A stretch of 62,236 bases of DNA, the filler included, from Babesia bigemina (taxonomy: Eukaryota): NCBI RefSeq assembly GCF_000981445.1. It is 9 parts of 9 records of this genome, joined end to end, with 100 filler letters (N's around TTAATTAATTAA, not from the genome) between each part and the next. Parts side by side here need not be neighbours in the genome. Positions count along the whole stretch, not along the records: positions 43,372 to 62,236 come from NW_012237122.1; 8 more parts are not named here. One strand, given 5' to 3'. Position numbers and translations under genes: made by a program. Below the pieces are notes generated by a model that saw only the letters and a program-made list of their open reading frames with translations, did not search any database and was not told where the DNA came from. Positions 1-62,236 of the stretch are shown piece by piece (positions within the stretch are counted from its first letter, which is position 1; the number at the start of each line of letters is the position of its first letter).

Positions 1-90
1 ACTGTCCACACTCACCTAGCATCACCTACTCACCTAACTTATGAATTGTGCTTAATCTGTTACATTATTAATTGTATGAATTGTGAGCTT
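1..90 (+). other. Conserved 3' flank of a ves-like gene lying just upstream of the window
   Basis: Closely matches the sequence after the stop codons at 7146 and 39835 (actcacctagcatcacctactcacctaacttatgaattgtgc). Confidence 0.7.
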
Positions 91-107
91 GATTGGCACG
101 TGGGTTA

Positions 108-325
108 AGTGTTGACCAACGTGTTTACCAACGTGTTGACCAACGTGTTGACCAACGTGTTTACCAACGTGTTGACCAACGTGTTGACCAATGTGCTGAC
201 CAAAGTGATGACCAAAGTGCTGACCAAGCACCTGACCAAAGTGCTGACCAATGTGGTGACCAACGTGCTGACCAAAGTGGTGACCAATGCCATGACCAAA
301 GTGGTGACCAATGCCATGACCAAGC
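108..325 (+). repeat. 12-bp tandem repeat GTG(C/T/G)TGACCAA(A/C/T)
   Basis: Directly visible tandem units. Confidence 0.95.
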
Positions 326-326
326 T

Positions 327-616
327 GATGGTTACGGCAGCGATGTCATGGTCACGGCAGCGATGACAGTGGTCACGGCAGCGATGACATGGTCACGGCA
401 GCGATGTCTTGGTCACGGCAGCGATGACATGGTTACGGCAGCGATGACATGGTTACGGCAGCGATGGCATGGCTACGGCAGCGATGACATGGTTACGGCA
501 GCGATGACATGGTCACGGCAGCGAGGACATGGTCACTGCAGCGATGACATGGTTACGGCAGCGAGGACATGGTCACTGCAGCGATGACATGGTTACGGCA
601 GCGATGACATGGTCAC
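327..616 (+). repeat. 20-bp tandem repeat ATGGT(C/T)ACGGCAGCGATGAC
   Basis: Directly visible tandem units. Confidence 0.95.
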
Positions 617-630
617 AAGTGGTGATTATT

Positions 631-1760
631 ATCCACTCTACATCGCTGCTTATACACTCCACATCGCTCCCTAATCTACTCTACATCGCTCCCTAACCCA
701 CTCTACATCGCCCCTTAACCCACTCCACATCGCCCCTTACTCCACCTTACATCGCCCCTTTATCCACTCTACATCGCCCCTTTATCCACTCTACATCGCT
801 CCCTTATCCACTCTACATCGCCCCTTTACCTACTCTACATCGCCCCTTAACACACTCTACATCGCCCCTTTACCCACTCTACATCGCCCCTTGGTCCACT
901 CCACATCGCCCCTTATCCACCCTTCATCGCCCCTTTATCCACTCTACATCGCTCCTTTATTTACTCTACATCGCCCCTTAACCCACTCAGCATCGCCCCT
1001 TTATCCACTCTACATCGCCCTTTAATCACTCTACATCGCCCCGTAACCCACTCTACATCGCCCCTTAACCCACTCCACATCGCCCCTTAATCCATCCTAC
1101 ATCGCCCCTTATCCACTCCACATCGCCCTTTAACTCACTCTACATCGCTCCCTAACTCACCCTTCATCGCCCCTTATCCACTCTACATCGCTCCTTAACC
1201 CACTCCACATCGCTCCTTTACCCACTCTACATCGCTCCTTACCCACTCTACATCGCTCCCTAACCCACTCTACATCGCCCCTTAACCTCCTCTAATCGCT
1301 CTTCTATCCACTCCACATCGCTCCTTTATCCACTCTACATCGCTCCCTTACCCACTCTACATCGCTCCCTTATCCACTCCACATCGCCCCTTAACCCACT
1401 CTACATCGCTCCCTAACCCACTCTACATCGCCCCTTAATCTACTCCACATCGCTCCTTTAGTCACTCTACATCGCCCCTTTATCCACTCGTCATCGCCCC
1501 TTTATCCACTCTACATCGCCCCTTTACCCACCCTACATCGCTCCTTAACCCACCCTTCATCGCCCCCTAACCCACTCTACATCGCTCCCTAACCCACTCT
1601 ACATCGCCCCCTAACCCACTCTACACCGCCCCTTAACCCACTCCACATCGCCCCTTATCCACTCCACATCGCTCCTTATCCACTCTACATCGCCCTTTAA
1701 CCCACTCTACATCGCTCCTTAACCCACTCTACATCGCCCCTTTATCCACTCTACATCGCT
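631..1760 (+). repeat. 21-22-bp C-rich tandem array CCACTC(T/C)ACATCGC(C/T)CC(Y)T(W)A(Y), immediately 5' of antigen ORF
   Basis: Directly visible; ends ~25 nt before the ATG at 1786. Confidence 0.95.
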
Positions 1761-1785
1761 CGAATTACTTCGCCATAATATCGCT

Positions 1786-4700
1786 ATGACCTCTATAAAC
1801 CATGACTATAACTTGTGCCCTGTCACCCTTCTCTTCCCCTCTTCCACCTCTTGCCACTGCGCTGACCATGTGCCGCCTAGGGAGCTTGGCAAGGAATTTG
1901 GTAAAATTTTGAACCTTAAAAATACCTTAAAAAACAATCCTACTAACATCCTTACTAACCTCTGTACTGGCCTCGAAAAATTTCTCGGCTTCAACTCTGA
2001 CTCCAAAGGCTACGACGGCACTGGGATTGTGTACTCTGACCTGGATAGGCTGTGTGATGCGGTGATGGGATTTTTGAGTGGTGTTCTCAGTAACATCAAA
2101 GACCATTTAGGGCAGCATAAAGATGAAATTGACATTGCAATTGACACTCTTAACACCAATAAACACGCCGGTAAAAAAGGTTTTAATGTTGCGATTGGAA
2201 GTGTGGTTGAAGGGGTGCGGGGGTATAATGAGAAGGTGATGATTTCTCATAATAAATTAAGTAGTCTTATAAATCGCCTAATTGGGCAGATGGAACTGCT
2301 CAATGATGAAGTGCAAAAATTGACCACTGATGCCGATCTTGAAATCATTAATCAAAAAATTATCGAATGTCTGCAACAGGTTAAGTACTATGAAGCAGAT
2401 ATGGAGCGTGCGGAGAAAGATGTGGAGGATTTAGAAGACCACTTCGAGTGTAGAGTACGATACTTCAATAGGCTTATTAGTTGTCAAGCGGATAGGCTTA
2501 TGGATATTTGGCGTAAGCAACAAGATGATCTGCAGCAGGTGGAGGCTGTTGTAGTTAGGCAGCTCGACATAACTAGAAGGGAGATATATAATGCATGTGC
2601 GCATAAAACCAGGGAATCTATACAAAAACTAAGCGCACATATTTATAAACTCAGGGCAGTAATTGAAAACGTTAATACCACGTTGTCACAGGATCTTAAT
2701 GACCTGCAACAGTGGATCACGAAAGCGGATGAGGTTGTTGATTTGGCGTTGGCTAAGGTAACGGACATCGTCAGTGAAGCTACCGGTGCTCATGGAAAAC
2801 AGCATAAACAAAATCTAATAGACGCTGTACACAATTTGAAGCAAAAAGGTTTGGATTGGTGCGACGCGTATGAAAGTGCAAAAAGATCGCTTGTCGCATT
2901 GGTAAAAAATGCTAGAGATGCGGTTGGAAAATTGGACGAAATAATCATGGAAGATTTAGGAAAGCTGGAGCAGAAAATGAAAAGTGCGATAACTGAATAC
3001 ATCCAAAAGGCACAAAAACGTTTCAATGAGATTAAGGAAAAAACGCTTGGTATAGACGGCAAATCAACAAAAGGTGGCGTATATCGTTATTGGAGTGATT
3101 TAAAAGCAGAGGTTAGCGCTCTTATTGGAAAGATTAATCGCGGTGAGAATGGAAGTATGAGTCCACATTATGAAGGTCTGGAAGGAACTAAGGAAAGAAT
3201 ACGAGAGTATGCAAAGGAGTTCACGAATTTCGACCAAAAGGTAGAAGCTTGGATCAGAGAAATTCTCCAGCATAATGGAGGAGTGAAGAAGTGGCTTGAG
3301 GCGTACGTGGAGAATAACACTGGCGGTGGGAAGGATTATTTTAATTCGACATTTTTGAACCCTCATAGCAACAAAATGAAAGATGGACAAACCGACACGA
3401 TTGCGACAAAAATTAGAACGAAATTAGATATCAGCGTTGAAGACCCTATAATTCCGGTCGGAAATGATAGCAGCGTTGAAGCAAACATCGACGCAGTTAG
3501 ACAACGCATCAACACTTTCGTTGCCGCACTGGAGAGAAAAATTGAGGGTGGGAAAATCACAGCGTCCGGTGATACAGCTACGCTCGTCACTACTATAGTT
3601 GAGGCCATTGAGCAAGACGCGTTGAAGGACAAAAAAGTCACACTGGACAAAAAAGGTTATAACGACTATTTCCTTGAGCGTGCAGTTAAAACCACACTTG
3701 CAGCGTTGTACTCGGCAATTCGGCGTGTTAACGAGGAGCTAAAATCTTTCACCACTACAATAAACATAAGAGGAGTCGGGCAATACAATTTAGGGAAGAA
3801 CCTAGATAACGTCATCGATGGGGTGAAGAAAATTAGACATAAATTTAGTTTTCCATCCGATAGTGGCAGGAATATCACGAACACATTGGAGGCCCTCAAG
3901 TGCGACATTGATCAGCTTAACCAAATCCTTCAAACGAAAAACATTGAAGATGAAATTGAAATAGAAATGACTGATTATGTCAGCGGCAATAGGCAGCAGC
4001 TGAGGAATAGAATGCCGAAATACCATATCCATACAACGAATAATGAGCGGAATAATACCCTAGCAAATGCAATTAGAAACATATCTGAGAAGGTGCTGGA
4101 TGCGTTTAATGACACTGCAGCGGTGGCAAATAATGGTAACATACACAAGGCTGCTTCAGATGTGATTCACAACAAACTTCCTGCGCTGTGTGATGCAATT
4201 ATAAAAGAGGCACAAGGCGACGGCTCCAGCCTTAAAGCCAGATTGGACGAATTGAAGAGGGTGTTGATTGGGCGAGAAAATAATGGAAAACTTAAACAGA
4301 TACTAGGGAAACTAAAGGTACTGCAAGAGAACAGATTAAGCGCAATTATTGAACAGGCCCAAAATATCCTAATACATGCTTCTGCCGAATGCGAGCAGAG
4401 CGTTGAACAACTACAACTATACATCCAGCGACACATAAATGGCTTCCAAACTGCCATCACTCGCGATCTCAAAACAAGATACGTTGGATTCATAAGAGCA
4501 CAGGCGCAGGCATTCGTCATGAGAGTGAACGTGGAACATCATGAACTTCCAAAGGAGATCATGAAAGACGCCGATAAGAGGTACAAGGGTTTTATGAGAC
4601 TGCTACGTGAAAATGTGAACCAATATATTGACGTTTCGTCGACCGAAGATTTCACATTGAAAACATTCGCCCTTTACGCTCAAACGTCTTTCCTTGGTCT

Positions 4701-7146
4701 ATTAGACTCTGTCAACAACGACAAAAACATATTGCCCAAACCTACTAAAATCACTGAGCTCCGTGACGCTATTAATAATTTGTTTACCTCCCTATCCACC
4801 TTCAACCGCCCCTTCGTTCGCAACCTCTCCGCCCTTTCCTCCCTCCTCGCAACCATCCGCCCCGCATCCTACTCCGACGCTAGCAACCCCCTGCTCGACT
4901 GTCTTAAAAAGGGCGTGCAGGGGATGTGCGAGGAGCTAGCGAAGGCGTACGTTAATAGCTATGATGATGGACAACAAATACGATGGCAGTCCTTTGACGA
5001 ACAAACTGAACAAAAGTTGTCTAAGATATGTCTCACAGTATTGCCGATGCTTCATACTGCGCTCAGTGTATTGAGAAAGCATTGTAACAGCAAATGCAAA
5101 TGGCATCAAATTAACAAAGAAACGGATCTCGGTACTTTTTTATCTCTTAAAGGCTTCGTAGTATCGGACAGAGGAAACCAGAACGGTGAGTTGCAGGATA
5201 GAAAGACCATGCAGGGTCAACATCTTCATGCTCGCCTCGTTAGTTCCGGTGATTATGGGCACATTTACCACAACGATAAGGATACTAAATATCCACTTGA
5301 ACTGCTCAACGAGTATCTGACGAATTATTACCAAGTGTCTCACATACCCGCTTTCTCCTCCAAGAAACTACCGTGTTCCGTATATGAAATGCTGCTTTGG
5401 CTGTCCGGCTTACAGTGCAACTCCGTATATGATGACTTGTTAGACGTCGCTGTGAGTGATTTATTTGTTGATCCAAATAAGCAGGCGACAGGCGACGATG
5501 AAATCTCGGTATCGGTAATCGGACCGGAACCTGTAGTGGCTCACCCAGACAACCTAACATATGTTAATACACGAAAAGCGGTAACGCACATATGCTCAAC
5601 TTCATATGACGTTCTATGCACGATTGCGGGAACAGGTGACGCATACACTGTCTACGCTGTCGATTACTGCGGTAACTACCTTAATCTATCGTATCCTGCA
5701 GATCCATCGCAATGTTTAGATATGCTTCTCGACATTCTTCGTAGATTATTCCCGCAGCTACGATACTTGCAAAACCAATGTATGTTAACAAGTGAACATT
5801 ACGGTTGGCGTGACTGTGAGTACGGCCGAGATGTCCCCTCCGCCAAGTTACCATGTAAGCAGCATCCAAGTAACGAACCAACGAGTCAACCAAACACCCA
5901 ACCAACGTGCCAAGCAAATAGTCAACCAAAACGCAAACCAAATTGTCAACCAACGTCGCCACTTATGTCGTACCTAAACGATTGCCTTCCTGGCCATCTA
6001 CCTCATCAGCTTAGCAAAATTGGTTGCAAGTACGAGTGTTTGACGTGTCCTTCAACATCCAAGAAAGGTGCGCCTTGCCTAACCCCGCTTGGCTTTAGAT
6101 GCTTTTCAGGGAGTACAACAACAGGTGAGAGAATATGTGACATCCTGGGAACATTCTTCTCTAACATTTCTTCGTCATCGTTATTCTGTCTTCTCACACA
6201 ACCACCGGCAACCTTACCAGAGCATTTTAGCTTCACGTTGTCTTTCATTAAGTGCCTTGAAGTCTCGGAAAAGACATCAAGTGGAGATGACACCACACTA
6301 AAAGATGCATTTAGGACAGCTGTAGGTGAGCAGTCAATTGAGTTGTATACTGACTCCACCGATCTTACACATGCTCTGACTAACGCGTACGGTTCAACAT
6401 CTCCCTACCATGGTAAATGCGAGCATTCCCACCTTCGAAATCTTACAACATCTCGTAGCTGTAAAGAAAAACAGAATCCGGCAATTGAGTGCGCTCCGTA
6501 TCTATCAACTCTGTGCCACGATGCTTATTACTACCTTGCCGTGAAGCACTCAAACCTCTACCTTTCATGGTCACTGTACTTACCATGGAATTTCTGGAAG
6601 TTACTGAACAACCTGTACGATGAATTTTGCAATATCTTCTGTCAAGATTGGGGTTGCCGTAACTGCCTTCAAAACGGCAAGTGCAGACGTGGGCAACATG
6701 GCTTCGTTCAGCAAGTGGTAGGACAACCTAACAAACCGCATTGTCAATGCAGTTCAATAGTCGAATGCAAAGGTGTGCCACCACTGCTGTTCAAATATGG
6801 GTTGACATTCCGAGATGTCAAGCATCTAAACCACAAAACGTACCCTAATACGTGCACGGATTTCTGCAGTCAATTAAAATATGTCTTGGAGTCTAATTAT
6901 TTTACCAAATTATTTGAAGAGTGCGACAACTTCCTCTGGAAAATCCGTGAACCCTTCTCCTACCTTGTCCTCGCCCTCTGGCTCCTCTCTTTGTTGTACC
7001 TGCTCCACATCATGGTCATCCGCCTCGACCTGCTCCACATCAAATCGCATCTACACTCACCCTCATCACATCGCATCGCTGCTCAATCGCTGTTGGCTGC
7101 TGCACGCGTTAACAAGCTTAACAGGGTGTTTTACCTGCAGCCTTAA
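1786..7146 (+). CDS. ves-like variant erythrocyte surface antigen family protein (Babesia; NKLNRVFYLQP tail class)
   Basis: 1786-aa ORF with LEKFLGF..KGYDGTGIVYSDLDRLCDAVMGFL, helical body, CQP repeat, SPLMSYLNDCLPGHLPH, C-terminal TM and LDLLHIKSHL..YLQP tail; five paralogues in the window. Alternative start at ATG 2065. Confidence 0.85.
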   Translation: MTSINHDYNLCPVTLLFPSSTSCHCADHVPPRELGKEFGKILNLKNTLKNNPTNILTNLCTGLEKFLGFNSDSKGYDGTGIVYSDLDRLCDAVMGFLSGVLSNIKDHLGQHKDEIDIAIDTLNTNKHAGKKGFNVAIGSVVEGVRGYNEKVMISHNKLSSLINRLIGQMELLNDEVQKLTTDADLEIINQKIIECLQQVKYYEADMERAEKDVEDLEDHFECRVRYFNRLISCQADRLMDIWRKQQDDLQQVEAVVVRQLDITRREIYNACAHKTRESIQKLSAHIYKLRAVIENVNTTLSQDLNDLQQWITKADEVVDLALAKVTDIVSEATGAHGKQHKQNLIDAVHNLKQKGLDWCDAYESAKRSLVALVKNARDAVGKLDEIIMEDLGKLEQKMKSAITEYIQKAQKRFNEIKEKTLGIDGKSTKGGVYRYWSDLKAEVSALIGKINRGENGSMSPHYEGLEGTKERIREYAKEFTNFDQKVEAWIREILQHNGGVKKWLEAYVENNTGGGKDYFNSTFLNPHSNKMKDGQTDTIATKIRTKLDISVEDPIIPVGNDSSVEANIDAVRQRINTFVAALERKIEGGKITASGDTATLVTTIVEAIEQDALKDKKVTLDKKGYNDYFLERAVKTTLAALYSAIRRVNEELKSFTTTINIRGVGQYNLGKNLDNVIDGVKKIRHKFSFPSDSGRNITNTLEALKCDIDQLNQILQTKNIEDEIEIEMTDYVSGNRQQLRNRMPKYHIHTTNNERNNTLANAIRNISEKVLDAFNDTAAVANNGNIHKAASDVIHNKLPALCDAIIKEAQGDGSSLKARLDELKRVLIGRENNGKLKQILGKLKVLQENRLSAIIEQAQNILIHASAECEQSVEQLQLYIQRHINGFQTAITRDLKTRYVGFIRAQAQAFVMRVNVEHHELPKEIMKDADKRYKGFMRLLRENVNQYIDVSSTEDFTLKTFALYAQTSFLGLLDSVNNDKNILPKPTKITELRDAINNLFTSLSTFNRPFVRNLSALSSLLATIRPASYSDASNPLLDCLKKGVQGMCEELAKAYVNSYDDGQQIRWQSFDEQTEQKLSKICLTVLPMLHTALSVLRKHCNSKCKWHQINKETDLGTFLSLKGFVVSDRGNQNGELQDRKTMQGQHLHARLVSSGDYGHIYHNDKDTKYPLELLNEYLTNYYQVSHIPAFSSKKLPCSVYEMLLWLSGLQCNSVYDDLLDVAVSDLFVDPNKQATGDDEISVSVIGPEPVVAHPDNLTYVNTRKAVTHICSTSYDVLCTIAGTGDAYTVYAVDYCGNYLNLSYPADPSQCLDMLLDILRRLFPQLRYLQNQCMLTSEHYGWRDCEYGRDVPSAKLPCKQHPSNEPTSQPNTQPTCQANSQPKRKPNCQPTSPLMSYLNDCLPGHLPHQLSKIGCKYECLTCPSTSKKGAPCLTPLGFRCFSGSTTTGERICDILGTFFSNISSSSLFCLLTQPPATLPEHFSFTLSFIKCLEVSEKTSSGDDTTLKDAFRTAVGEQSIELYTDSTDLTHALTNAYGSTSPYHGKCEHSHLRNLTTSRSCKEKQNPAIECAPYLSTLCHDAYYYLAVKHSNLYLSWSLYLPWNFWKLLNNLYDEFCNIFCQDWGCRNCLQNGKCRRGQHGFVQQVVGQPNKPHCQCSSIVECKGVPPLLFKYGLTFRDVKHLNHKTYPNTCTDFCSQLKYVLESNYFTKLFEECDNFLWKIREPFSYLVLALWLLSLLYLLHIMVIRLDLLHIKSHLHSPSSHRIAAQSLLAAARVNKLNRVFYLQP

Positions 7147-7273
7147 TCGTACTCACGTGCTTACTGTCTACACTCACCTAGCATATCACCTACTCACCTA
7201 ACATAAGAATTGTTGTTTAAGCTGTTGTATCACTTATTAATCGTTGTATGTGATTGTGTAGTACAAAGTTAAT

Positions 7274-7351
7274 GTGTTGGCTAAGGTGCTGACCAACGTG
7301 TTGACCAATGTGCTGCCCAAAGTGTTGACCAATGTGTTGACCAATGTGCTG
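7274..7351 (+). repeat. 12-bp TGACCAA repeat, truncated by gap
   Basis: Same unit as 108-325. Confidence 0.85.
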
Positions 7352-7451
7352 NNNNNNNNNNNNNNNNNNNNNNNNNNNNNNNNNNNNNNNNNNNNTTAAT
7401 TAATTAANNNNNNNNNNNNNNNNNNNNNNNNNNNNNNNNNNNNNNNNNNNN
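7352..7451. other. Artificial contig linker (N44-TTAATTAATTAA-N44)
   Basis: Six-frame stop linker within N runs, exactly 100 nt, eight identical copies in the window. Confidence 0.97.
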
Positions 7452-10400
7452 GGAGCAGTTCGAGCCGGATGACCATGATGTGGAGGAGGTAGAGGAAGGA
7501 GAGGAGCCAGAGGGCGACGTTGAGCCAGATGAAGGGTTCTCTGATGGTGAAAATGAATTCATCACATTGCTTAAACAGTTCTTCGAAATGTTGCGATTGA
7601 AGCACATTTTGCAACTGTTTTTGAATGTCGAAGCACGTCTTCTTCGTCGTTTTATCACCCAACAACCATGGCACGCCAAACCTGAATCCATAGCTGTACA
7701 GTGTCGGTGACACGCCTCTGCAAGCAACTAATGAGGGACACTTACAAGCCGACTGAGAGTCACCGTGTTTTCCTCGTCTGCAGGCATCGCCCTGCATACA
7801 CGTTTTGCAGCCCCAATCTTGACAAGAGATGGCGCAGAGTGAATTGTATAAGCTGTTCAGCAGGTCCCAAAATGTCCACGGGAGATACACCGACCAGGAG
7901 AGGTAAGTGTCGGAATTTTTCCTGAGGAGGTGACGATAAGTGTCGCTGCAGAGAGGTGAAAGGTATGGACCGCAGTGCTGACCGGGACATTCTACAGTCA
8001 TCGACAGACTTGACAAGTCACCTCTTATAATTTCTTCTTCGGCTTTAGCAGGCTGTTCATTATGCTTTTTAGTCTCATGACTACTCTGACTGCTACCGTA
8101 AGCGTCACGAAGAGCATCAGTAAGTGTACTGGTCTCCTTGTAAAGACTAATGGACTGCTTATCTATTGATGTTGCAAACACTGATTGGAATCCGTTGTTG
8201 TATGTCGATGTCAAACCAGCATACCACCCTTTCACCAGCGACAAAGTAAAGCCGAAATGTTCAGCCAATGTCGCCGGTGGACTCTGCGCCAGTGCAAATA
8301 AGCATGAAACGTCATCGGAATTCAGGAATTCATCGAGTATTTTGCAAAGCACTTTACCGGTTTTGGTAGAGCCGGAGAAAGCCCTGAAACCAAGTGGCGT
8401 CAAACAGGGCATCCCCTTCGATTTGGGGGAGCACGTTTTACACTCTGATTTGCAACCGATTGATTCCAACCTGTGAGGCAAATGTCCGGGTAGGCAATCG
8501 TTGAAGTAGCTCATCAATGGAGAAGCTGGCTGGCAGTTTGCCTGGGTGTTTGGTTGGCACGCTGCCTTGCACGTCGGTTGACAGTTTGCTTGGCACTTTG
8601 GTTGCTTTCTTGGGTGGTCCTCACACTGCCAATTCGAGTGGTCGACTGCCTTGCCATATTGACAGTCACGCCATCCGTAGATTGATGACGGGTGACCGCA
8701 CTGCCCTTCCAAGTATCTGAGAACGTACCACAGCCGGCGGAGTATGTCTAAGAACGTATGCAGGCAATCTTCGCCGCTCGCTGGGTACGTGAACCTGAGC
8801 GCATTGTTGGAGAAGTCAGACGCATAGACGGTTAATTCATCCCCGGTGCCGAGGATCGTAGTGAGGAGCGTAGGTGCATTTGTGCAGACGTTCTCAACTG
8901 TTTTCAATATAACTTCAGCCGTTATCATCGAAGTCTGCTCTAGTTTCAGTTCGTAGTCTTGTAGCTTGTTATATTCCCAATCCTTGAGTTTTTCGGGCTT
9001 GACGCAACATTTCCTAATGTGGTCCTCCAATTTGCCATAAACCTGATGATGTGGTAACCCAGTCAGCCACACCAGCATTTCGTAGACATTACATGGCGTT
9101 CTTGGTTTGTCGATGTGAATTAAGTGGCATACCTTGAAGTATTTCTTAAGGTATGCAAACAGATCGAATAACACGCACTTTTCCTCAACGACTTGAATTA
9201 TCAGCTCATCGGAATCGTCGTTCGTTAACTCGGATGCTTTATGTGACTGATCACTAATATAAAGCAACTTATGTATACCGGTTGTTAAATGACCAAAAAT
9301 ACGTCTACCATCGCACTCCGTCCGGTGATTCAACTCTCCATGTTTGGCGTTAACAGCTAGACCAGTATCGTACCCATGCTCAGTGAAGAACAGCCGATGC
9401 AGGCTGTGATGGGAACTATCAGCGTCATATATTTTGTACTTCTTCCATTTACCGTCTTCGTTGTCAAGCTTCTCTTTGAGCTCACTTAGTGAGTCGGTCA
9501 CCATAGGCACTATGCTGAGACACACCTTCGAGCACTTCCGGCCGTACTCGGTTAAAGAGTCTTTTTTGTCATCAGTTGTAATCAACTTGTCTTCGAACGT
9601 TTCCATCGAATACCGCGATATGTACTGCTTCTGCAACTCCGTAACAAAACCGTTCATTCCACGTTTCAATATGTCTCCCAACTCGGGATGGTGGGTGTTC
9701 TGAAATTGCTTAGGTGCGAATGTCGTTACTTTGGTCGTCAGGTTTTCTAAGTTTTTGCTGAAGGTGTCGTCGAATTGCTTCGAAGCGTAGAGGTCGTCGA
9801 GGAGCGTATGGGAAAGGAGGGAGATGGACCTGACGTCGCTTTTGAGTGCGCTGTCGCCGGCGACTTGGCCTTTGATGTAGTCCATGAGCGGGGTGAAGAA
9901 CTTGTTGGAGTTGAGGGACATTGATGGTAGATCATTCTGACTCGATAATGTCTTAATCTGGCTTATATTAACATTGAGCGTCTTCATCAACTTCTTGATT
10001 CCGGAGTCTTGGTCGGTTTGAACTGCGGCGATGATTTTTTGGTTGTGGGTGGCGAATGTGGATTTCAAAGTATCATGGAGACCTTTAAGTTTTGCGTGAT
10101 ACCGCTTTTTTGCAGTTTCTCTAATTGATTCTTCGTGATTATTAATATGCTTTTCGAACATTGATTGGACACCTTCAATATACTCCGTAGCCTCTTGCTC
10201 GGTTTCAATTAGTATTCTGTTAACTTCTTTCTTCAATCTCATCATGTCTGCTTTCTCCAGATTTAGAAAACATTTATGGATGATAGTGAGGATCTGGGCT
10301 TTCTTACCATCGATTGCCCACGTCTCCTGATTACCAAAAATACCACTGTCTTTCAAATCTGCCAATCTGTTAATAACGCCATCATTTCCATTTTTGTGAC

Positions 10401-13347
10401 CTCGCAATTTGGTTTTAATTTCACCTAATTCAACTTTGAGGCATTCCATAACTTTACTAATTGCATCGGATTGGCATTGAAGCTCGCCTTTTTGCAGACT
10501 ACTGATTTTTCCTTTAATAGCACTTAGGCTTCGTTCCTCACCATTAATATCTTTTCCGATCTTAATAACCATAGCTTTCAATACATTCATGACGCCTAGG
10601 CTTCCTTGACTAGTGCCTAGTTCGTCAGTTATCAGCAACCGTTTGAGTGTGTCCGTGAAATTGTCCAGGGCATCGGTGATGGCGCCGTGTAGCTTGGTAA
10701 TTTCACCATTGATGTCGGTTCCCCTGCCGTATTTTCTATAATCGATTACTTTGAGAACATCCATATCTTTGTCGATCTCTTGTATCTGTTTTTCAAGTTT
10801 CTTTTTACCTCCACCGTCAGTGGCTCCAATTCGTGGTTCGCCTGTGTAATTTTTCATTAGCACTGCAACGTTAGCGGGCGTTTTATTAGCCCCCTTAAAC
10901 TGGACTTCAACTTTCCCATCAATTGCATTAACTTGATCCGCAAACTCACCGCCGTCGGAGTTATCACCAATACCTTTCACGAGTCTACTGGTAAGCTCAG
11001 TAGCAATTTCTAGTGCGCTTTTGACATTATTTATGTTCGGCCCGCCGACGCTGTCTCCGATCAACAAATTCAGCTCAATGGAAGTCCTCCTACATTTCTC
11101 AATCAGTTCGGACAGGATGGGATGGATCGAGTGTCTGAGATCCTTATTGTCGTCGGCGATGCGAGATGTCACCCAATTCGGATCATCTTTTATTGCAATG
11201 TAGATGTTACTAATTTTATCATCATTGATGGTCTTATGAAGTTCCGCTGCATACACATTCAAAAATTGCTGCATTTGTTCCAAATCATGTTTTGCATCTC
11301 CGGTGACCTTTATAGGGTTACGCTTTGTAACTTGATCGTATACATCATTCACAAACTTCTCTATAATCTTACTTCTAATTGCAGCACTCAAGTTTTCCGG
11401 TATGCTGAATTTACCAGTTAATCTAGCTGACTTACCTTCCACATACCTCTGAAGTCGCTTATTCACCGTACCATTATTCTGCAAAACATCGGCAATCCAC
11501 ATCTGCATGACATCTCGACCAAATGTGTCTTTGTTTTGGAACTTCTTAACATATTTATTCACGTCCTCCATAATCTGTTTTAGACCATTTCCGCTCTTTC
11601 CCTCGACGAGAATTGTTATATCCTGTTGTATTTTGCTTAAAATCTTGGTCTTAACGTGACTCGTCATCTCTCCAACAATATTCAGCTTCAAAGTATTTAG
11701 ATCTTGTTGGATTTTAGTGTCCAATTCCTGTAGCGTTGCGGCTGCGGCTACCTTGGCCTCTCCAATTTTGTGTTTTGCAGTTTCATACTTGTCCTTTAGC
11801 CAATCAGTTTTCGACTTTAAATTATTGACAGTTGTACTAATATCATCCTTCAGTTTATTGTTCCCTCCATTCACCATTTCTAATGCAGCCATTGCCTTCT
11901 TCTCAGCTTCTTTACGGTATTTATCCACATCGTCAATACATCCCTCCAAGCCTACTAGATGACTGCCAAGTACTCCGTTGGCTTTTTTCAGTGCTTCATT
12001 CGCTGTGTTAATTTCGTCCATTAGATGAGCAAGGGTGCTCTTCCTTCCGTCATCATTCGGTTCAGCATTCAGATCTTTGTGAACTTTCTCAGCAACTCTG
12101 ATGGCTTCAGTCAACACGTGCTCGGCCAGCTCGATCCAATTTTTGAGAGCCATCTGTGCTTCTTGTAATTTTCCTTCAACCTTTCCAATCTCAGAAAAAA
12201 TGCGAGCATTACAATGCTCCATAGCATGCTTGACTTTGAAGTTAGCTTTTACTGCAGTTTCTGCAATCCGCTTTTTCAGCTCGTCAAATTTATCCTCTGT
12301 CAAAGTCAACACATCGTAGAGCTCAGAGTTATTGGATGCGGCAGCGAATTCCTCGATGCCGAGTTTAATGCTGTAATAATCATCTTTCAACTTATTCTGA
12401 AGGCTGTCATCAAGCTGTTTAAATGTATCTTCAACCGACGACATCTGGGCGTACAGCTTGCCGGCCGCTCTAACGCAACTCCTCAAATGCTTCGCAACGT
12501 GCCCCTTTTCATCTGTTCTGGCACCCTTAAGAGACTCAAGCACACCGTTAAATTTGCTAATATGATTGCTATTCAGGTTATTTAACTCTCTTTTAAACCC
12601 CTCACTGTCCTCATTGAACATACGAACATAATCTGCAATGCCCTGAGTCACAGTAGGCAGAGCATTATTGAGCTCGGATTTTCCGTTTTTGTTTTTAAGT
12701 TGTTCAATAGCTTGTTCTAGTTCTTTTGAATATTTTTTGAGATTTTCATCCTCCTTCACCGCACCAAGCACTCCACTCAAAAATCCCATCACCCCGTCAC
12801 ACAGCCTGTCCAAGTCAGAGTAGACAATCCCCTGGCCGTCGTAGCCTTTGGAGTCAGAGTCGAAGCCGAGGAAAGTCTCGAGACCGTCACAAAGATTCTC
12901 TAAGAGCTTTTTAGGCTCATTTGGATGATTATTAAGATTAGTCAAAATTTCACAAAGTTCCTTCACTTTCTTCAAAGCCTCCAACTTGGAGTGCAATTTG
13001 GCTGGGTCAGCAGAGGAAGAGGGGGAAGAAGGAGAAGAAGTAAGATGGTTATTAAGGCTCTTAATACGCTGTTCAGTTTCAGTAATTTCTTTCTTTACTT
13101 GCTTATTAAGCTCACTAATTTTCGCGGTGTCACCAGCCTGGTCAGCAGAGTTGTCAGACACAGAAAGGGTAGTAACATGAGAATTGTAAACATCATTTAG
13201 GTCATTTTTAAGGTGCGGATAAATGTCGAAAACAGCGATAATAGCATTCTTGACAGCTTTCTTAACACTCTCACTCTCACCAACAAAAGCGCCAAGTTGA
13301 CCAGCAAGGTGACCAAGGCTAACAAGCTTGGAGTCAATGTCCTGCAA
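7452..13347 (-). CDS. ves-like variant surface antigen family protein, 3'-truncated by assembly gap
   Basis: ~1965 real codons; GIVYSDLDRLCDGVMGFL, CQP repeat, TM ending at VIRLELL at the contig edge. The ORF-track stop comes from the linker; the track start is TTG and the first in-frame ATG is 12789. Confidence 0.85.
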
Positions 13348-13592
13348 GGCTCTTTTAGTAGCATCGTCAGTAAGAGAATGGGCAGTATCAGCAAGTTATA
13401 ATAATGGTTTAAAGAGGTCATAGCGTTAATAAGACGAAGTAATTCGAGGGATTTGGAGTTAAGGTGAATATGATGGCACATGGTCAGGGCAGTGGCTAGA
13501 GGTGGAAGGAGGGAAGAGAAGAGTGACAAGGCACAAGTTATTGTAATAGTTTAAAGAGCTCATAGCGGTATTATGGCGAGGTGATTCAAAGG

Positions 13593-14801
13593 ATGTAGAG
13601 CGGGTAAAGGGACGATGTGGAGTGGATAAGGGAGCGATGTGGAGTGGATTAGGGAGCGATGTAGAGTGGGTTAGGGAGCGATGTAGAGTGGATAAGGAGC
13701 GATGTAGAGTGGATAAAGGAGCGATGAAGAGTGGGTTAAGGGGCGGTGTAGAGTGGATAAGGGGCGATGTAGAGTGGGTTAAGGGGCGATGTAGAGTGAG
13801 TTAGGGAGCGATGTGGAGTGGGTTAAGGGGCGATGAAGGGTGGGTTAGGGAGCGATGTAGAGTGGGCTAAGGAGCGATGTAGAGTGGGTAAAAGGGCGAT
13901 GTGGAGTGGATAAAGGGGCGATGTGGAGTGGGTTAAGGAGCGGTGTGGAGTGGGTAAAGGAGCGATGTAGAGTGGGTTAAGGGGCGATGTAGAGTGGATA
14001 AAGGGGCGATGTAGAGTGGATAAAGGGGCGATGTAGAGTGGGTAAAGGGGCGATGTAGAGTGGATAAAGGGGCGATGTAGAGTGGATTAGGGAGCGATGT
14101 AGAGTGGATAAGGGGCGATGTAGAGTGGATAAAGGGGCGATGGAGAGTGGGTTAAGGGGCGATGTAGAGTGGATAAAAGAGCGATGTAGAGTGGGTTAGG
14201 GAGCGATGTAGAGTGGGTTAAGGAGCGATGTAGAGTGGATAAAGGGGCGATGTAGAGTGGGTAAAGGGCGATGTAGAGTGGGTAAAGGGCGATGTAGAGT
14301 GGGTTAAGGGAGCGATATAGAGTGGGTTAGGGAGCGATGTAGAGTGGGTAAGGGGCGATGTGGAGTGGATAAAGGGGCGATGTAGAGTGGGTTAGGGGCG
14401 ATGTAGAGTGGATAAAGGTGCGATGTAGAGTGGGTTAGGGAGCGATGTGGAGTGGGTTAAGGGGCGATGAAGGGTGGATTAGGGAGCGATGTAGAGTGGG
14501 TTAAGGGGCGATGTAGAGTGGATAAGGGAGCGATGTGGAGTGGATGAAGGAGCGATGTAGAGTGGGTTAAGGGGCGATGTGGAGTGGGTTAAGGAGCGAT
14601 GTAGAGTGGATAAGGGAGCGATGTGGAGTGGGTTAGGGAGCGATGTAGAGTGGGTTAGGGAGCGATGTAGGGTGGGTTAAGGGGCGATGTAGAGTGGGTT
14701 AGGGAGCGATGTAGAGTGGATAAAGGGGCGATGTGGAGTGGGTTAGGGAGCGATGTAGACTGGATAAAGGGGCGATGTAGAGTGGGTTAGGGAGCGATGT
14801 G
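13593..14801 (-). repeat. 21-22-bp array (G-rich strand on +), 5' of the minus-strand antigen ORF
   Basis: Reverse complement of the 631-1760 unit (GCGATGTAGAGTGGGTTAGGGA). Confidence 0.95.
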
Positions 14802-14901
14802 NNNNNNNNNNNNNNNNNNNNNNNNNNNNNNNNNNNNNNNNNNNNTTAATTAATTAANNNNNNNNNNNNNNNNNNNNNNNNNNNNNNNNNNNNNNNNNNN
14901 N
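14802..14901. other. Artificial contig linker
   Basis: N44-TTAATTAATTAA-N44. Confidence 0.97.
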
Positions 14902-15580
14902 ATCGCCCCTTAACTTACTCCACATCGCTCCCTAATCCACTCTACATCGCCCCTTTATCCACCCTACATCACCCCTTAACCCACCTTACATCGCCCCTTT
15001 ACCCACTCCACATCGCCCCTTTACCCACTCTACATCGCCCCTTATCCACTCTACATCGCCCCTTAACCCACTCTACATCGCCCCTTTACCCACTCTACAT
15101 CGCCCCTTTATCCACCTTACATCGCTCCTTAACCAACTCTACATCGCTCCCTAACCCACTCTACATCGCCCCTTATCCACTCCACATCGCCCCTTTACCC
15201 ACTCTACATCGCTCCCTAACCCACTCCACATCGCTCCCTAACTCACTCTACATCGCCCCTTTATCCACTCTACATCGCCCCTTTACCCACTCTACATCGC
15301 CCCTTATCCACTCTACATCGCTCCCTAACCCACTCTACATCGCCCCTTTACCCACTCTACATCGCCCCTTATCCACTCTACATCGCTCCCTAACCCACTC
15401 TACATCGCCCCTTTAGCCACTCTACATCGCTCCTTTATCCACTCTACATCGCTCCTTTATCCACTCTACATCGCTCCTTATCCACTCTACATCGCTCCCT
15501 AATCCACTCTACATCGCTCCCTAACCCACTCCACATCGCTCCCTAATCCACTCTACATCGCCCCTTTACCCACTCTACAT
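14902..15580 (+). repeat. 21-22-bp C-rich array 5' of antigen ORF
   Basis: Directly visible. Confidence 0.95.
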
Positions 15581-15609
15581 CCTTCAAATCACTTCGCCAT
15601 AATACCGCT

Positions 15610-18600
15610 ATGACCTCTATAAATCATTCTAATAACTTGTGCCTTGTCACCCTTCACTTCCCTCCTTCCACCTCTTGCCACTGCCCTGACCATGTGCCGC
15701 CTAGTGAGCTTGACAAGAAATTTGACAAATTTGATAACCTCAAAAACACCTCAAATAACAACCCTACTAACATCCTTACTAACCTCTGTTCCGGCCTCGA
15801 AAAATTCCTCGGCTTCAATCCATCCTCCAAAGGCTACAACGGCAGTGGTATTGTGTACTCTGACCTGGACAGGCTGTGTGACGGGGTGATGGGATTTTTG
15901 CTTAAATGCCTTGAGGGAAGTAAAGAGTTGTTAACACATTATAATCCTGAAATAACGGAGACTATCGAGCATTTAAATAATTCGATAGGCAAGGGACTTG
16001 GCGTTTCGGGATTTGCCTCCGCCATTGGGAAGGTTAAGAGCGGGCTGCAGGGGTATGAGAGGGTGATGGAGGAGAGGATTAAGGAGGTGAAAACGCCTTT
16101 GGAAACGATGCAAGAGAGATTTAGACAGTTAGAGACGTACTTAAATAATTTTAGTAAAAAGAACCTTAAGACTCAATTGACTCATGTCTCTGAACAGGCT
16201 AGGTTGTACTGGACTGAGGCCAATGGTGTTGCACTGTCAAGTGCAGATTTAGATGACGATCTTAAGAAAAAATTAGAACCTGCGGTGGAGGCAGTAAAAC
16301 AGGCCTCTAAAACGTTTAGAGACGTAACACAAAATTCACACGTTAATACAGAGGCTACTCGTGTTGATACGACATTGATAGAGCATGTAAAACACATAAA
16401 GATGGCGCTTGATTACCAAACCAGGAACGTTCAAACTGCGTTAAATAATGGCTACGAAGCAGTGCAAAAAAGCATAGATGATCTTATTAAGATTAGAGCA
16501 GCACATATGCAAGCTATCACGCGTAGCGTCAGTGACGCTAAAATAACAGTCAGTGATTATGTTGACAACTTCGACAATGAGTTCAAAACGCCCATTAGAG
16601 AAGCATTCGAGGAAATCATAAGAAAGCTTTCTGTAGTAGATTCAAAAAAAAACCAAACACAACTCCGGACGGATGTTGATGATATTAAGAAGAAGCTTAT
16701 GGCATTTGGTGATAAACTCAGCCAACATGTACAGAAGTTAGGAATTGGAATAGAGGCCGCGGAAAATACACGTGCAATGGCTGAACAAAAGGCTGGTGAA
16801 GCGTACGATAAGTTGAAAGAAGAAGACGAGGTTGGTAAAAATGTGAAGTCGAAGCTGGGTGAAGAAATTGACAATATTTTGAAAACTAGGAATAATATAT
16901 CTCTTGTCAATAATAAGCTGATAGAGCAAGTTACGGCGTTAGGAGAGTGGAAGTTAGCTGCGGAGAGAGACGCTGAAAAGGCGGTTAAGTGGTGTAACGC
17001 AATTGTTAAGGCGCTGAAGCCGGATAAAGGTATGACTTTTGCAACGAGGTTTCCAGAGATTACAAAGAAGGTGACTGAACTTAATGAAGCATATACTAAA
17101 ACTAAGCAACGCCTTCAAGAGGTTACTCAATTAACTAAGGAAGCTAATACAAAACTTGGGACTATAAAAGACGATGTCATGTCTCAACTGGGTGCTGATG
17201 TGTCCGGTGCTCTATTAGCGCTGAAGGAGACGTTGAAAGCTTCCAAAAACGTACAGAAGCTTGTGAATCATATCAAAGGTTTGAACAACCGAGATAACAA
17301 ATGTCTCGATATCGGTGGATATACAACAAGTGTTCATCTCAGTATTGACAAAATCACCGGGTCGGAAGTCATCGAACCATGGCTTAAGGAGGTTGAAAAA
17401 GAAATTGAGACACCGCTCATACAAGCTGCGCAGGCCGGTGCTACGGCGCTCGATGGTAAAATTAAAAGTGAAGTTAAAATTACACCATTGGCAACAGTTA
17501 ACGACACTGTGCATAAAGTCGACGATGGGGAAACAAAAACTAAAAAGGGTGATATCGAGCATGCCCTTAACATGGTAAAACTGCAGATGGATGAAATTGC
17601 CAAAAAAGTTGAAAAAAACAACGACGATGATACAATTAGGGGTTATCTGAATCATATTCAAACTGGACTCGGTGGCACAGACAGGTGGACATCGAATAAA
17701 GCCGGCGACGGACAAATTTCTGGGCTACAGAGAATCAATACTGCTATTGGCGCATTGCAATCCACTCTGTCGCAACAGCCAACTGCAATCTATAATGGAG
17801 TTGAGGGAATTAAGATGCAGCTACTTGGCGCCAGAAATGCATTGAAATCTGAGAAAGGGCAAGATGTCTTTTTCACTTTGGGAGATTTGAAGACAAAAAT
17901 TGGTCACGTCAGCAACGGGGACTCCCCTCCTGCAGATAGCCTCGGTGAACTCCGCGTACAACTAGCAGAACTACATGCCTCCGAGTACAACCAATTCGGC
18001 ACAATACTGACAGCTATTACAACAGCGCTTGAGAAAGTTAGTCAATTGGAGAACGTTCCAGGTGAATTAGAAAAGAGTAAAAAAGCGGTTGACAATTCAA
18101 TGGAGCAGTTGCACAAACACCTAAAAACACTGAAACTAAAAATCGAAGCAATAGAATCATCCGTAACAAAAGCTGAAGAATCATTGCAGCAGTACACATC
18201 GAACGTTGAGAGTGCCTTACATAACGCGCATAACAGCTCAATTAAAGCCATCAACCATCTCAATGAGCGCCTTACGACGACTGTCAATTCCAGTTTTGAA
18301 ACCATTAAAAGCGTGATAAGATCCCTCTTCGCGAAGCAGAAGCAGGCCGAGCTGGCCGCGCTGGAGAGCGTTGTCACGGCGCAGTTAAAGGAGATTGAGA
18401 GGGTTATTGAGAATGAAAAAGACAGTGGCGTAAAAGGTTTCATAAAGCGGTTGAACAGCGGTATCGCTGCAAATCTCGATAGATCTGTGCTGACTAACGA
18501 CACCACGTTCGTTCAGTTAGCTATGCGAGTTGCTGGTTATGTCGATCCGTTGTTTGAATTTATAAATGAAGAGTTAACACCGCCAAATTCGAGGTCTGCA

Positions 18601-21159
18601 ACGTCATCTATGTCTCAACCTGTGAACCCTTACGCTTCCAAGGTAGACAAAATCCGGAGTGCGCTGGCCACATTACTAACACGTCTTATCAATGGTAAGA
18701 GCAAAACATACAACTTTGATACTCAATTTGCGCTTGATCTGTCATCAGTTCTGGACGCTGTGAACGAGTTAAGCGCAGTGAAATTTGGCGAGGGCAAGCA
18801 TCCTGAGCTCCTCAACATTCTTAGGAGTGGCATGACAGATCTTGGTAAGGAATTAAGGCATGCCTATATTAATGCATATGATAAAGCTATGATGCCACAG
18901 GTTTTGAAAAATGACAAATTGACAATTGATGCTGAGAAATGTTCAAAAGTATGTCTCACTGTAATCTCCATCCTTGGCCTCTCATTAACCATGTTGAAGG
19001 TTAATTGCTGGAGTCTACGTGGACAGCAGATTAACAGAGATGTTGATCTCGGAAAACTATTAGCTGCAGAGGGATACCATGTGTCTGACCGAGGCGAGCA
19101 GAACGGGGAGCTCCAAGACAAGGACATAATGAAAGGTGACCAAGTTCACAAGAGACTGAGTTGGCCAATTAGCAGCGCCGCTACTGATCATTTGACAACG
19201 TGCAAGCCGAACAACAAAGCAGAGAAATTTGATATATTGGACATTCTCAGATGTCTCTCTGATCATCTTCATCAATATTACAGCGTTCGTCACTACGCCA
19301 CATCATCCGCCACTAGGCAACCGAGCAATATCTACGAAATGCTGTGCTGGCTCATAGGTCTTCCACATAATCCAGTCTATCCACAGTTGTCACTTACCGG
19401 CTTTACTGACCTATTTGAGAAACCGAAGGAAGAAAAGAACGCGGACAATGAAGCCGGGGAAGACATCGTTGCTATTAAGAGTCTCAATGACTTAACCTTG
19501 GAGGCCTACCCGGAAAGCATTACAGTAGACAAACTAACAACAACGCTTGGAGAGGTATGTTCTGGATCAAATTCCGTCCTGACTGCCATCCTAGGAAAGG
19601 GCCACGCGGGTGGCATATATGCTTGCGACTTCTCCAGCAACTCACTAAAATTACGATATGCGACCAATATGGACGCTCTAATTTGTCAGCTTTCGGATAT
19701 ACTGAAACGCGTTTACCGGCAGCTGTACTTCCTTTATCAACAATGTCATTACAATCAAAAACATAGTGGATGGCGCGACTGTTGGTATGGTAGGTACGTT
19801 GGAGGTTCGCACTGGCGATGCAATGACAAGCAATGTGTAACTCAAGACTGTAACCAAAAGGCCCACCAAACATCCAACCAAAACGCTAACCAAATGTGTA
19901 AGCAACACCCGAAGTGCGGGCTTAAGTCACCTCTCCAATCCTTCCTCGAAGATGGACTTCCTGGTTTTATGCCGCATACACTAATATCTGAAAAAGGTAA
20001 ATTAGCATGTTCTCAGAAAAACCACGGTAATCTGCTGTGTCATACGCCAATGGGCTTCAGAGATATAAGTGTAATGGCTTCTCATACGAATAGAGGTACA
20101 CACATCTATATGACTCTCTCCGATTTTTGCGGAGGTAAGTTTTCTCCCCTCACCAGGCTATGTAATTTATTTAATTGTCTACTTCCAAGTGCGCCAAAAT
20201 CACTAGATGATATGTTTGGGTTTTTATACCACTTATTACACAGATGGCATGATGATAATAACAAGGATCGTATGACGCATCGGAAAGAGGCGTTTAACGA
20301 TGCTGTCAAAGAGGCCTGTTTTGATGGAGGCTATGATCTCAGCGAAGTATCGTTATTGTTCACATCGAGAAGGCACACATCTTTCGTTTATAGCGATAAT
20401 AAGGCAAATAATTTATATCATAATGATGGTGATCTGTATAGCATACATAGACCCGAGGATACATGTTACACTGCTAACATGAAATGCGGTGCGTACGTAT
20501 CACCGTTGTCTATGGACATACATTCCACATTGTCGTCGAAACATAAAGCGCTATACCTGTCATGGGTCGTTTACTGTACCGAAACGTTCTACAGTCTTCT
20601 TCGAAAATTATACGATGAGTGCTATAATAATTGCGCATCGGCAAATGCGAAATGCTATAGTCACGGATGCTACAAGGAGTGCCTGATTTCAACTGGAAGC
20701 TTATTCCAAGAGTCGCAGCCTAGTACACACTGGCCGCAATGTAGCTCAATTCTGGATTGTAGAATGACACTGCCCACATTATATAGCTCTGGCATGATAT
20801 TTGGAGATAGGGAAATGCTCGAAGGACAGGTCGGCAGTAAACGATATATAAAAAGAACGTGTAAAGATTTCACTGACCAATTAAAAACTGTCATCGGTGA
20901 CACCTCGGTATTGTCTAAAATAATTCACAAAACAATTCCCGAATTCCTATTCACCATCCGCGCACCGTTCCTGTGGATGACCGTCGCGCTCTGGTCACTG
21001 TCCCTCTTCTACCTCATCTGCGTGATGGTTGGCAGACTGGATGTGCTGCATATCAAGTCACACCTGAGGATACCGTCGTCGCACAAGATAACGCCGCAAT
21101 CATTGTTGGCTGCAGCGCAAGTCGGAAGGCTTGCCAAGATATCGTATCTACAACCGTGA
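15610..21159 (+). CDS. ves-like variant surface antigen family protein (AKISYLQP tail class; CGLKSPLQSFLEDGL subtype)
   Basis: 1849-aa ORF with GIVYSDLDRLCDGVMGFL, Cys-rich C-terminus, TM and LDVLHIKSHLRIPSSHKIT..AKISYLQP. Alternative start at ATG 15889. Confidence 0.85.
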   Translation: MTSINHSNNLCLVTLHFPPSTSCHCPDHVPPSELDKKFDKFDNLKNTSNNNPTNILTNLCSGLEKFLGFNPSSKGYNGSGIVYSDLDRLCDGVMGFLLKCLEGSKELLTHYNPEITETIEHLNNSIGKGLGVSGFASAIGKVKSGLQGYERVMEERIKEVKTPLETMQERFRQLETYLNNFSKKNLKTQLTHVSEQARLYWTEANGVALSSADLDDDLKKKLEPAVEAVKQASKTFRDVTQNSHVNTEATRVDTTLIEHVKHIKMALDYQTRNVQTALNNGYEAVQKSIDDLIKIRAAHMQAITRSVSDAKITVSDYVDNFDNEFKTPIREAFEEIIRKLSVVDSKKNQTQLRTDVDDIKKKLMAFGDKLSQHVQKLGIGIEAAENTRAMAEQKAGEAYDKLKEEDEVGKNVKSKLGEEIDNILKTRNNISLVNNKLIEQVTALGEWKLAAERDAEKAVKWCNAIVKALKPDKGMTFATRFPEITKKVTELNEAYTKTKQRLQEVTQLTKEANTKLGTIKDDVMSQLGADVSGALLALKETLKASKNVQKLVNHIKGLNNRDNKCLDIGGYTTSVHLSIDKITGSEVIEPWLKEVEKEIETPLIQAAQAGATALDGKIKSEVKITPLATVNDTVHKVDDGETKTKKGDIEHALNMVKLQMDEIAKKVEKNNDDDTIRGYLNHIQTGLGGTDRWTSNKAGDGQISGLQRINTAIGALQSTLSQQPTAIYNGVEGIKMQLLGARNALKSEKGQDVFFTLGDLKTKIGHVSNGDSPPADSLGELRVQLAELHASEYNQFGTILTAITTALEKVSQLENVPGELEKSKKAVDNSMEQLHKHLKTLKLKIEAIESSVTKAEESLQQYTSNVESALHNAHNSSIKAINHLNERLTTTVNSSFETIKSVIRSLFAKQKQAELAALESVVTAQLKEIERVIENEKDSGVKGFIKRLNSGIAANLDRSVLTNDTTFVQLAMRVAGYVDPLFEFINEELTPPNSRSATSSMSQPVNPYASKVDKIRSALATLLTRLINGKSKTYNFDTQFALDLSSVLDAVNELSAVKFGEGKHPELLNILRSGMTDLGKELRHAYINAYDKAMMPQVLKNDKLTIDAEKCSKVCLTVISILGLSLTMLKVNCWSLRGQQINRDVDLGKLLAAEGYHVSDRGEQNGELQDKDIMKGDQVHKRLSWPISSAATDHLTTCKPNNKAEKFDILDILRCLSDHLHQYYSVRHYATSSATRQPSNIYEMLCWLIGLPHNPVYPQLSLTGFTDLFEKPKEEKNADNEAGEDIVAIKSLNDLTLEAYPESITVDKLTTTLGEVCSGSNSVLTAILGKGHAGGIYACDFSSNSLKLRYATNMDALICQLSDILKRVYRQLYFLYQQCHYNQKHSGWRDCWYGRYVGGSHWRCNDKQCVTQDCNQKAHQTSNQNANQMCKQHPKCGLKSPLQSFLEDGLPGFMPHTLISEKGKLACSQKNHGNLLCHTPMGFRDISVMASHTNRGTHIYMTLSDFCGGKFSPLTRLCNLFNCLLPSAPKSLDDMFGFLYHLLHRWHDDNNKDRMTHRKEAFNDAVKEACFDGGYDLSEVSLLFTSRRHTSFVYSDNKANNLYHNDGDLYSIHRPEDTCYTANMKCGAYVSPLSMDIHSTLSSKHKALYLSWVVYCTETFYSLLRKLYDECYNNCASANAKCYSHGCYKECLISTGSLFQESQPSTHWPQCSSILDCRMTLPTLYSSGMIFGDREMLEGQVGSKRYIKRTCKDFTDQLKTVIGDTSVLSKIIHKTIPEFLFTIRAPFLWMTVALWSLSLFYLICVMVGRLDVLHIKSHLRIPSSHKITPQSLLAAAQVGRLAKISYLQP

Positions 21160-21304
21160 TCATAGTCACATTTGTAATTCACATCAACTCACGTAACAAC
21201 TCACCTACTCACCTAACCGACAAACGTTGCATAATGTCTCGAATTACTCTAGCGGCAACCTGTGAACTAGATAGCACATAGATTAGGTGATGACTGAACG
21301 ACGA

Positions 21305-22183
21305 AGCTAAGTGCTAAGCAAGCACCCAGGCTAAGTGCTAAGCTGGCAACCAGGCAAAGTGCTAAGCTAGCACCCAGGCTAAGTGCTAAGGTATCAACCA
21401 GGCAAAGTGCTAAGCTAGCAACCAGGCAACGTGCTGAGCAAGCACCCAGGTTAAATGCTAAGCTAGCAACCAGGCAAAGTGTTGACCTAGCACACAGGCA
21501 AAGTGCTGAGCTAGCACACAAGCTAAGTGCTAAGCTAGCAACCAGGCAAAGTGCTAAGCTAGTACCCAGGCAAAGTGCTAACCTAGCACACAGGCAAAGT
21601 GCTAACCTAGCAACCAGGCAACGTGGTAAGCTGGCACGCAGGCAAAGTGTTATGCTAGCAACCAGGCAACTGGTAACCTAGCACCCAGGCAAAGTGCTAA
21701 GCTAGGACGCAAGCAAAGTGATAAGCTGGCAACCAGGCAAAGTGTTGACCTAGCAACCAGGCAAAGTGCTGAACTGGCACCCAGGCAAAGTGGTAACCTA
21801 GCACACAGGCAAGGTGCTAAGCTAGCACACAGGCAAAGTGCTAACCTAGCAACCAAGCAAAGTGCTAAGCTAGCAACCAGGCAACGTGATGACCTAGCAC
21901 ACAGGCAAAGTGCTAACCTAGCAACCAGGCAAAGTGTCAACCTAGCATCCAGGCAAAGTGCTAAGCTGGTAACCAGGCAAAGTGGTAAGCTAGCAACCAG
22001 GCAAAGTGCTAAGCTGGCACCCAGGCTAAGTGCTAAGAAAGCACCCAGGCAAAGTGGTAAGCTAGCAACCAGGCAAAGTGGTAAGCTAGCAACCAGGCAA
22101 CGTGCTGAGCAAGCACCCAGGCAAAGTGGTAAGATAGCACCCAACCAAAGTGCTAACCTAGCACCCAGGCAAAGTGGTAAGCT
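21305..22183 (+). repeat. 24-bp tandem repeat CAGGCAAAGTGCTAA(G/C)CTAGCA(A/C)C
   Basis: Directly visible. Confidence 0.95.
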
Positions 22184-22679
22184 GGCGGATGAACCGTAAT
22201 ATGGTGGGTGTTGTAGCACGTTTATTGCCTGGTGCGTTGAGTTGTGCGTTGACTGTGAGAGGCGTCCGCGTTACCCATTGAGTGAGTGTCACGTGAGGCT
22301 GGGTGATTGGTCGCTAACGTAGCGGTCGTGAAGGCCGCGGCGGGTGACCTAAGTCGTGTGTTGCGAGTCACTCGCAGGGTGGCGTAATCCGCGTTGGCCC
22401 GGTTAAGTAGCATTTATAGGCGGCGATGTAGCGATTGTTAATATCACATTTAGGCACGTAGCCGACACGCTCCGCCAGCATGGCGTCTATACGCGGCTCG
22501 TAGCACGGTGCTGCTGCACTGTGGGAGTTGAGCGCACGGGGTTCGCTGTAATTCTTATGGCGTTGCGAATAGTGAATAATTTAGAGTGACAGTTGGTGCC
22601 GATCACATGCGTCGCGTCAGGTGAAGCCGTGGTATCCTGGGCAGCGTGGGTGTCGGTGGCCCGGGCTGGGGGGATACAG
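22184..22679 (+). repeat. Conserved ~495-bp dispersed element (copy 1), possible promoter or 5' region of the Cys-rich gene
   Basis: Highly similar copies at 24474-24968, 29456-29727 (reverse strand, partial) and 59585-60078. Confidence 0.8.
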
Positions 22680-22692
22680 CGGTGACGGTGCG

Positions 22693-23095
22693 TGTTGATG
22701 AGGTGACTGGGAGCGGCAGTGGTAGTGTTGCAGTTGGTGAGTGCTTGCTAGGTGATTGATACGTTTGCAGGTTGAGGGGACTGGGAGCGGCAGTGGTAGT
22801 GTTGCAGTTGGTGAGTGCGTTGCTAGGTGATTGATATGTCTGCAGATTGAGGGGACTGGGAGCGGCAGTGGTACGTGTTGCAGTTGGTGAGTGCGTTGCT
22901 AGGTGATTGATTATTTTTCGCAGTCTGAGGGGACTGGGAGGGGCAGTGGTAGTGTTGCAGTCGGTGAGTTCTGCTTAAGCGATTGATATGTTCGCAGGTT
23001 GACGGGACTGGGAGCGGCAGTGGTACGTGTTGCAGTTGGTGACTGCTGCTTGAGTGATTGATATGTTTGCAGGTTGAGTGAACTGGGAGGGGAAG
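22693..23095 (+). repeat. ~75-bp tandem repeat of a 40-41-nt exon-like part plus a 34-37-nt GT..CAG intron-like part (5 units)
   Basis: GTGA(G/C)T..GCAG segments at 22737-22770, 22811-22845, 22887-22923, 22964-22997 and 23039-23072. Confidence 0.8.
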
Positions 23096-23554
23096 ATGAC
23101 GCAGTGTATATGTGACAATAGATGTAACAAGCCTGATTGTAGGTGTTGCTACCTGTGTTGCATAAAATGTCGTCGTTGGTGTCCTGAGTGTCGCGAATTC
23201 TACAGTTCGCGCAGAAGCGGAGGGGAATGCCACACTAAGGATTGTCTTGGTTGTGACACTCGTACATGTCAATGTATATGTTGTAGAACTAAACAGATTA
23301 ACGCTCTTCGTGCCCAGCATGCCGCCAGTCAACAGCTTCGCTCTGATTCCTCCGGTTCCTCCTCCTCCCGTGCTCTGCCTCAGCCCGCCGGTCAACTGCG
23401 TTCCACTGGCGACTCTAATCCCTCTACTCCCTCTTCCTCAGCCGTCCTCCCTTACATCGTCGCTGCCGTCGCCCTCATCATCGTCGTCGTCTGCGTCATG
23501 GTCTACTTCCGCGTCCGGCCGTTCCACAGGGTGCGGTATCTACTGCGCAGCTGA
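23096..23554 (+). CDS. Small 18-Cys protein with Ser/Pro linker and C-terminal TM anchor (tail A: YFRVRPFHRVRYLLRS)
   Basis: 152 aa from the ATG in gaagATG context; Cys scaffold shared with three paralogues. Confidence 0.75.
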   Translation: MTQCICDNRCNKPDCRCCYLCCIKCRRWCPECREFYSSRRSGGECHTKDCLGCDTRTCQCICCRTKQINALRAQHAASQQLRSDSSGSSSSRALPQPAGQLRSTGDSNPSTPSSSAVLPYIVAAVALIIVVVCVMVYFRVRPFHRVRYLLRS

Positions 23555-23651
23555 TCGCAATAACCTAACTGGCAACTGACTTCTAATGTTGTGGACAGTA
23601 ATGATTGCGTTGATGATAAATCACATGAGCAGTGAGGTGACTACATCCCCG

Positions 23652-23790
23652 TCCCTACTCCGCCATCGCCGCCGTCGTTTTCATCATCGTCGCCATCTGC
23701 GTCATGGTCTACTTCCGCTTTCCGGTGGGTCGCAACATCCGCGATTTCCTCGTCCGCAAGATACCCTTCTGCATCGCGTTCTACAGCTAA
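23652..23790 (+). pseudogene. Orphan TM/tail cassette, A/B hybrid (PYSAIAAVVFIIVAICVMVYFRFPVGRNIRDFLVRKIPFCIAFYS*)
   Basis: Manual translation; no start ATG ahead of the TM segment and an in-frame TGA just upstream. Confidence 0.6.
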
Positions 23791-23924
23791 TTTCGACGAT
23801 TGGTCAGCGCAAACATCGTAATCCAAATCCCACTGATCACCTAACTGGCAACTGACATCTAATGTTATAGACAAAGTATGATTGCATTGACGATCCATCA
23901 CATGAGCAGCGAGGTGACTTAGCA

Positions 23925-24237
23925 ACTGACCAACGTGGTGACCAAAGTGGTGACCAAGCACCTAACCAAGTTAGTGGTCACGGCAGCGATGACATGGTCA
24001 CGGCAGCGATGACATGGTCACGGCAGCGATGGCATGGTCACGGCAGCGATGGCATGGTCACGGCAGCGATGACATGGTCACGGCAGCGATGACATGGTCA
24101 CGGCAGCGATGACATGGTTACGGCAGCGATGACATGGTCACGGCAGCGATGACATGGTCACGGCAGCGATGACATGGTTACGGCAGCGATGACATGGTCA
24201 CGGCAGCGATGACATGGTTACGGCAGCGATGACATGG
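23925..24237 (+). repeat. Short 12-bp array followed by 20-bp array, truncated by gap
   Basis: Same units as 108-616. Confidence 0.9.
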
Positions 24238-24337
24238 NNNNNNNNNNNNNNNNNNNNNNNNNNNNNNNNNNNNNNNNNNNNTTAATTAATTAANNNNNNN
24301 NNNNNNNNNNNNNNNNNNNNNNNNNNNNNNNNNNNNN
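24238..24337. other. Artificial contig linker
   Basis: N44-TTAATTAATTAA-N44. Confidence 0.97.
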
Positions 24338-24473
24338 GGCAAAGTGCTAAGCAAGCATCCAGGCAAAGTGGTAAGCTAGCACCCAGGCAAAGTGCTAACC
24401 TAGCACCCAGGCAAAGTGCTAACCTAGCACCCAGGCAAAGTGCTAACCTAGCACCCAGGCAAAGTGGTAAGCT
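24338..24473 (+). repeat. 24-bp array (partial)
   Basis: Same unit as 21305-22183. Confidence 0.9.
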
Positions 24474-24968
24474 GGCGGATGAACCGTAATTTGGTAGGTG
24501 TTGTGGCACGTTGATTGCCTGGTGCCTTGAGTTAGGCGTTGACTGTGAGAGGTGTCTGCGTTGCCCATTGAGTCAGTGTTACGTGAGGCTGGGTGATTGG
24601 TCGCTAACGTAGGCGGTCGTGAAGGCCGCGGCGAGTGACCTAAGTCGTGTGTTGCGAGTCACTGGCGGGGTGGCGCAATCCGAGTTGGCCTGGTTAAGTA
24701 GCATTTATAGGCGGCAATGTAACGATCGTTAATATCACATTTAGGCACGTAGCCGACACCGCCGCCAGCATGGCGCCGATACCGCGGCTCGTAGCACGGT
24801 GCTGCTGCACTGTGGGAGTTGAGCGCACGGGTCGCTGCAATTTTAATGGCGTTGCAAATAGTGAATAATTTAGAGTGACAGTTGTTGCCGATCACATGCG
24901 TCGCGTCAGGTTTAGCAGTGGTATCCTGGGCAGCGTGGGTGTCGGTGGCCTGGGCTGGGGGGATACAG
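24474..24968 (+). repeat. Conserved ~495-bp element (copy 2)
   Basis: Matches 22184-22679. Confidence 0.8.
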
Positions 24969-24981
24969 GGGTTAGGGTGCG

Positions 24982-25208
24982 TGTTGCAGTTGGTGAGTGC
25001 GTTGCTTAAGTGATTGATATGTTTGCAGGCTGAGGGGACCGGGAGGGGCAGTGGTAGTGTTGCAGTTGGTGAGTGCTTGCTTAAGTGACTGATATGTTCG
25101 CAGGTTGAGGGGACTGGGAGCGGCAGTGGTACGTGTTGCAGTTGGTGAGTGCGTTGCTAGGTGATTGATATGTTCGCAGGCTGAGAGGACTGGGAGGGGA
25201 GCGGGAAG
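24982..25208 (+). repeat. ~75-bp intron/exon-like repeats (3 intron-like parts)
   Basis: GTGAGT..GCAG at 24993-25028, 25069-25103 and 25145-25179. Confidence 0.8.
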
Positions 25209-25664
25209 ATGAGTTGGGGGACGTGTCAGTGTGACCCTAAATGTACACAGGGTGAATGTAGATGCTGCTATTTGTGTTGTAAAAAATGTATACGATGTTT
25301 TTCTCATTGTCGAAAATTTTATCAAGGCCGCCTACGTGGAGAGGATTGCCATCGTGAAAATTGTGTTAAGTGTAATTCCGGTTGTCAATGTAACTGTTGT
25401 CTACGGAAACCTTATGCCTCCTCCAGTTCTTCCTCCTCTTCATCCAGTGCCGTCCAAGGCCCCGGTTCCTCTGGTTCCTCCTTCTCCAGTGCAGAGCCTC
25501 ACGCCGGTCAACTGCGTCACACGGGCGTCCCTGACTCACCATCCTCTCCTAACGTCCTACCCATCATCATCGTCCCCGTCGCCCTCATCATCGTCGTCAT
25601 CTGCGTCATGGTCTACTTCCGCATCCGTCCGTTCCACAGGGTGCGGTATCTACTGCGCAGCTGA
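25209..25664 (+). CDS. Small 18-Cys TM-anchored protein (tail A)
   Basis: 151 aa; conserved Cys scaffold, Ser-rich linker, TM and YFRIRPFHRVRYLLRS. Confidence 0.75.
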   Translation: MSWGTCQCDPKCTQGECRCCYLCCKKCIRCFSHCRKFYQGRLRGEDCHRENCVKCNSGCQCNCCLRKPYASSSSSSSSSSAVQGPGSSGSSFSSAEPHAGQLRHTGVPDSPSSPNVLPIIIVPVALIIVVICVMVYFRIRPFHRVRYLLRS

Positions 25665-25763
25665 TGAAATAACCTAACTGGCAATTGGCGTCTAATGTTG
25701 TAGACAGTGTTATGGTCGCGTTGATAATGAATCACATGAGCAGTGAGGTGACTACTTCACTCT

Positions 25764-25910
25764 CCCTACTCCGCCATCGCCGCCGTCATCGTTGCCCTCA
25801 TCGTCGCCATCATCCTGCTCGACCTGTGCATCTTCCGCTTCCCGGTGGGCCGCAACATCCGCGATTTCCTCGTCCGCAAGATACCGTTCTGCATCGCGTT
25901 CTACAGCTAA
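25764..25910 (+). pseudogene. Orphan TM/tail cassette B (..IILLDLCIFRFPVGRNIRDFLVRKIPFCIAFYS*)
   Basis: Same peptide as the in-frame C-terminus of 60492-61037, but no start codon. Confidence 0.6.
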
Positions 25911-26019
25911 CATCGACAATCTGTTACCGCCGAAATCGTTAATCCAAATTCCACTGATCACCTAACTGCCAACTGACATCTAATGTGCTAGACAGTAACG
26001 ATTGCGTTGATGAGCAACC

Positions 26020-26519
26020 ATATGACCAATGTGTTGACCAACGTGTTGACCAAAGTGCTGACCAAGTTGGTGGTTACGGCAGCGATGACATGGACACAGC
26101 AGCGATGAAATGGTCACGGCAGCGATGACATGGACACAGCAGCGATGACAGTGGTGAGCAGAGTAGTGATTATTATCCACTCTACATCGCCCCTTTATCC
26201 ACTCTACATCGCTCCCTAATCCACTCTACATCGCCCCTTTACCCACTCTACATCGCTCCCTAACCCACTCTACATCGCTCCCTAACCCACTCTACATCGC
26301 CCCTTTATCCACTCTACATCGCTCCCTAATCCACTCCACATCGCTCCTTTATCCACTCTACATCGCCCCTAACCCGCTCCACATCGCTCCTTAACCCACT
26401 CTACATCGCCCCTTAATCCACTCTACATCGCTCCTCTATCCACTCTACATCGCTCCCTAACCCACTCTACATCGCTCCTTAACCCACTCTACATCGCTCC
26501 TTAATCCACTCTACATCGC
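26020..26519 (+). repeat. Short 12-bp and 20-bp arrays, then 21-22-bp array (from ~26175), truncated by gap
   Basis: Same units and order as 108-1760. Confidence 0.9.
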
Positions 26520-26619
26520 NNNNNNNNNNNNNNNNNNNNNNNNNNNNNNNNNNNNNNNNNNNNTTAATTAATTAANNNNNNNNNNNNNNNNNNNNNNNNN
26601 NNNNNNNNNNNNNNNNNNN
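26520..26619. other. Artificial contig linker
   Basis: N44-TTAATTAATTAA-N44. Confidence 0.97.
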
Positions 26620-28092
26620 GTGGGTAAGGGGCGATGTAGAGTGGATTAAGGGGCGATGTAGAGTGGATTAAGGGGCGATGTAGAGTGGATTAAGGGGCGA
26701 TGTAGAGTGGATTAAGGGGCGATGTAGAGTGGGTAAAGGAGCGATGTAGAGTGGGTAAAGGGGCGATGTGGAGTGGATAAGGAGCGATGTAGAGTGGGTA
26801 AGGGGCGATGTAGAGTGGATAAATGAGCGATGGAGAGTGGCTAAAGGGGCGATGTAGAGTGGGTTAAGGGGCGATGTGGAGTGGGTAAAGGGGCGATGTG
26901 GAGTGGATTAAGGGGCGATGTAGAGTGGGTAAAGGGGCGATGTGGAGTGGGTTAAGGGGCGATGTAGAGTGGATAAACGAGCGATGAAGAGTGGGTTAGG
27001 GAGCGATGTAGAGTGGGTTAGGCAGCGATGTGGAGTGGGTTAGGGAGCGATGTAGAGTGGGTTAGGGAGCGATGTAGAGTGGGTAAAGGGGCGATGTAGA
27101 GTGGGTTAAGGAGCGATGTAGAGTGGGTTAGGGAGCGATGTAGAGTGGATAAAGGAGCGATGTAGAGTGGATAAAGGGGCGATGTAGAGTGGATAAAGGG
27201 GCGATGTAAGGTGGGTTAGGGAGCGATGTAGAGTGGATGAAGGGCCGATGTAGAGTGGTTAAGGGGCGATGTAGAGTGGTGAAAGGGGCGATGTAGAGTG
27301 GATAAAGGGGCGATGTAGAGTGGATAAGGGAGCGATTAGAGAAGGTTAAGGGGCGATGTAGAGTGGATAAGGGGCGATGTAGAGTGGATAAGGGGCGATG
27401 TGGAGTGGGTTAGGGAGCGATGTAGAGTGGGTTAAGGGGCGATGTAGAGTGGATAAAGGGGCGATGTAGAGTGGGTAAAGGGGCGATGTAGAGTGGGTTA
27501 GGGGGCGATAAAGAGTGGGTCAGGGAGCGATGTAGAGTGGATTAAGGGGCGATGTAGAGTGGGTAGAGGAGCGATGTAGGGTGGATTAAGGGGCGATGTG
27601 GAGTGGGTAAAGGGGCGATGTGGAGTGGGTTTAAGGGCGATGTAGAGTGGGTTAGGGAGCGATGTAGAGTGGGTAAAGGAGCGATGTAGAGTGGGTAAAG
27701 GGGCGATGAAGGGTGGATTAGGGAGCGATGTAGAGTGGGTTAAGGGGCGATGTAGAGTGGGTTAAGGGGCGATGTAGAGTGGATAAGGGGCGATGTAGAG
27801 TGGTTAGAGGAGCGATGTAGAGTGGGTTAAGGGGCGATTTAGAGTGGGTTAAGGCGCGATGTAGAGTGGGTTAAGAGGCGATGTAGAGTGGATAAAGGGG
27901 CGATGAGGAGAGGGTTAGGGAGCGATGTAGAGTGGGTAAAGGAGCGATGTGGAGTGGATAAAGGGGCGATGTGGAGTGGATAGAGGAGCGATGTGGAGTG
28001 GATAGAGGAGCGATGTAGAGTGGATAAGGGAGCGATGTAAGGTGGGTTAAGGGGCGATGTAGAGTGGGTTAAGGAGCGATGTGGAGTGGATA
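26620..28092 (-). repeat. 21-22-bp array, reverse orientation
   Basis: Directly visible. Confidence 0.95.
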
Positions 28093-28107
28093 ATAATCAC
28101 ACTTCTG

Positions 28108-28340
28108 TCATGTCATCGCTGCCGTGACCATCAACTGTCATCGCTGCCGTGACCATCAACTGTCGTCGCTGCCGTAACCATCAACTGTCATCGCTGCCGT
28201 AACCATGTCATCGCTGCCGTAACCTCTAACTTGGTCAGTAATTGGTCACCACGTTGGTCAGGTGGTAGGTCACCACTTTGGTCAGGTGCTTGGTCAGCAC
28301 TTTGGTCATGGCATTGGTCGGCGACTAGGTCAGCACTTTG
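28108..28340 (-). repeat. 20-bp (with longer variants) and 12-bp arrays, reverse orientation
   Basis: CATCGCTGCCGTRACCA and TTGGTCA units. Confidence 0.85.
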
Positions 28341-28457
28341 CTCATGCGATTGATCATCAACGCAATCGTTACTCTGTCTAGAACATTAAATGTCAGTTGC
28401 CTGTTAGGTAATCAGCGGGATTTGGATTACGATGTTGGCGCTAATAATTTGTCGATA

Positions 28458-28605
28458 TCAGCTGTAAAACGCGATGCAGAAGGGTATCTTGCGGATGAGG
28501 AAATCGCGGATGTTGCGGCCCACCGGGAAGCGGAAGATGCACAGGTCGAGCAGGATGATGGCGACGATGATGAGGGCGACGGGGACGGCGGCGATGGTTT
28601 TGGGG
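28458..28605 (-). pseudogene. Orphan TM/tail cassette B (PKTIAAVPVALIIVAIILLDLCIFRFPVGRNIRDFLIRKIPFCIAFYS*)
   Basis: Manual translation of the minus strand. Confidence 0.6.
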
Positions 28606-28691
28606 GAAGTGTTATGGTCAAGTAATTGGTCATCAACGCAATCATTACTGTCTACAACATTAGATGTGAGTTGCCAATTTGGTTATTGTGA

Positions 28692-29183
28692 TTAGCTGCG
28701 CAGTAGATACCGCACCTTGTGGAACGGCCGGATGCGGAAGTAGATCATGACGCAGAGGACGACGATGATGAGGGCGACCGGGACGATGATGTAAGGGAGG
28801 ACGGCGGGGGATGATGATGAGGAAGAGGGGTTGGTGTGACTTTGTTGAATCACAGCTTGCTGCTGAAGACTGCGGGCAGAGGAGGAACCTGAGGAAGTGA
28901 CGCCACCGGAGGAGGTGCGGGAATGATGCTGAGTAGTAGATAGATGGGAACGAGTAAGGACGACAGGGCGTTGTCTTTCACAACACTCACATAGACATGT
29001 GCTTTTCTCACAATCATTACATCTCTGAGGTTTGCAGTCCCATGATCCACTTCTGCGCGATTGAGACAACGGAAGACATGGAAGACATTTTGATATCTTA
29101 CATTTTGCACAACACCAGTGACAGCAATTACACACCACACGCTCTTTACATTTTTTGTTACAACTACACGTTAATATGCTCAT
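28692..29183 (-). CDS. Small 18-Cys TM-anchored protein (tail A)
   Basis: 163 aa; gaagATG start context, Cys scaffold, TM and YFRIRPFHKVRYLLRS. Confidence 0.75.
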   Translation of the reverse strand: MSILTCSCNKKCKERVVCNCCHWCCAKCKISKCLPCLPLSQSRRSGSWDCKPQRCNDCEKSTCLCECCERQRPVVLTRSHLSTTQHHSRTSSGGVTSSGSSSARSLQQQAVIQQSHTNPSSSSSSPAVLPYIIVPVALIIVVLCVMIYFRIRPFHKVRYLLRS

Positions 29184-29442
29184 CTTCCTCTCTCCCTCCC
29201 ACTCCCCTCAGCCTGCAGACATATCAATCACCTGGCAACGCACTCACCAACTGCAACTCGTACCACTGCCGCTCCCACTTCCCTCAACCTGCAATCATAT
29301 CAATCACCTAAGCAGCACTCACCAACTGCAACACGTACCACTGCCGCTCCCAGTCCCCTCAACCTGCAAACATATCAATCACTCAAGCAGCACTCACCAA
29401 CTGCAACACGTACCACTGCCGCTTCCAGTCCCCTCATCAACA
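29184..29442 (-). repeat. ~75-bp intron/exon-like repeats (3 intron-like parts)
   Basis: Reverse complement of the 22693-23095 unit. Confidence 0.8.
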
Positions 29443-29455
29443 CGCACCCTCACCC

Positions 29456-29727
29456 CTGTATCCCCCAGCCCTGGCCACCGACACCCACGCTGCCCGGGAT
29501 ACCACAGCTGCCCTGACGCGACGCATGTGATCAGCACCAACTGTCACTCTAAATTATTCACTATTCGCAACGCCATTAAAATTGCAGCGACCCGTGCGCT
29601 CAACTCCCACAGTGCAGCAGAACCCTGCTACGAGCCGCGGTATCGGCGCCATACTGGCGGAGCGTGTCGGCTACGTGCCTAAATATCATATTAACAATCG
29701 CTACATTGCCGCCTATAAATGCTACTC
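29456..29727 (-). repeat. Conserved ~495-bp element (partial copy 3, cut by gap)
   Basis: Reverse complement of the 3' half of 22184-22679. Confidence 0.8.
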
Positions 29728-29827
29728 NNNNNNNNNNNNNNNNNNNNNNNNNNNNNNNNNNNNNNNNNNNNTTAATTAATTAANNNNNNNNNNNNNNNNN
29801 NNNNNNNNNNNNNNNNNNNNNNNNNNN
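29728..29827. other. Artificial contig linker
   Basis: N44-TTAATTAATTAA-N44. Confidence 0.97.
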
Positions 29828-30722
29828 TAAACCTAAAACCCTAAACCCTAAAACCCTAAAACCCTAAACCCTAAAAAAACCCTAAACCCTAAAAACCCTA
29901 AAACCCTAAAACCCTAAAACCCTAAAACCCTAAAACCCTAAAAACCCTAAAACCCTAAAAACCCTAAAACCCTAAACCCTAAAAACCCTAAAACCCTAAA
30001 ACCCTAAAACCCTAAAAAACCCTAAAAACCCTAAAACCCTAAAAACCCTAAAACCCTAAAAACCCTAAAACCCTAAAAACCTAAAACCCTAAAACCCTAA
30101 AACCCTAAACCCTAAAACCCTAAAAACCCTAAACCCTAAAACCCTAAAAACCCTAAAAAACCTAAACCTAAAAACCCTAAAACCCTAAAACCCTAAAACC
30201 CTAAAAACCCTAAAACCCTAAAACCCTAAAACCCTAAACCCTAAACCTAAAAACCCTAAAACCCTAAACCCTAAAACCCTAAACCTAAACCCTAAAAAAC
30301 CCTAAAACCCTAAAAACCCTAAAAAACCCTAAACCCTAAAACCCTAAAAACCCTAAACCCTAAAAACCTAAAAAACCCTAAAAACCCTAAAACCCTAAAA
30401 ACCCTAAACCCTAAAACCCTAAAAACCCTAAACCCAAAAACCCTAAAAACCCTAAAACCCTAAACCAAAAAAACCCTAAAAACCCTAAAACCCTAAAACC
30501 CTAAAACCCTAAAAACCCTAAAACCCTAAAACCTAAACCCTAAAACCCTAAAAACCCTAAACCCTAAAACCCTAAAACCCTAAAAACCCTAAAACCTAAA
30601 ACCCTAAAACCCTAAACCCTAAACCCTAAAACCCTAAAACCCTAAAAACCCTAAAAACCCTAAAACCCTAAAACCCTAAAAACCCTGAAAACCTAAGAAC
30701 CTAAGAAACCTAAAAACCTAAG
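29828..30722 (+). repeat. Telomeric repeat tract (CCCTAAAA)n with variable A-run; chromosome end to the left
   Basis: CCCTA(3-7) units starting at a contig edge and degenerating proximally (CCCTGAAA, CCTAAG). Confidence 0.93.
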
Positions 30723-30759
30723 CCCAGTGACCTGGCCTCCTAACCCTAGAATTCTAGGA

Positions 30760-32954
30760 CCTCATCTACTCATCTTCCTGTTTCTGGCCTTAGATAAGCC
30801 TTGATTCTAATTTGCCTTGTTATTGCTACTCATCTTATCTTATTCAGCTACTCATCTTCCTGTTTCTGGCCTTAGATAAGCCTTGATTCTAATTTGCCTT
30901 GTTATTGCTACTCATCTTATTCAGCTACTCATCTTATCTTATTCAGCTACTCATCTTATCTTATTCAGCTACTCATCTTATCTTATTCAGCTACTCATCT
31001 TATCTTATTCAGCTACTCATCTTATCTTATTCAGCTACTCATCTTATCTTATTCAGCTACTCATCTGATCTTATTCAGCTACTCATCTGCTAGTCTTCGG
31101 CTTTAGATCAGCTACGCTTCTAATCTGCCTCGGCTACGCATCTCATCTTATTCAGCTACTCATCTTATCTTATTCAGCTACTCATCTTATCTTATTCAGC
31201 TACTCATCTTATCTTATTCAGCTACTCATCTTATCTTATTCAGCTACTCATCTTATCTTATTCAGCTACTCATCTTATCTTATTCAGCTACTCATCTTAT
31301 CTTATTCAGCTACTCATCTTATCTTATTCAGCTACTCATCTTATCTTATTCAGCTACTCATCTTATCTTATTCAGCTACTCATCTTATCTTATTCAGCTA
31401 CTCATCTTATCTTATTCAGCTACTCATCTTATCTTATTCAGCTACTCATCTTATCTTATTCAGCTACTCATCTTATCTTATTCAGCTACTCATCTTATCT
31501 TATTCAGCTACTCATCTTCCTGTTTCTGGCCTTAGATAAGCCTTGATTCTAATTTGCCTTGTTATTGCTACTCATCTTATTCAGCTACTCATCTTATCTT
31601 ATTCAGCTACTCATCTTATCTTATTCAGCTACTCATCTTATCTTATTCAGCTACTCATCTTATCTTATTCAGCTACTCATCTTATCTTATTCAGCTACTC
31701 ATCTTATCTTATTCAGCTACTCATCTTCCTGTTTCTGGCCTTAGATAAGCCTTGATTCTAATTTGCCTCGGTATTGCTACTCATCTTATTCAGCTACTCA
31801 TCTTATCTTATTCAGCTACTCATCTTATCTTATTCAGCTACTCATCTTATTCAGCTACTCATCTTATCTTATTCAGCTACTCATCTTATCTTATTCAGCT
31901 ACTCATCTTATCTTATTCAGCTACTCATCTTATCTTATTCAGCTACTCATCTTATCTTATTCAGCTACTCATCTTATCTTATTCAGCTACTCATCTTATC
32001 TTATTCAGCTACTCATCTTATCTTATTCAGCTACTCATCTTATCTTATTCAGCTACTCATCTTCCTGTTTCTGGCCTTAGATAAGCCTTGATTCTAATTT
32101 GCCTTGTTATTGCTACTCATCTTATTCAGCTACTCATCTTATCTTATTCAGCTACTCATCTGATCTTATTCAGCTACTCATCTGATCTATTTCAGCTACT
32201 CATCTATCTTTATTCAGCTACTCATCTATCTTGATTCAGCTACTCATCTATCTATTCAGCTACTCATCTTCCTGTTTCTGGCCTTAGATAAGCCTTGATT
32301 CTAATTTGCCTTGTTATTGCTACTCATCTTATTCAGCTACTCATCTTATCTTATTCAGCTACTCATCTTATCTTATTCAGCTACTCATCTTCCTGTTTCT
32401 GGCCTTAGATAAGCCTTGATTCTAATTTGCCTTGTTATTGCTACTCATCTTATTCAGCTACTCATCTTATCTTATTCAGCTACTCATCTTATCTTATTCA
32501 GCTACTCATCTTATCTTATTCAGCTACTCATCTTATCTTATTCAGCTACTCATCTTATCTTATTCAGCTACTCATCTTCCTGTTTCTGGCCTTAGATAAG
32601 CCTTGATTCTAATTTGCCTTGTTATTGCTACTCATCTTATTCAGCTACTCATCTTATCTTATTCAGCTACTCATCTTCCTGTTTCTGGCCTTAGATAAGC
32701 CTTGATTCTAATTTGCCTTGTTATTGCTACTCATCTTATTCAGCTACTCATCTTATCTTATTCAGCTACTCATCTTATCTTATTCAGCTACTCATCTTAT
32801 CTTATTCAGCTACTCATCTTATCTTATTCAGCTACTCATCTTATCTTATTCAGCTACTCATCTTATCTTATTCAGCTACTCATCTTATCTTATTCAGCTA
32901 CTCATCTTATCTTATTCAGCTACTCATCTTCCTGTTTCTGGCCTTAGATAAGCC
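30760..32954 (+). repeat. Subtelomeric 22-bp satellite CTTATTCAGCTACTCATCTTAT punctuated by a conserved ~55-bp spacer
   Basis: Directly visible; contiguous with the telomere tract. Confidence 0.93.
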
Positions 32955-33054
32955 NNNNNNNNNNNNNNNNNNNNNNNNNNNNNNNNNNNNNNNNNNNNTT
33001 AATTAATTAANNNNNNNNNNNNNNNNNNNNNNNNNNNNNNNNNNNNNNNNNNNN
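32955..33054. other. Artificial contig linker
   Basis: N44-TTAATTAATTAA-N44. Confidence 0.97.
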
Positions 33055-34195
33055 GCTGACCAATGCCATGATCAAGTTACTGGTTACGGCAGCGATGACA
33101 TGGTTACGGCAGCGATGACATGGTGACCAAGCACCTGACCAGAGTAGTGATTATCATCCACTCTACATCGCCCCTTAACCCACTCTTCATCGCCCCTTTA
33201 TCCACTCTACATCGCCCCTTAACCCACTCTTCATCGCTCCTTAACCCACTCTACATCGCTCCCTAACCCACTCTACATCGCTCCTTTATCCACTCTACAT
33301 CGCCCCTTAACCCATTCTACATCGCCCCTTAACCCACTCCACATCGCTCCCTTACCCAATCTACATCGCCCTTTATCCACTCTTCATCGCTCCTCTATCC
33401 ACTCTACATCGCTCCTTATCCACTCCACATCGCCCCTTTATCCACTCTACATCGCTCCCTAACTCACCTTACATCGCCCCTTTATCCACTCTACATCGCT
33501 CCTTTACCCACTCCACATCGCTCCTTTATCCACTCTACATCGCCCCTTTATCCACTCTACATCGCTCCTTTAACCACTCTACATCGCTCCTTTAACCACT
33601 CTACATCGCCCTTTAACCACTCTACATCGCCCCTTTACCCACTCTACATCGCTCCCTAACCCACTCTACATCGCCCCTTAACCCACTCTACATCGCTCCT
33701 TAACCCACTCTACATCGCTCCTTCACCTCCTCTAATCGCTCCCTAACCCACTCTACATCGCTCCCTAACCCACTCTACATCGCTCCCTAACCCACTCTAC
33801 ATCGCTCCCTAACCCACTCTATATCGCTCCCTAATCCACTCTACATCGCCCCTTTATCCACCTTACATCGCTCCCTAACCCACTCCACATCGCCCCTTAA
33901 CCCACTCCACATCACCCCTTAACCCACTCTACATCGCCCCTTTACCCACTCTACATCGCCCCTTTACCCACTCTACATCGCTCCCTAACCCACTCTACAT
34001 CGCTCCTTTACCCACTCTACATCGCTCCTTTATCCACTCTACATCGCTCCTTTACCCACTCTACATCGCCGCTTTACCCACTCCACATCGCCCCTTTACC
34101 CACTCCAGATCGCTCCTTAACCCACTCTACATCGCTCCCTTACCCACTCTACATCGCCCCTTTACCCACTCTACATCGCTCCTTTATCCACTCTA
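33055..34195 (+). repeat. Remnant 12-bp and 20-bp units, then 21-22-bp array (33157-34195) 5' of antigen ORF
   Basis: Directly visible. Confidence 0.93.
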
Positions 34196-34210
34196 AGCCA
34201 TAGCAATAAC

Positions 34211-37200
34211 TTGTCCCTTGTCACCCTTTACTTCCCTCCCTCTACTCCACCTTCCTCATCTGCTGGCTCTCCATCATCCTCCTCTTCCACTGGTTGGACT
34301 AAGAAAATTAGTGACAAAATTGATGAGCTTAAAAAGCAATTAGATGACCTAAAAAACCGTAAAAATACCAAAAATCCACCGCTTACTGAAAAAGATTCCA
34401 AGTCCCTTGACTCCCTTCCTACCCAGTTGGCGTCTCTTGAGACTGTGAAGAAGCTTGCTGAATTTGCTGAGCAACTTGACACTAAATATAATACTAATAA
34501 CATCCTTAATAATCTTTGTACTGGCCTCGAAAAATTCCTCGGCTTCAACTCTACCTCCAAAGGCTACACTGGCCAGGGCATTGTGTACTCTGACTTGGAT
34601 AGGCTGTGTGATGCAGTGATGGGATTTCTGAGTGGTGTGCTTGGTGCAGTGAAAGATGATGATGCAGTTAAAACGTATGATGTTCATCAATATATTAGTA
34701 AATTACCATCTACAATACAAGGAAAAATGCATCGTTCATCAGGTGAGTACATTGGTGCAATTAATGCTGTTTCAGGTGCGCTGTCTGCTTGGGACTTGGA
34801 CGTCACTGGGAGAACAAAACATGTAAAAACCGCATTCAATAATATTAAAGATGTAGCGTTTATTGCATTTCATGAGTCACTTGTGTCACTTTTCAATTGC
34901 TCTGCTAGTGATGTCGCCGATAAGTTGCAAGTCTGCTTTGACAAGGCGGAGGAGATACGTAAGGCATTCAAGTTGGCTAAGCAGGCTTATACAAATCTTG
35001 ATGAAGACCTGAAACACAAGTCGAAAGGGAATGTAACCAACGTCAAAGTGCAAGTGGAAAAATTTGTTGAAGCTGCTACTAACAAGGAGCTGAGAGTCGT
35101 CATGGATGTGACTAAGTGGCAACTAGATGAGTTGCAGATAAACGTAAGTGACAATGTGCGTAGTACAATTGAGGCGATGGAGATTATGCTGCAAAACAAG
35201 TTTAGAGATGAAATTCAGAATCCAATTATAGATGTTAAAGAGAGGCTGAACAACGTCAATGGTCAATTAGATGATTGGATACTCATGGCCCAGGAGGTTG
35301 TGAAGGCGGCGGAGAGAAAGTGTGTGGAAATATTGAAGATATTGACCGGAGATGGACAGGGCGATAGGGAGGCTGTAATAAAGGCTGTGGAGAAGTTGCA
35401 TACTAAGGCAAATGAACTTTTCAAGGCTGCAAACAATACTAAAAAGCAGATTGTAGACTGGTCGCAATCGGCGCTTGACGCCGTCGTGACTACGAATTTG
35501 GCTTTAAGGACAGATTTGACTCAGGTGAAAGCGCGTGTCAGTGAAGGTATACGGGATTATTTCATGGCGTATGTCAAAAACGTTCAGACGCAAGTTGGGC
35601 TTATTAAAGGAAATCACAACGACAAAACAGGTATGGAGGGAATTCGAATGAAAATAGTAGATAAATGGGCTTCGAGATTTAAAGATAAGCTACAGTTTGA
35701 GGAGACCGTGATAGCTTGGATTTTCGATATTTTGGAAGATAATGAATTAGTCGTGGAACATTTGACGGAGTACGTTTCGGGAAACAGTGTGTTAAACGGA
35801 AAATATTATGATGATGAAAGTGACAATTACAAGTTGCTCAAAGAGGATATAGCAAAAGAAATTGTTGCAAATCTCAATGCTGACAGCGATATTATTCTGG
35901 AGGTCTCTCAAGCAGTGACAGAGCAGATACGCGCTACGAACACTATTCAGGAGCATATTGATGCCGTGATCAAAGGTATAGATTCGTTTGCGAGATTACT
36001 GAATATAGAGATTGGTAAGAAGAAACTCACCAAACATAGTGGTACACTTGTTGAACATTTAGCCGCAAAAATTGCAGCAAAAGTCGTCAATTCTCCATCT
36101 TCGTACAGCCATAAAGAGGGAGATCTGCAAGCCGCCGTGAGGAAAACATTGAACGTGCTTTCCTCCACTGCTAATCAGGCTGCGGAAGAGCTTTCATCAT
36201 TTGCTGGCATCGAAGAAGAAGAAATCAAAATTGGCAAAAATGTAGACTCCGCGCTAAGTGTAGTTACGTCGCTTGCCACCGGTTTTATTGAGGCACTAAA
36301 AAATGGCAACGAAGCCACCCCTCCCACCTATGACCTTTCCACTCCTGGTCAGGTTGACCTTAAAGACAATATTCCACTGACAATTGAAAAAATACTAGAC
36401 AACAGAATTGGTAAGGGTCGAGATAAAGGTGCTGTTAATATCAATATCGAGAGCAAAACATTTACGTCTTACGATGGTTATATCCGACAAAGGAAACTGT
36501 CGAATGAAAAACCAAAGCTTACCGGCAACAAGGGTGAAGACGAGGGTAACCTTCCGCAATCAATAGGAGAGATTAGGGAAAAGGTGCAAGACGCACTTTC
36601 GATTATCGATTCGAGTGGCCGTAACGGCAATATATACGAAGAAACGTTTAACAAATTGTGTGAAGAAGTTAACTCGCAATTCCGAACTCTCTGCAATAAG
36701 GTCAAAGATATGGTCGAGTGTGACTGTACGCCAAGCACTACCGAAGACAAAGTGCCATCCGATAGAGGCGTGCAAAAATTGTTGGACGATTTGAAAAAAA
36801 TGATACATGATGAAGGCGAGGAAACTATCTATTCGCTACCCAAACGTTTAAGAGAGATCCACAAAACACTGAAAACCACAATAATTGGCTATCCAGTCAG
36901 CGGCGACTTAAGCGGCGCACCTACCACCCTGGAACAAATCATTTATGCAGCCGATAAACTGGATGGATTAATCGTTTCGCAGGCTAACGAGGCAATGAGT
37001 ACTATAATCAGTAATGTAAAAACACAAGTTACAGAGAGGACCGAACACATTCAAAAAGAAGCGAAGAGGGGTTATCTGACAAGAATTCGAAAACTGTTTA
37101 ACGAAATTGAAGGTAAGGTTGGAATTGAGATCAGGAAATTGAATGACATTATTACTAGCGATCTGAAAAACGGTGTGAAGGGGTTTATGAACTGCATTAA

Positions 37201-39835
37201 CGGTAATAAAAATTTACTGGAAACACTAAAAAATGAAATATATCTACCATCAATGTCCTTCAATCTCAACAAGTTCCTCACCACGCTCATGCACTACATC
37301 AAAACACAAGTCTCCGGCGACAGCGCACTGAAAAGCGACGTCAGGTCCATCTCCCTCCTTTCCCATACGCTCCTCGACGACCTCTACTCTTCGAAGCAAT
37401 TTGACGACACCTTCAGCCAAAACTTAGAAAATCTGATAACCAAAGTAACGACATTCGCACCTAAGCAATTTCAGAACACCCACCATCCCGAGTTGGGAGA
37501 CATACTGAAACATGGAATGACCGGTTTCATAACCGAGTTGCAGAAGCAGTACATATCGCGGTATTCGATGGAAACGTTCAAAGAAGTGTTAACTACAACT
37601 AAGGACAAAAAAGACACATTAACCGATTACGGCCGGAAGTGCGCCAAGGTATGTCTCAGCATAGTGCCCATCGTGACCGACTCACTAAATGAGCTCAAGG
37701 AGAAGCTTGACAACGAAGACGGGAAGTGGAAGCAATATAAGATATATAATTCCGGTGAATCCCACCACAGCCTCCATCGGCTGTTCTTCACTGAGCATGG
37801 GTACGATACTGGTCTCCCCGTCGGCTCCAAGCATGGCGAGTTGAATCATCACTCCGATTGTATTGGCAGTCGTATTCTGGATCATTTGACTACTGGAAAC
37901 AAATCTCTAATTAATGTAAAGTCCGCTCGCATTGCTGGTGTTGGTTTGTCACTGGACGGTGACGATGCTCCGACGGTCGAGCACGTCGTGGAACAAGGCG
38001 TCATATTTGATTTGTTTTCCTACCTTGGACAATACTACAAAGTAGGCCACTTAATTCACATCGACAAACCAAGAACGCCGTGTAATGTCTACGAAATGCT
38101 GGTGTGGCTGAGTGGCCTCCCGCATAATCGTATCTGTGACAAACTTGAAGATGCCATCAAAACGTATTGCGTGAAGCCTGAAAACAAAAAGGACAAAGAG
38201 TTCTCCGATATTCTTCCCATTTACTTGAAACTGGATAACACATCGCCGACGACAGCGTACTATCTACATGATATAGTTCAGAACGTCTGCACAAATGCAC
38301 CTACGCTCCTCACTACCATCCTCGGCACCGGTGACGAAAACACGACGTATACCTGTGACTACTCCAACAATGCGCTTAAGCTTAGGTACCCAGCGAGCGG
38401 TGAAGATTGCCTGCATACGTTCTTAGACATACTCCGCCGCGTGTGGTACGTTCTCAGATACTTGGAAGGGCAGTGCGGTCACCCGTCATCAATCTACGGA
38501 TGGCGTGACTGCCAATACGGCAAGGCAGTCGACCACTCAAATTGGCAGTGTGAGGACCACCCAAGAAAGCAACCTAAGTGCCAAGCAAACTGTCAACCAA
38601 AGTGCCAGGCAGCGTGCCAACCAAACACCCAAGCAAACTGCCAGCCGGCTTCTCCATTGATGAGCTATTTCAACGACTGCCTACCAGGTCATTTGCCACA
38701 CAGGTTGGAATCAATCGGTTGCAAATCGGAATGTAAAACGTGCTCACCCAAATCGAAGGGGCAGCCCTGTTTGACGCCACTTGGCTTCAGGGCTTTCTCC
38801 GGCTCTACCAAAACCGGCAAGGTGCTTTGCAGAATCCTGGATCAATTCCTGAATTCGGATGATGTTTCATGCTTATTTGCACTTGCGCAGAGTCCACCGG
38901 CGACATTGGCAGAACATTTCTGCTTCACTTTGTCGCTGGTGAAAGGATGGTATCCTGGTACTACATCGTCATACAACAACGGATTCCAATCAGTGTTTGT
39001 AGAATCAATAGATAAGCAATCAATAAGTCTCTACAAGGAGACCAGCACACTTACTGACGCGCTTCGTGACGCATACGGTAGCAGTCACAGTAGTCATGAG
39101 GACAAAAAGCATAATGAAAAACCTGCTAAAAACAAAGCAGAGGAAATTAGAAGGGGTGACTTGTCAAGTCTGTCGATGGCTGTGGACTGTCCCGGTCAGC
39201 ACTGCGGTCCATACCTCTCACCTCTCTGCAGCGACACTTATCGTCAGCTCCTCAGAAAGAATTCCGACACGTACCTATCCTGGTCGGTGTACCTTCCGTG
39301 GACATTTTGGGAATTACTGAACAGCTTATACAATTCACTCTGCGCCATCTCTTGTCAAGATTGGGGCTGCAAAACGTGTATGCAGGGCGATGCGTGCAGA
39401 CGAGGAAAGCATGGTGACTCTCGGGCAGCGTGTAAGTGTCCCTCATTAGTTGCTTGCAGAGGCGTGTCACCAACGTTGTACAGTTATGGATTTAGGTTTG
39501 GCGTGCCATGGCTGTTGGGTGACAAAGAGACGAAGAAGACGTGCTTCGACATCCAAAAGCAGTTGCAAAATGTCCTTCAATCGCAATATTTCGAAGCACT
39601 GTTTAAGGAATGTGATGAATTTATTTTCACCATCCGCGCCCCCTTCATCTGGCTCAATGTAGCCCTCTGGCTCCTCTCTCTGTTGTACCTCCTCCACATC
39701 ATGGTCATCCGCCTAGACCTGCTCCACATCAAATCGCATTTGCATAGTCCCTCATCACATCGCATAGCTGCCCAATCACTGCTCGCTGCTGGACGTGTTA
39801 ACAAGCTTAACAGGGTGTTTTATCTGCAACCATAA
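34211..39835 (+). CDS. ves-like variant surface antigen family protein (NKLNRVFYLQP tail class)
   Basis: 1874-codon ORF with all family motifs; track start is TTG and the first in-frame ATG is 34619; C-terminal half very similar to 7452-9930(-). Confidence 0.85.
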   Translation: MSLVTLYFPPSTPPSSSAGSPSSSSSTGWTKKISDKIDELKKQLDDLKNRKNTKNPPLTEKDSKSLDSLPTQLASLETVKKLAEFAEQLDTKYNTNNILNNLCTGLEKFLGFNSTSKGYTGQGIVYSDLDRLCDAVMGFLSGVLGAVKDDDAVKTYDVHQYISKLPSTIQGKMHRSSGEYIGAINAVSGALSAWDLDVTGRTKHVKTAFNNIKDVAFIAFHESLVSLFNCSASDVADKLQVCFDKAEEIRKAFKLAKQAYTNLDEDLKHKSKGNVTNVKVQVEKFVEAATNKELRVVMDVTKWQLDELQINVSDNVRSTIEAMEIMLQNKFRDEIQNPIIDVKERLNNVNGQLDDWILMAQEVVKAAERKCVEILKILTGDGQGDREAVIKAVEKLHTKANELFKAANNTKKQIVDWSQSALDAVVTTNLALRTDLTQVKARVSEGIRDYFMAYVKNVQTQVGLIKGNHNDKTGMEGIRMKIVDKWASRFKDKLQFEETVIAWIFDILEDNELVVEHLTEYVSGNSVLNGKYYDDESDNYKLLKEDIAKEIVANLNADSDIILEVSQAVTEQIRATNTIQEHIDAVIKGIDSFARLLNIEIGKKKLTKHSGTLVEHLAAKIAAKVVNSPSSYSHKEGDLQAAVRKTLNVLSSTANQAAEELSSFAGIEEEEIKIGKNVDSALSVVTSLATGFIEALKNGNEATPPTYDLSTPGQVDLKDNIPLTIEKILDNRIGKGRDKGAVNINIESKTFTSYDGYIRQRKLSNEKPKLTGNKGEDEGNLPQSIGEIREKVQDALSIIDSSGRNGNIYEETFNKLCEEVNSQFRTLCNKVKDMVECDCTPSTTEDKVPSDRGVQKLLDDLKKMIHDEGEETIYSLPKRLREIHKTLKTTIIGYPVSGDLSGAPTTLEQIIYAADKLDGLIVSQANEAMSTIISNVKTQVTERTEHIQKEAKRGYLTRIRKLFNEIEGKVGIEIRKLNDIITSDLKNGVKGFMNCINGNKNLLETLKNEIYLPSMSFNLNKFLTTLMHYIKTQVSGDSALKSDVRSISLLSHTLLDDLYSSKQFDDTFSQNLENLITKVTTFAPKQFQNTHHPELGDILKHGMTGFITELQKQYISRYSMETFKEVLTTTKDKKDTLTDYGRKCAKVCLSIVPIVTDSLNELKEKLDNEDGKWKQYKIYNSGESHHSLHRLFFTEHGYDTGLPVGSKHGELNHHSDCIGSRILDHLTTGNKSLINVKSARIAGVGLSLDGDDAPTVEHVVEQGVIFDLFSYLGQYYKVGHLIHIDKPRTPCNVYEMLVWLSGLPHNRICDKLEDAIKTYCVKPENKKDKEFSDILPIYLKLDNTSPTTAYYLHDIVQNVCTNAPTLLTTILGTGDENTTYTCDYSNNALKLRYPASGEDCLHTFLDILRRVWYVLRYLEGQCGHPSSIYGWRDCQYGKAVDHSNWQCEDHPRKQPKCQANCQPKCQAACQPNTQANCQPASPLMSYFNDCLPGHLPHRLESIGCKSECKTCSPKSKGQPCLTPLGFRAFSGSTKTGKVLCRILDQFLNSDDVSCLFALAQSPPATLAEHFCFTLSLVKGWYPGTTSSYNNGFQSVFVESIDKQSISLYKETSTLTDALRDAYGSSHSSHEDKKHNEKPAKNKAEEIRRGDLSSLSMAVDCPGQHCGPYLSPLCSDTYRQLLRKNSDTYLSWSVYLPWTFWELLNSLYNSLCAISCQDWGCKTCMQGDACRRGKHGDSRAACKCPSLVACRGVSPTLYSYGFRFGVPWLLGDKETKKTCFDIQKQLQNVLQSQYFEALFKECDEFIFTIRAPFIWLNVALWLLSLLYLLHIMVIRLDLLHIKSHLHSPSSHRIAAQSLLAAGRVNKLNRVFYLQP

Positions 39836-39960
39836 TCGTACTCACGTGTTTACTATCTACACTCACCTAGCATCACCTACTCACCTAACTTATGAATTGT
39901 GCTTTAATCTGTTGAATCACTCATTAATCGTTGTATGTGATTGTGTAATAGTTAACTAAA

Positions 39961-40545
39961 GTGTTGACCAACGTGCTGCCCAAAGTGTTGACCAAGGTGT
40001 TGACCAACGTGTTGACCAATGTGTTGACCAAGGTGCTGACCAATGCCAAGACCAATGTGCTGACCAACGTGTTGACCAATGCCATGACCAAGGTGCTGAC
40101 CAACGTGGTGACCAACGTGGTGACCAAAGTGTTGACCAACGTGTTGACCAAGATGCTGCCCAAAGTGTTGACCAACGTGCTGACCAAAGTGCTGACCAAA
40201 GTGCTGACCTATGTGTTGACCAACGTGTTGACCAAGATGCTGCCCAAAGTGTTGACCAACGTGGTGACCAACCACCTGACCAATGCTCTGACCTGAGTGG
40301 TGACCAACGTGGTGACCAAAGTGCTGACCAATGTGCTGACAAACGTGGTGACCAAAGTGGTGACCAATGTGCTGACCAAGGTGCTGACCAAGTTGATGGT
40401 CACGGCAGCGATGACATGGTCACGGCAGCGATGACATGGGCACGGCAGCGATGACAGTGGTGACTTAAGTGGTGATGATCATCCACTCTACATCGCCCCT
40501 TAACCCACTCTACATCGCTCCCTAACCCACTCTACATCGCCCCTT
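39961..40545 (+). repeat. 12-bp array (39961-40392), 20-bp array (40396-40460) and start of 21-22-bp array
   Basis: Directly visible. Confidence 0.93.
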
Positions 40546-40645
40546 NNNNNNNNNNNNNNNNNNNNNNNNNNNNNNNNNNNNNNNNNNNNTTAATTAATTA
40601 ANNNNNNNNNNNNNNNNNNNNNNNNNNNNNNNNNNNNNNNNNNNN
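40546..40645. other. Artificial contig linker
   Basis: N44-TTAATTAATTAA-N44. Confidence 0.97.
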
Positions 40646-43271
40646 CTCTACATCGCCCCTTTACCCACTCCACATCGCTCCCTAACCCACTCTACATCGC
40701 TCCCTTATCCACTCTACATCGCCCCTTTACCCACTCCACATCGCTCCCTAACCCACTCTACATCGCCCCTTAACCCACTCTACATCGCCCCTTCACCCAC
40801 TCTACATCGCTCCCTAACCCACTCTACATCGCTCCCTAACCCACTCTACATCGCCCCTTAATCCACTCTACATCGCCCCTTTATCCACTCTACATTGCCC
40901 CTTAACCCACTCTACATCGCCCCTTTATCCACTCTACATCGCTCCTTTATCCACTCTACATCGCCCCTTTATCCACTCTACATCGCCCCTTTATCCACTC
41001 TACATCGCCCCTTTATCCACTCCACATCGCCCCTTTATCCACTCTACATCGCCCCTTAACCCACTCTACATCGCCCCTTAATCCACTCTACATCGCTCCT
41101 TAATCCACTCTACATCGCCCCTTAACCCACTCTACATCGCTCCTTTACCCACTCTACATCGCCCCTTAACCCACTCTACATCGCCCCTTAACCCACTCTA
41201 CATCGCCCCTTAACCCACTCTACATCGCTCCCTTATCCACTCTACATCGCTCCTTACCCACTCTACATCGCCCCTTTATCCACTCCACATCGCTCCCTAA
41301 CCCACTCCACATCGCACCTTTACCCACTCTACATCGCTCCCTAACCCACTCTACATCGCTCCCTAACCCACTCTACATCGCTCCCTAACCCACTCTACAT
41401 CGCTCCCTTATCCACTCTACATCGCCCCTTAACCCACTCTACATCGCCCCTTAATCCACTCTACATCGCTCCCTTACCCACTCTACATCGCCCCTTAACC
41501 CACTCTACATCGCCCCTTAACCCACCTTACATCGCCCCTTAACCCACTCTACATCGCCCCTTAACCCACTCTACATCGCTCCCTAACCCACTCTACATCG
41601 CTCCCTAACCCACTCTACATCGCCCCTTTATCCACTCTACATCGCCCCTTAACCCACTCTACATCGCTCTCTTACGCACTCTACATCGCTCCCTAACCCA
41701 CTCTACATCGCTCCTTTATCCACTCTACATCGCTCCCTAATCCACTCTACATCGCTCCTTTACCCACTCCACATCGCCCCTTTATCCACTCCACATCGCC
41801 CCTTATCCACTCTACATCGCTCCTCAACCCACTCTACATCGCTCCCTAACCCACTCCACATCGCCCCTTTATCCACTCTACATCGCTCCCTAACCCACTC
41901 TACATCGCCCCTTTATCCACTCTACATCGCCACTTAACCCACTCTACATCGCTCCCTAACCCACTCCACATCGCCCCTTTATCCACTCTACATCGCCACT
42001 TAACCCACTCTACATCGCTGCTTTATCCACTCTACATCGCTCCCTAACCCACTCCACATCGCTCCCTAACCCACTCCACATCGCCCCTTTACCCACTCTA
42101 CATCGCTCCCTAATCCACTCTACATCGCTTCCTAACCCACTCCACATCGACCTTTTACCCACTCTACATCGCCCCTTTATCCACTCCACATCGCTCCTTA
42201 ACCCACTCTACATCGCCCCTTTACCCACTCTACATCGCCCCTTTACCCACTCTACATCGCCCCTTTATCCACTCTACATCGCCCCTTAATCCACTCTACA
42301 TCGCTCCTTTATCCACTCTACATCGCCCCTTAACTCACTCCACATCGCCCCTTTAGCCACTCCACATCGCCCCTTAACCCACTCCACATCGCCCCTTATC
42401 CACACTACATCGCTCCCTAACCCACTCTACATCGCTCCCTAACCCACTCTACATCGCCTTTTTACCCACTCTACATCGCCCCTTAACCCACTCTACATCG
42501 CTCCCTAATCCACTCTACATCGCCCCTTTATCCACTCTACATCGCTCCCTAATCCACTCCACATCGCTCCCTAACCCACTCCACATCGCTCCCTAACCCA
42601 CCCTTCATCGCTCCCTGACCCACTCCACATCGCCCCTTTATCCACCCTACATCGCCCCTTTATCCACTCTACATCGCCCCTTTATCCACTCTACATCGCT
42701 CCCTAATCCACTCCACATCGCTCCCTAACCCACTCCACATCGCTCCCTAACCCACCCTTCATCGCTCCCTGACCCACTCCACATCGCCCCTTTATCCACT
42801 CCACATCGCCCCTTAACCCACTCTTCATCGCTCCCTAACCCACTCTACATCGCTCCTTAACCCACTCTACATCGCTCCCTAACCCACTCTACATCGCCCC
42901 TTTATCCACTCCACATCGCTCCCTAACCCACTCCACATCGCCCCTTTACCCACTCTACATCGCTCCCTAATCCACTCTACATCGCTTCCTAACCCACTCT
43001 ACATCGCCCCTTAACCCACTCTACATCGCTCCCTAACCCACTCCACATCGCCCCTTTATCCACTCCACATCGCCCCTTAACCCACTCTTCATCGCTCCCT
43101 AACCCACTCTACATCGCTCCTTAACCCACCCTTCATCGCTCCCTGACCCACTCCACATCGCCCCTTTATCCACTCCACATCGCCCCTTTATCCACTCCAC
43201 ATCGCCCCTTAACCACTCTTCATCGCTCCCTAAACCACTCTACATCGCTCCTTAACCCACTCTACATCGCT
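40646..43271 (+). repeat. Contig made entirely of the 21-22-bp array (2.6 kb)
   Basis: Directly visible. Confidence 0.95.
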
Positions 43272-43371
43272 NNNNNNNNNNNNNNNNNNNNNNNNNNNNN
43301 NNNNNNNNNNNNNNNTTAATTAATTAANNNNNNNNNNNNNNNNNNNNNNNNNNNNNNNNNNNNNNNNNNNN
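43272..43371. other. Artificial contig linker
   Basis: N44-TTAATTAATTAA-N44. Confidence 0.97.
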
Positions 43372-43982
43372 TGGTGACCAATGTGCTGCCCAAACTGTTG
43401 ACCAAGGTGCTGACCAATGTGCTGACCAATGTGCTGTCCAACGTGCTGACCAATGTGCTGTCCAACGTGCTGACCAATGTGCTGACCAATGTGCTGACCA
43501 ATGTGCTGACCAATCTGCTGACCAATGCCACGACCAAAGTGGTGACCTAAGTGCTGACCAACGTGCTGACCAACGTGCTGACCAAAGTGGTGACCTATGT
43601 GCTGACCAAAGTGGTGACCTATGTGCTGACCAATGCCATGACCAAAGTGGTGATCCAGATGCTGACCAAAGTGGTGACCAATGTGCTGACCAACGTGCTG
43701 ACCAGAGTGTTGACCAATGTTCTGACCAAAGCGCTGATCAATGTGCTGACCAAAGTGCTGACCAATGTGCTGACCAATGTGCTGACCAATGTGCTGACCA
43801 ATGTGCTGACCAAAGTGCTGACCAACGTGTTGACCAATGTGCTGACCAATGCCATGACCAATGTGCTGACTAATGCTCTGACCAAGGTGCTGACCAAGGT
43901 GCTGACCAATGCCATGACCAAAGTGCTGACCAATGCTATGACCAAAGTGTTGACCAAAGTGCTGACCAATGTGTTGACCAAG
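43372..43982 (+). repeat. 12-bp TGACCAA array
   Basis: Directly visible. Confidence 0.95.
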
Positions 43983-43985
43983 TTG

Positions 43986-44150
43986 ATGGTTCCGGCAGCG
44001 ATGACATGGACACGGCAGCGATGACATGGTTACGGCAGCGATGAAATGGTCACGGCAGCGATGACAGTTACGGCAGCGATGAAATGGTCACGGCAGCGGT
44101 GACATGGTCACGGCAGCGATGGCATGGTCACGGCAGCGATGGCATGGTGA
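43986..44150 (+). repeat. 20-bp array
   Basis: Directly visible. Confidence 0.93.
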
Positions 44151-44167
44151 CCAGAGTAGTGATATAT

Positions 44168-44858
44168 CGACTTTACATCGCCCCTAATCCACTCTACATC
44201 GCCCCTTTACCCACTCTACATCGCCCTTAACCCACTCTACATCGCCCCTTCACCCACTCTGCATCGCTCCCTAACCCACTCTACATCGCTCCTTAACCCA
44301 CTCTACATCGCTCCCTAACCCACTCTACATCGCCCCTTAACCCACTCTACATCGCCCCTTTATCCACTCTACATCGCCCCTTAACCCACTCCACATCGCT
44401 CCTTTATCCACTCCACATCGCTCCCTAACCCACTCTACATCGCCCCTTAACCCACTCTACATCGCTCCTTTATCCACTCTACATCGCTCCTTTATCCACT
44501 CTACATCGCTCCTTTATCCACTCAACATCGCCCCTTAACCCACTCTACATCGCCCCTTAATCCACTCCACATCGCCCCTTTATCCACTCTACATCGCTCC
44601 CTTATCCACTCTACATCGCTCCTTTATCCACTCCACATCGCCCCTTACCCACTCTACATCGCCCCTTTACCCACTCTACATCGCCCCTTAACCCACTCTA
44701 CATCGCTCCCTAACCCACTCTACATCGCCCCTTTATCCACTCCACATCGCTCCTTAACCCACTCTACATCGCTCCCTAACCCACTCTACATCACCCCTTT
44801 ACCCACTCTACATCGCCCCTTTATCCACTCTACATCGCCCCTTAACCCACTCTACATC
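44168..44858 (+). repeat. 21-22-bp array 5' of antigen ORF
   Basis: Directly visible. Confidence 0.95.
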
Positions 44859-44960
44859 CCTCGAATTATCTTGTCTTATTAACGCTATGACCTCTTTAAA
44901 GCATCATAATAACTTGCTGATACTGACCATTCTCTTAGTGACGATGCTACAAGAAGAGCC

Positions 44961-47900
44961 TTGGAGGACATTGTGTCCAAGCTCATTAGCCTTGGTCACC
45001 TTGCTGGACAGCTTGGAGGATTTGTTGGTGAGAGTGAGAGTGTTAAGAAAGCCGTTAAGAATGCTATTATCGCTAAAATTAACAGTAATGAAGAGCTTAA
45101 GAATGTTTACTCTTCTTATGTTACTACCCTTTCTGAGTCTGTCAAGTCTGGTGTCCAGGCTGATGACACCCAGAAAATTAGTGAGCTTAGTAAGTTAGTT
45201 ACTAGTCAAATTGCTGTAATTAATAATCAACTTAATAGCCCTAAAAACCTTTATAATAATCTTCTTTCTTCCCCCTCTCCCTCTGCTGACTCAGCCAAAT
45301 TGCAGTCCAAGTTGGCCGCTTTGAAGGAAGTGGAGAAGCTTTGTGGATTTTATGGGAATCTTAAGAATGCAAAAGATGAGCCTAAAAATCTCCTTGTTAA
45401 TTTATGTGACGGCCTCGAAACATTCCTCGGCTTCAACAAAGACTCCAAAGGCTACGACGGCAGTGGCATTGTGTACTCTGACTTGGACAGGCTGTGTGAC
45501 GGGGTGATGGGATTTTTGTATCAGGTGCTTAAGGATGTCAGCGAGAAACAGCCTTACAGTGTGGGTAAAAATGATTTAAAACATTTTGTTGAGAGTGAAT
45601 TAAGGCCTAAATTATCCGCCGGGCGTGAGGGTTTTAGTGTCATTGAGACGGTGGCGGAGAAGGTGCGGGAGTATAATGGTAAAGTGAAAGAGTCTAACGA
45701 CCATGTGAAAACAATGATAAACAATATGAATAATGACATGAAAACGCTCCAAAATGAGGTAGGTAAAATTTTAGAAAATAATGCTGATTCAGAAAATCTT
45801 GATGAAGTCATGCAGGCTGAAACCTTGGTCACTAAGCTGGCCGACGAGTATGCAAAAAAAGGTATGAATTTCGATAGTAATTTTGTCATAAGAGAAATAA
45901 ACGCATGGAGGACAGGTGCTAATGTTGAGCCAAAGCAGCAATTTAAAGACTTGAATGCTGACCTGAGATTAAAAATAACCCATGCGAGAAACAATATCAC
46001 GCATGAGGCTGAGAGGCTTACGACACTGTCGAAGAAGCAAAAAGAGAATTTGGCTGCGATGACTAGTATGATTAGTAATAAGCTCAAAACGCTTAAAAGC
46101 TGTGTCAATGAGCGAATTTTGAAAGATGTCAATGAGCTTGTTAGCAAGGTGAATGAGAAAGTCGCGGCAATTTTGCAATTGCTAAAGAGGATCAGCGCGA
46201 CGCTTTGGAATTATGTTAATGAATTAGGGAGGTGGATTAAAGATGCAGACGAAATGGTGATTCAAGCAATTAAGGATACGAAAGAAATCGAGCAAAAAGG
46301 ACCGGGTTGGCAAAACCAGGATAACATAAATGAGAAAGCCAAGGAGTTCAAGGACAAGGCTACGGATCTCTACTGGAAATTTGAGGGTGCGAAGCGGTCT
46401 GTGGTTGATGGTATTGATAAGGCAAAAAAAGAAAATGTTAGCGAGTTGGATAAGTGGAAGAAGGCAGGTGACGCGGCCGTTACGAAGGCGAAGCAGAAGT
46501 GCGGTGTCATTGTTGAGAAGTTGAAGGGGAGTGATAGCTCAACACATCCTGAAAGAGACGAAATTACGAAGGCAGCTAAAGAGTTGCAAACTACCGCTGA
46601 TGATCTAAGAAAGAAGGCGTTTGAGGCTAAGACGCAGGTTACCCAGTTGGTCGAAAAAGCGTTAGGGGAGGTTAAAAAGATGGACGAGGAGCTTAGGAAG
46701 AATTTGAAATCGGTGAAGGATGGGATTAAAAGAGAGATGAAGAGTTACATCACGGGAGATCTGAATGACAAGATCAAAGCAGCGCTGACGGAGCTTACTG
46801 ATAAGATTGCTAAAGAAGGTGGAGTACCGCCAGGGCATTTGGATAAGATTGTTGCCGGCGTGAAGGAGTATGCTAAGGGATTCAAGCAGGCGTTTGCGAG
46901 TATAGTACAGGCGTGGGTGAGTGCTATTGTAAAGAGTGAGGGAGTGCAGCAATTGATTGATTGGTATGTCAGCCGTAATAAGAGTTATAGTGCGTTGAAA
47001 GTGTCCGAAGAGCACACAGTGAAAGAAATAGTTATTAAACATGTTACAGATACTTTAAAATCGCTTCCTGGTTCATCCAACACAGCCATGGGTACCCGGA
47101 ATACGCCTCGTGAGAATTTGGCGGATATCAAAGAATATCTTAATAGCTATGCGAAAGAAGTAGTAAATAAGAGACATGCTATAATAGGTCTGATTGAAGG
47201 TGACGTAAAGCAGAATGAGCAAACACAACACTCATCTCGTTATAAAAATGATCTTCTAACAAAAGCTATCCAAACTGTGCTTACGTCAGTGTCGGAGGCG
47301 GCTGGAAAAATGGCTATTTACTTTGAAAAATATTCTGCTACAGCTGAAATAAGTAATCTGGACACCGCTATAAAAGAGGTCACAGGCCTCGGAGATACGC
47401 TTCACGATCAGATTCAAGGGTTCGCTACGGGTACCCAATTTGGCAATGTTACGACGGAAATAGCCAGCAGGGTGCAGGAGAAAATAGGGGAGGATGATAG
47501 AAAGAACATACCAGATGGATTACGTGATCCGGATAAGGTGACTCTTTCCCATCAATTCGCCACCTACAAAAGTCACGTTGATTCATCGAGTCTGCGTAAA
47601 GGCGCTGAGATAACAGGCAGTGAAGGCACCCTCCCGCAAACCATAAAAAGTATTCAAACAACGGTTAATACAAATGAAAACTGCTTGAAAAATGTTGACG
47701 ATACTAATGGCAATCAGCCACAAAAATTTAACAAAGCCACTTTCTCCACCCTGCGCGCCACCGTCGACACGAGTCTGGAACAATTCACCGACGCCGTACA
47801 GAAACTTGTTAAAGGCGACGCTAACAATGAAGTCCACGCATACCTAGAGGATTTGGGGAAAATGCTTAAGGCAGGAGATTCTGTTGAGCTCTCCTCTGAC

Positions 47901-50900
47901 GGCTTAAAAGGTCAACATACTGTCAAAGGCCTCGTGACGATCAAGAGTGAAATTGACGCTGCGCTCGAGGGGATAAAAAATAAAGCTGAGACGGATTTCA
48001 CGGCTGAAAAAAAAGCGACAGAGGGTGGAGCCGTATTCACAACTTTGTCCACCGCGATCACTACGAATCTCAAAGACCTTTTGGCAGCTTTCGAGGAGGC
48101 AGGCAAACAAGTGAACGAACATTTGCAAAAATTAGAAACCAACATCGGCAAGAAGGAACATGGCACAAATGCTGCGGATAACACGCTGCAAAAAATCCAC
48201 GACAATCTTGTGGCCTTGTTAAACGGTGACATAAGCCAGGTCATCAAAGATGCTACAGCCTTCAAAAAACAAGCCAATCAATTGCGTGATAAGACAATAC
48301 GAGATTTGAACGGACACGTCGAAGATGAAGTCAAAAAAGCCGAAACCTCTCTCATCACCCAGGCCAACAAAAACTACGTGACGTCCGTCAAAGAGATGCT
48401 GCAGGCCTTTGCCGACAAGGTGCAGAAGGAACTAAAGCCCCTCCCCGGCGAGATCGACACCGACAGGCAGCACGGCTTTAAGGGTTTTATGCGGACGTTG
48501 CAGGGGACGATTAACGGTGATGAGACCAACGAAGACAATATTGAGAGACTCAAGGGTCTCGTAGGTCAGCTGTCGAGAAATGTGAATCATAAGGATGCGT
48601 TCAAAAATCTGTCGCAGAAATTCAAGGAATTCTGGCATCCACTCAACACGTACATCAAAGCAGAGATCAAACGCGTTCACGAAGCGAATAACGAGAAAAC
48701 CAATCCCAAGCCCACCGGCGTGGAACAGCTGTACACCTCCAAACTCGACGCTGCGCATTCCGCACTCAACAGCCTGCTCGATCACATTAGTAATCACCGC
48801 TATAACCACGAACTCACCTCCATGCTAGATCAGCTCGCCTCCGCAACTGCCACCCTCGCTCCCGAATCCTTCGCCAGGACCACGACTCCTCTGCTCGACA
48901 GTACCGGCAAGGGTGTTGAAGGGTTTGTTAGTGAAGTTGGAAAGGCGTACATCTCCGCGTACGACGGTGAGACGTTCGCCGATGATTTGGTTAAAGGTGA
49001 TAAAACATTGACTAAATATGGCATGTATTACGCCAAAGTATTCCTTACCGCATTGCGTACTCTCGACGTATCGTTGTATGGGTTGAAGCATGAGTGCAAG
49101 AGTCTGACGGGACAAAAAATCAATTCATCCACCGATCTCGGAAGATTGTTCGTGCGCCTCGGCTTTAAGGTTTCGGAAGAGAATAAAGAACACTGGGAGC
49201 TGCAAAACAGAACAGTCATAAGCGGCCAGTACGTTTCCAACAGACTCACTTGGAGGGTCAGCGGCGCCAATGACAACCAACACCTTAAAATGTGTGAATC
49301 GAAGAAACGTGATAATGACAATTACTTCAATGTGTTTGATATAATTAGATGCCTAGCGACTCACGCCAAGCAGTACTTCGAAGTTTGCCACTATTCCACT
49401 TCCACAGCGAAGAGACAACCATGCTCCGCGTACGAAATGCTCATATGGCTGGCAGGGCTTCCACATAACAGGGTGTACGATGAGTTGGTAACTGATGGTC
49501 TTAGTGAACCATTCGCAAATCCTAACAAGCAAACAAAGGAGACAGACGGTGATATCGAGTTCACTGTATTTGACCTGCACGACTCCAATCTGGATGCGTA
49601 CCCTAAACAGATCACGTATAAGGGCGTCGTGAAGGTGCTGAACCACGTATGCTCAGCATCGTATGACGTCTTGACAACAATATCCGGACATGGCGATGCC
49701 ATGAGCATCTACGGAAGCGACTTTTGCAATAACTCACTATCAATGAAGTACCCCTCCAAGGGAGATGATTGTCTCATCACCGTTGTGGACGTACTGCGTA
49801 GACTTCTGCCGCAGCTGCAATACTTGTTCAACCGTTGTAGGCACAGCGCAGACGATTATGGATGGCGCAATTGCCGTTACGGCAGGGATATCCCGTCGGC
49901 CACATCCCAATGTACCGACCACTCAAGCGACAAAGCAGAAAGCCAACCAAAGTGTCAACCAACGTGCCAGGCAAACAGCAAAGTAGATTGCCAACCAACG
50001 TCTCCATTAATGTCCTACTTATACGATTGCTTGCCCGGACATTTACCGCACCAAATAAGCAGTATTGGTTGCAAACCTAAATGTACAACATGCCCTGGTA
50101 GTAAACCCGGAATGCCCTGCTTAACGCCCATGGGATTCCGTTGTTTTTCTGGGTCAACCAAAACAGGGGAGAATGTATGTGAAATACTGCGGTTATTCTT
50201 CGGTGGTGGTCTGCTTTCATCTCTTCTCTGCCTGGTTCCCCAGCCGCCATCTACGTTACCGGAACACTTTGGTTTTGCTCTGTCACTTGGCAGACAGTGG
50301 AATGACTCCGGTAGCAATATAATTGCAGAGTCCTTTGCATCATCTATCGATGGCGCATCTATTGGCCTATATACTGAACCATCAAAACTCAGCGAAGTAC
50401 TTAGGAACACCTATGCTAGCACGCCGAGTGATCATGCATGGCCGCATACGGAAGCTGAAAAATCCGATTTGTCGAGCTTATCGACGACCACGTCATGTAT
50501 GCTTCCTAACAAACGCAACATTTATTGCGCTCCATATCTTTCCACACTATGGCAAGAGAACTATATGTACTTGGCTAAAAAACACGTTAAACTATACTTA
50601 TCGTGGGCCGTCTATCTCCCTTGGGAATTTTGGAAATATCTCGATGAGCTATATACTGCATTTTGTGGTATCTCATGTCAGCAGTACGGATGTCGCAGTT
50701 GTATAAACAGCGACACGTGTAGATCCGGTAAGCATGGTGTGGACTACAACTGCAAATGCTGGAGTATTGTTAGATGTCGCGGAGTGCAAAGCACATTCTA
50801 CAGTTACGGATTCGCATTTGGCGATTCAAAAAAATTGTTGGACGAAGACGAAAAAAGATATTGTCACGATTTCTGTTCTCAATTGAGCAACGTACTTAAT

Positions 50901-51155
50901 TCCGATTATTTCAAAAAACTGTTCACGGAATGTGACGAATTCATATTTACCATCAGGCAGCCGTTTATATGGCTCAACATCGCGCTCTGGTCACTATCGC
51001 TCTTCTACCTCATCTGCGTGATGGTTGGCAGACTGGATGTGCTCCACATACGCTCACACCTGAGGATACCGTCATCGCACAAGATAACGGCGCAGTCATT
51101 GTTGGCTGCAGCGCAAGTCGGAAGGCTTGCCAAGATATCGTACCTGCAACCGTAA
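44961..51155 (+). CDS. ves-like variant surface antigen family protein (AKISYLQP tail class)
   Basis: 2064-codon ORF with SLGHLAGQLGGFVG, GIVYSDLDRLCDGVMGFL, CQP repeat and TM; track start is TTG and the first in-frame ATG is 45507. Confidence 0.85.
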   Translation: MEDIVSKLISLGHLAGQLGGFVGESESVKKAVKNAIIAKINSNEELKNVYSSYVTTLSESVKSGVQADDTQKISELSKLVTSQIAVINNQLNSPKNLYNNLLSSPSPSADSAKLQSKLAALKEVEKLCGFYGNLKNAKDEPKNLLVNLCDGLETFLGFNKDSKGYDGSGIVYSDLDRLCDGVMGFLYQVLKDVSEKQPYSVGKNDLKHFVESELRPKLSAGREGFSVIETVAEKVREYNGKVKESNDHVKTMINNMNNDMKTLQNEVGKILENNADSENLDEVMQAETLVTKLADEYAKKGMNFDSNFVIREINAWRTGANVEPKQQFKDLNADLRLKITHARNNITHEAERLTTLSKKQKENLAAMTSMISNKLKTLKSCVNERILKDVNELVSKVNEKVAAILQLLKRISATLWNYVNELGRWIKDADEMVIQAIKDTKEIEQKGPGWQNQDNINEKAKEFKDKATDLYWKFEGAKRSVVDGIDKAKKENVSELDKWKKAGDAAVTKAKQKCGVIVEKLKGSDSSTHPERDEITKAAKELQTTADDLRKKAFEAKTQVTQLVEKALGEVKKMDEELRKNLKSVKDGIKREMKSYITGDLNDKIKAALTELTDKIAKEGGVPPGHLDKIVAGVKEYAKGFKQAFASIVQAWVSAIVKSEGVQQLIDWYVSRNKSYSALKVSEEHTVKEIVIKHVTDTLKSLPGSSNTAMGTRNTPRENLADIKEYLNSYAKEVVNKRHAIIGLIEGDVKQNEQTQHSSRYKNDLLTKAIQTVLTSVSEAAGKMAIYFEKYSATAEISNLDTAIKEVTGLGDTLHDQIQGFATGTQFGNVTTEIASRVQEKIGEDDRKNIPDGLRDPDKVTLSHQFATYKSHVDSSSLRKGAEITGSEGTLPQTIKSIQTTVNTNENCLKNVDDTNGNQPQKFNKATFSTLRATVDTSLEQFTDAVQKLVKGDANNEVHAYLEDLGKMLKAGDSVELSSDGLKGQHTVKGLVTIKSEIDAALEGIKNKAETDFTAEKKATEGGAVFTTLSTAITTNLKDLLAAFEEAGKQVNEHLQKLETNIGKKEHGTNAADNTLQKIHDNLVALLNGDISQVIKDATAFKKQANQLRDKTIRDLNGHVEDEVKKAETSLITQANKNYVTSVKEMLQAFADKVQKELKPLPGEIDTDRQHGFKGFMRTLQGTINGDETNEDNIERLKGLVGQLSRNVNHKDAFKNLSQKFKEFWHPLNTYIKAEIKRVHEANNEKTNPKPTGVEQLYTSKLDAAHSALNSLLDHISNHRYNHELTSMLDQLASATATLAPESFARTTTPLLDSTGKGVEGFVSEVGKAYISAYDGETFADDLVKGDKTLTKYGMYYAKVFLTALRTLDVSLYGLKHECKSLTGQKINSSTDLGRLFVRLGFKVSEENKEHWELQNRTVISGQYVSNRLTWRVSGANDNQHLKMCESKKRDNDNYFNVFDIIRCLATHAKQYFEVCHYSTSTAKRQPCSAYEMLIWLAGLPHNRVYDELVTDGLSEPFANPNKQTKETDGDIEFTVFDLHDSNLDAYPKQITYKGVVKVLNHVCSASYDVLTTISGHGDAMSIYGSDFCNNSLSMKYPSKGDDCLITVVDVLRRLLPQLQYLFNRCRHSADDYGWRNCRYGRDIPSATSQCTDHSSDKAESQPKCQPTCQANSKVDCQPTSPLMSYLYDCLPGHLPHQISSIGCKPKCTTCPGSKPGMPCLTPMGFRCFSGSTKTGENVCEILRLFFGGGLLSSLLCLVPQPPSTLPEHFGFALSLGRQWNDSGSNIIAESFASSIDGASIGLYTEPSKLSEVLRNTYASTPSDHAWPHTEAEKSDLSSLSTTTSCMLPNKRNIYCAPYLSTLWQENYMYLAKKHVKLYLSWAVYLPWEFWKYLDELYTAFCGISCQQYGCRSCINSDTCRSGKHGVDYNCKCWSIVRCRGVQSTFYSYGFAFGDSKKLLDEDEKRYCHDFCSQLSNVLNSDYFKKLFTECDEFIFTIRQPFIWLNIALWSLSLFYLICVMVGRLDVLHIRSHLRIPSSHKITAQSLLAAAQVGRLAKISYLQP

Positions 51156-51294
51156 TTATAGTCACACTTGTAACTCATTGTAACTCACGTAACTACTCAC
51201 CTAGCATCACCTACTCACCTAACTTATGAATTGTGCTTCAATGTTTCGTATCACTCATTAATCGTTGTATGTGATTGTGTAGTAGTTAACTAAA

Positions 51295-51582
51295 GTGGTG
51301 ACCAAAGTGCTGACCAAAGTGGTGACCAATGTGCTGACCAATGCCATGACCAAAGTGGTGACCTAGCACCTGACCAATGTGCTGACCAGCGTGCTGACCA
51401 ATGTGCTGACCAATGCCATGACCAATGCCATGACCAATGCCATGACCAAAGTGGTGACCAATGCCACGACCAACGTGGTGACCAATGTGCTGACCTACCA
51501 CCTGACCAACGTGGTGACCCAAGTGCTGACCAATGCCATAACCAAAGTGCTGACCAACGTGCTGACCAACGTGCTGACCAAG
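51295..51582 (+). repeat. 12-bp array
   Basis: Directly visible. Confidence 0.95.
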
Positions 51583-51585
51583 TTG

Positions 51586-51826
51586 ATGGTCACGGCAGCG
51601 AGGACATGGTCACGGCAGCGATGACATGGTCACAGCAGCGGTGACATCGTTACGGCAGCGATGACATGGTCACGGCAGCGATGACATAGTCACGGCAGCG
51701 ATGACATGGTTACAGCAGCGATGACAAGGTCACGGCAGCGATGACAAGGTCACGGCAGCGATGACATGGTCACGGCAGCGATGACATGGTTACGGCAGCG
51801 ATGACATGGTCTCGGCAGCGATGACA
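51586..51826 (+). repeat. 20-bp array
   Basis: Directly visible. Confidence 0.95.
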
Positions 51827-51850
51827 GTAGTGACTTAAGTGGTGATTATC

Positions 51851-52897
51851 ATCCACTCTACATCGCTCCCTAACCCACTCTACATCGCCCCTTTACCCAC
51901 TCTACATCGCCCCTTTATCCACTCTACATCGCCCCTTTATCCACTCTACATCGCTCCTTTATCCACTCTACATCGCCCCTTAACCCACTCCACATCGCCC
52001 CTTTATCCACTCTTCATCGCTCCCTAACCCACTCCACATCGCCCCTTTACCCACTCCACATCGCCCCTTAACCCACTCTACATCGCTCCCTAACCCACTC
52101 TACATCGCCCCTTATCCACTCTACATCGCCCCTTTAACTACTCTACATCGCCCCTTTATCCACTCTACATCGCTCCTTTATCCACTCTACATCGCCCCTT
52201 AACCCACTCTACATCGCCCCTTACCCACTCTACATCGCTCCTTGATCCACTCCACATCGCCCCTTTACCCACTCTACATCGCCCCTTAACCCACTCTACA
52301 TCGCTCCTTTATCCACTCCACATCGCCCCTTTATCCACTCTACATCGCTCCCTTATCCACTCTACATCGCTCCTTTGTCCACTCCACATCGCTCCCTTAT
52401 CCACTCTACATCGCCCCTTTACCCACTCTACATCGCCCCTTATCCACTCTACATCGCTCCTTATCCACTCCACATCGCTCCCTAACCCACTCTACATCGT
52501 CCCTTAACCCACTCTACATCGCCCCTTTACCCACTCTACATCGCCCCTTTACCCACCCTTCATCGCCCCTTTACCCACTCCACATCGCCCCTTATCCACT
52601 CTACATCGCTCCCTAACCCACTCTACATCGCCCCTTTATCCACTCTACATCGCCCCTTAACCCACTCTACATCACTCCCTAACCCACACTACATCGCCCC
52701 TTTACCCACTCTACATCGCTCCTTTATCCACTCTACATCGCCCCTTAACCCACTCTACATCGCCCCTTTACCAACTCCACATCGCTCCCTTATCCACTCC
52801 ACATCGCCCCTTTATCCACTCTACATCTCCCCTTAACCCACTCCACATCGCCCCTTTACCCACTCCTCATCGCCCCTTAACCCACTCTACATCGCCC
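51851..52897 (+). repeat. 21-22-bp array 5' of antigen ORF
   Basis: Directly visible. Confidence 0.95.
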
Positions 52898-53130
52898 AAA
52901 TTACCTTGTCATTATACCGCTATGACCTTCTTAAACCATTTTAATAACTTGTGCCTTGTCACCCTTCACTTCCCTCTTCCACCTTTTGCCACTGCCATGT
53001 CCCATCATGTTCACCCTAACTCCAAATCTCTCTAATTACTTCGTCTTATTAACGCTATGACCTCCATTAAACATTATAATAACTTGCTGATACTGACCAT
53101 TCTCTTACTGACGATGCTACTAGAAGAGCC

Positions 53131-56100
53131 TTGAATGACATCCAGTCCAAGTTGCAGCAGGTTAAAAAGCTTGGAGAGAGTCTTAAAGGATTGACTGAAG
53201 AAAACAGTTGTAAAAATCTCTTAGAGAATTTATGTTCCGGCCTCGAAACTTTCCTCGGCTTCAACTCTGAGACTAAAGGCTACGACGGCTCTGGCATTGT
53301 GTACTCCGACCTGGATAGGCTGTGTGACGGGGTGATGGGATTTTTGAGTGGTGTTCTCAGTAACATCAAAGGCCATTTAGGGCAGCATAAAAATGAAATT
53401 AATGATGCAATTGAAGCTTTGAAGACCAATAAACACGGCGGCAAAAAAGGTTTTAATGTCGCGATTGGAAAGGTGGTCGCAGGGGTGCGGGGGTATAATG
53501 ATGCTGTCATGAAGTCGAATAAAAAGGTGAGTGATGTATTAACAAAAATGCAGAAAGATGCAGATAAATATTCAGCAGAAAGATTAGAAAAATTGTTGCC
53601 TCCACGAAATGCGGATGACCCCGTGAAAATTGTTAATCTCATCGTAGCCGCCGACCAGACAGTGGAAGAATGTCTAAAAGAAGCCGACAAATTCAACAAC
53701 GCTTTAGATATGAAAAACAATGCGGAGGAATTAAGAAACGCAATTAGAGACTTAAATCCTAATTTGAGTACTAAAATAGAGAACGTGCGTGAAAATATTA
53801 AGCATGAACGTGAAGGACTGAACAAGTTGGCAGGACATGAAAAGAATGATTTACAGAGTATGGAAGCAAAAATTAAAACAAAGCTTCACGACGTCAAATG
53901 TAAGGTAAATGAGCATATTAAAAAAAAGGTTAAGCAACTGGTGGAGAGGCTGAAGGAAAAGGTTCGTGAAATTAGAGCAAAACTTGTTGACATTGAAGAC
54001 AAGTTGGCGCAGTACGTCAAGGAACTTGAGAGCTGGATGAAAGAGGCCAAGAAAGTCATCGATACCTTATTGACAACGGTAGACAAAATTAAAAAGGAAG
54101 TCGATGGTGATGCAGCGACCAAAAATCTGCCACAACTTCAGGCCGCGATTAAAAAAATCGGAGAAGAACTTGGACATCGGGTTGGCGATTTGGACACTTG
54201 GAAGGGTAAGGCGGAGGGTGTGCTGAGCGAAGCTATTACGAAGACGACGGAAGTGCATGATGATTTGGAGCCGAAGGAAAACAAAAGGGATGCACGTGAT
54301 AAAACGCAAATTGGTAAAGCCTTAGATGGAATTACAAGTGCTAATACACAGATTGGCGTAATAAAAAAAAGTCTCCAAGATGAAGTTGCTAATTTGGATA
54401 AGTGGAAGACGGAGGCAGGAGATATTATTGGCAAGGCCGAGCGTAAATGTAAAAAAATACTTGCAGACGTTGATACGAATGGCTCAACAATTAGGGAAAA
54501 AGCAAAGCTCTTACAAGATTTGGCTGGTAAACTTTTAACGGCTTACAGCTCAGCATATACTAAAATTAAGAGGTTGCCAGGTGAACTGAAATCGATGCTA
54601 TCTAAACTCGAAGAGGTATATCAGCATAAATTAAAAGATGTACATAACAAGGTGATCAGTGCTATTGGCGAAGAAACAGCCCCGGGGAAAGCGACTGGCA
54701 TTTTGGACGTTCTTAACAGGTTGGATGAGCATGTTAAAAATGATCTGGTTAGTCTTAGGGGTAGGATTAAAAATGAAGTAATTGATGCATACGTCAAGAT
54801 GATGAAGGAAATACAGATTACCAGTAATAACGGCGCCGGTACTATTACGCTGAATGTGCCCAGAAGAGATGGGGAGGGGAAGCCTCAGGGCCAGACGCCG
54901 GTAACTCTTAGCGTTGCTGTTGCTGGAAGAATTGCTGACGGTCTAAATGGTAATAATTCACCCATTGCGAAGTGGCTTAATCAGGCTGCAAGTGGACTGC
55001 AGAATAGTATAATTCCAGACTTCAAGTACAAATATCTCTGGACAGACAAAAATCCACTTGACAATGTTGATGCACTCGTCAAGATTCTTCGAACTGGACT
55101 AAAAAATCATGAGAATAAATCAATCATCGACGCTATTGGCGACAGTTTGAACGAAGAACTTCAACAGTTGATCAAGGACAAAGAAAGCATACATTTGAAA
55201 ACAGCAACTGAATCTCCCGACAATGCTCTCATGCCAGAATATAAAGCATCGACAACACGCACTCCTACTGAAGGAGAGCTTAGAGCGGCCATAAAAGATA
55301 TTAAAAGCCACGTTCAATACATGAAGCGTGATAGTCCAACCGATGTCGACGTTGAAAGCTTTCAAGGTTACAACTCTGCGCATACATCTCTCAACATCCA
55401 AAGCGAGAAAGGTGCTAGAGGCGATATTACACAAAAGATTGCCGAAGTGGACAACGCTTTGTCAGACTTCAAGGCGGGTGATCATGTGGACCAACACGGC
55501 CATGGAGCCGTGAGTGAAACCAAAAAGAAAATTACTTCAGCATTCAGAGTGATTGAAAATGAGCTCGAATGGCTGACTAAACTTGTTAGTGATGAGAGCG
55601 GTGGAGATGCATATTCAAACAATGACAATAAAGGTGTCAAGGTGTATCTCGGGCAGCTGCAAAAGGGACTCGAAAGTGAACAGATTCCGTATGCGTTCGC
55701 TAAAGGGCTAAAAATCATTCATGACTCGCTTCACCGTTTGCAAGGCGAAACTCTGCCTCCGCAAATATCTGCCATCCAAGTGGCCGTTGAATCAATTACA
55801 TCAGTTATTACTAAGCTGAGATCAACATTAAGTGGTCAGGTCACAACGAAGTTGGAAGCGTTAAGAACGCATGGCCTTAATGATGGCGACGCACCGTGGA
55901 CAGCTGACGGTCAACCAACCAAAGGTCTCATGACAATCAAGGCGGAAATCGAAAAAATTAAATCCACCAACGTACCCGGTGTTGAAACCAAACTAAAAGA
56001 CCTCTGCACAGCAATTCGATCCATTTGCAGAGACGCCAAGGAATACTTGGAAGGTATGAAAAATGGCAGAATCGATGTTGAACTGAAAAAAATTAGAGAT

Positions 56101-58968
56101 GATATCCACAAACTCCGAACAAATAACTTGGACAACGCGATCAAACAAACTGACACATTCCTCACGCAATTTGCCGACAAAGCCGGAGAACAAATCGTCA
56201 AAGATCTCGAACAGGACGCGAACATTGAAGTGACACAAGCCGAAACTGATATCATTCATGAATTACGTAAAAGGTATATCGCCTTTATCAAATTGCTGCT
56301 CGCAGACTTCTCCACTAAATGCAAGAGTGAGCTCAATGGGCTTCCCGCCGCAATAACGGCGGACGCCGACAAGGGTGCGAAAGGCTTTATGAAGCAATTC
56401 GAAGATAAGTTCATTAAGGACGATAAATGTATCGAGGGCATCAAGAAAATCGAGGCTACATCACCCGCACAAAAACAATCTCCGCTGACTCAGGCTGCCG
56501 GAAAGCTAAATCACGCAGTAAGACGCTTTTTCAACTATTATCACAAACAAGCGGATTTCGCTTCCGACTTCACCAAACTCAAGCCGACTAAGGATGCCCT
56601 TCACACTTTGCTTGACGGCATACGCGAGTCGCAGCGCTTCGACTACCAATTTCGTCAGAATCTGGATTCATTTAACGACGTTATTGGCAAACTCGCTCCT
56701 CAACAATTTGGCGTCTCCTCCACGTCGATGCTGCAATCTCTCAAGGAAGGCTTTACCGCCCTAGTCACTGCGCTCGACAAGGCCTACATCTCGACCTACG
56801 ACAGTGAGACGTTTGGCGGTGAGATGTTTGAGAGACAGAAATTAACGCCGTATGGCGCAAAATTCGCCAAAATATGCCTCACCGTGGTCTGCACCCTAAA
56901 GGCCACGTTGACCGACTTGACGCACAATTGCAAGAGTCTACGTGGACAGCAAATTAATAAGTCCACCGACGTGGGAAGATCGTTTGTCGCCCACGGCTAC
57001 GCGGTCTCCGATGCTACGCTGCAGAACGGTGAGTTGCAAAACAAACCGACAGTGGCGGGGGAGAACGTTGCTAAGCGGCTGCTGCTAGCAATTAGCGGTG
57101 CCACAGACAACGCACATCTTAGATGGTGTGAATCGAACAAGCAGAGAAAAGACAATCACTTCCACGTCTTCGACGCCATTGACTGCATATTCAGCCACTT
57201 CGAGCAGTACAACGAACTCTGCCACCTGCTCACGGCATCATCGAGGCAACATCCGTGCTCCGTGTACGACATATTAATCTGGCTCAGCGGTTTCCCGTAC
57301 ACTGCAGTATATGCTACGATGCGTGATATCACCATCAGTGACCTATTTGACAACCCGCATAAGAAGGCGGCAGGCGACGACGAACTTGAGCTCACATCGA
57401 CTGACATGGCAGCCCAATCCATAACAGCACACCCCCGGAACATATCGTATAACTACGTACGTAAAGCCGTGGAACACATCTGTGCAACGTCGTATGACGT
57501 ATTGACTGCCGTTGTCGGCACTGGCGACTCCAGGACCGTCTACGCCTCCGACTTCTGCAACAACTCATTCAACTTCCATTACCCATCCGATCCGTCGGAC
57601 TGCATGGACATGCTGCTGGACCTACTGCGCCGATTGTTGCCCGTGTTCCGGTTCTTGGAACTGCAGTGTAACATCAAGCCCGAACACCACGGCTGGTCAC
57701 AGTGCCGCTACGGGAGGGACATCCCTACAACGAAATCGCAGTGTAACGAGCACTCAAACGAAGAACCAAACGGCCAACCAAAGTGCCAAGTAAACTGTCA
57801 ACCAACGTCCCCGCTAATGTTATACCTCAGTGACAGCCTCCCTGGCCATCTGCCGCACCAACTGCAGTCAGTGGGATGCAGGGCGAAATGCAGCACCTGC
57901 TCCAAGAGCGCTCCAGGGCAACCGTGCCTGCTTCCTCTCGGATTCAAGGGCTTCTCAGGAAGCACCAAAACGGGCAGACAGTTGCGTGACGCAATCAAGA
58001 TCTTCATCGGTACAGGCTTAATATCCTCACTGATGTGCCTTCTGCCGAAGCCACCATCGACGCTGCCCGAGCACTTCCAGTTTGTATTCACGTTGGTTGG
58101 TGCGTTTAATGCTAACAGAGATGTCAACTCAAATGCTGTCCACGCTGCGTTTGTGAAGGCAATAAGGAAGCAGTCCATCGACTTGTATGCGGAGCCATCA
58201 GAACTCACAGGTGCGCTTCAGAAGGCTTATAACAGCAACAAGCAGCACGACGGTACGGAGCATCCCAAAGCTTCAGACGCCGACTTGTCAACATTGTCTA
58301 AAGCAAAAACATGTAATTATCCGAACAAGGATGTTCACTGCGCTCCGTACCTGTCCACGTTGCACAGTGATGCATACCACTACGCCGCCGAGAAGCACGC
58401 CGGTCTCTACCTGTCATGGGCAGTGTACTTACCGTGGTCGTTCTGGCAGTGTCTTGAATCTTTGTTCAGGGCGTTTACCAATATATCCTGCCAGGATTGG
58501 GCATGTCGTCGCTGTACGCACGGCACGGCTTGTAAACGGGGTAAGCATGGCGCTGCCTATAATTGCCAGTGCAAAGGCCTAGTTGAATGCCGCGGTGTCA
58601 TAAGCACGTTGTATAGTTTCGGATTCACGTTCGGCAATCCAGCAACGCTTTCAGCTGCAGAGGGAAAAAGGTATTGCCACAATTTCCACCGACAACTCCA
58701 CAATGTATTAAATTCCAACTACTTCAGAACGCTGTTCGAAAAGTGCGACGAATTCATTTTCACCATCCGCGGACCGTTCCTGTGGATGACCGTCGCACTC
58801 TGGTCACTGTCCCTCTTCTACCTCGTCTGCGTCATGGTTGGCAGACTGGATGTGCTCCACATCCGCTCACACCTGAGGATACCTTCGTCGCACAAGATAA
58901 CAGCGCAATCATTGTTGGCGGCGGCGCAAGTCGGAAGGCTTGCCAAGATATCGTATCTACAGCCGTGA
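53131..58968 (+). CDS. ves-like variant surface antigen family protein (AKISYLQP tail class)
   Basis: 1945-codon ORF with all family motifs; track start is TTG and the first in-frame ATG is 53335. Confidence 0.85.
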   Translation: MNDIQSKLQQVKKLGESLKGLTEENSCKNLLENLCSGLETFLGFNSETKGYDGSGIVYSDLDRLCDGVMGFLSGVLSNIKGHLGQHKNEINDAIEALKTNKHGGKKGFNVAIGKVVAGVRGYNDAVMKSNKKVSDVLTKMQKDADKYSAERLEKLLPPRNADDPVKIVNLIVAADQTVEECLKEADKFNNALDMKNNAEELRNAIRDLNPNLSTKIENVRENIKHEREGLNKLAGHEKNDLQSMEAKIKTKLHDVKCKVNEHIKKKVKQLVERLKEKVREIRAKLVDIEDKLAQYVKELESWMKEAKKVIDTLLTTVDKIKKEVDGDAATKNLPQLQAAIKKIGEELGHRVGDLDTWKGKAEGVLSEAITKTTEVHDDLEPKENKRDARDKTQIGKALDGITSANTQIGVIKKSLQDEVANLDKWKTEAGDIIGKAERKCKKILADVDTNGSTIREKAKLLQDLAGKLLTAYSSAYTKIKRLPGELKSMLSKLEEVYQHKLKDVHNKVISAIGEETAPGKATGILDVLNRLDEHVKNDLVSLRGRIKNEVIDAYVKMMKEIQITSNNGAGTITLNVPRRDGEGKPQGQTPVTLSVAVAGRIADGLNGNNSPIAKWLNQAASGLQNSIIPDFKYKYLWTDKNPLDNVDALVKILRTGLKNHENKSIIDAIGDSLNEELQQLIKDKESIHLKTATESPDNALMPEYKASTTRTPTEGELRAAIKDIKSHVQYMKRDSPTDVDVESFQGYNSAHTSLNIQSEKGARGDITQKIAEVDNALSDFKAGDHVDQHGHGAVSETKKKITSAFRVIENELEWLTKLVSDESGGDAYSNNDNKGVKVYLGQLQKGLESEQIPYAFAKGLKIIHDSLHRLQGETLPPQISAIQVAVESITSVITKLRSTLSGQVTTKLEALRTHGLNDGDAPWTADGQPTKGLMTIKAEIEKIKSTNVPGVETKLKDLCTAIRSICRDAKEYLEGMKNGRIDVELKKIRDDIHKLRTNNLDNAIKQTDTFLTQFADKAGEQIVKDLEQDANIEVTQAETDIIHELRKRYIAFIKLLLADFSTKCKSELNGLPAAITADADKGAKGFMKQFEDKFIKDDKCIEGIKKIEATSPAQKQSPLTQAAGKLNHAVRRFFNYYHKQADFASDFTKLKPTKDALHTLLDGIRESQRFDYQFRQNLDSFNDVIGKLAPQQFGVSSTSMLQSLKEGFTALVTALDKAYISTYDSETFGGEMFERQKLTPYGAKFAKICLTVVCTLKATLTDLTHNCKSLRGQQINKSTDVGRSFVAHGYAVSDATLQNGELQNKPTVAGENVAKRLLLAISGATDNAHLRWCESNKQRKDNHFHVFDAIDCIFSHFEQYNELCHLLTASSRQHPCSVYDILIWLSGFPYTAVYATMRDITISDLFDNPHKKAAGDDELELTSTDMAAQSITAHPRNISYNYVRKAVEHICATSYDVLTAVVGTGDSRTVYASDFCNNSFNFHYPSDPSDCMDMLLDLLRRLLPVFRFLELQCNIKPEHHGWSQCRYGRDIPTTKSQCNEHSNEEPNGQPKCQVNCQPTSPLMLYLSDSLPGHLPHQLQSVGCRAKCSTCSKSAPGQPCLLPLGFKGFSGSTKTGRQLRDAIKIFIGTGLISSLMCLLPKPPSTLPEHFQFVFTLVGAFNANRDVNSNAVHAAFVKAIRKQSIDLYAEPSELTGALQKAYNSNKQHDGTEHPKASDADLSTLSKAKTCNYPNKDVHCAPYLSTLHSDAYHYAAEKHAGLYLSWAVYLPWSFWQCLESLFRAFTNISCQDWACRRCTHGTACKRGKHGAAYNCQCKGLVECRGVISTLYSFGFTFGNPATLSAAEGKRYCHNFHRQLHNVLNSNYFRTLFEKCDEFIFTIRGPFLWMTVALWSLSLFYLVCVMVGRLDVLHIRSHLRIPSSHKITAQSLLAAAQVGRLAKISYLQP

Positions 58969-59109
58969 TCATCGTCACATTTGTAATTCACAACAACTCA
59001 CTTAGCGAATCACCTACTCACCTAACCAACAAACGTAGTCTAATGTCTCGAATTACTCTAGCGGCAACCTGTGAACTAAATAGCACCTAGATTAGGTTAT
59101 GAATAACGA

Positions 59110-59584
59110 CCAGGCAAAGTGCTAACCTAGCAACCAGGCAAAGTGATAAGCAAGCACCCAGGCAAAGTGGTAAGCTAGCAACCAGGCAAAGTGATAAGCT
59201 GGCACACAGGCAAAGTGTTAAGCTGGCAACCAGGCAAAGTGTTAACCTAGCACCCAGGCAAAGTGCTAACCTAGCAACCAGGCTAAGTGCTGAGCTGGCA
59301 CCCAGGCTAAGTGCTAACCTAGCATCCAGGCAAAGTGGTAAGCTAGCACACAGGCAAAGTGGTAAGCTAGCACCCAGGCAACGTGTTAAGCTGGCACCCA
59401 GGCAAAGTGGTAAGCAAGCACCCAGGCAACGTGCTAACCTAGCACCCAGGCAAAGTGTTAACCTAGCACACAAGCTAAGTGCTAAGCTGGCACACAGGCA
59501 AAGTGCTAAGCTGGCATTCAGGCAACGTGTTGACCTAGCACACAGGCAAAGTGATAAGCTGGCACCCAGGCGAAGTGCTAAGCT
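59110..59584 (+). repeat. 24-bp array
   Basis: Same unit as 21305-22183. Confidence 0.95.
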
Positions 59585-60078
59585 GGCGGATGAACCGTAA
59601 TTTGGTAGGTGTTGTAGCACGTTGATTGCCTGGTGCGTTGAGCTGTGCGTTGACTGTGAGAGGTGTCCGCGTTGCCTATTGAGTCAGTGTCACGTGAGGC
59701 TGGGTGATTGGTTGCTAACGTAGGCGGTCGTAAGGACCGCGGCGGGTGACCTAAGTCGTGTGTTGCGAGTCACTGGCACGTGGCGTAATAGGCGTTGGCC
59801 TGGTTAGGTAGCGTTTATGGGCGGCAATGTAGCGATTGTTAACATCACATTTGGGCACGTAGCCGACGTGCTCCGCCAGTATGGCGCCGATACCGGGGCT
59901 CGTAGCACGGTGCTGCTGCACTGTGGGAGTTGAGCGCACGGGTCGCTGCAATTTTAATGGCGTCGCCAATATTCAATAATTTAGAGTGGCTGTTGGCGCT
60001 GATCACATGCGTCGCGTCAGGGCAGCTGTGGTATCCCGGGCAGCGTGGGTGTCCGTGGCCCGGGCTGGGGGGATACAG
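59585..60078 (+). repeat. Conserved ~495-bp element (copy 4)
   Basis: Matches 22184-22679. Confidence 0.8.
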
Positions 60079-60090
60079 GGGTGAGGTGAG

Positions 60091-60491
60091 TGTTGATGAG
60101 GGGACTGGGAGCGGCAGTGGTACGTGTTGCAGTTGGTGAGTGCTGCTTGAGTGATTGATATGTTTGCAGGTTGAGGGGAGTGGGCGCGGCAGTGGTAGTG
60201 TTGCAGTTGGTGAGTGCTGCTTGAGTGATTGATATGTTTGCAGGTTGAGGGCAGTGGGAGCGGCAGTGGTAGTGTGGCAGTTGGTGAGTGCGTTGCTAGG
60301 TGAGTGATATGTTTGCAGGTTGAGGGGACTGGGAGCGGCAGTGGTACGTGTTGCAGTTGGTGAGTGCTGCTTGCGTGATTGATATGTTCGCAGGTTGAGG
60401 GGAGTGGGAGCGGCAGTGGTAGTGTTGCAGTTGGTGAGTGCGTTGCTGGGTGATTGATATGTTCGCAGGTTGAGGGGAGTGGGAGGGGAAG
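60091..60491 (+). repeat. ~75-bp intron/exon-like repeats (5 intron-like parts)
   Basis: GTGAGTGC..GATATGTT(T/C)GCAG units. Confidence 0.8.
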
Positions 60492-61037
60492 ATGACGATG
60501 GGTTGGAGGAAGACGTGCAGATGTGATACTGGTTGTATACAGTTTCAACCATGTAAATGCTGCCCATGGTGTTGTAAAGAATGTATTAAAGGCATTTATA
60601 CCAGTTGCGATGTATGTGCAGCAAATTCCTATCTGAAGCGGCTTAGGAAGCAATGCAATCCTAACGTATGTAAAGCCGGCAAAACGGATTGCACTAATAT
60701 TTACAAATGTGAATGTAACTGTTGTCGACAGAAATGTAAAGAGAGGGATCCCGTCTGCACGCCCCTCGCTCCTCCCCCTCCACCGCCTCCCGCTGATTCC
60801 TCCGATGTTCAGGATCACGCCGCCGGTCAAGAGCTTCTCCCCCGTACCGAAGCTCTCGAACAAGAGAACAATTCTCCACCTTTCCGCCCTAACCCCCAAA
60901 CCATCGCCGCCGTCATCGTTGCCATCATCGTCGCCATCATCCTGCTCGACCTGTGCATCTTCCGCTTTCCGGTGGGCCGCAACATCCGCGATTTCCTCGT
61001 ACGCAAGATACCCTTCTGCATCGCGTTTTACAGCTGA
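60492..61037 (+). CDS. Small Cys-rich (18+2 Cys) TM-anchored protein (tail B: LDLCIFRFPVGRNIRDFLVRKIPFCIAFYS)
   Basis: 181 aa; same start context and Cys scaffold as the paralogues, Pro-rich linker and TM. Confidence 0.75.
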   Translation: MTMGWRKTCRCDTGCIQFQPCKCCPWCCKECIKGIYTSCDVCAANSYLKRLRKQCNPNVCKAGKTDCTNIYKCECNCCRQKCKERDPVCTPLAPPPPPPPADSSDVQDHAAGQELLPRTEALEQENNSPPFRPNPQTIAAVIVAIIVAIILLDLCIFRFPVGRNIRDFLVRKIPFCIAFYS

Positions 61038-61171
61038 TCGCAGCAATTTGTTAGCGCAAACATCGTCATCCATTTTCCACTGATCACCTAACTGCCAACT
61101 GACATCTAATGTCTAGACGGAGTAATGATTGCGTTGATGGCCAATCGCATGGGCAGTGAGTTGACTATAAC

Positions 61172-61282
61172 CCCGCCCCTTACATCATCGCTCCCATACT
61201 CATCATCATCATCGTCATCTGCGTCATGAGCTACTTCCGCATCCGGCCGTTCCACAGGGTGCGGTATCTACTGCGCAGCTAA
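61172..61282 (+). pseudogene. Orphan TM/tail cassette A (PAPYIIAPILIIIIVICVMSYFRIRPFHRVRYLLRS*)
   Basis: Manual translation; matches the C-termini of the other three small genes. Confidence 0.6.
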
Positions 61283-61342
61283 TGACAATAAAGCAACTGG
61301 CAACTGACGTCTAATGTTGTTGACAGAGTAATGATTGCGTTG

Positions 61343-62236
61343 ATGACCAATGTGCTGACCAACGTGCTGACCAACGTGTTGACCAAAGTGCTGACCAAAG
61401 TGCTGACCAATGCCACGACCAAAGTGTTGACCAAGGTGCTGACCAAGATGCTGACCAACGTTTTGACCAATGCCATGAACAATGTGCTGACCAAGGTGTT
61501 GACCTAAGTGGTGACCAAAGTGGTGACCAAAGTGGTGACCAACGTGCTGACCAATGTGCTGACCAACGTGCTGACCAATGCCATGACCAAAGTGTTAACC
61601 AAAGTGCTGACCAAAGTGGTGACCAAGGTGCTGACCAATGTGTTGACCAAGGTGCTGACCAAGGTGCTGACCAAAGTGCTGACATGGTTACGGCAGCGAT
61701 GACATGGTCACGGCAGCGATGACATGGTCACGGCAGCGATGACATGGACACAAGTGGTGATTATTATCCACTCCACATCGCCCATTAACCCACTCTACAT
61801 CGCTCCCTAACCCACTCTTCATCGCCCATTAACCCACTCTACATCGCCCCTTTATCCACTCTACATCGCCCCTAATCCACTCCACATCGCTCCCTAACCC
61901 ACTCCACATCGCTCCCTTATCCACTCTACATCGCCCCTTATCCACTCTACATCGCCCCTTATCCACTTTACATCGCTCCCTAACCCACTCTACATCGCCC
62001 CTTAATCCACTCCACATCGCTCCCTAATCCACTCCACATCGCTCCTTTACCCACTCTACATCGCTCCCTAATCCACTTCACACCGCCCCTTAACCCACTC
62101 TACATCGCTCCCTTATCCACTTCACACCGCCCCTTTATCCACTCTACATCGCCCCTTATCCACTCTACATCGCTCCCTAATCCACTCTACATCGCCCCTT
62201 AACCCACTCTACATCGCCCCTTTATCCACTCTACAT
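61343..62236 (+). repeat. 12-bp array (61343-61683), 20-bp array (to ~61750) and 21-22-bp array (61767 to window end)
   Basis: Same units and order as elsewhere; predicts another antigen ORF beyond the window. Confidence 0.93.

Follow-up and report, generated by a model that had tools for sequence, protein, structure and literature searches.

A 75-bp tandem repeat with intron-like anatomy upstream of a small Cys-rich gene family of Babesia bigemina: a candidate multi-intron 5' leader

The window and its ves1-like genes

We analysed a window of 62,236 nucleotides from the Babesia bigemina assembly GCF_000981445.1. The window consists of contigs joined by eight N-linker-N spacers, so adjacency across the spacers is not real. 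Six of its open frames, between 1800 and 2080 codons long, end in a ves1-like C-terminus, and on the basis of this C-terminus and of PMC4066756 we call them ves1-like. The Pfam scan of two of these frames gave no VESA match. The frame at 15547..21159 (plus strand, 1870 codons) lies upstream of the repeat array at 22699 and on the same strand, and a 24-bp tandem array (21309..22183, plus strand, TRF) stands between this ves1-like gene and the conserved block described below.

Three of the six long frames are open without a nearby ATG (44913, 53083 and, on the minus strand, 13395): the nearest upstream ATG is out of frame and no GT-AG intron is evident. Two of these three carry a duplicated 5' stub. 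At the other end of the genes, antisense AGGTGAGT clusters were found just 3' of every ves1-like stop present (33, 7197, 21212, 39884, 51218 and 59021, minus strand), and could represent a DNA or RNA 3' element or the donors of antisense transcripts. Tandem arrays with units of 12, 20 and 22 bp, the last strongly C-skewed, occur in a fixed order before the ves1-like frames and also behind small genes (109-1759, 39961-43270, 43375-44858, 51295-52897 and 61344-62236). The stretch 29832-32930, where a telomere-type array is followed by a 22-bp subtelomeric repeat with higher periods of 82 and 121 bp, belongs to a chromosome-end contig.

A small Cys-rich gene family

Among these long frames lie four small intact ORFs of 151-181 aa, at 23096..23554 (plus strand, 152 aa), 25209..25664 (plus, 151 aa), 28692..29183 (minus, 163 aa) and 60492..61037 (plus, 181 aa). 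Each has 18-20 Cys in its first 90 residues (18 in the ORF at 23096), a Ser/Pro-rich stalk (Ser-rich in the same ORF), a hydrophobic C-terminal segment and a basic tail; the hydrophobic segment and the Cys-rich start were read by eye.

Every small gene carries two TM-tail cassettes of different type, one after the other, with the same 3' module behind each (23420-23790, plus; 25520-25910, plus; 28742-28460, minus; 60870-61285, plus). The first three ORFs use the type-A tail, with type B behind (at the first locus, a separate cassette beyond the stop at 23650..23790, plus strand, start approximate), and in the ORF at 60492 the order is reversed, with a type-B tail and the type-A cassette behind. 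Among 43 public models of the family, 23 carry type A only, 16 type B only and three both. The tandem cassettes are possibly swappable C-termini, exchanged by recombination or used as alternative last exons.

A search with the ORF at 25209 returned 15 homologues among 20 candidates, all of them B. bigemina hypothetical proteins. A profile built from nine members was compared with 1.84 billion representatives, alongside two word-based searches. The profile had 40 matches, of which 38 were family members and two were weak and TM-only; no long ves-like protein was among them, the longest match being 283 aa. The family comprises about 43 models, and all 32 of these whose names were looked up are B. 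bigemina hypothetical proteins. Pfam reported no family above its cut-off for the four small proteins (no match for three, a single sub-threshold TMEM154 match for the other), and the ESM Atlas gave no usable match for residues 1-70.

The family identifiers are absent from the searchable supplements of PMC4066756, PMC5660447 and PMC9531838, and our search of the open-access literature found no description of the 75-bp repeat or of the small Cys-rich family; likewise, the accessible portions of PMC11370697, PMC5660447, PMC10463595, PMC6381282 and PMC6630957 make no mention of either. A metagenome scan with a 20-nt motif of the unit gave one isolated match without surrounding repeat, which we judged to be due to chance.

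Four paralogous repeat arrays

Each of the four ORFs is preceded by a tandem array, at 22699..23089 (plus strand; TRF 5.2 copies, 86% matches), 24976..25199 (plus; 2.9 copies), 29196..29436 (minus; 3.2 copies) and 60097..60485 (plus; 5.2 copies). The arrays hold five, three, three and five whole units, respectively, for a total of 16 units of 74-78 bp each (TRF period 75-76 bp). A pattern scan identified 16 intron-like segments (5 + 3 + 3 + 5), one per whole unit, so no unit was dropped from the scan.

The intron-like segments measure 34 nt (eight units), 35 nt (six), 36 nt (one) and 37 nt (one). They begin with GTGAGT in 15 of 16 units and with GTGACT in the remaining one, GT being present in all, and every one ends in YGCAG. 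The internal exon-like parts are 40 nt long in six cases and 41 nt in six, and the six nucleotides preceding the donor are CAGTTG in 15/16 units and CAGTCG in the remaining one. From the last AG to the ATG, the distance is 23, 29, 23 and 29 nt at the four loci. Fourteen of the 16 intron-like parts contain an ATG, versus none of the 12 internal exon-like parts. The initial annotation had described this anatomy (a unit of about 75 bp, the four copy numbers, G-rich segments ending in CAGTTG, GTGAGT...(T/C)GCAG segments, mostly intronic ATGs and a last AG about 23-30 nt before the ATG), and its description is accurate apart from the last locus, which spans 60136-60468 rather than 60135-60467.

In the array at 22699, the predicted introns are located on the plus strand at 22737..22770 (34 nt, without ATG), 22811..22845 (35 nt), 22887..22923 (37 nt, without ATG, with a box-to-AG stretch 2 nt longer), 22964..22997 (34 nt) and 23039..23072 (34 nt, the GTGACT donor). 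They are followed by the putative last leader exon (23073..23095, plus strand), which has a TGA at positions 3-5 in frame with the ATG at 23096. At the other loci, the scan placed the predicted introns at 24993-25028, 25069-25103 and 25145-25179 (plus strand); at 29397-29364, 29322-29289 and 29247-29213 (minus strand); and at 60136-60169, 60210-60243, 60284-60318, 60360-60393 and 60434-60468 (plus strand).

The region upstream of the arrays

Sequence comparison revealed a conserved block of about 500 bp common to the loci, with several upstream ATGs (22184..22698, plus strand, at the first locus); it is full at three loci and cut by a gap at one. An initiator-like TYAYWWW motif, of the kind described in PMC4148916, occurs at 22444, and at three of the four loci it lies 258-293 nt before the first donor. 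If transcription started at this site, the spliced leaders would be 367-477 nt long and contain 3-4 ATGs. Splicing would leave in place one of the upstream ATGs, which at 3/4 loci precedes the first donor by about 40 nt. The median 5' UTR of B. bovis given in the accessible text of PMC4148916 is 152 nt, so a leader of that length would have its start within the array or behind it.

At the far 5' end of the block there is a candidate 30-nt GT...AG intron with CTAAC near its AG (22293-22322, 24583-24612 and 59694-59723, plus strand), present at all three loci that reach that position. If this segment is an intron, the leader begins farther upstream than the initiator-like site.

Intron-like anatomy of the repeat

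We read the array as a multi-intron 5' leader built by repeat expansion, and give this reading a probability of about 0.58. The units are likely mini-exons plus mini-introns of a non-coding leader, multiplied by tandem duplication, as judged from the pattern of conservation among units, from the stop that precedes each ATG in frame and from acceptors that public gene models also use. This part of the initial interpretation stands as likely.

The main alternative is that the array acts at the DNA level or is never spliced: it would lie upstream of the start site, or would simply remain unspliced, with its splice-like words being incidental, and would represent one more ves-locus block of the 12-, 20-, 22- or 24-bp type (a promoter element, a recombination substrate or neutral sequence). 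We consider it unlikely, albeit the most serious of the alternatives. Coherently with it, the window is rich in tandem arrays at fixed places around ves1-like genes, and a leader of the B. bovis median length would begin inside the array. Furthermore, AGGTGAG motifs recur in antisense after the ves1 stops, where splicing is not an obvious explanation for them. A further caution on the multi-intron reading is that the exon is nearly as conserved as the signals (pi 0.08) and contains an acceptor-like GCAG in all 16 units, so some of the invariance may reflect only a recent common origin. Lastly, a similar donor, branch-like box and YAG at 25-45 nt occurred in 106 of 5000 dinucleotide-shuffled units (about 2%), and there were several repeat families in which such a test could have been passed.

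Against this alternative, variation among the 16 units follows the anatomy of an intron. The minimum number of mutational events was one in the six columns of the donor (+1 to +6), zero in the last four intron nucleotides and three in the nine columns of the branch-like box, both of whose adenines are invariant; it was 11 in the 11 columns of the intron middle, eight in the eight columns of the 3' tract (four of the eight from one unit) and 14 in the 41 exon columns. A column permutation gave p = 0.004 for a freely varying middle and p = 0.03 for conserved signals, values that are optimistic, the region borders having been drawn by eye and the columns not being independent of one another. Every change in intron length falls between the signals. 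The box itself, GTGA.TGAT, is placed 11-19 nt before the intron 3' end in 15 of 16 units and 2 nt farther in one; the branch-point consensus is YTRAY.

Only the sense strand of the unit carries the splice signals; its reverse strand fails the donor-box-YAG intron test. The other tandem arrays of the window mostly lack intron-like segments, 12 of 13 having none on either strand and one having a single match, on its reverse strand. The position of the last acceptor, 23-29 nt from the ATG at 4/4 loci, also speaks against a DNA-level repeat. In addition, the GT that opens the exon differs in 5/16 units and the GT of the predicted donor in none, so the invariance is specific to the predicted donor. 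Because of the same loss in five units, we rejected recursive splicing at AG-GT.

The initial annotation had stated that piroplasm introns are typically only tens of nucleotides long. The accessible text of PMC3467087 gives a mean of 60 bp for B. bovis and 20-25 bp for B. microti, and that of PMC2612703 gives modes of 55 and 80 bp for T. parva. The predicted 34-37 nt would fit short piroplasm introns, the comparison being with these three species. No canonical four-run G3 G-quadruplex motif was found in the spliced or unspliced leaders; the mean G4Hunter score rises from 0.66-0.84 in the unspliced to 0.94-1.23 in the predicted spliced leader.

On the multi-intron reading, the array would be transcribed and then spliced at the predicted sites, each 75-bp unit contributing one spliceosomal intron of 34-37 nt and one exon of 40-41 nt. 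Selection would preserve the splicing of every copy, and the leader would thereby remain short, without extra ATGs, at any copy number. In the 41-nt exons, the additional base produces a donor-like GTACGT, which lies 16 nt upstream of the main donor; the 40/41 polymorphism may thus affect donor choice more than frame, and some alternative donor use is predicted for units with the longer exon.

Upstream ATGs and a possible regulatory role

It had also been proposed that the array is a splicing-dependent translational switch, in which regulated retention of introns places upstream ATGs in the leader and shuts off translation, with copy number tuning the effect. We regard this as doubtful. The partition of ATGs between introns and internal exons agrees with such a switch, as does the closing TGA found in 16/16 exons, and retention of all introns would raise the number of ATGs in the leader from 3-4 to 6-9. 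However, retention of any ATG-bearing intron produces a uORF of only four codons (14/14), closed by the TGA of the next exon, and the last of these uORFs ends 18-24 nt before the main ATG. Short uORFs often permit reinitiation. The ATG is also less strictly conserved than the neighbouring splice signals: two of the 16 units have lost it, each through a different change, and none has lost GT, AG or the box adenines. Moreover, with 29 of 41 exon columns invariant, three invariant columns in a row are often expected, and further upstream ATGs remain in the leader after splicing. Retention would probably dampen translation; the four-codon uORFs resulting from failed splicing would lower it somewhat, which would be a by-product rather than a purpose-built switch.

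A bolder version is a splicing rheostat, in which copy number and the one-base exon polymorphism, through its competing donor, set the amount of correctly spliced, uORF-free mRNA of each paralogue, the first intron having arisen by duplication of a 37-nt monomer. We hold this to be improbable. If true, it would be a heritable control, tuned by recombination, on a variant gene family beside ves1. A regulatory role of either kind would matter more, and it has little support.

Public gene models and the coding potential of the units

Many public models treat the units as coding exons, which would give the proteins a Gly/Ser/Val-rich N-terminal extension. Repeat-derived peptides are present in 28 of the 43 family models, which indicates that the array is family-wide, and four models (P0012, P0020, P0029 and P0040) read from these peptides in frame into the Cys-rich domain. 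Nevertheless, we consider coding exons very unlikely. At 4/4 loci of the window, the stretch from the last acceptor to the main ATG contains a TGA in the frame of that ATG (position 3 of the last exon), and no ORF of the four fully spliced leaders reaches the main frame. Eight models (P0001, P0002, P0024, P0026, P0028, P0030, P0031 and P0035) begin directly at the Cys-rich ATG, and the toggling of exon length between 40 and 41 nt also speaks against coding.

The initial annotation had argued from frame, on the ground that exons of 40 and 41 nt rotate into a TGA. The TGA is indeed there, and the argument is incomplete, as alternating 41- and 40-nt exons could stay open by frame arithmetic; what excludes coding is the in-frame TGA of the last exon.

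The public model P0023 corresponds exactly to 60096-61034 and has five GT-AG introns, four of which end at acceptors predicted here. It can stay open only with donors of four types, one intron of 19 nt and one of 188 nt, the latter removing the first third of the Cys-rich domain. These introns, together with the in-frame TGA at 4/4 loci, suggest that the repeat units are likely non-coding and that many public N-termini are likely wrong. According to the methods of PMC4066756, the public B. bigemina models are ab initio and were trained on B. bovis; hence they are not independent evidence of splicing, and the agreement on acceptors tells us that a Babesia-trained predictor accepts these sites. 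As a whole, the models splice the array inconsistently, as coding exons. Many N-termini of P0003-P0023 and others (BBBOND hypothetical proteins), spliced in differing ways, look like translations of the leader.

Expression of the family

None of the 31 family models checked, out of the 32 with known names, appears in the supplement table of PMC9806345, which lists the roughly 3,720 genes that exceed 1 CPM in blood stages or kinetes. As described in the accessible part of that source, the reads of another strain were mapped, and only 23 genes of unplaced contigs are in the table, so that variant families mapped from one strain to another are typically absent, and multi-mapping and strain divergence could explain the absence here. 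According to PMC10632439, splice-aware aligners also place spurious introns between repeats. Three family members are numbered beside the strongly kinete-upregulated genes BBBOND_0312490, 0100160 and 0312170 (PMC9806345, supplement 1), which may be chance.

That the family is silent or pseudogenic, and its leader a vestige that kept its intron form from an ancestral expressed copy, agrees with the 0/31 models passing this expression filter and with the orphan tail cassettes behind each ORF, and is hardly credible given that so few unplaced-contig genes pass the filter at all and that the four ORFs are intact, with Cys spacing and tail conserved despite strong divergence.

Origin of the units

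The mean identity between units is 0.908 within loci (14 pairs) and 0.906 between loci (52 pairs), and the same variants of the intron middle recur at different loci and positions. The equality of the two values led us to reject concerted evolution within each locus. Taken together with the shared variants, it points to exchange among paralogues combined with slippage or unequal crossing over. Changes in copy number would result from slippage or unequal recombination, in which intron and exon are copied as one, and exchange between paralogues would account for the unit variants common to several loci.

The two halves of the unit resemble each other. Alignment of the intron half to the exon half gave p = 0.003 in a letter shuffle of one unit; with dinucleotide shuffling the similarity is modest (p = 0.008-0.08; 10 of the 12 related units fell below 0.05). 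At 29289-29406, TRF also detected a 37-bp period with 58% matches. On the strength of this likeness and period, we speculate that the 75-mer may be an old dimer of a 37-mer, one half of which has turned into an intron.

If the predicted introns are spliced, the arrays would offer a family-wide, population-scale case in which repeat expansion changes the number of introns, and intron gain, loss and exchange could be counted across dozens of paralogues; the published cases are single genes. The public models of this unnamed B. bigemina family, whose N-termini are probably leader translations, would then also need correction. The arrays also draw attention to small Cys-rich membrane proteins encoded beside the ves1 variant-antigen genes.

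Comparison with known systems

The small genes resemble BbigVes2/smORF genes in being small, multicopy and located in ves1 neighbourhoods. BbigVes2, as presented in the accessible text of PMC4066756, is homologous to the 5' end of ves1b and has a signal peptide without a TM segment. Unlike it, the proteins described here begin with a Cys-rich region, lack a hydrophobic N-terminus and have their TM segment at the C-terminus; on these features, the hydrophobic segment and Cys-rich start having been read by eye, we do not assign the family to BbigVes2.

Variation in intron number has a precedent in the ves1beta genes of B. bovis, which have up to 11 introns (accessible text of PMC4066756). In both cases, paralogues of a family from the variant-antigen regions of Babesia differ in intron number. 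The ves1beta introns, however, interrupt ves1 genes, whereas the predicted introns of B. bigemina would stand before the ATG of small genes that are neither ves1 nor ves2.

The initial annotation had suggested intron gain by tandem duplication. This is likely right in the sense of repeat expansion, a whole predicted intron plus exon being copied with each unit, and not in the sense of the strict AGGT mechanism. The latter, tandem genomic duplication at AGGT, excludes simple copies of existing introns, according to the accessible text of Yenerall and Zhou 2012 (PMC3443670), so it could apply only to the first intron of the array. The likeness of the two halves of the 75-mer, both ending in TTGCAG, recalls such a duplication, while the 3-5 copies, as duplicates of an existing intron, set the arrays apart from it.

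The closest parallel is CNN00420 of Cryptococcus neoformans, where strains differ in how many copies they have of a repeat of about 107 nt that contains a whole intron, with ESTs in support (Sharpton et al. 2008, accessible text of PMC2395259). In both systems the unit holds a whole intron plus exon (predicted in Babesia), the introns are near-identical (mean unit identity about 0.91 here), copy number varies, and slippage, unequal crossing over or gene conversion has been proposed. CNN00420 is a single-copy gene with a unit of about 107 nt and EST-supported splicing; the Babesia array, with its predicted introns, has a 75-nt unit in a probably non-coding leader and belongs to a family of about 43 models. 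Here copy number was compared among paralogues (5, 3, 3 and 5), and unit variants are common across them.

What the first reader, a model, noticed from the sequence alone, without database searches (positions are those of the whole stretch)
23096..23554. Family of small 18-cysteine, membrane-anchored, hypervariable proteins embedded between ves-like genes
Seen: four ORFs (23096-23554, 25209-25664, 28692-29183(-), 60492-61037) share the same order of 18 Cys (CxCxxxC..CxCCxxCCxxC..C..C...C....C..C...CxCxCC) with nearly all intervening residues variable. Each has a Ser/Pro-rich linker, one C-terminal TM helix, a short basic tail and no signal peptide. Known: B. bovis ves clusters are interspersed with smORF genes, but those are signal-peptide-bearing and not built on such a Cys scaffold; this Cys density resembles metallothioneins and the Cys/Lys-rich domain of VESA1. 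Inference: a second variant family (metal-binding or disulfide mini-domain on a tail anchor) co-packaged with the large antigens. I do not recognise it as a named family.
Basis: partly seen in the sequence, partly recalled or inferred. Interest (0 to 1): 0.85.

Follow-up and report, generated by a model that had tools for sequence, protein, structure and literature searches.

The report
Unnamed cysteine-scaffold membrane protein family, Babesia bigemina
Next to the large variant-antigen (ves1b-like) genes of the cattle parasite Babesia bigemina lies an unnamed, partly mis-annotated family of small membrane proteins: 18 cysteines are fixed, almost everything between them varies, and the proteins are likely a second set of variable, exposed surface proteins.

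Summary
The four ORFs exist as described (152, 151, 163 and 181 aa). They share 18 aligned Cys, a Ser/Pro-rich linker, one strong C-terminal TM helix and a short basic tail. None has an N-terminal hydrophobic segment.

The window is Babesia bigemina (BOND unplaced contigs joined by N linkers), not B. bovis. The large neighbours are ves1b-like.

A profile search found 57 relatives, all B. bigemina "hypothetical proteins". An exhaustive HMMER scan of 1.84 billion representatives found 40, again all B. bigemina and none longer than 280 aa. There was no Pfam, PDB or fold match, and none of the papers I searched names the family.

Each gene is its own unit:
- a conserved upstream region;
- 3-5 tandem 75-bp units that each look like a mini-exon plus a 35-nt intron;
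- the ATG, with an in-frame TGA just upstream;
- a hypervariable core;
- a conserved TM and tail in one of two versions (A or B);
- a spare, out-of-frame cassette of the other tail type downstream.

The flanks are 88-96% identical between copies and the core 46-68%. Non-Cys codons have dN about equal to dS. Tail types are swapped between core lineages.

Best reading, inferred: a recombining variant family of exposed single-pass proteins. I found no data that bear on expression, location or Cys chemistry.

The parts
15547..21159 (+). Large ves1b-like gene immediately upstream of small gene 1. It has its own C-terminal TM and its own stop codon.
   Evidence: ORF found. The family is named through P0045 = BBBOND_0303890, a relative of the large genes here, which Jackson 2014 calls VESA1B.
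21309..22183 (+). 24-bp tandem repeat array (36.5 copies) that separates the ves1b stop from the small-gene unit.
   Evidence: The same array lies before locus 4 (59110-59584) and at the start of the locus-2 contig (24338-24470).
22184..22698 (+). Unique upstream region of about 500 bp, conserved between paralogs. Predicted promoter and start of the leader. It holds a short upstream ATG (MRRVR...) that several deposited models use as their start.
   Evidence: Mean pairwise identity between loci is 0.88-0.96. Sequence. The upstream ORF is closed by stops in the window loci.
22699..23089 (+). 75-bp tandem repeat, 5.2 copies. Each unit is a 40-41-nt exon-like piece plus a 34-37-nt piece with GTGAGT/GTGACT ... 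YGCAG ends, so it is a predicted multi-intron 5' leader.
   Evidence: (15 matches, 0 expected by chance, all upstream of the four genes).
23096..23554 (+). Small gene 1 (152 aa). The 18-Cys domain is aa 1-63 (23096-23284), the Ser/Pro-rich linker is aa 64-116, the TM is aa 117-135 (23444-23500), and tail A follows, then the stop.
   Evidence: An in-frame TGA lies 7-9 codons before the ATG, whether the leader is read spliced or unspliced.
23555..23646 (+). Conserved 3' element that follows every tail cassette (core CTAACTGGCAACTGAC.TCTAATGTT).
   Evidence: 8 matches, two per locus, 0 expected by chance.
23647..23787 (+). Spare 'TM-B plus tail B' cassette downstream of gene 1. It is out of frame with the bridging sequence, and its TM is an A/B hybrid.
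   Evidence: tblastn (69% identity to locus-4 aa 133-181). Alignment. The frames are my own reading of the sequence.
24976..25199 (+). 75-bp leader repeat of locus 2 (2.9 copies).
25209..25664 (+). Small gene 2 (151 aa, tail A).
25776..25907 (+). Spare TM-B cassette of locus 2, 97.7% identical at protein level to the working tail B of locus 4.
28692..29183 (-). Small gene 3 (163 aa, tail A).
29196..29436 (-). 75-bp leader repeat of locus 3 (3.2 copies).
28461..28607 (-). Spare TM-B cassette of locus 3.
53083..58968 (+). Large ves1b-like gene immediately upstream of small gene 4.
   Evidence: 92% identity to BBBOND_0313900 over the C-terminal 512 aa.
60097..60485 (+). 75-bp leader repeat of locus 4 (5.2 copies).
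60492..61037 (+). Small gene 4 (181 aa, tail B; equals P0130). The deposited model P0132 replaces its first 43 residues, which hold 11 Cys, with translated leader.
61178..61279 (+). Spare TM-A cassette downstream of gene 4. The order of tail types is the reverse of loci 1-3.

Best explanation
These four ORFs are members of a Babesia bigemina multigene family of small single-pass membrane proteins that is unnamed in the sources I searched, and that is likely a recombining variant family whose cysteine-braced N-terminal domain would be exposed outside the parasite. Shown directly: each protein has a basic N-terminal domain of 63-83 aa held by 18 fixed Cys, with 2 more in most members. After it come a Ser/Pro-rich stalk, a very hydrophobic TM helix, and one of two nearly invariant basic tails (A or B). 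Each gene is a separate unit placed just 3' of a ves1b-like gene. The unit runs: 24-bp repeats, a conserved unique region of about 500 bp, 3-5 tandem 75-bp units, the ATG, a hypervariable core, a conserved TM and tail, a conserved 3' element, and a spare cassette of the other tail type. Flanks are near-identical between paralogs, while the core is saturated with substitutions and only the Cys are kept. Tail types are exchanged between core lineages. Inferred: the 75-bp units are real introns and mini-exons of a 5' leader. The conserved flanks act as recombination boundaries that shuffle or homogenise modules, and selection diversifies the loops. The protein would insert N-out/C-in, as VESA1 does (one TM, no signal peptide), so that a disulfide-braced variable mini-domain stands on a stalk at the surface of the infected red cell or the parasite. 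In that role it would resemble rifin/stevor of Plasmodium, SmORF of B. bovis or the Cys-rich VSPs of Giardia.
For: It is a real gene family under selection. 17-18 Cys are invariant across 16 full-length members and no other domain residue is invariant. Both Cys codons are used at 5 of 17 conserved columns. All 4 of 4 window copies have intact ORFs. An in-frame TGA lies 7-9 codons upstream of the ATG in 4 of 4 loci, so no hidden signal-peptide exon can join in frame. Family size and range: 57 proteins at E <= 0.01, all B. bigemina. The exhaustive HMMER scan of 1.84 billion representatives gave 40 of 40 hits from B. bigemina, the longest 280 aa, so no fused long form exists in that library. Modular evolution: identity between loci is 0.88-0.96 in the 5' flank and leader, 0.46-0.68 in the Cys domain and linker, and 0.78-0.95 in the TM, tail and 3' element. 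In the Cys domain dS is 0.77-1.98, against 0.08-0.16 in the TM and tail among A-type copies. Non-Cys codons have dN/dS 0.46-1.33 and 9-31% aa identity. In the domain tree a well-supported clade (95/96) mixes tails A and B, so at least 2 tail changes are forced. Hybrid tails occur (P0147, P0165). Spare cassettes of the other tail type lie downstream in 4 of 4 loci. Linkage to ves1b: 2 of the 5 ves1b-like genes with a visible 3' flank are followed by a small gene. Locus tags are adjacent in BOND (0111390/0111400, 0305020/0305030, 0212310 flanked by 0212300 and 0212320). Topology hints: no N-terminal hydrophobic segment, and a tail of net charge +4 to +7. The sub-threshold Pfam matches are all to the stalk and TM of type I mucin-like proteins such as Endomucin, Glycophorin A, TMEM154, RIFIN and Stevor. 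VESA1 itself is listed with 1 TM and no signal peptide, yet is exported (PMC9477259, Table 1 passage).
Against: I could obtain no evidence of expression. No RNA run holds the gene. 0 of 14 family locus tags I looked up appear in the blood-stage/kinete RNA-seq table of PMC9806345. That table drops genes below 1 read per million, and only 1 of 4 neighbouring ves1b genes is in it. 0 of 6 tags appear in the three searchable supplements of the proteomics paper. By the usual definition (no signal peptide, TM within 16-25 residues of the C-terminus) the proteins are tail-anchored, which would put the Cys domain in the cytosol rather than outside. Only 16 of 57 database proteins carry the whole domain. 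The rest may be mis-modelled or may be truly broken. dN and dS are both saturated, so dN/dS near 1 cannot separate diversifying selection from relaxed selection. The structure models are of low confidence (pLDDT 64 and 57), so no fold supports a disulfide-knot reading. Splicing of the leader is predicted from sequence only. The one run that holds the repeat shows it unspliced.
Confidence: 0.5

Rival explanations
1. A tail-anchored protein with a cytosolic metal-binding (metallothionein-like or zinc-cluster) or heavily palmitoylated Cys domain. The TM would be inserted after translation, with the N-terminus staying in the cytosol of the parasite, or on the cytosolic face of a membrane. The 18-20 thiols would bind Zn/Cu or carry lipid.
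For: There is no signal peptide, and the TM ends 16-25 residues from the C-terminus, which is the formal tail-anchor criterion. About 29% of the domain is Cys, with CxC, CC and CxxC spacings. The Cys split as 11 in the N-half and 7 in the C-half, plus 2 further Cys just after the C-half in most members. That is numerically like the 11+9 Cys of mammalian metallothionein domains, a comparison I make from recall and did not test.
Against: No metallothionein or zinc-finger Pfam model matches, even at E <= 1, in 16 of 16 members. Aromatic residues are conserved inside the domain (CCxWCC at 70% or more), which is unlike metallothioneins (recall). A housekeeping metal binder has no obvious need for about 60 hypervariable paralogs beside variant-antigen genes. 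The Ser/Pro-rich stalk and strongly basic tail look like a type I ectodomain-stalk-TM-tail layout.
Confidence: 0.2
2. Mostly dead by-products of recombination around ves1b genes. On this view the ORFs are decaying fragments kept similar by gene conversion, and the intact copies in this window are a lucky sample.
For: 33 of 57 deposited proteins start with translated leader repeat, and 41 of 57 lack the full Cys count. Out-of-frame spare cassettes lie at all four loci. The family is absent from the filtered RNA-seq table.
Against: The 18 Cys are kept through dS of about 1 and 9-31% identity at other positions, with synonymous Cys codon changes. Drift does not do this. All 4 of 4 window ORFs are intact. 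The one 'half-domain' deposited model that could be checked against DNA (P0132) hides an intact ORF.
Confidence: 0.12
3. Not separate genes, but alternative 3' exons or an alternative C-terminus of the upstream ves1b transcript.
For: The ORFs are on the same strand as the ves1b-like gene and directly downstream of it in both cases where the neighbour is visible. The leader is full of splice-like signals.
Against: The ves1b-like ORF ends in its own TM, tail and stop about 1.9 kb upstream. The intervening 24-bp array and the conserved 500-bp region are specific to the small-gene unit. An in-frame TGA precedes the ATG in 4 of 4 loci. 0 of 120 ves1b-like proteins carry tail A or B motifs, and no protein over 280 aa matches the profile.
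Confidence: 0.05

Closest known systems
SmORF family of Babesia bovis and ves2 of B. bigemina / B. divergens
   Same: All are small, multi-copy, variable genes interspersed with ves1 genes (Jackson 2014, PMC4066756, sections 21-22 read).
   Different: SmORF and VESA2 have signal peptides and no membrane anchor, and ves2 is homologous to the 5' 500 bp of ves1b. This family has no signal peptide and has a C-terminal TM. Its Cys-domain HMM has no match in 120 ves1b-like proteins.
RIFIN / STEVOR of Plasmodium falciparum
   Same: Small, hypervariable membrane proteins encoded in large numbers beside the major variant antigen genes, with a conserved C-terminal TM and a short basic tail. The only similarity is a weak, sub-threshold Pfam match to their TM region (RIFIN E 0.0043 in 1 of 16 members, Stevor E 0.1 in 1 of 16).
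   Different: The matches are below the Pfam cut-offs and cover only the TM region. From recall, RIFIN and STEVOR have a signal peptide and an export motif. They have no 18-Cys scaffold.
Giardia variant-specific surface proteins (VSPs)
   Same: A working analogy from recall: a Cys-rich variable ectodomain on an almost invariant TM and a very short conserved basic tail, in many paralogs.
   Different: There is no sequence match: no Pfam family hit the Cys domain. VSPs are much larger, rich in CXXC and have signal peptides (recall). Here the domain is 63-83 aa with a fixed 18-Cys order.
VESA1 (ves1b-like) proteins of B. bigemina
   Same: The topology signals are the same: no signal peptide and one TM near the C-terminus. 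VESA1 is listed with 1 TM and SignalP null in PMC9477259 Table 1. The two sit at the same loci.
   Different: Size is about 1,800-2,000 aa against 150-190 aa. The tails are unrelated: 0 of 120 large proteins carry tail A or B. The Cys domain is not detectably similar to any part of them.
Metallothioneins
   Same: Cys density is about 29% in the domain, with CxC/CC/CxxC spacings.
   Different: No Pfam match. The domain has conserved aromatic residues, is membrane-anchored, and is hypervariable and multi-copy.

Membership tests
SmORF (B. bovis) | N-terminal signal peptide and no membrane anchor | tested here: not met
   There is no hydrophobic N-terminus (maximum 19-residue hydropathy 1.12 or less), and a strong C-terminal TM (2.98-3.38) is present in 16 of 16 members. 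Jackson 2014 found no smORF homologs in B. bigemina with HMMs.
BbigVes2 | Homology to the 5' end of ves1b, a signal peptide, and no TM | tested here: not met
   The Cys-domain HMM against 120 ves1b-like proteins gave a best E of 1.4. A TM is present.
VESA1 / ves1 C-terminal domain | The conserved VESA C-terminal domain with TM that all ves1 genes share | tested here: not met
   0 of 120 large proteins carry tail A or B motifs. The profile, which includes the TM and tails, matched no protein over 280 aa among 1.84 billion representatives.
VESA1 Cys/Lys-rich domain (CKRD) of B. bovis | Sequence similarity to the CKRD | tested here: inconclusive
   No Pfam model matched the Cys domain at E <= 1. 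Whether Pfam holds a model that covers the CKRD is my recollection, not a call. No B. bovis VESA1 sequence was compared directly. Jackson 2014 states that no B. bigemina sequence contains a CKRD.
Metallothionein | A match to a metallothionein family model | tested here: not met
   No such Pfam family appeared among the matches of 16 members at E <= 1.
Metallothionein | Binding of Zn/Cu/Cd through the thiolates | not testable with these tools
   This needs metal analysis of purified protein.
Tail-anchored membrane proteins (topological class) | No signal peptide and a single TM close to the C-terminus (within about 30-40 residues) | tested here: met
   The TM ends 16-25 residues from the C-terminus in 16 of 16 members. 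No in-frame upstream exon is possible in 4 of 4 loci.
Tail-anchored membrane proteins (topological class) | Post-translational insertion with the N-terminal domain left in the cytosol | not testable with these tools
   This needs protease protection or surface labelling of a tagged protein.
RIFIN / STEVOR | A Pfam match above the gathering score | tested here: not met
   RIFIN matched at E 0.0043 in 1 of 16 members. Stevor matched at E 0.1 with 12.6 bits against a cut-off of 25.4. Both cover the TM region only.

The most novel reading that the evidence does not exclude
The small Cys-scaffold proteins are the cis-encoded variable partner, a 'light chain', of VESA1b on the infected red-cell surface. 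On this reading the tandem 75-bp leader units and the conserved TM/tail/3' cassettes are the boundaries of a cassette-exchange system that swaps hypervariable cores and tails between about 60 loci, as the 70-bp repeats and conserved 3' ends do for trypanosome VSG genes. A ves1b gene and its downstream small gene would then switch together.
Probability: 0.1. Interest if true: 0.85.

Novelty: new variant of a known kind. Interest (0 to 1): 0.62.

Why it matters
B. bigemina is a major cause of bovine babesiosis. The papers I searched list ves1a, ves1b, ves2 and mfs as its variant gene repertoire. This family would add a further module of about 60 genes, specific to the species as far as the databases show, placed directly beside ves1b. 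Its protein domain has no known relatives. The reference annotation hides it: most deposited models begin in the translated 5' repeat or skip half of the domain. Expression and proteomic studies that rely on those models would therefore miss or mis-assign it. If the proteins are exposed, they are candidate antigens and candidate partners of VESA1b. The gene architecture is also unusual in its own right. It combines tandem exon-intron-like leader units, a hypervariable core between homogenised flanks, and spare tail cassettes, and it offers a tractable case of modular recombination in a piroplasm.

Tried and rejected
- Whole-genome search: no genome is held for this window (error).
- Public runs: no RNA holder is listed for window 22600-23900. 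The single weak holder, X1 (share 0.05), covers only the 75-bp leader repeat (22688-23083), in unspliced form, and nothing of the ORF, TM or cassettes. It shows the leader running into other start codons. This is no evidence on expression.
- Published tables: 0 of 6 family tags in three searchable supplements of PMC4066756, with file 1 not searchable. 0 of 14 family tags and 1 of 4 neighbouring large genes in supplement 1 of PMC9806345, which drops genes under 1 read per million. 0 of 6 tags in the supplements of PMC5660447. No paper text holds any of 6 family tags.
- Structure: AF2 on the whole protein (16 sequences) gave mean pLDDT 64.4, with the Cys domain at 52-73. AF2 on the domain alone (41 sequences) gave 56.8. 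Foldseek against the PDB gave 0 matches at E <= 10. The models are too weak to interpret.
- Other searches: the PDB sequence profile gave nothing below E 1.5. The ESM Atlas gave no usable feature hit in two tries, and its own model has pLDDT 0.50 with TM scores under 0.5. Rfam gave 0 matches in the window. Earlier findings of this scan: nothing in three look-ups.
- Two-TM isoform: three deposited models (P0131, P0141, P0148) join TM-A, a bridge and TM-B through a predicted intron. In all four window loci the downstream cassette is one base out of frame with that bridge (my reading of the sequences). I rejected it as a general feature.
- Upstream start: I considered the upstream ATGs (MRRVR..., MRGLGAAVV...) used by deposited models and rejected them for the window loci, because the leader carries in-frame stops.
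- Complex prediction was not used. I do not claim binding.
Full report
**What the window is.** The window is not one continuous stretch of genome. It holds 16 runs of 44 N in pairs around TTAATTAATTAA, so it is a chain of nine contigs. Neighbourhood across a linker therefore means nothing. The last piece (43372-62236) is 18,865 bp. That is exactly the contig length the protein database gives for the window's own large proteins (P0010, P0026), for the ORF at 60492 (P0130) and for the deposited B. bigemina protein P0132. P0132 is identical to that ORF from residue 44 to the end. The six large ORFs (about 1,800-2,080 codons) have 331 relatives, and the 120 listed come only from B. bigemina and B. 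ovata, with up to 92% identity to BBBOND_0313900. One listed relative, BBBOND_0303890 (P0045, 52% identity, E 3e-183), is named a dominant VESA1B protein in Jackson et al. 2014 (PMC4066756, section 23 passage). So the organism is B. bigemina (BOND contigs), not B. bovis, and the large neighbours are ves1b-like.

**The observation.** Aligned with two full-length relatives, 18 Cys are invariant in 6 of 6 sequences. With 16 full-length members, 17 Cys are invariant and one is at least 90% conserved. Among 81 well-filled domain columns no residue other than Cys is invariant. The pattern at 70% or more is C-x-C-x3-C-x5-C-x-CC-x-W-CC-x2-C-x4-C-x2-C ... C-x4-C-x3-C-x5-C-x-C-x-CC. Queries from outside the window (P0002, P0003) find just these four loci. 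Between the Cys, identity among the four copies is 9-31%. dN/dS of non-Cys codons is 0.46-1.33, with both rates near saturation. Five of 17 conserved Cys columns use both TGT and TGC. That pattern points to selection on the Cys residues of a translated protein. The rest of the description also holds: no hydrophobic N-terminus, a very hydrophobic helix near the C-terminus, a tail of 16-25 residues with net charge +4 to +7, and a basic Cys domain with net charge +1 to +8.

**Gene anatomy.**
- Upstream of each ATG lie 2.9-5.2 tandem copies of a 75-bp unit. The core motif occurs 15 times in the window, all upstream of the four genes, against 0 expected by chance.
- Each unit splits into a 40-41-nt piece and a 34-37-nt piece that begins GTGAGT/GTGACT and ends YGCAG. 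This is the shape of a short piroplasm intron; the typical intron size is my recollection.
- The ATG sits in the last exon-like piece. In 4 of 4 loci an in-frame TGA lies 7-9 codons before it, whether or not the pieces are removed. The ORF therefore starts at that ATG, and no upstream exon can supply a signal peptide.
- Splicing itself is not shown. The only public run that holds the repeat shows it unspliced and may be DNA.
- Further upstream lie a conserved unique region of about 500 bp and a 24-bp repeat array that begins about 150 bp after the stop of the ves1b-like gene.
- Downstream of the stop comes a conserved element of about 85 nt. Its core occurs 8 times in the window, twice per locus. 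After it comes a second, spare 'TM plus tail' cassette. Loci 1-3 end in tail A (...FRIRPFHRVRYLLRS) and are followed by a tail-B cassette. Locus 4 ends in tail B (...FRFPVGRNIRDFLVRKIPFCIAFYS) and is followed by a tail-A cassette.
- In the four window loci the spare cassette is out of frame with the sequence before it (my reading of the sequences).
- After the cassette come the same 12-bp, 20-bp and 22-bp arrays that follow and precede ves1b-like genes elsewhere in the window.
- Of the five ves1b-like genes whose 3' flank is visible, two (15547-21159 and 53083-58968) are followed by a small-gene unit. Three run straight into the 12-bp array.

**Mosaic conservation.**
- Across the four loci, mean pairwise DNA identity is 0.88-0.96 in the 5' flank and leader. 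It falls to 0.46-0.68 through the Cys domain and linker, and rises again to 0.78-0.95 through the TM, tail, 3' element and spare cassette.
- dS is 0.77-1.98 in the Cys domain but 0.08-0.16 in the TM and tail among the A-type copies. There dN is about as large as dS. The 3' end is therefore kept alike by recent homogenisation, not only by protein constraint.
- A tree of the Cys domain has long branches and is weak overall. It does contain one well-supported clade (95/96) that mixes tail A (P0002, P0003) with tail B (P0135, P0145). At least two changes of tail type are forced.
- Hybrid tails exist (P0147, P0165). Cores and tails have therefore been recombined.

**Family size and range.**
- A single-sequence search found 9 relatives. 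A profile search found 57 at E <= 0.01 among proteins of 83-317 aa. All are B. bigemina 'hypothetical' or 'uncharacterized' proteins, except the window's own P0130.
- The exhaustive HMMER scan of 1.84 billion representatives found 40 at E <= 0.001. 38 of these are the same B. bigemina proteins, and the two new ones (P0178, P0179) are also B. bigemina.
- None exceeds 280 aa, so neither the Cys domain nor either tail is found fused to a large protein in that library.
- No B. ovata, B. bovis, B. divergens, B. caballi or Theileria protein appears. This shows absence from predicted proteomes, not from genomes, since such small ORFs may go unannotated.
- By tail type the 57 split into 21 A, 33 B and 3 with both.
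- Only 16 of 57 carry 20 or more Cys. 33 of 57 begin with translated leader repeat (LRGLGAAVV, EGSGSGSG), and several read the Cys domain out of frame.
- Where a deposited model can be checked against DNA, it is wrong. P0132 replaces the first 43 residues of the intact locus-4 ORF, including 11 Cys, with translated leader.
- I found no deposited model for loci 1-3 in either search. How many of the other short models are artefacts and how many are truly truncated genes cannot be told without the BOND chromosomes.

**What it is not.**
- Pfam: no family reaches its cut-off in any of 16 members. All weak matches fall on the Ser/Pro stalk and TM of type I mucin-like proteins (Endomucin, Glycophorin A, TMEM154, Syndecan, RIFIN, Stevor), and none falls on the Cys domain.
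- ves1b-like proteins: the Cys-domain HMM matches 0 of 120 (best E 1.4), and 0 of 120 carry tail A or B.
- ves2 and SmORF are defined by a signal peptide and the lack of an anchor, and ves2 also by homology to the ves1b 5' end (PMC4066756 section 22). Those features are not met.
- The PDB profile search, the ESM Atlas, AF2 and Foldseek gave nothing usable.

**Literature.**
- I read sections and passages of Jackson 2014, passages of the B. caballi genome paper, section 28 and passages of the B. ovata genome paper, and passages of the 2022 review of red-cell modification.
- I also ran five further full-text searches (listings only for the other papers).
- The families named for B. bigemina are ves1a, ves1b, ves1ba, ves2, mfs and 6-Cys.
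[quoted passage not shown] This may include the family but does not describe it. A figure legend also mentions other multi-copy genes near ves loci.
- Supplements I could not see may list these genes: file 1 of Jackson 2014, and cluster tables keyed by other identifiers.

**How it most likely works.**
- Shown: a protein-level constraint on 18 Cys, free variation elsewhere, homogenised flanks, swapped tails, spare cassettes, and linkage to ves1b.
- Inferred, architecture: it lets recombination in the conserved flanks move or homogenise modules, while the loops between the Cys diversify.
- Inferred, location: I think the domain is most likely a disulfide-braced variable knob on a Ser/Pro stalk, displayed outside the parasite. 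It would use the same route as VESA1, which has no signal peptide and one TM.
- In its favour: the even Cys counts (18 or 20), the basic tail, the stalk-like linker, the hypervariability and the genomic company.
- Against it: by the formal criteria these are tail-anchored proteins, which would leave the domain in the cytosol as a metal-binding or lipidated module. I have no data on expression, location or chemistry.
- My weights are 0.5 for the exposed variant family, 0.2 for the cytosolic tail-anchor reading, 0.12 for mostly dead debris and 0.05 for ves1b exons.

**Verdict.** This is a real, unnamed and partly mis-annotated multigene family, restricted to B. bigemina as far as predicted proteomes show. 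It has a new Cys-scaffold domain and an unusual modular gene architecture. It is a new variant of a known kind, namely the small variable membrane proteins encoded beside a parasite's major variant antigen genes. Its function is still inferred.

Noticed in passing
window 7352-7451, 14802-14901, 24238-24337, 26520-26619, 29728-29827, 32955-33054, 40546-40645, 43272-43371: Pairs of 44-N runs around TTAATTAATTAA show that the window is a chain of nine separate contigs. Gene order across these joints is artificial.
   Followed up: yes
window 29832-30721 and 30914-32930: One contig starts with about 110 copies of CCTAAAAC, which looks like a telomere repeat. About 95 copies of a 22-bp unit (ATCTTATTCAGCTACTCATCTT) follow, a unit not seen elsewhere in the window. 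This is probably a chromosome end.
   Followed up: no
window 631-1759, 13592-14800, 14902-15581, 26620-28089, 33158-34195, 40646-43270, 44170-44858, 51853-52897, 61766-62236: Every ves1b-like gene is preceded by 0.7-2.6 kb of a 22-bp repeat (ATCCACTCTACATCGCCCCTTA). It is followed by a 12-bp array (GTGCTGACCAAC) and then a 20-bp array (ATGGTCACGGCAGCGATGAC). This is a strict modular intergenic architecture whose role is unknown.
   Followed up: partly
window 7146, 21159, 39835, 51155, 58968 (3' ends of the large ORFs): The ves1b-like proteins also end in two alternative conserved tails...AKISYLQP (46 of 120 relatives) and ...NRVFYLQP (24 of 120). A third form...ANVKYFSP (21 of 120), is also present. 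This parallels the A/B tails of the small family.
   Followed up: partly
window 22608 (locus 1), with the homologous sites in loci 2-4: A conserved upstream ATG (MRRVR...) lies in the unique region, and another (MRGLGAAVV...) lies at the first 75-bp unit. Both open short upstream ORFs that are closed by stops in the window loci. Deposited models use them as starts. They may act as regulatory uORFs.
   Followed up: partly
P0178 and P0180 (B. bigemina proteins, not in the window); compare window 23586-23787: In some BOND loci the bridge plus the spare TM-B cassette is annotated as a stand-alone ORF of 65-69 aa (M..ALM.N.MSSEVT...TM-B...tail B). In three models it is spliced to TM-A to give a two-TM protein. 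In the four window loci it is out of frame.
   Followed up: partly
run X1 laid on window 22688-23083: A public run labelled as an arthropod metagenome RNA-Seq holds the 75-bp leader (12 of 31 laid contigs at least 99% alike). The leader is unspliced there and runs into start codons of ORFs that are not in this window. A B. bigemina-like parasite is probably in that sample.
   Followed up: partly
window 22823-23320 (-), 24972-25307 (-), 29176-29682 (+), 59845-61073 (-): Long ORFs lie on the strand opposite to the 75-bp leader and the small genes (up to 356 aa, with repetitive PLPLPVPSTCKHINH...). They are by-products of the repeats, not genes, and could mislead gene callers.
   Followed up: no

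What the first reader, a model, noticed from the sequence alone, without database searches (positions are those of the whole stretch)
43372..62236. Fixed repeat grammar packages each antigen gene as a cassette (reminiscent of VSG 70-bp repeats)
Seen in one gap-free contig: 12mer>20mer>22mer>ORF>3' motif>12mer>20mer>22mer>ORF>3' motif>24mer>495-bp element>75mers>Cys gene>spare tail>12mer>20mer>22mer. The same order and polarity hold in the other gene-bearing contigs, including those on the minus strand, and all six large ORFs have a 22-mer array directly upstream. Known: Trypanosoma brucei VSG cassettes are bounded by upstream 70-bp repeats and a conserved 3' end that serve as gene-conversion homology, and B. 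bovis ves1 varies by segmental gene conversion. Inference: these arrays are recombination, silencing or promoter platforms for an antigen archive.
Basis: partly seen in the sequence, partly recalled or inferred. Interest (0 to 1): 0.8.

Follow-up and report, generated by a model that had tools for sequence, protein, structure and literature searches.

The report
Satellite-spaced ves1b antigen gene arrays
In these contigs of a Babesia bigemina-type cattle blood parasite, every large variant-antigen (ves1b) gene is preceded on its own strand by the same three short-repeat arrays in the same order, a spacer that likely helps the parasite control and reshuffle its antigen genes, though no function has been tested.

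Summary
The window is nine small contigs joined by N spacers. Wherever sequence continues, a 12-mer array is followed by a 20-mer array (8 of 8). A 20-mer array is followed by a 22-mer array (8 of 8). A 22-mer array is followed by a large gene on the same strand (6 of 6). A 16-base motif follows every complete large gene.

The large genes belong to the Babesia bigemina ves1b (VESA1b) family. The small Cys-rich membrane gene has its own upstream block: 24-mers, a conserved ~510-bp element, then 75-mers.

The array junctions are conserved between loci, so the fixed order is inherited and not reassembled at each locus. Repeat units and gene ends are far more alike between loci than the gene cores (0.84 and 0.72 against 0.40-0.45). 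Paralogs are strongly mosaic.

I read the block as an rDNA-spacer-like intergenic region of head-to-tail ves1b genes. It is likely kept uniform by exchange between loci. It likely serves as flanking homology and carries the promoter.

The function is untested. No RNA data were available. Most recent conversion tracts are internal: only 1 of 37 reaches the 5' end.

I found no paper describing these arrays. The architecture matches the VSG comparison; the mechanism is not shown.

The parts
43375..43981 (+). 12-mer array (unit about TGACCAAWGTGC, about 50 units), at the contig start
43989..44148 (+). 20-mer array (ATGGTCACGGCAGCGATGAC, 7.9 copies)
   Evidence: conserved 12>20 junction
44170..44858 (+). 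22-mer array (CTCTACATCGCYCCYTWAYCCA, 31.5 copies)
   Evidence: conserved 20>22 junction
44887..51155 (+). ves1b-family gene g5. The start-module ATG at 44887 is out of frame with the long frame. The long frame is open from 44913, its first in-frame ATG (MGFL) is at 45507, and the stop is at 51155.
51208..51223 (+). 16-nt 3' motif CACCTACTCACCTAAC after g5
51295..51581 (+). 12-mer array (23.9 copies)
51586..51826 (+). 20-mer array (12.1 copies)
51853..52897 (+). 22-mer array (47.7 copies)
52922..58968 (+). ves1b-family gene g6. The start module is duplicated (ATGs at 52922 and 53057, both out of frame). The long frame is open from 53083, with MGFL ATG at 53335 and stop at 58968.
59011..59026 (+). 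16-nt 3' motif after g6
59110..59584 (+). 24-mer array (AGTGCTAAGCTAGCACCCAGGCAA, 19.8 copies). It contains the dyad GTGCTA-AGC-TAGCAC.
59585..60096 (+). Non-repetitive element of about 510 bp upstream of the small gene, conserved at the other small-gene loci
   Evidence: 423 invariant columns, mean column identity 79% with gaps counted
60097..60485 (+). 75-mer array (5.2 copies). Each unit has a GTGAGT and a TTTGCAG, which look like a splice donor and acceptor.
60492..61037 (+). Small Cys-rich single-pass membrane protein gene (181 aa), tail type B
61220..61279 (+). Spare (unused) partial tail of type A downstream of the small gene
61344..61683 (+). 12-mer array (28.3 copies)
61680..61751 (+). 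20-mer array (3.6 copies)
61766..62236 (+). 22-mer array (21.6 copies), cut by the contig end
23..7351 (+). Contig 1: 3' motif of a cut upstream gene (23-38), 12-mer 109-323, 20-mer 328-616, 22-mer 631-1759, ves1b g1 1786-7146, 3' motif 7187-7202, and 12-mer 7271-7351 cut by the contig end
7452..14801 (-). Contig 2: 22-mer 13592-14800, then ves1b g2 on the minus strand (start modules at 13563 and 13421, 3' end cut by the contig end)
14902..24237 (+). Contig 3: 22-mer 14902-15581, ves1b g3 15610-21159, 3' motif 21202-21217, 24-mer 21309-22183, conserved element, 75-mers 22699-23092, small gene 23096-23554, spare tail B 23647-23787, 12-mer 23927-23957, 20-mer 23975-24237
24338..29727 (.). Contigs 4 (+) and 5 (-). 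Both carry 24-mer or 75-mers, small gene, spare tail B, then 12-mer, 20-mer and 22-mer in the gene's own orientation.
33055..43271 (+). Contig 7: 20-mer, 22-mer 33158-34195, ves1b g4 (no start module; MGFL ATG 34619, stop 39835), 3' motif 39874-39889, then 12-mer, 20-mer, 22-mer. Contig 8 (40646-43271) is 22-mer only, 119 units.

Best explanation
The 12-mer, 20-mer and 22-mer arrays together form the whole spacer between head-to-tail ves1b variant-antigen genes. The spacer was inherited with the gene as one duplication unit and is likely kept uniform by sequence exchange between loci. It would then work like an rDNA-type intergenic spacer.

Shown:
- The order, polarity and junctions are the same at every locus.
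- The arrays and the two gene ends are much more alike between loci than the gene cores.
- The paralogs are mosaics.

Inferred:
- Unequal crossing-over or gene conversion between spacers and between conserved 3' ends homogenises the flanks. This leaves each unique core between two long tracts of family-wide homology.
- Whole genes could then be duplicated, lost or replaced between loci. That would be the 'transposition' of ves1 genes that Jackson et al. 2014 inferred from strain comparisons.
- The 22-mer array ends 28 nt before the first ATG, and no unique upstream element exists. The ves1b promoter or its control sites therefore likely lie inside the array.
For: 1. Fixed series: 8/8, 8/8 and 6/6 adjacencies, always on the gene's strand.
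2. The junction sequences 12>20 (..TGACCAAGTTGATGGTYACGGCAGCG..) and 20>22 (..AAGTGGTGATTATYATCCACTCTACATCG..) are conserved at 8 loci each. The spacer therefore has one origin.
3. Mean pairwise nucleotide identity along the six gene units is 0.84 at the 22-mer/start, 0.80 just before MGFL, 0.40-0.45 through the core, 0.5-0.6 in the C-terminal third, and 0.72-0.73 at the 3' end.
4. Among 419 22-mer units from 10 arrays, 17 of 22 positions are at least 94% invariant and 5 toggle between two bases. Within-array identity equals between-array identity (0.868 and 0.868). There is no neighbour effect: lag 1 is 0.873, lags 2-12 are 0.864-0.873. The 12-, 20- and 24-mers behave the same way.
5. For each window gene the best-matching paralog changes along its length. 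For g1, residues 1-100 are 0.99 identical to P0055 and the next bin reaches at most 0.56. The cores reach only 0.23-0.62. The C-terminal parts reach 0.85-0.99 for g2, g4 and g6.
6. There are 69 tracts of at least 200 aa at 95% identity or more, in 56 otherwise diverged pairs.
7. All combinations of N-terminal type and tail type exist: SNI-K 20, SNI-N 5, xAVK-K 8, xAVK-N 28.
8. The N-terminal types are shared with B. ovata, while the tails are species-specific.
9. An independent DNA run holds the same junctions, including 22-mer > CCTCGAATCACCT. Summed depths were about 14,000-128,000 on 22-mers, 1,900-3,800 on 20-mers, 158-1,331 on the 5' block, 794-1,141 on the 3' end, and 0-6 on the core. 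The tool warns that these depths are not copy numbers.
10. The start-module ATG lies 28 nt after the last 22-mer core in g1 and g3. The small gene, by contrast, has a unique conserved ~510-bp upstream element.
11. Jackson et al. 2014 (PMC4066756; sections 21-23 read, passages of section 24) report frequent ves1 transposition between loci. They also report two dominant VESA1B proteins plus 17 minor ones.
Against: - Most recent exchange is segmental and internal. Of 37 usable long tracts, 30 are internal and only 1 reaches the 5' anchor. Six reach the 3' end, against 0.4 expected, but the always-conserved last ~60 residues inflate that number. A further 32 of the 69 tracts were dropped because one partner lacked a complete tail or an MGFL anchor.
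- No breakpoint inside an array was seen directly.
- The equal within- and between-array identity could partly be an assembly artefact. Nearly every contig ends in an array, so reads from different loci may have been mixed.
- Only one assembly and one other run were available, and no DNA from related species.
- The promoter role rests on position alone. No RNA run was listed.
- Uniform spacers in tandem gene arrays can arise neutrally.
Confidence: 0.5

Rival explanations
1. The arrays are mainly a regulatory or chromatin platform. Rows of binding sites for a sequence-specific factor (for example an ApiAP2 protein) would set promoter activity, silencing or one-at-a-time expression of ves1b. Recombination between arrays would be only a side effect.
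For: - Strict co-orientation with the gene, and the 22-mer array ending 28 nt before the first ATG.
- No other conserved upstream element for ves1b, whereas the small gene has one.
- Unit sequences are highly constrained: 17 of 22 positions are at least 94% invariant over 419 units.
- The 12-mer and 24-mer share an AAGTGCT core, and the 24-mer holds a dyad.
- Proteomics in Jackson et al. 2014 show two dominant VESA1B proteins among many genes.
- Recalled precedents: the SAG1 27-bp repeat promoter of Toxoplasma, and SPE2 arrays bound by PfSIP2 upstream of upsB var genes.
Against: - No transcript, chromatin or binding data of any kind.
- The arrays are very long and variable (15 to more than 119 units of the 22-mer), which is more than a promoter needs.
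- Orientation and order are equally explained by descent.
- Invariant positions can result from homogenisation alone.
Confidence: 0.25
2. The arrays are neutral satellites that hitch-hiked with a tandemly duplicating gene unit and expand and contract by slippage. They would have no role in expression or in antigen switching.
For: - Conserved junctions show simple descent from one ancestral spacer.
- Copy numbers vary widely between loci (12-mer 2 to about 50, 20-mer 2-14, 22-mer 15 to more than 119).
- Most recent conversion tracts do not involve the 5' flank.
Against: - The arrays are better conserved between loci (0.87 per unit) than the C-terminal coding domain, which I take to be under purifying selection (0.5-0.6).
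- There are no array-private variants.
- The whole spacer consists of arrays, so any ves1b promoter has to be in or next to them.
Confidence: 0.2
3. The pattern is an assembly artefact of collapsed repeats.
For: Eight of the nine contigs begin or end inside an array. Array lengths and the internal order of units are therefore unreliable.
Against: - The same junctions recur in eight independent contigs, with unique sequence on at least one side.
- They also occur in contigs of an independent run, at the 12>20, 20>22 and 22-mer>start-module junctions.
Confidence: 0.02

Closest known systems
Trypanosoma brucei VSG cassettes with upstream 70-bp repeats and a conserved 3' end (recalled knowledge)
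   Same: A variable surface-antigen gene body lies between an upstream array of imperfect short repeats in fixed orientation and a conserved 3' end. There are many copies in head-to-tail arrays, and the flanks are far more alike than the cores.
   Different: - Here there are three different arrays in series, not one.
- The repeats abut the start codon.
- No sequence relation was tested.
- Recent exchange tracts are mostly internal, and only 1 of 37 reaches the 5' anchor.
- No expression site is known.
Babesia bovis ves1 loci of active transcription and segmental gene conversion (Jackson et al. 2014, introduction read; the rest recalled)
   Same: The gene superfamily is the same (ves1), and the paralogs are mosaic in the way segmental gene conversion produces.
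   Different: B. bovis loci are divergent ves1 alpha/beta pairs around a short bidirectional promoter. Here every visible neighbour pair is head-to-tail, and the spacer is 1.5-2 kb of satellites.
Plasmodium falciparum upsB var upstream regions with SPE2 arrays (PfSIP2) and rep20/TARE repeats (recalled knowledge)
   Same: Family-specific upstream region of a variant-antigen gene that contains arrays of short repeats. In Plasmodium these are linked to silencing and to the clustering of chromosome ends.
   Different: - The Plasmodium repeats lie kilobases upstream of a unique promoter and mostly at chromosome ends.
- Here the arrays fill the spacer up to the ATG and occur between internal tandem genes.
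- No binding factor is known.
rDNA intergenic spacers with several sub-repeat arrays in fixed order (Xenopus, Drosophila, plants; recalled knowledge)
   Same: Head-to-tail gene units are separated by spacers built of different sub-repeat arrays in a constant order. Copy numbers vary, and the arrays are homogenised between units.
   Different: The genes here are highly diverged protein-coding antigen genes, not identical rRNA genes. Enhancer or promoter activity of the sub-repeats has not been shown.
Toxoplasma gondii SAG1 promoter made of six 27-bp tandem repeats (recalled knowledge)
   Same: An apicomplexan surface-antigen gene with short tandem repeats directly upstream and no other evident promoter element.
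   Different: SAG1 has six units against 15 to more than 119 here. SAG1 is a single-copy gene. Promoter activity here is only inferred.

Membership tests
BbigVes1b (VESA1b) gene family of Babesia bigemina (Jackson et al. 2014) | Conserved VESA C-terminal domain with one transmembrane helix, shared with proteins labelled ves1b | tested here: met
   - Residues 1250-1882 of g5 match 270 proteins at E<=0.001, nearly all from B. bigemina or B. ovata.
- Four of six accessions looked up (CDR97488, CDR96098, CDR96635, CDR97485) are labelled ves1b in supplementary file 2 of Yamagishi et al. 2017.
- The other two carry no label but sit in the same modules.
- A hydrophobic stretch and a conserved tail are visible.
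BbigVes1b (VESA1b) gene family of Babesia bigemina (Jackson et al. 2014) | VESA1 N-terminal region (Pfam VESA1_N; the motif ..KKLTDCPENLRESIDWL.. seen in P0014, P0048 and P0105) | tested here: not met
   - No VESA1_N hit at E<=0.01 for the six window genes. There was also none for P0048, P0014 or P0105, so the Pfam model is not informative here.
- tblastn with the first 110-400 residues of those three proteins matches the window genes only from about residue 84-113 onward, or residue 34 for g2.
- The window genes therefore lack the first ~110 codons of the few 'complete' copies.
VSG-type recombination cassette (70-bp repeats + conserved 3' end) | Upstream repeat array and conserved 3' end flanking a variable gene | tested here: met
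   (architecture only; not homologous sequence)
VSG-type recombination cassette (70-bp repeats + conserved 3' end) | Gene-conversion tracts bounded upstream by the repeats and downstream by the 3' end | tested here: inconclusive
   - 1 of 37 usable long tracts reaches the 5' anchor, 6 of 37 reach the 3' end, and 30 are internal.
- In g1 the first 100 aa are 0.99 identical to P0055, then identity drops sharply.
- The DNA upstream of the database paralogs could not be seen.
VSG-type recombination cassette (70-bp repeats + conserved 3' end) | Silent copies without a promoter, expressed only after copying into an expression site | not testable with these tools
   No RNA run was listed and no genome is held.
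Babesia bovis-type locus of active transcription | Divergent (head-to-head) ves1 pair around a short bidirectional promoter | tested here: not met
   All visible neighbours are head-to-tail: g5>g6, the cut upstream gene >g1, and g1, g4, g3 and g6 followed by same-strand arrays or genes.
rDNA-type intergenic spacer | Tandem gene units separated by several sub-repeat arrays in constant order with variable copy number, homogenised between units | tested here: met
rDNA-type intergenic spacer | Sub-repeats act as enhancers or spacer promoters | not testable with these tools
   No transcript data.

The most novel reading that the evidence does not exclude
Most ves1b copies of B. bigemina are silent cassettes. 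In this reading they have lost the first ~110 codons and any usable start. In the window the ATG is in frame in only 2 of 6 genes, out of frame in 3 and absent in 1. The lost part has been replaced by the triple satellite block. That block and the conserved 3' end would serve as the homology by which a cassette is copied into one of a few complete, expression-competent ves1b sites. This would be a VSG- or MSG-style archive-and-expression-site system in an apicomplexan.
Probability: 0.2. Interest if true: 0.85.

Novelty: new variant of a known kind. Interest (0 to 1): 0.6.

Why it matters
Babesia bigemina is a major cattle pathogen. How it varies its surface antigen is much less understood than in B. 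bovis.

Jackson et al. 2014 inferred frequent 'transposition' of ves1 genes but gave no sequence basis. In the passages and sections I read, and in the searches, nobody describes these arrays.

A family-wide, homogenised satellite spacer gives that process a concrete, testable substrate. It also provides a candidate promoter or silencing element.

It further explains why the reference assembly breaks into hundreds of small ves-bearing contigs. Short-read counts of ves1b genes are therefore likely too low.

Tried and rejected
- Whole genome of the window: not held.
- RNA evidence: no RNA holder listed. Runs X2 and X3 gave one contig each, with only 18-24-nt pieces.
- Idea that the arrays are expanded pieces of the lost N-terminal exon. 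I compared the best local score of array translations against the N-termini of P0048, P0014 and P0105 with 300 shuffled units. The results were p=0.46 (12-mer), 0.06 (20-mer), 0.28 (22-mer) and 0.95 (24-mer). Not supported.
- Looking for the arrays in other species through annotated proteins. The 137-aa open frame of a 22-mer array gave 3907 candidates, none at E<=0.001. The same attempt for the 12-mer frame on the representative library met a full queue three times and was dropped.
- Metagenome scans for a 20-mer dimer and for a degenerate 22-mer dimer: 0 matches each. One search failed because the machine was busy and was repeated.
- Rfam: 0 matches in the whole window.
- Inverted repeats in 58900-61400: none.
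- Pfam: only sub-threshold coiled-coil-type hits for the large proteins and none for the small ones.
- Earlier notes of this scan: nothing on this genome or on these repeats.
- A canonical intron that would put the start-module ATG in frame in g2, g5 and g6: no GT lies between the ATG and the acceptor-like CTCTTAG. The true start remains unresolved.
- Literature search was too loose and returned only general satellite papers.
- G-quadruplex motifs with loops up to 12 nt: 50 of 83 in the window lie in 22-mer arrays, but their 11-nt central loops make them weak candidates. I mention them only in passing.
Full report
**What the window is**

The 62,236 bases are nine contigs joined by N44-TTAATTAATTAA-N44 separators. 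The contigs are 1-7351, 7452-14801, 14902-24237, 24338-26519, 26620-29727, 29828-32954, 33055-40545, 40646-43271 and 43372-62236. The finding covers the last and longest one.

One contig (29828-32954) starts with about 110 copies of CCCTAAAA, a telomere repeat, followed by another satellite.

No whole genome is held for the window.

**The observation**

Coordinates are in the parts list.

Across the other contigs the same rules hold without exception:
- Each 12-mer array that is not cut by a contig end is followed by a 20-mer array (8 of 8).
- Each such 20-mer array is followed by a 22-mer array (8 of 8).
- Each such 22-mer array is followed by a large gene (6 of 6).
- All lie on the strand of that gene, including the two minus-strand contigs.

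The 16-mer CACCTACTCACCTAAC occurs six times, with none expected in 100 shuffles. Five copies follow the five complete large genes. One lies at the very start of contig 1, ahead of a 12-mer array. So contig 1 also begins in the tail of an upstream gene.

A shorter core, TYACCTAAC, occurs ten times, against 0.88 expected. All ten are 3' of a gene: the six above plus the four small genes.

The small Cys-rich gene has its own upstream series of 24-mers, a conserved element of about 510 bp, and 75-mers. This is seen in four contigs. Each small-gene locus carries a second, unused transmembrane-plus-tail module downstream.

Arrays make up 16,975 of 58,405 non-telomeric bases, and 4,772 of 18,865 in the contig of the finding.

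**What the genes are**

The six large frames encode proteins of 1,740-1,880 residues counted from their first in-frame ATG. Each has a long helical, highly variable N-terminal two-thirds, a Cys-rich C-terminal third, one hydrophobic helix and a conserved tail. Pfam gives only sub-threshold hits.

The C-terminal 633 residues of g5 match 270 database proteins at E<=0.001. The best 120 are almost all 'hypothetical protein, conserved' of Babesia bigemina, with some from B. ovata. The window's own proteins are listed there without names, and I did not try to name the record. The organism is B. bigemina or something very close to it. This is an inference.

I looked up ten accessions and searched six of them in supplementary file 2 of Yamagishi et al. 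2017 (PMC5660447). Four are labelled ves1b. The two from unassigned contigs carry no label but sit in the same modules.

Ves1b is one of the two VESA1 families that Jackson et al. 2014 defined for B. bigemina (PMC4066756; section 22 read). Their proteomics found two co-dominant VESA1B proteins and 17 minor ones (section 23). 'Antigen gene' is therefore a fair label by family membership. Nothing about these particular copies has been tested.

The small gene belongs to an uncharacterised B. bigemina family of at least 15 members. Two of these have locus tags adjacent to ves1b genes: BBBOND_0111400 next to 0111390, and 0305030 next to 0305020.

**Why the order is fixed**

The sequences at the 12>20 and 20>22 transitions are themselves conserved at eight loci each. 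The 22-mer array always ends in the same start module..CTCGAATTACTTCGCCATAATAYCGCT-ATG-ACCTCT...

The whole spacer is therefore one ancestral sequence that was copied together with the gene. The 'grammar' is descent, not repeated assembly. Only the copy numbers differ: 12-mer 2 to about 50, 20-mer 2-14, 22-mer 15 to more than 119.

**What is unusual**

The flanks are much better conserved than the genes. Mean pairwise identity along the six aligned units is:
- 0.84 over the last 22-mers and the start
- 0.80 in the block just before the conserved MGFL
- 0.40-0.45 through about 3.5 kb of core, which is essentially unalignable
- 0.5-0.6 in the C-terminal domain
- 0.72-0.73 at the 3' end and flank

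I examined 419 22-mer units from ten arrays. Seventeen positions are at least 94% invariant. Five positions toggle between two bases, in at least 20 combinations. Units are no more alike within an array than between arrays (0.868 in both cases). Neighbouring units are no more alike than distant ones (lag 1 is 0.873; lags 2-12 are 0.864-0.873). The 12-, 20- and 24-mers behave the same way.

This is what exchange between loci would give. The caveat is that nearly every contig ends in an array, so the assembler may have mixed reads from different loci.

An independent DNA run (X1, contigs only) argues against a pure artefact. It holds the 12>20, 20>22 and 22-mer>start-module junctions. 2,544 distinct short contigs lay on a 401-base stretch. 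Summed depths were very high on the arrays and on both gene ends, but only 0-6 on the core. The tool warns that these depths are not copy numbers.

**Recombination in the family**

The paralogs are mosaics. For each window gene the best-matching relative changes from one 100-residue bin to the next:
- g1 is 0.99 identical to P0055 over its first 100 residues, then reaches at most 0.56 with any of the paralogs compared.
- The cores reach only 0.23-0.62.
- The last 500-800 residues of g2, g4 and g6 reach 0.85-0.99.

Among the 117 database relatives plus the six window genes, I found 69 tracts of at least 200 residues at 95% identity or more, in 56 otherwise diverged pairs.

All combinations of N-terminal type and tail type occur. 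The N-terminal types are shared with B. ovata, while the tails are species-specific. That points to homogenisation of the 3' end within each species.

Of the 37 tracts whose partners both have a complete tail and an MGFL anchor, 30 are internal, 6 reach the 3' end and 1 reaches the 5' anchor. The other 32 tracts were dropped. The 3' count is inflated by the always-conserved tail. The DNA upstream of the database paralogs could not be seen.

**The 5' end**

A few family members (P0014, P0048, P0105; partly P0060, P0094, P0095) start with about 110 residues that include KKLTDCPENLRESIDWL. From memory, this resembles the VESA1 N-terminus of B. bovis.

The six window genes lack this part. tblastn matches begin at about residue 84-113 of those proteins, or residue 34 for g2. 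In its place stand the arrays and the start module.

The module's ATG is in frame with the long frame in g1 and g3. It is out of frame in g2, g5 and g6, and duplicated in g2 and g6. It is absent in g4.

The stretch between the module and MGFL evolves like coding sequence, with third-position changes. I found no canonical intron that would repair the frame.

So either these copies start at MGFL, or they are spliced in a way I cannot see, or many of them cannot be translated on their own. This remains open and is the basis of the novel case.

**Mechanism**

My best reading (0.5) is an rDNA-spacer-like intergenic region. It is inherited with the gene and kept uniform by unequal crossing-over or conversion between loci. 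Each unique core is thereby left between two family-wide homology tracts.

That would allow duplication, loss and replacement of whole genes, which is what Jackson et al. 2014 inferred as 'transposition' (passages). The 22-mer array is also the only place where a promoter could sit close to the gene.

The rivals are:
- a mainly regulatory or chromatin role (0.25);
- neutral hitch-hiking satellites (0.2);
- an assembly artefact (0.02).

**Comparison and novelty**

The architecture resembles VSG cassettes, upsB var upstream regions, rDNA spacers and the SAG1 repeat promoter. All four are recalled from memory and none was tested for sequence relation. It differs from the divergent B. bovis locus of active transcription.

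The arrays are not described in Jackson et al. 2014 (term searches of the full text; sections 21-23 read). They are also not described in the passages returned by my term searches of the B. ovata and B. caballi genome papers. The searches listed no paper whose title or abstract concerns such arrays. Subscription papers and the supplements of Jackson et al. were not seen.

I rate this as a new variant of a known kind, with interest 0.6.

Noticed in passing
window 29832-32930: A chromosome-end contig. About 110 copies of CCCTAAAA (TTTTAGGG-type telomere) run directly into an 82/121-bp and 22-bp satellite (ATCTTATTCAGCTACTCATCTT, about 95 copies). This satellite is unrelated to the ves1b arrays.
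   Followed up: no
window 60097-60485, 22699-23092, 24976-25199, 29196-29436: Each 75-mer upstream of the small Cys-rich gene contains GTGAGT and, about 34 nt later, TTTGCAG. The array looks like repeated mini-exon plus intron modules in a 5' leader. The last unit runs into the ATG.
   Followed up: partly
window 23647-23787, 25770-25907, 28461-28607 (-), 61220-61279: Every small-gene locus carries a second, unused transmembrane-plus-tail module of the other type. Three loci use tail A and keep B downstream. One uses B and keeps a partial A. These could be alternative 3' exons or recombination leftovers.
   Followed up: partly
window 60492-61037 and homologs P0121-P0135: The small Cys-rich membrane protein belongs to an uncharacterised B. 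bigemina family of at least 15 members. Two members have locus tags next to ves1b genes. Their position recalls the smorf genes of B. bovis, which Jackson et al. say have no homolog in B. bigemina.
   Followed up: partly
window 44887, 52922, 53057, 13563 (-), 13421 (-): The conserved start module after the 22-mers has its ATG out of frame with the long frame in three of six genes, and the module is duplicated in two. In its own frame it reads as a short hydrophobic peptide (MTSLNHYYNLLILTILLL..).
   Followed up: partly
22-mer arrays, e.g. window 40646-43270: On the strand antisense to the gene, units with C at positions 12 and 19 give GGG-N4-GGGG-N11 runs. Of 83 long-loop G-quadruplex motifs in the window, 50 lie in 22-mer arrays, and most of the rest lie in the telomere repeat.
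   Followed up: partly
window 43320-44027 (-) and other frames through arrays: Long open frames run through the 12-mer, 24-mer and 75-mer arrays, for example a 235-aa frame reading GQHIGQHF... They arise because the repeat periods are multiples of three or are stop-free. They are not genes.
   Followed up: yes
window 40646-43271: A whole contig consists only of 22-mer units (119 units, 2.6 kb). Some arrays are therefore longer than any array seen next to a gene here.
   Followed up: no
proteins P0003-P0120: B. ovata relatives share the N-terminal sequence types of B. bigemina but have their own uniform tail (..NVKYFSP). B. bigemina has two tail types (..AKISYLQP and ..NRVFYLQP). This is a sign of concerted evolution of the 3' end within species.
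   Followed up: partly

What the first reader, a model, noticed from the sequence alone, without database searches (positions are those of the whole stretch)
60880..61282. Swappable membrane anchors: each small gene carries a spare alternative TM/tail cassette, in reciprocal order
Seen: three genes end in tail A (..YFRIRPFHRVRYLLRS) and are followed ~90-100 nt later by an intact but start-less tail B (..FRFPVGRNIRDFLVRKIPFCIAFYS). The gene at 60492 does the reverse, using tail B in frame with spare tail A at 61172-61282. Spare cassettes have no internal stops and differ at synonymous sites (ttt/ttc, ccc/ccg, ggt/ggc). Both tails are followed by related 3' sequence (aactg(g/c)caactgac.tctaatgt). 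At 23652 and 25764 an in-frame TGA lies just upstream with no AG in between, which argues against simple alternative splicing. Inference: recombinational exchange of the anchor or cytoplasmic tail.
Basis: partly seen in the sequence, partly recalled or inferred. Interest (0 to 1): 0.75.

Follow-up and report, generated by a model that had tools for sequence, protein, structure and literature searches.

The report
Surface genes carrying spare membrane anchors
In the cattle parasite Babesia bigemina, small cysteine-rich membrane-protein genes carry an intact second anchor-and-tail segment behind their stop codon, likely silent and kept fresh by copying from sister genes, which likely also swaps the working tail now and then.

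Summary
Observation confirmed. Four loci of a Babesia bigemina multigene family (58 database proteins, all named ones from this species) encode 151-181 aa Cys-rich, single-TM proteins without a signal peptide. Each is followed 87-134 nt after its stop by an intact second TM+tail+3'UTR unit; three are A then B, one is B then A. The spare cannot be reached by in-frame splicing at 2 of 4 loci and has no usable in-frame start at 4 of 4. It is not decaying: spare B tails differ mostly at synonymous sites. Recombination between A and B is visible: 25-26 nt exact A tracts inside B spares, chimeric TMs in 3 of 13 spares and 1 of 54 used anchors. Best reading: a tandem 3'-end duplicate refreshed by unprogrammed gene conversion, as known for neighbouring ves1 genes, with occasional tail swaps. 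Reverse order was seen once, one outside locus may be B-B-B, and no RNA evidence was obtained. Spare tails are slightly too conserved for a purely passive model unless the family is large, so a selected reservoir stays open.

The parts
60492..61037 (+). L4 gene: 181-aa Cys-rich single-TM protein, tail B used
   Evidence: same locus as annotated model P0002
60894..61037 (+). L4 used B anchor (TM + 25-aa tail)
61038..61171 (+). L4 spacer: B-type 3'UTR, shared UTR core, then degenerate start of the 12-mer array
61172..61282 (+). L4 spare A anchor, intact, no usable start; TM has atypical residues incl. a Ser
61283..61345 (+). Second copy of shared 3'UTR core
61344..61683 (+). 12-mer tandem array that ends both these genes and several large ves1-like genes
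60097..60485 (+). L4 array of 34-35 nt GT-AG intron-like units and 40-41 nt exon-like units; inferred 5'UTR introns (in-frame TGA just after the last acceptor)
59590..60090 (+). Conserved 5' block (about 90% identical at all four loci), inferred promoter/5'UTR
59110..59584 (+). 24-mer array between the upstream large gene and L4 (same array at 21309-22183 and 24338-24470)
23096..23554 (+). L1 gene, 152 aa, tail A used (anchor 23450-23554)
23653..23790 (+). L1 spare: chimera, B-type start, A-type TM end (25 nt exact to L2 used A), B tail
25209..25664 (+). L2 gene, 151 aa, tail A used (anchor 25560-25664)
25764..25910 (+). L2 spare B anchor
28692..29183 (-). L3 gene, 163 aa, tail A used (anchor 28796-28692)
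28458..28604 (-). L3 spare B anchor with a 26-nt A-type tract in the TM
53335..58968 (+). Large ves1-like ORF upstream of L4 (context; label recalled, no Pfam VESA hit)
15610..21159 (+). Large ves1-like ORF upstream of L1 (context; label recalled)

Best explanation
Each of these four genes ends in two tandem 3'-end units (anchor, tail, 3'UTR), of which the second is likely untranslated and likely kept intact by unprogrammed gene conversion from the many sister genes, a process that would also now and then rewrite the working anchor or tail. Steps: (1) shown: the duplicated unit runs from the Pro-rich juxtamembrane codons to the first degenerate repeats of the 12-mer array that normally ends the gene; (2) shown: no common in-frame route into the spare; (3) shown: A/B mosaics exist in spare and used positions; (4) inferred: conversion tracts start in the low-complexity TM codons and end in the shared UTR core, so either slot can be overwritten with A or B, which gives both orders without a switch; (5) inferred: same-type pairs would be longer direct repeats and tend to collapse, which would favour mixed pairs; (6) inferred from topology: the proteins are small variant surface or exported proteins with the Cys-rich domain outside and a basic tail inside.
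For: Unit boundaries: UTR core after all 8 tails, its 3' end matches the 12-mer arrays (nhmmer E about 1e-3; arrays). No route in: L1 and L2 have no stop-free acceptor, L3 and L4 have some but no conserved matching donor; spacer ATGs are out of frame or stop at 4 of 4 loci. Not decaying: spare-spare B tails 222/234 identical against 272/325 in the following UTR, 10 synonymous and 2 non-synonymous pairwise differences; amino-acid changes 2/300 in 12 spare tails against 8/825 in 33 used tails. Conversion marks: exact 25 and 26 nt A tracts in the L1 and L3 spares; chimeric TM in 3 of 13 spares against 1 of 54 used anchors (p 0.02), so the spare TM is looser, as expected if unread; both juxtamembrane types occur in both slots (used 27:6, spare 3:8). 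Breakpoints differ from case to case and no conserved inverted repeat flanks the units. Tail type needs 4 changes on a 19-row ectodomain tree, 0% of 200 bootstrap trees have 1. Ectopic conversion and 3'-end recombinants (ves1ba) are reported for ves1 genes of this species (PMC4066756, sections 22 and 25 read).
Against: My simple passive-refresh simulation predicts 4.9, 7.1 or 11.3 tail changes in 12 spares for 120, 60 or 30 slots; 2 were seen (P 0.13, 0.03, 0.001), so the passive model needs a large family or position-biased copying, and 9 of the 12 spares were found only because they were annotated as ORFs. The juxtamembrane types are skewed between slots (p 0.002), so exchange is not free. 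9 outside gene models have the spacer in frame with the spare. All four window loci are mixed pairs, which a selected A+B rule would also give. AU test does not reject A monophyly (p 0.17) and label shuffles reach 4 changes in 94 of 500. Step 5 (collapse) is untested. No transcript data.
Confidence: 0.55

Rival explanations
1. The spare is a selected local reservoir: recombination within the locus (deletion or conversion between the two TM-coding repeats) promotes it to the working anchor and changes where the protein is sent.
For: 4 of 4 window loci pair unlike tails; a 53-nt, 89% identical in-register repeat joins used and spare TM at L1, so an in-frame exchange is feasible; P0050 is a used tail swap and 6 of 33 used B anchors carry the juxtamembrane type typical of spares; spare tails are more conserved than the passive model predicts for small families.
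Against: Reverse order at only 1 of 9 readable loci; consecutive models P0028, P0054, P0057 all end in tail B (DNA not seen); no fixed breakpoint or recombination site; swaps can come from any paralogue, so the local spare is not needed.
Confidence: 0.2
2. The spare is expressed at RNA level at some loci, either by splicing from a donor in tail A into the spacer (two-TM isoform) or as a 61-69 aa mini-protein from a spacer ATG.
For: 3 gene models join A to B through the spacer and 6 are spare-only or near spare-only ORFs; the spacer has branch-point-like and AG motifs; spare tails are as conserved as used ones.
Against: The annotation is an ab initio consensus (PMC4066756 section 8), so the models are not transcript evidence; only in-frame cases can be annotated; 4 of 4 window loci lack the in-frame route yet keep intact spares; the spacer ATGs lie in degenerate 12-mer repeat sequence; spare TMs are more often mosaic.
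Confidence: 0.15
3. An old duplication now decaying, with A-first and B-first loci as two non-recombining clades, or an assembly artefact.
For: AU test does not reject one A clade; the assembly is fragmented in these repeat-rich contigs.
Against: Synonymous bias and no stops; mosaics; the A tail-spacer-B junction is bridged by one contig of an independent run (X1 record 1, 31 letters on the short side, depth 3.3) and by 5 outside gene models.
Confidence: 0.05
4. The second unit is kept as a nucleotide-level 3'UTR element (RNA stability, localisation or termination), not for its coding frame.
For: The UTR core is conserved after all 8 tails and shares a short motif with ves1-like 3'UTRs.
Against: Synonymous sites in spare tails vary as much as the UTR (pS 0.19 against 0.16), which points to coding constraint at the source; similarity to ves1-like UTRs is not significant (E 8.2).
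Confidence: 0.05

Closest known systems
B. bigemina ves1a/ves1b and recombinant ves1ba genes (PMC4066756)
   Same: Same genome neighbourhoods; no signal peptide, one C-terminal TM and short tail; two tail types; 3'-end recombinants and ectopic conversion reported.
   Different: About one tenth the size; no detectable homology to the C-terminal 148 aa of the window's large ORFs (hhalign probability 0.3%); none of the 5 large-ORF 3' ends examined shows an A or B cassette.
B. bovis smORF (PMC6630957, PMC9477259, passages)
   Same: Small multicopy genes interspersed among ves genes.
   Different: smORF has a signal peptide and no TM; these have a TM and no N-terminal hydrophobic segment. PMC4066756 found no smORF homologues in B. 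bigemina.
BbigVes2 (PMC4066756)
   Same: Short, species-restricted, ves-linked family.
   Different: ves2 lacks the TM and tail and has a predicted signal peptide.
Silent-cassette conversion systems (Borrelia vls, Anaplasma msp2, Neisseria pilS, trypanosome VSG; recalled, no call)
   Same: Start-less intact cassettes acting as conversion donors.
   Different: Those vary the exposed domain from an archive into one expression site; here the cassette is the conserved anchor and sits behind each gene.
Shufflon and phage tail-fibre inversion; IgM membrane/secreted alternative 3' ends (recalled, no call)
   Same: Alternative C-termini for one gene.
   Different: Units are direct, not inverted; no fixed sites; no common splice route.

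Membership tests
VESA1 (ves1) | Homology to the conserved VESA1 C-terminal domain | tested here: not met
   hhalign of 15 family proteins against 5 window large-ORF C-termini: probability 0.3%, E 0.21; no Pfam family at cut-off. The comparison set is ves1-like by recall only.
VESA1 (ves1) | No signal peptide, single C-terminal TM, short tail | tested here: met
   Hydropathy peak about 3 near the C-terminus, at most 0.84 in the first 40 aa, 5 basic residues after the TM at 4 of 4
VESA1 (ves1) | Display on the infected red-cell surface | not testable with these tools
   Needs localisation
smORF | Signal peptide, no TM | tested here: not met
   against PMC9477259 Table 1
smORF | Position among ves genes | tested here: met
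   L1 and L4 lie about 2 and 1.5 kb behind large ves1-like ORFs on the same contig; L2 and L3 contigs are too short to tell
BbigVes2 | No TM or tail; signal peptide | tested here: not met
   definition from PMC4066756 section 22
Site-specific C-terminal switch (shufflon-like) | Fixed recombination sites, inverted cassettes | tested here: not met
   Direct orientation, no inverted repeat shared by the loci; breakpoints differ between mosaics
Silent-cassette gene conversion system | Intact start-less cassettes sharing sequence tracts with expressed copies | tested here: met
Silent-cassette gene conversion system | Directional, repeated transfer from cassette to expressed gene | tested here: inconclusive
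   One used tail swap (P0050) and 6 of 33 used B anchors with the spare-typical start; donor and direction unknown
Alternative terminal exon | Conserved donor and in-frame acceptor before the second unit | tested here: not met
   No stop-free acceptor at L1 and L2; no conserved phase-matched pair at L3 and L4

The most novel reading that the evidence does not exclude
B. bigemina has an undescribed family of miniature variant surface proteins in which every gene keeps a selected spare anchor, and recombination toggles the protein between two tails that send it to different places: variation of address rather than of epitope.
Probability: 0.15. Interest if true: 0.85.

Novelty: new variant of a known kind. 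Interest (0 to 1): 0.5.

Why it matters
The family has at least 50 members in one genome, all annotated as hypothetical and often with gene models that run through the likely 5'UTR introns in the wrong frame; I found no description of it in the searches named below. It is a candidate third class of ves-linked variant protein in a major cattle parasite, with two nearly invariant tails. The spare units give a clean natural test of how gene conversion alone can keep unread coding sequence intact, and, if the reservoir reading holds, a new way to vary a surface protein.

Tried and rejected
No whole genome is held for this window, so A/B order could not be tabulated genome-wide; outside loci were read from predicted proteins only. 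Run search: no RNA holder on record. Two runs guessed to be RNA (X13, X14) each hold one 3.3-4.5 kb contig with a diverged B cassette and no A match; contigs cannot show strand or level and most of the contig lies downstream, so nothing is concluded. Summed contig depths over A and B tails (X2) are not copy numbers and were not used. Reads were laid on L4 only; an A-first reference has no read data. The reverse order was not confirmed in another sample (table 8 was cut). 0 of 22 family gene models are in the filtered expression table of PMC9806345; another isolate and multi-mapping can explain this. Six ids each were absent from the supplements of PMC9531838 and PMC4066756 (one index file not searched). 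Metagenome scan for the B-tail motif: 0 matches. Pfam: nothing at cut-off. PDB sequences: 0. ESM Atlas: best 0.85, lead only. AlphaFold model pLDDT 54.6, only the TM helix confident, so no fold search was run. The deep profile search could not be run, so distant relatives in other Babesia species are not excluded. Stop read-through or frameshift as a general route: rejected, stops intervene at 4 of 4. N-terminal extension by the upstream mini-exons: rejected, in-frame TGA after the last acceptor at 4 of 4 and 0 of 15 upstream ATGs reach the ORF after full splicing. Earlier scan findings: none.

Full report
Source and setting. The window is eukaryotic: every named homologue of the small genes is a Babesia bigemina hypothetical protein (36 hits of 214 candidates; 15 of 20; 8 of 159; 3 more cluster members; 58 protein ids in all). 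It is a chain of small contigs joined by N linkers; L1, L2, L3 and L4 lie on four different contigs. The rest of the window is large ORFs of 1,700-1,900 aa that I take to be ves1-like from recall of their tails (no Pfam VESA hit) and satellite arrays. No whole genome was available.

Observation. A six-frame search gives four A and four B tails, paired at four loci. L1, L2 and L3 use A and carry a spare with tail B 98, 99 and 87 nt behind the stop; L4 uses B and carries a spare A 134 nt behind. Similarities are far beyond chance. All eight tails are followed by the same UTR core. The L1 spare is a chimera with an A-type TM end. One contig of an independent run bridges A tail, spacer and B start (X1 record 1, depth 3.3, 31 letters on the short side; a second record has only 30). 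Outside the window, A then B can be read from 5 gene models (P0032, P0035, P0036, P0047, P0056). B then A is seen only at L4: 1 of 9 readable loci. What follows the 33 used B anchors is mostly unknown, and three consecutive models on one contig all end in B.

The gene. Each locus has a conserved 5' block, an array of intron-like and exon-like units, then one exon. In 4 of 4 loci the coding frame meets TGA two bases after the last acceptor and none of 15 upstream ATGs reaches it after splicing, so the array is likely 5'UTR and the proteins start at the listed ATG. They have 19-22 Cys, a Ser/Pro-rich stalk, one TM, five basic residues after it and no N-terminal hydrophobic segment; 18 invariant Cys in 15 aligned members. 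This is the VESA1 or PNEP-like layout described in PMC9477259 (passages), but homology to the window's large-ORF C-termini was not found. Surface display is inferred, not shown. The predicted structure is low-confidence outside the TM.

Can the spare be read in place? At L1 and L2 every spacer AG leads into an in-frame stop; L3 and L4 have stop-free acceptors but no conserved donor of the right phase; spacer ATGs are out of frame or closed at all four. Nine outside models do have the spacer in frame, but the annotation is an ab initio consensus (PMC4066756 section 8), only in-frame cases can be called, and the ATG-bearing end of the spacer matches the 12-mer array. So the duplicated unit is simply the whole gene end, from juxtamembrane codons to the first array repeats, and no route of expression is common to the loci.

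Is the spare decaying? No. B tails vary at 6 synonymous and 1 non-synonymous site (p 0.0007); A tails at 2 and 2 (not significant). Spare-spare B tails are 222/234 identical against 272/325 in the UTR behind them (pairs are not independent). Tail amino-acid changes are 2/300 in 12 spares and 8/825 in 33 used copies (P0002 dropped as a second model of L4). The TM part is looser in spares: true A/B chimeras in 3 of 13 spares and 1 of 54 used anchors (p 0.02; two further spares with atypical residues and one misclassified used row were not counted as chimeras).

Is there exchange? Yes. The L1 and L3 spares hold 25 and 26 nt tracts identical to the used A of L2, against 8-13 nt in the pairs without a tract. 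P0050 is a used gene with a B-type start of the TM and an A tail. Two juxtamembrane types occur in both slots, unevenly (27:6 used, 3:8 spare, p 0.002). On a tree of 19 full Cys-rich domains (16 of the 58 ids plus L1-L3; the rest lack the full domain in their models) tail type changes 4 times and no bootstrap tree groups the A rows, but the AU test does not reject one A clade (p 0.17), 94 of 500 shuffles are as low and long branches meet. Such mixing could also come from crossovers in the stalk that move the whole 3' block. Breakpoints vary and no shared inverted repeat exists.

Mechanism. The simplest model is two slots per locus, bounded by low-complexity TM codons and the shared UTR core, each overwritten from time to time by a paralogue. 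That gives intact spares, mosaics, both orders and rare swaps of the working tail. Ectopic conversion and 3'-end recombinants are reported for ves1 in this species (PMC4066756 sections 22 and 25). A simulation tuned to the observed synonymous divergence predicts 4.9, 7.1 or 11.3 tail changes in 12 spares for 120, 60 or 30 slots; 2 were seen (P 0.13, 0.03, 0.001). The passive model therefore survives only for a large family or biased copying, and the spare sample is biased towards intact ORFs.

Literature seen. PMC4066756: abstract, passages, sections 8, 22 (part 1 of 2), 25, supplements searched by term. PMC10463595, PMC10471129, PMC5660447, PMC6630957, PMC9477259: passages. PMC9806345: passages and supplement searches. 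PMC9531838: supplement search only. Others: search listings only. None of the passages describes this family or spare anchors; PMC4066756 notes in general that species-specific genes often have a conserved C-terminus and TM. Searches: (six locus tags, 0 papers). The library lacks most subscription papers, figures were not seen, and bioRxiv supplements are closed, so absence from print is not established. Comparisons with vls, msp2, pilS, VSG, shufflons and IgM are recalled.

Verdict. Real feature; an apparently undescribed B. bigemina family with duplicated 3' ends; recombination shown, programmed or selected switching not shown; no expression evidence. New variant of a known kind, interest 0.5.

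Noticed in passing
window 22699-23089, 24976-25199, 29196-29436 (-), 60097-60485: Arrays of 3-5 units of a 34-37 nt GT-AG intron-like piece plus a 40-41 nt exon-like piece upstream of each small gene; an in-frame TGA follows the last acceptor at 4 of 4, so they are likely 5'UTR introns. Many database models translate through them in other frames and are probably wrong.
   Followed up: partly
window 7146, 21159, 39835, 51155, 58968: The five large ves1-like ORFs with a complete end have two tail types (2 and 3 copies). The ORF ending at 51155 has the tail of one type and a 3'UTR that changes to the other type part-way, which looks like another 3'-end recombinant.
   Followed up: no
window 109-1759, 39961-40545, 51295-52897, 61344-62236: A fixed order of satellites (12-mer, 20-mer, 22-mer) lies between gene ends and the next large gene; a 24-mer array precedes the small genes.
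   Followed up: no
window 29832-30721 and 30762-32930: Telomere-like repeat next to an N linker, followed by a 22-mer subtelomeric-type array; the window is a chain of 9 small contigs.
   Followed up: no
window 61256-61279 and 60987-61001: Tail A holds an RxL motif with the same four residues listed as PEXEL-like for SBP3 and mtm in PMC9477259 Table 1, and tail B holds an RxxL; such short motifs arise by chance and are normally N-terminal.
   Followed up: no
window 23495-23509 versus 21030-21050: The end of the A-type TM shares five residues with the TM end of one ves1-like tail type; profile comparison found no significant homology.
   Followed up: yes
proteins P0028, P0054, P0057 (CDR71722-71724): Three consecutive gene models on one 83-kb contig all end in tail B, the middle one with an A-type TM start; possibly a three-unit array. 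DNA not seen.
   Followed up: partly
runs X13, X14 on window 60912-61100: A single diverged B cassette with two tail substitutions at high depth in two runs guessed to be RNA; may be an outlier family member or a related species.
   Followed up: no
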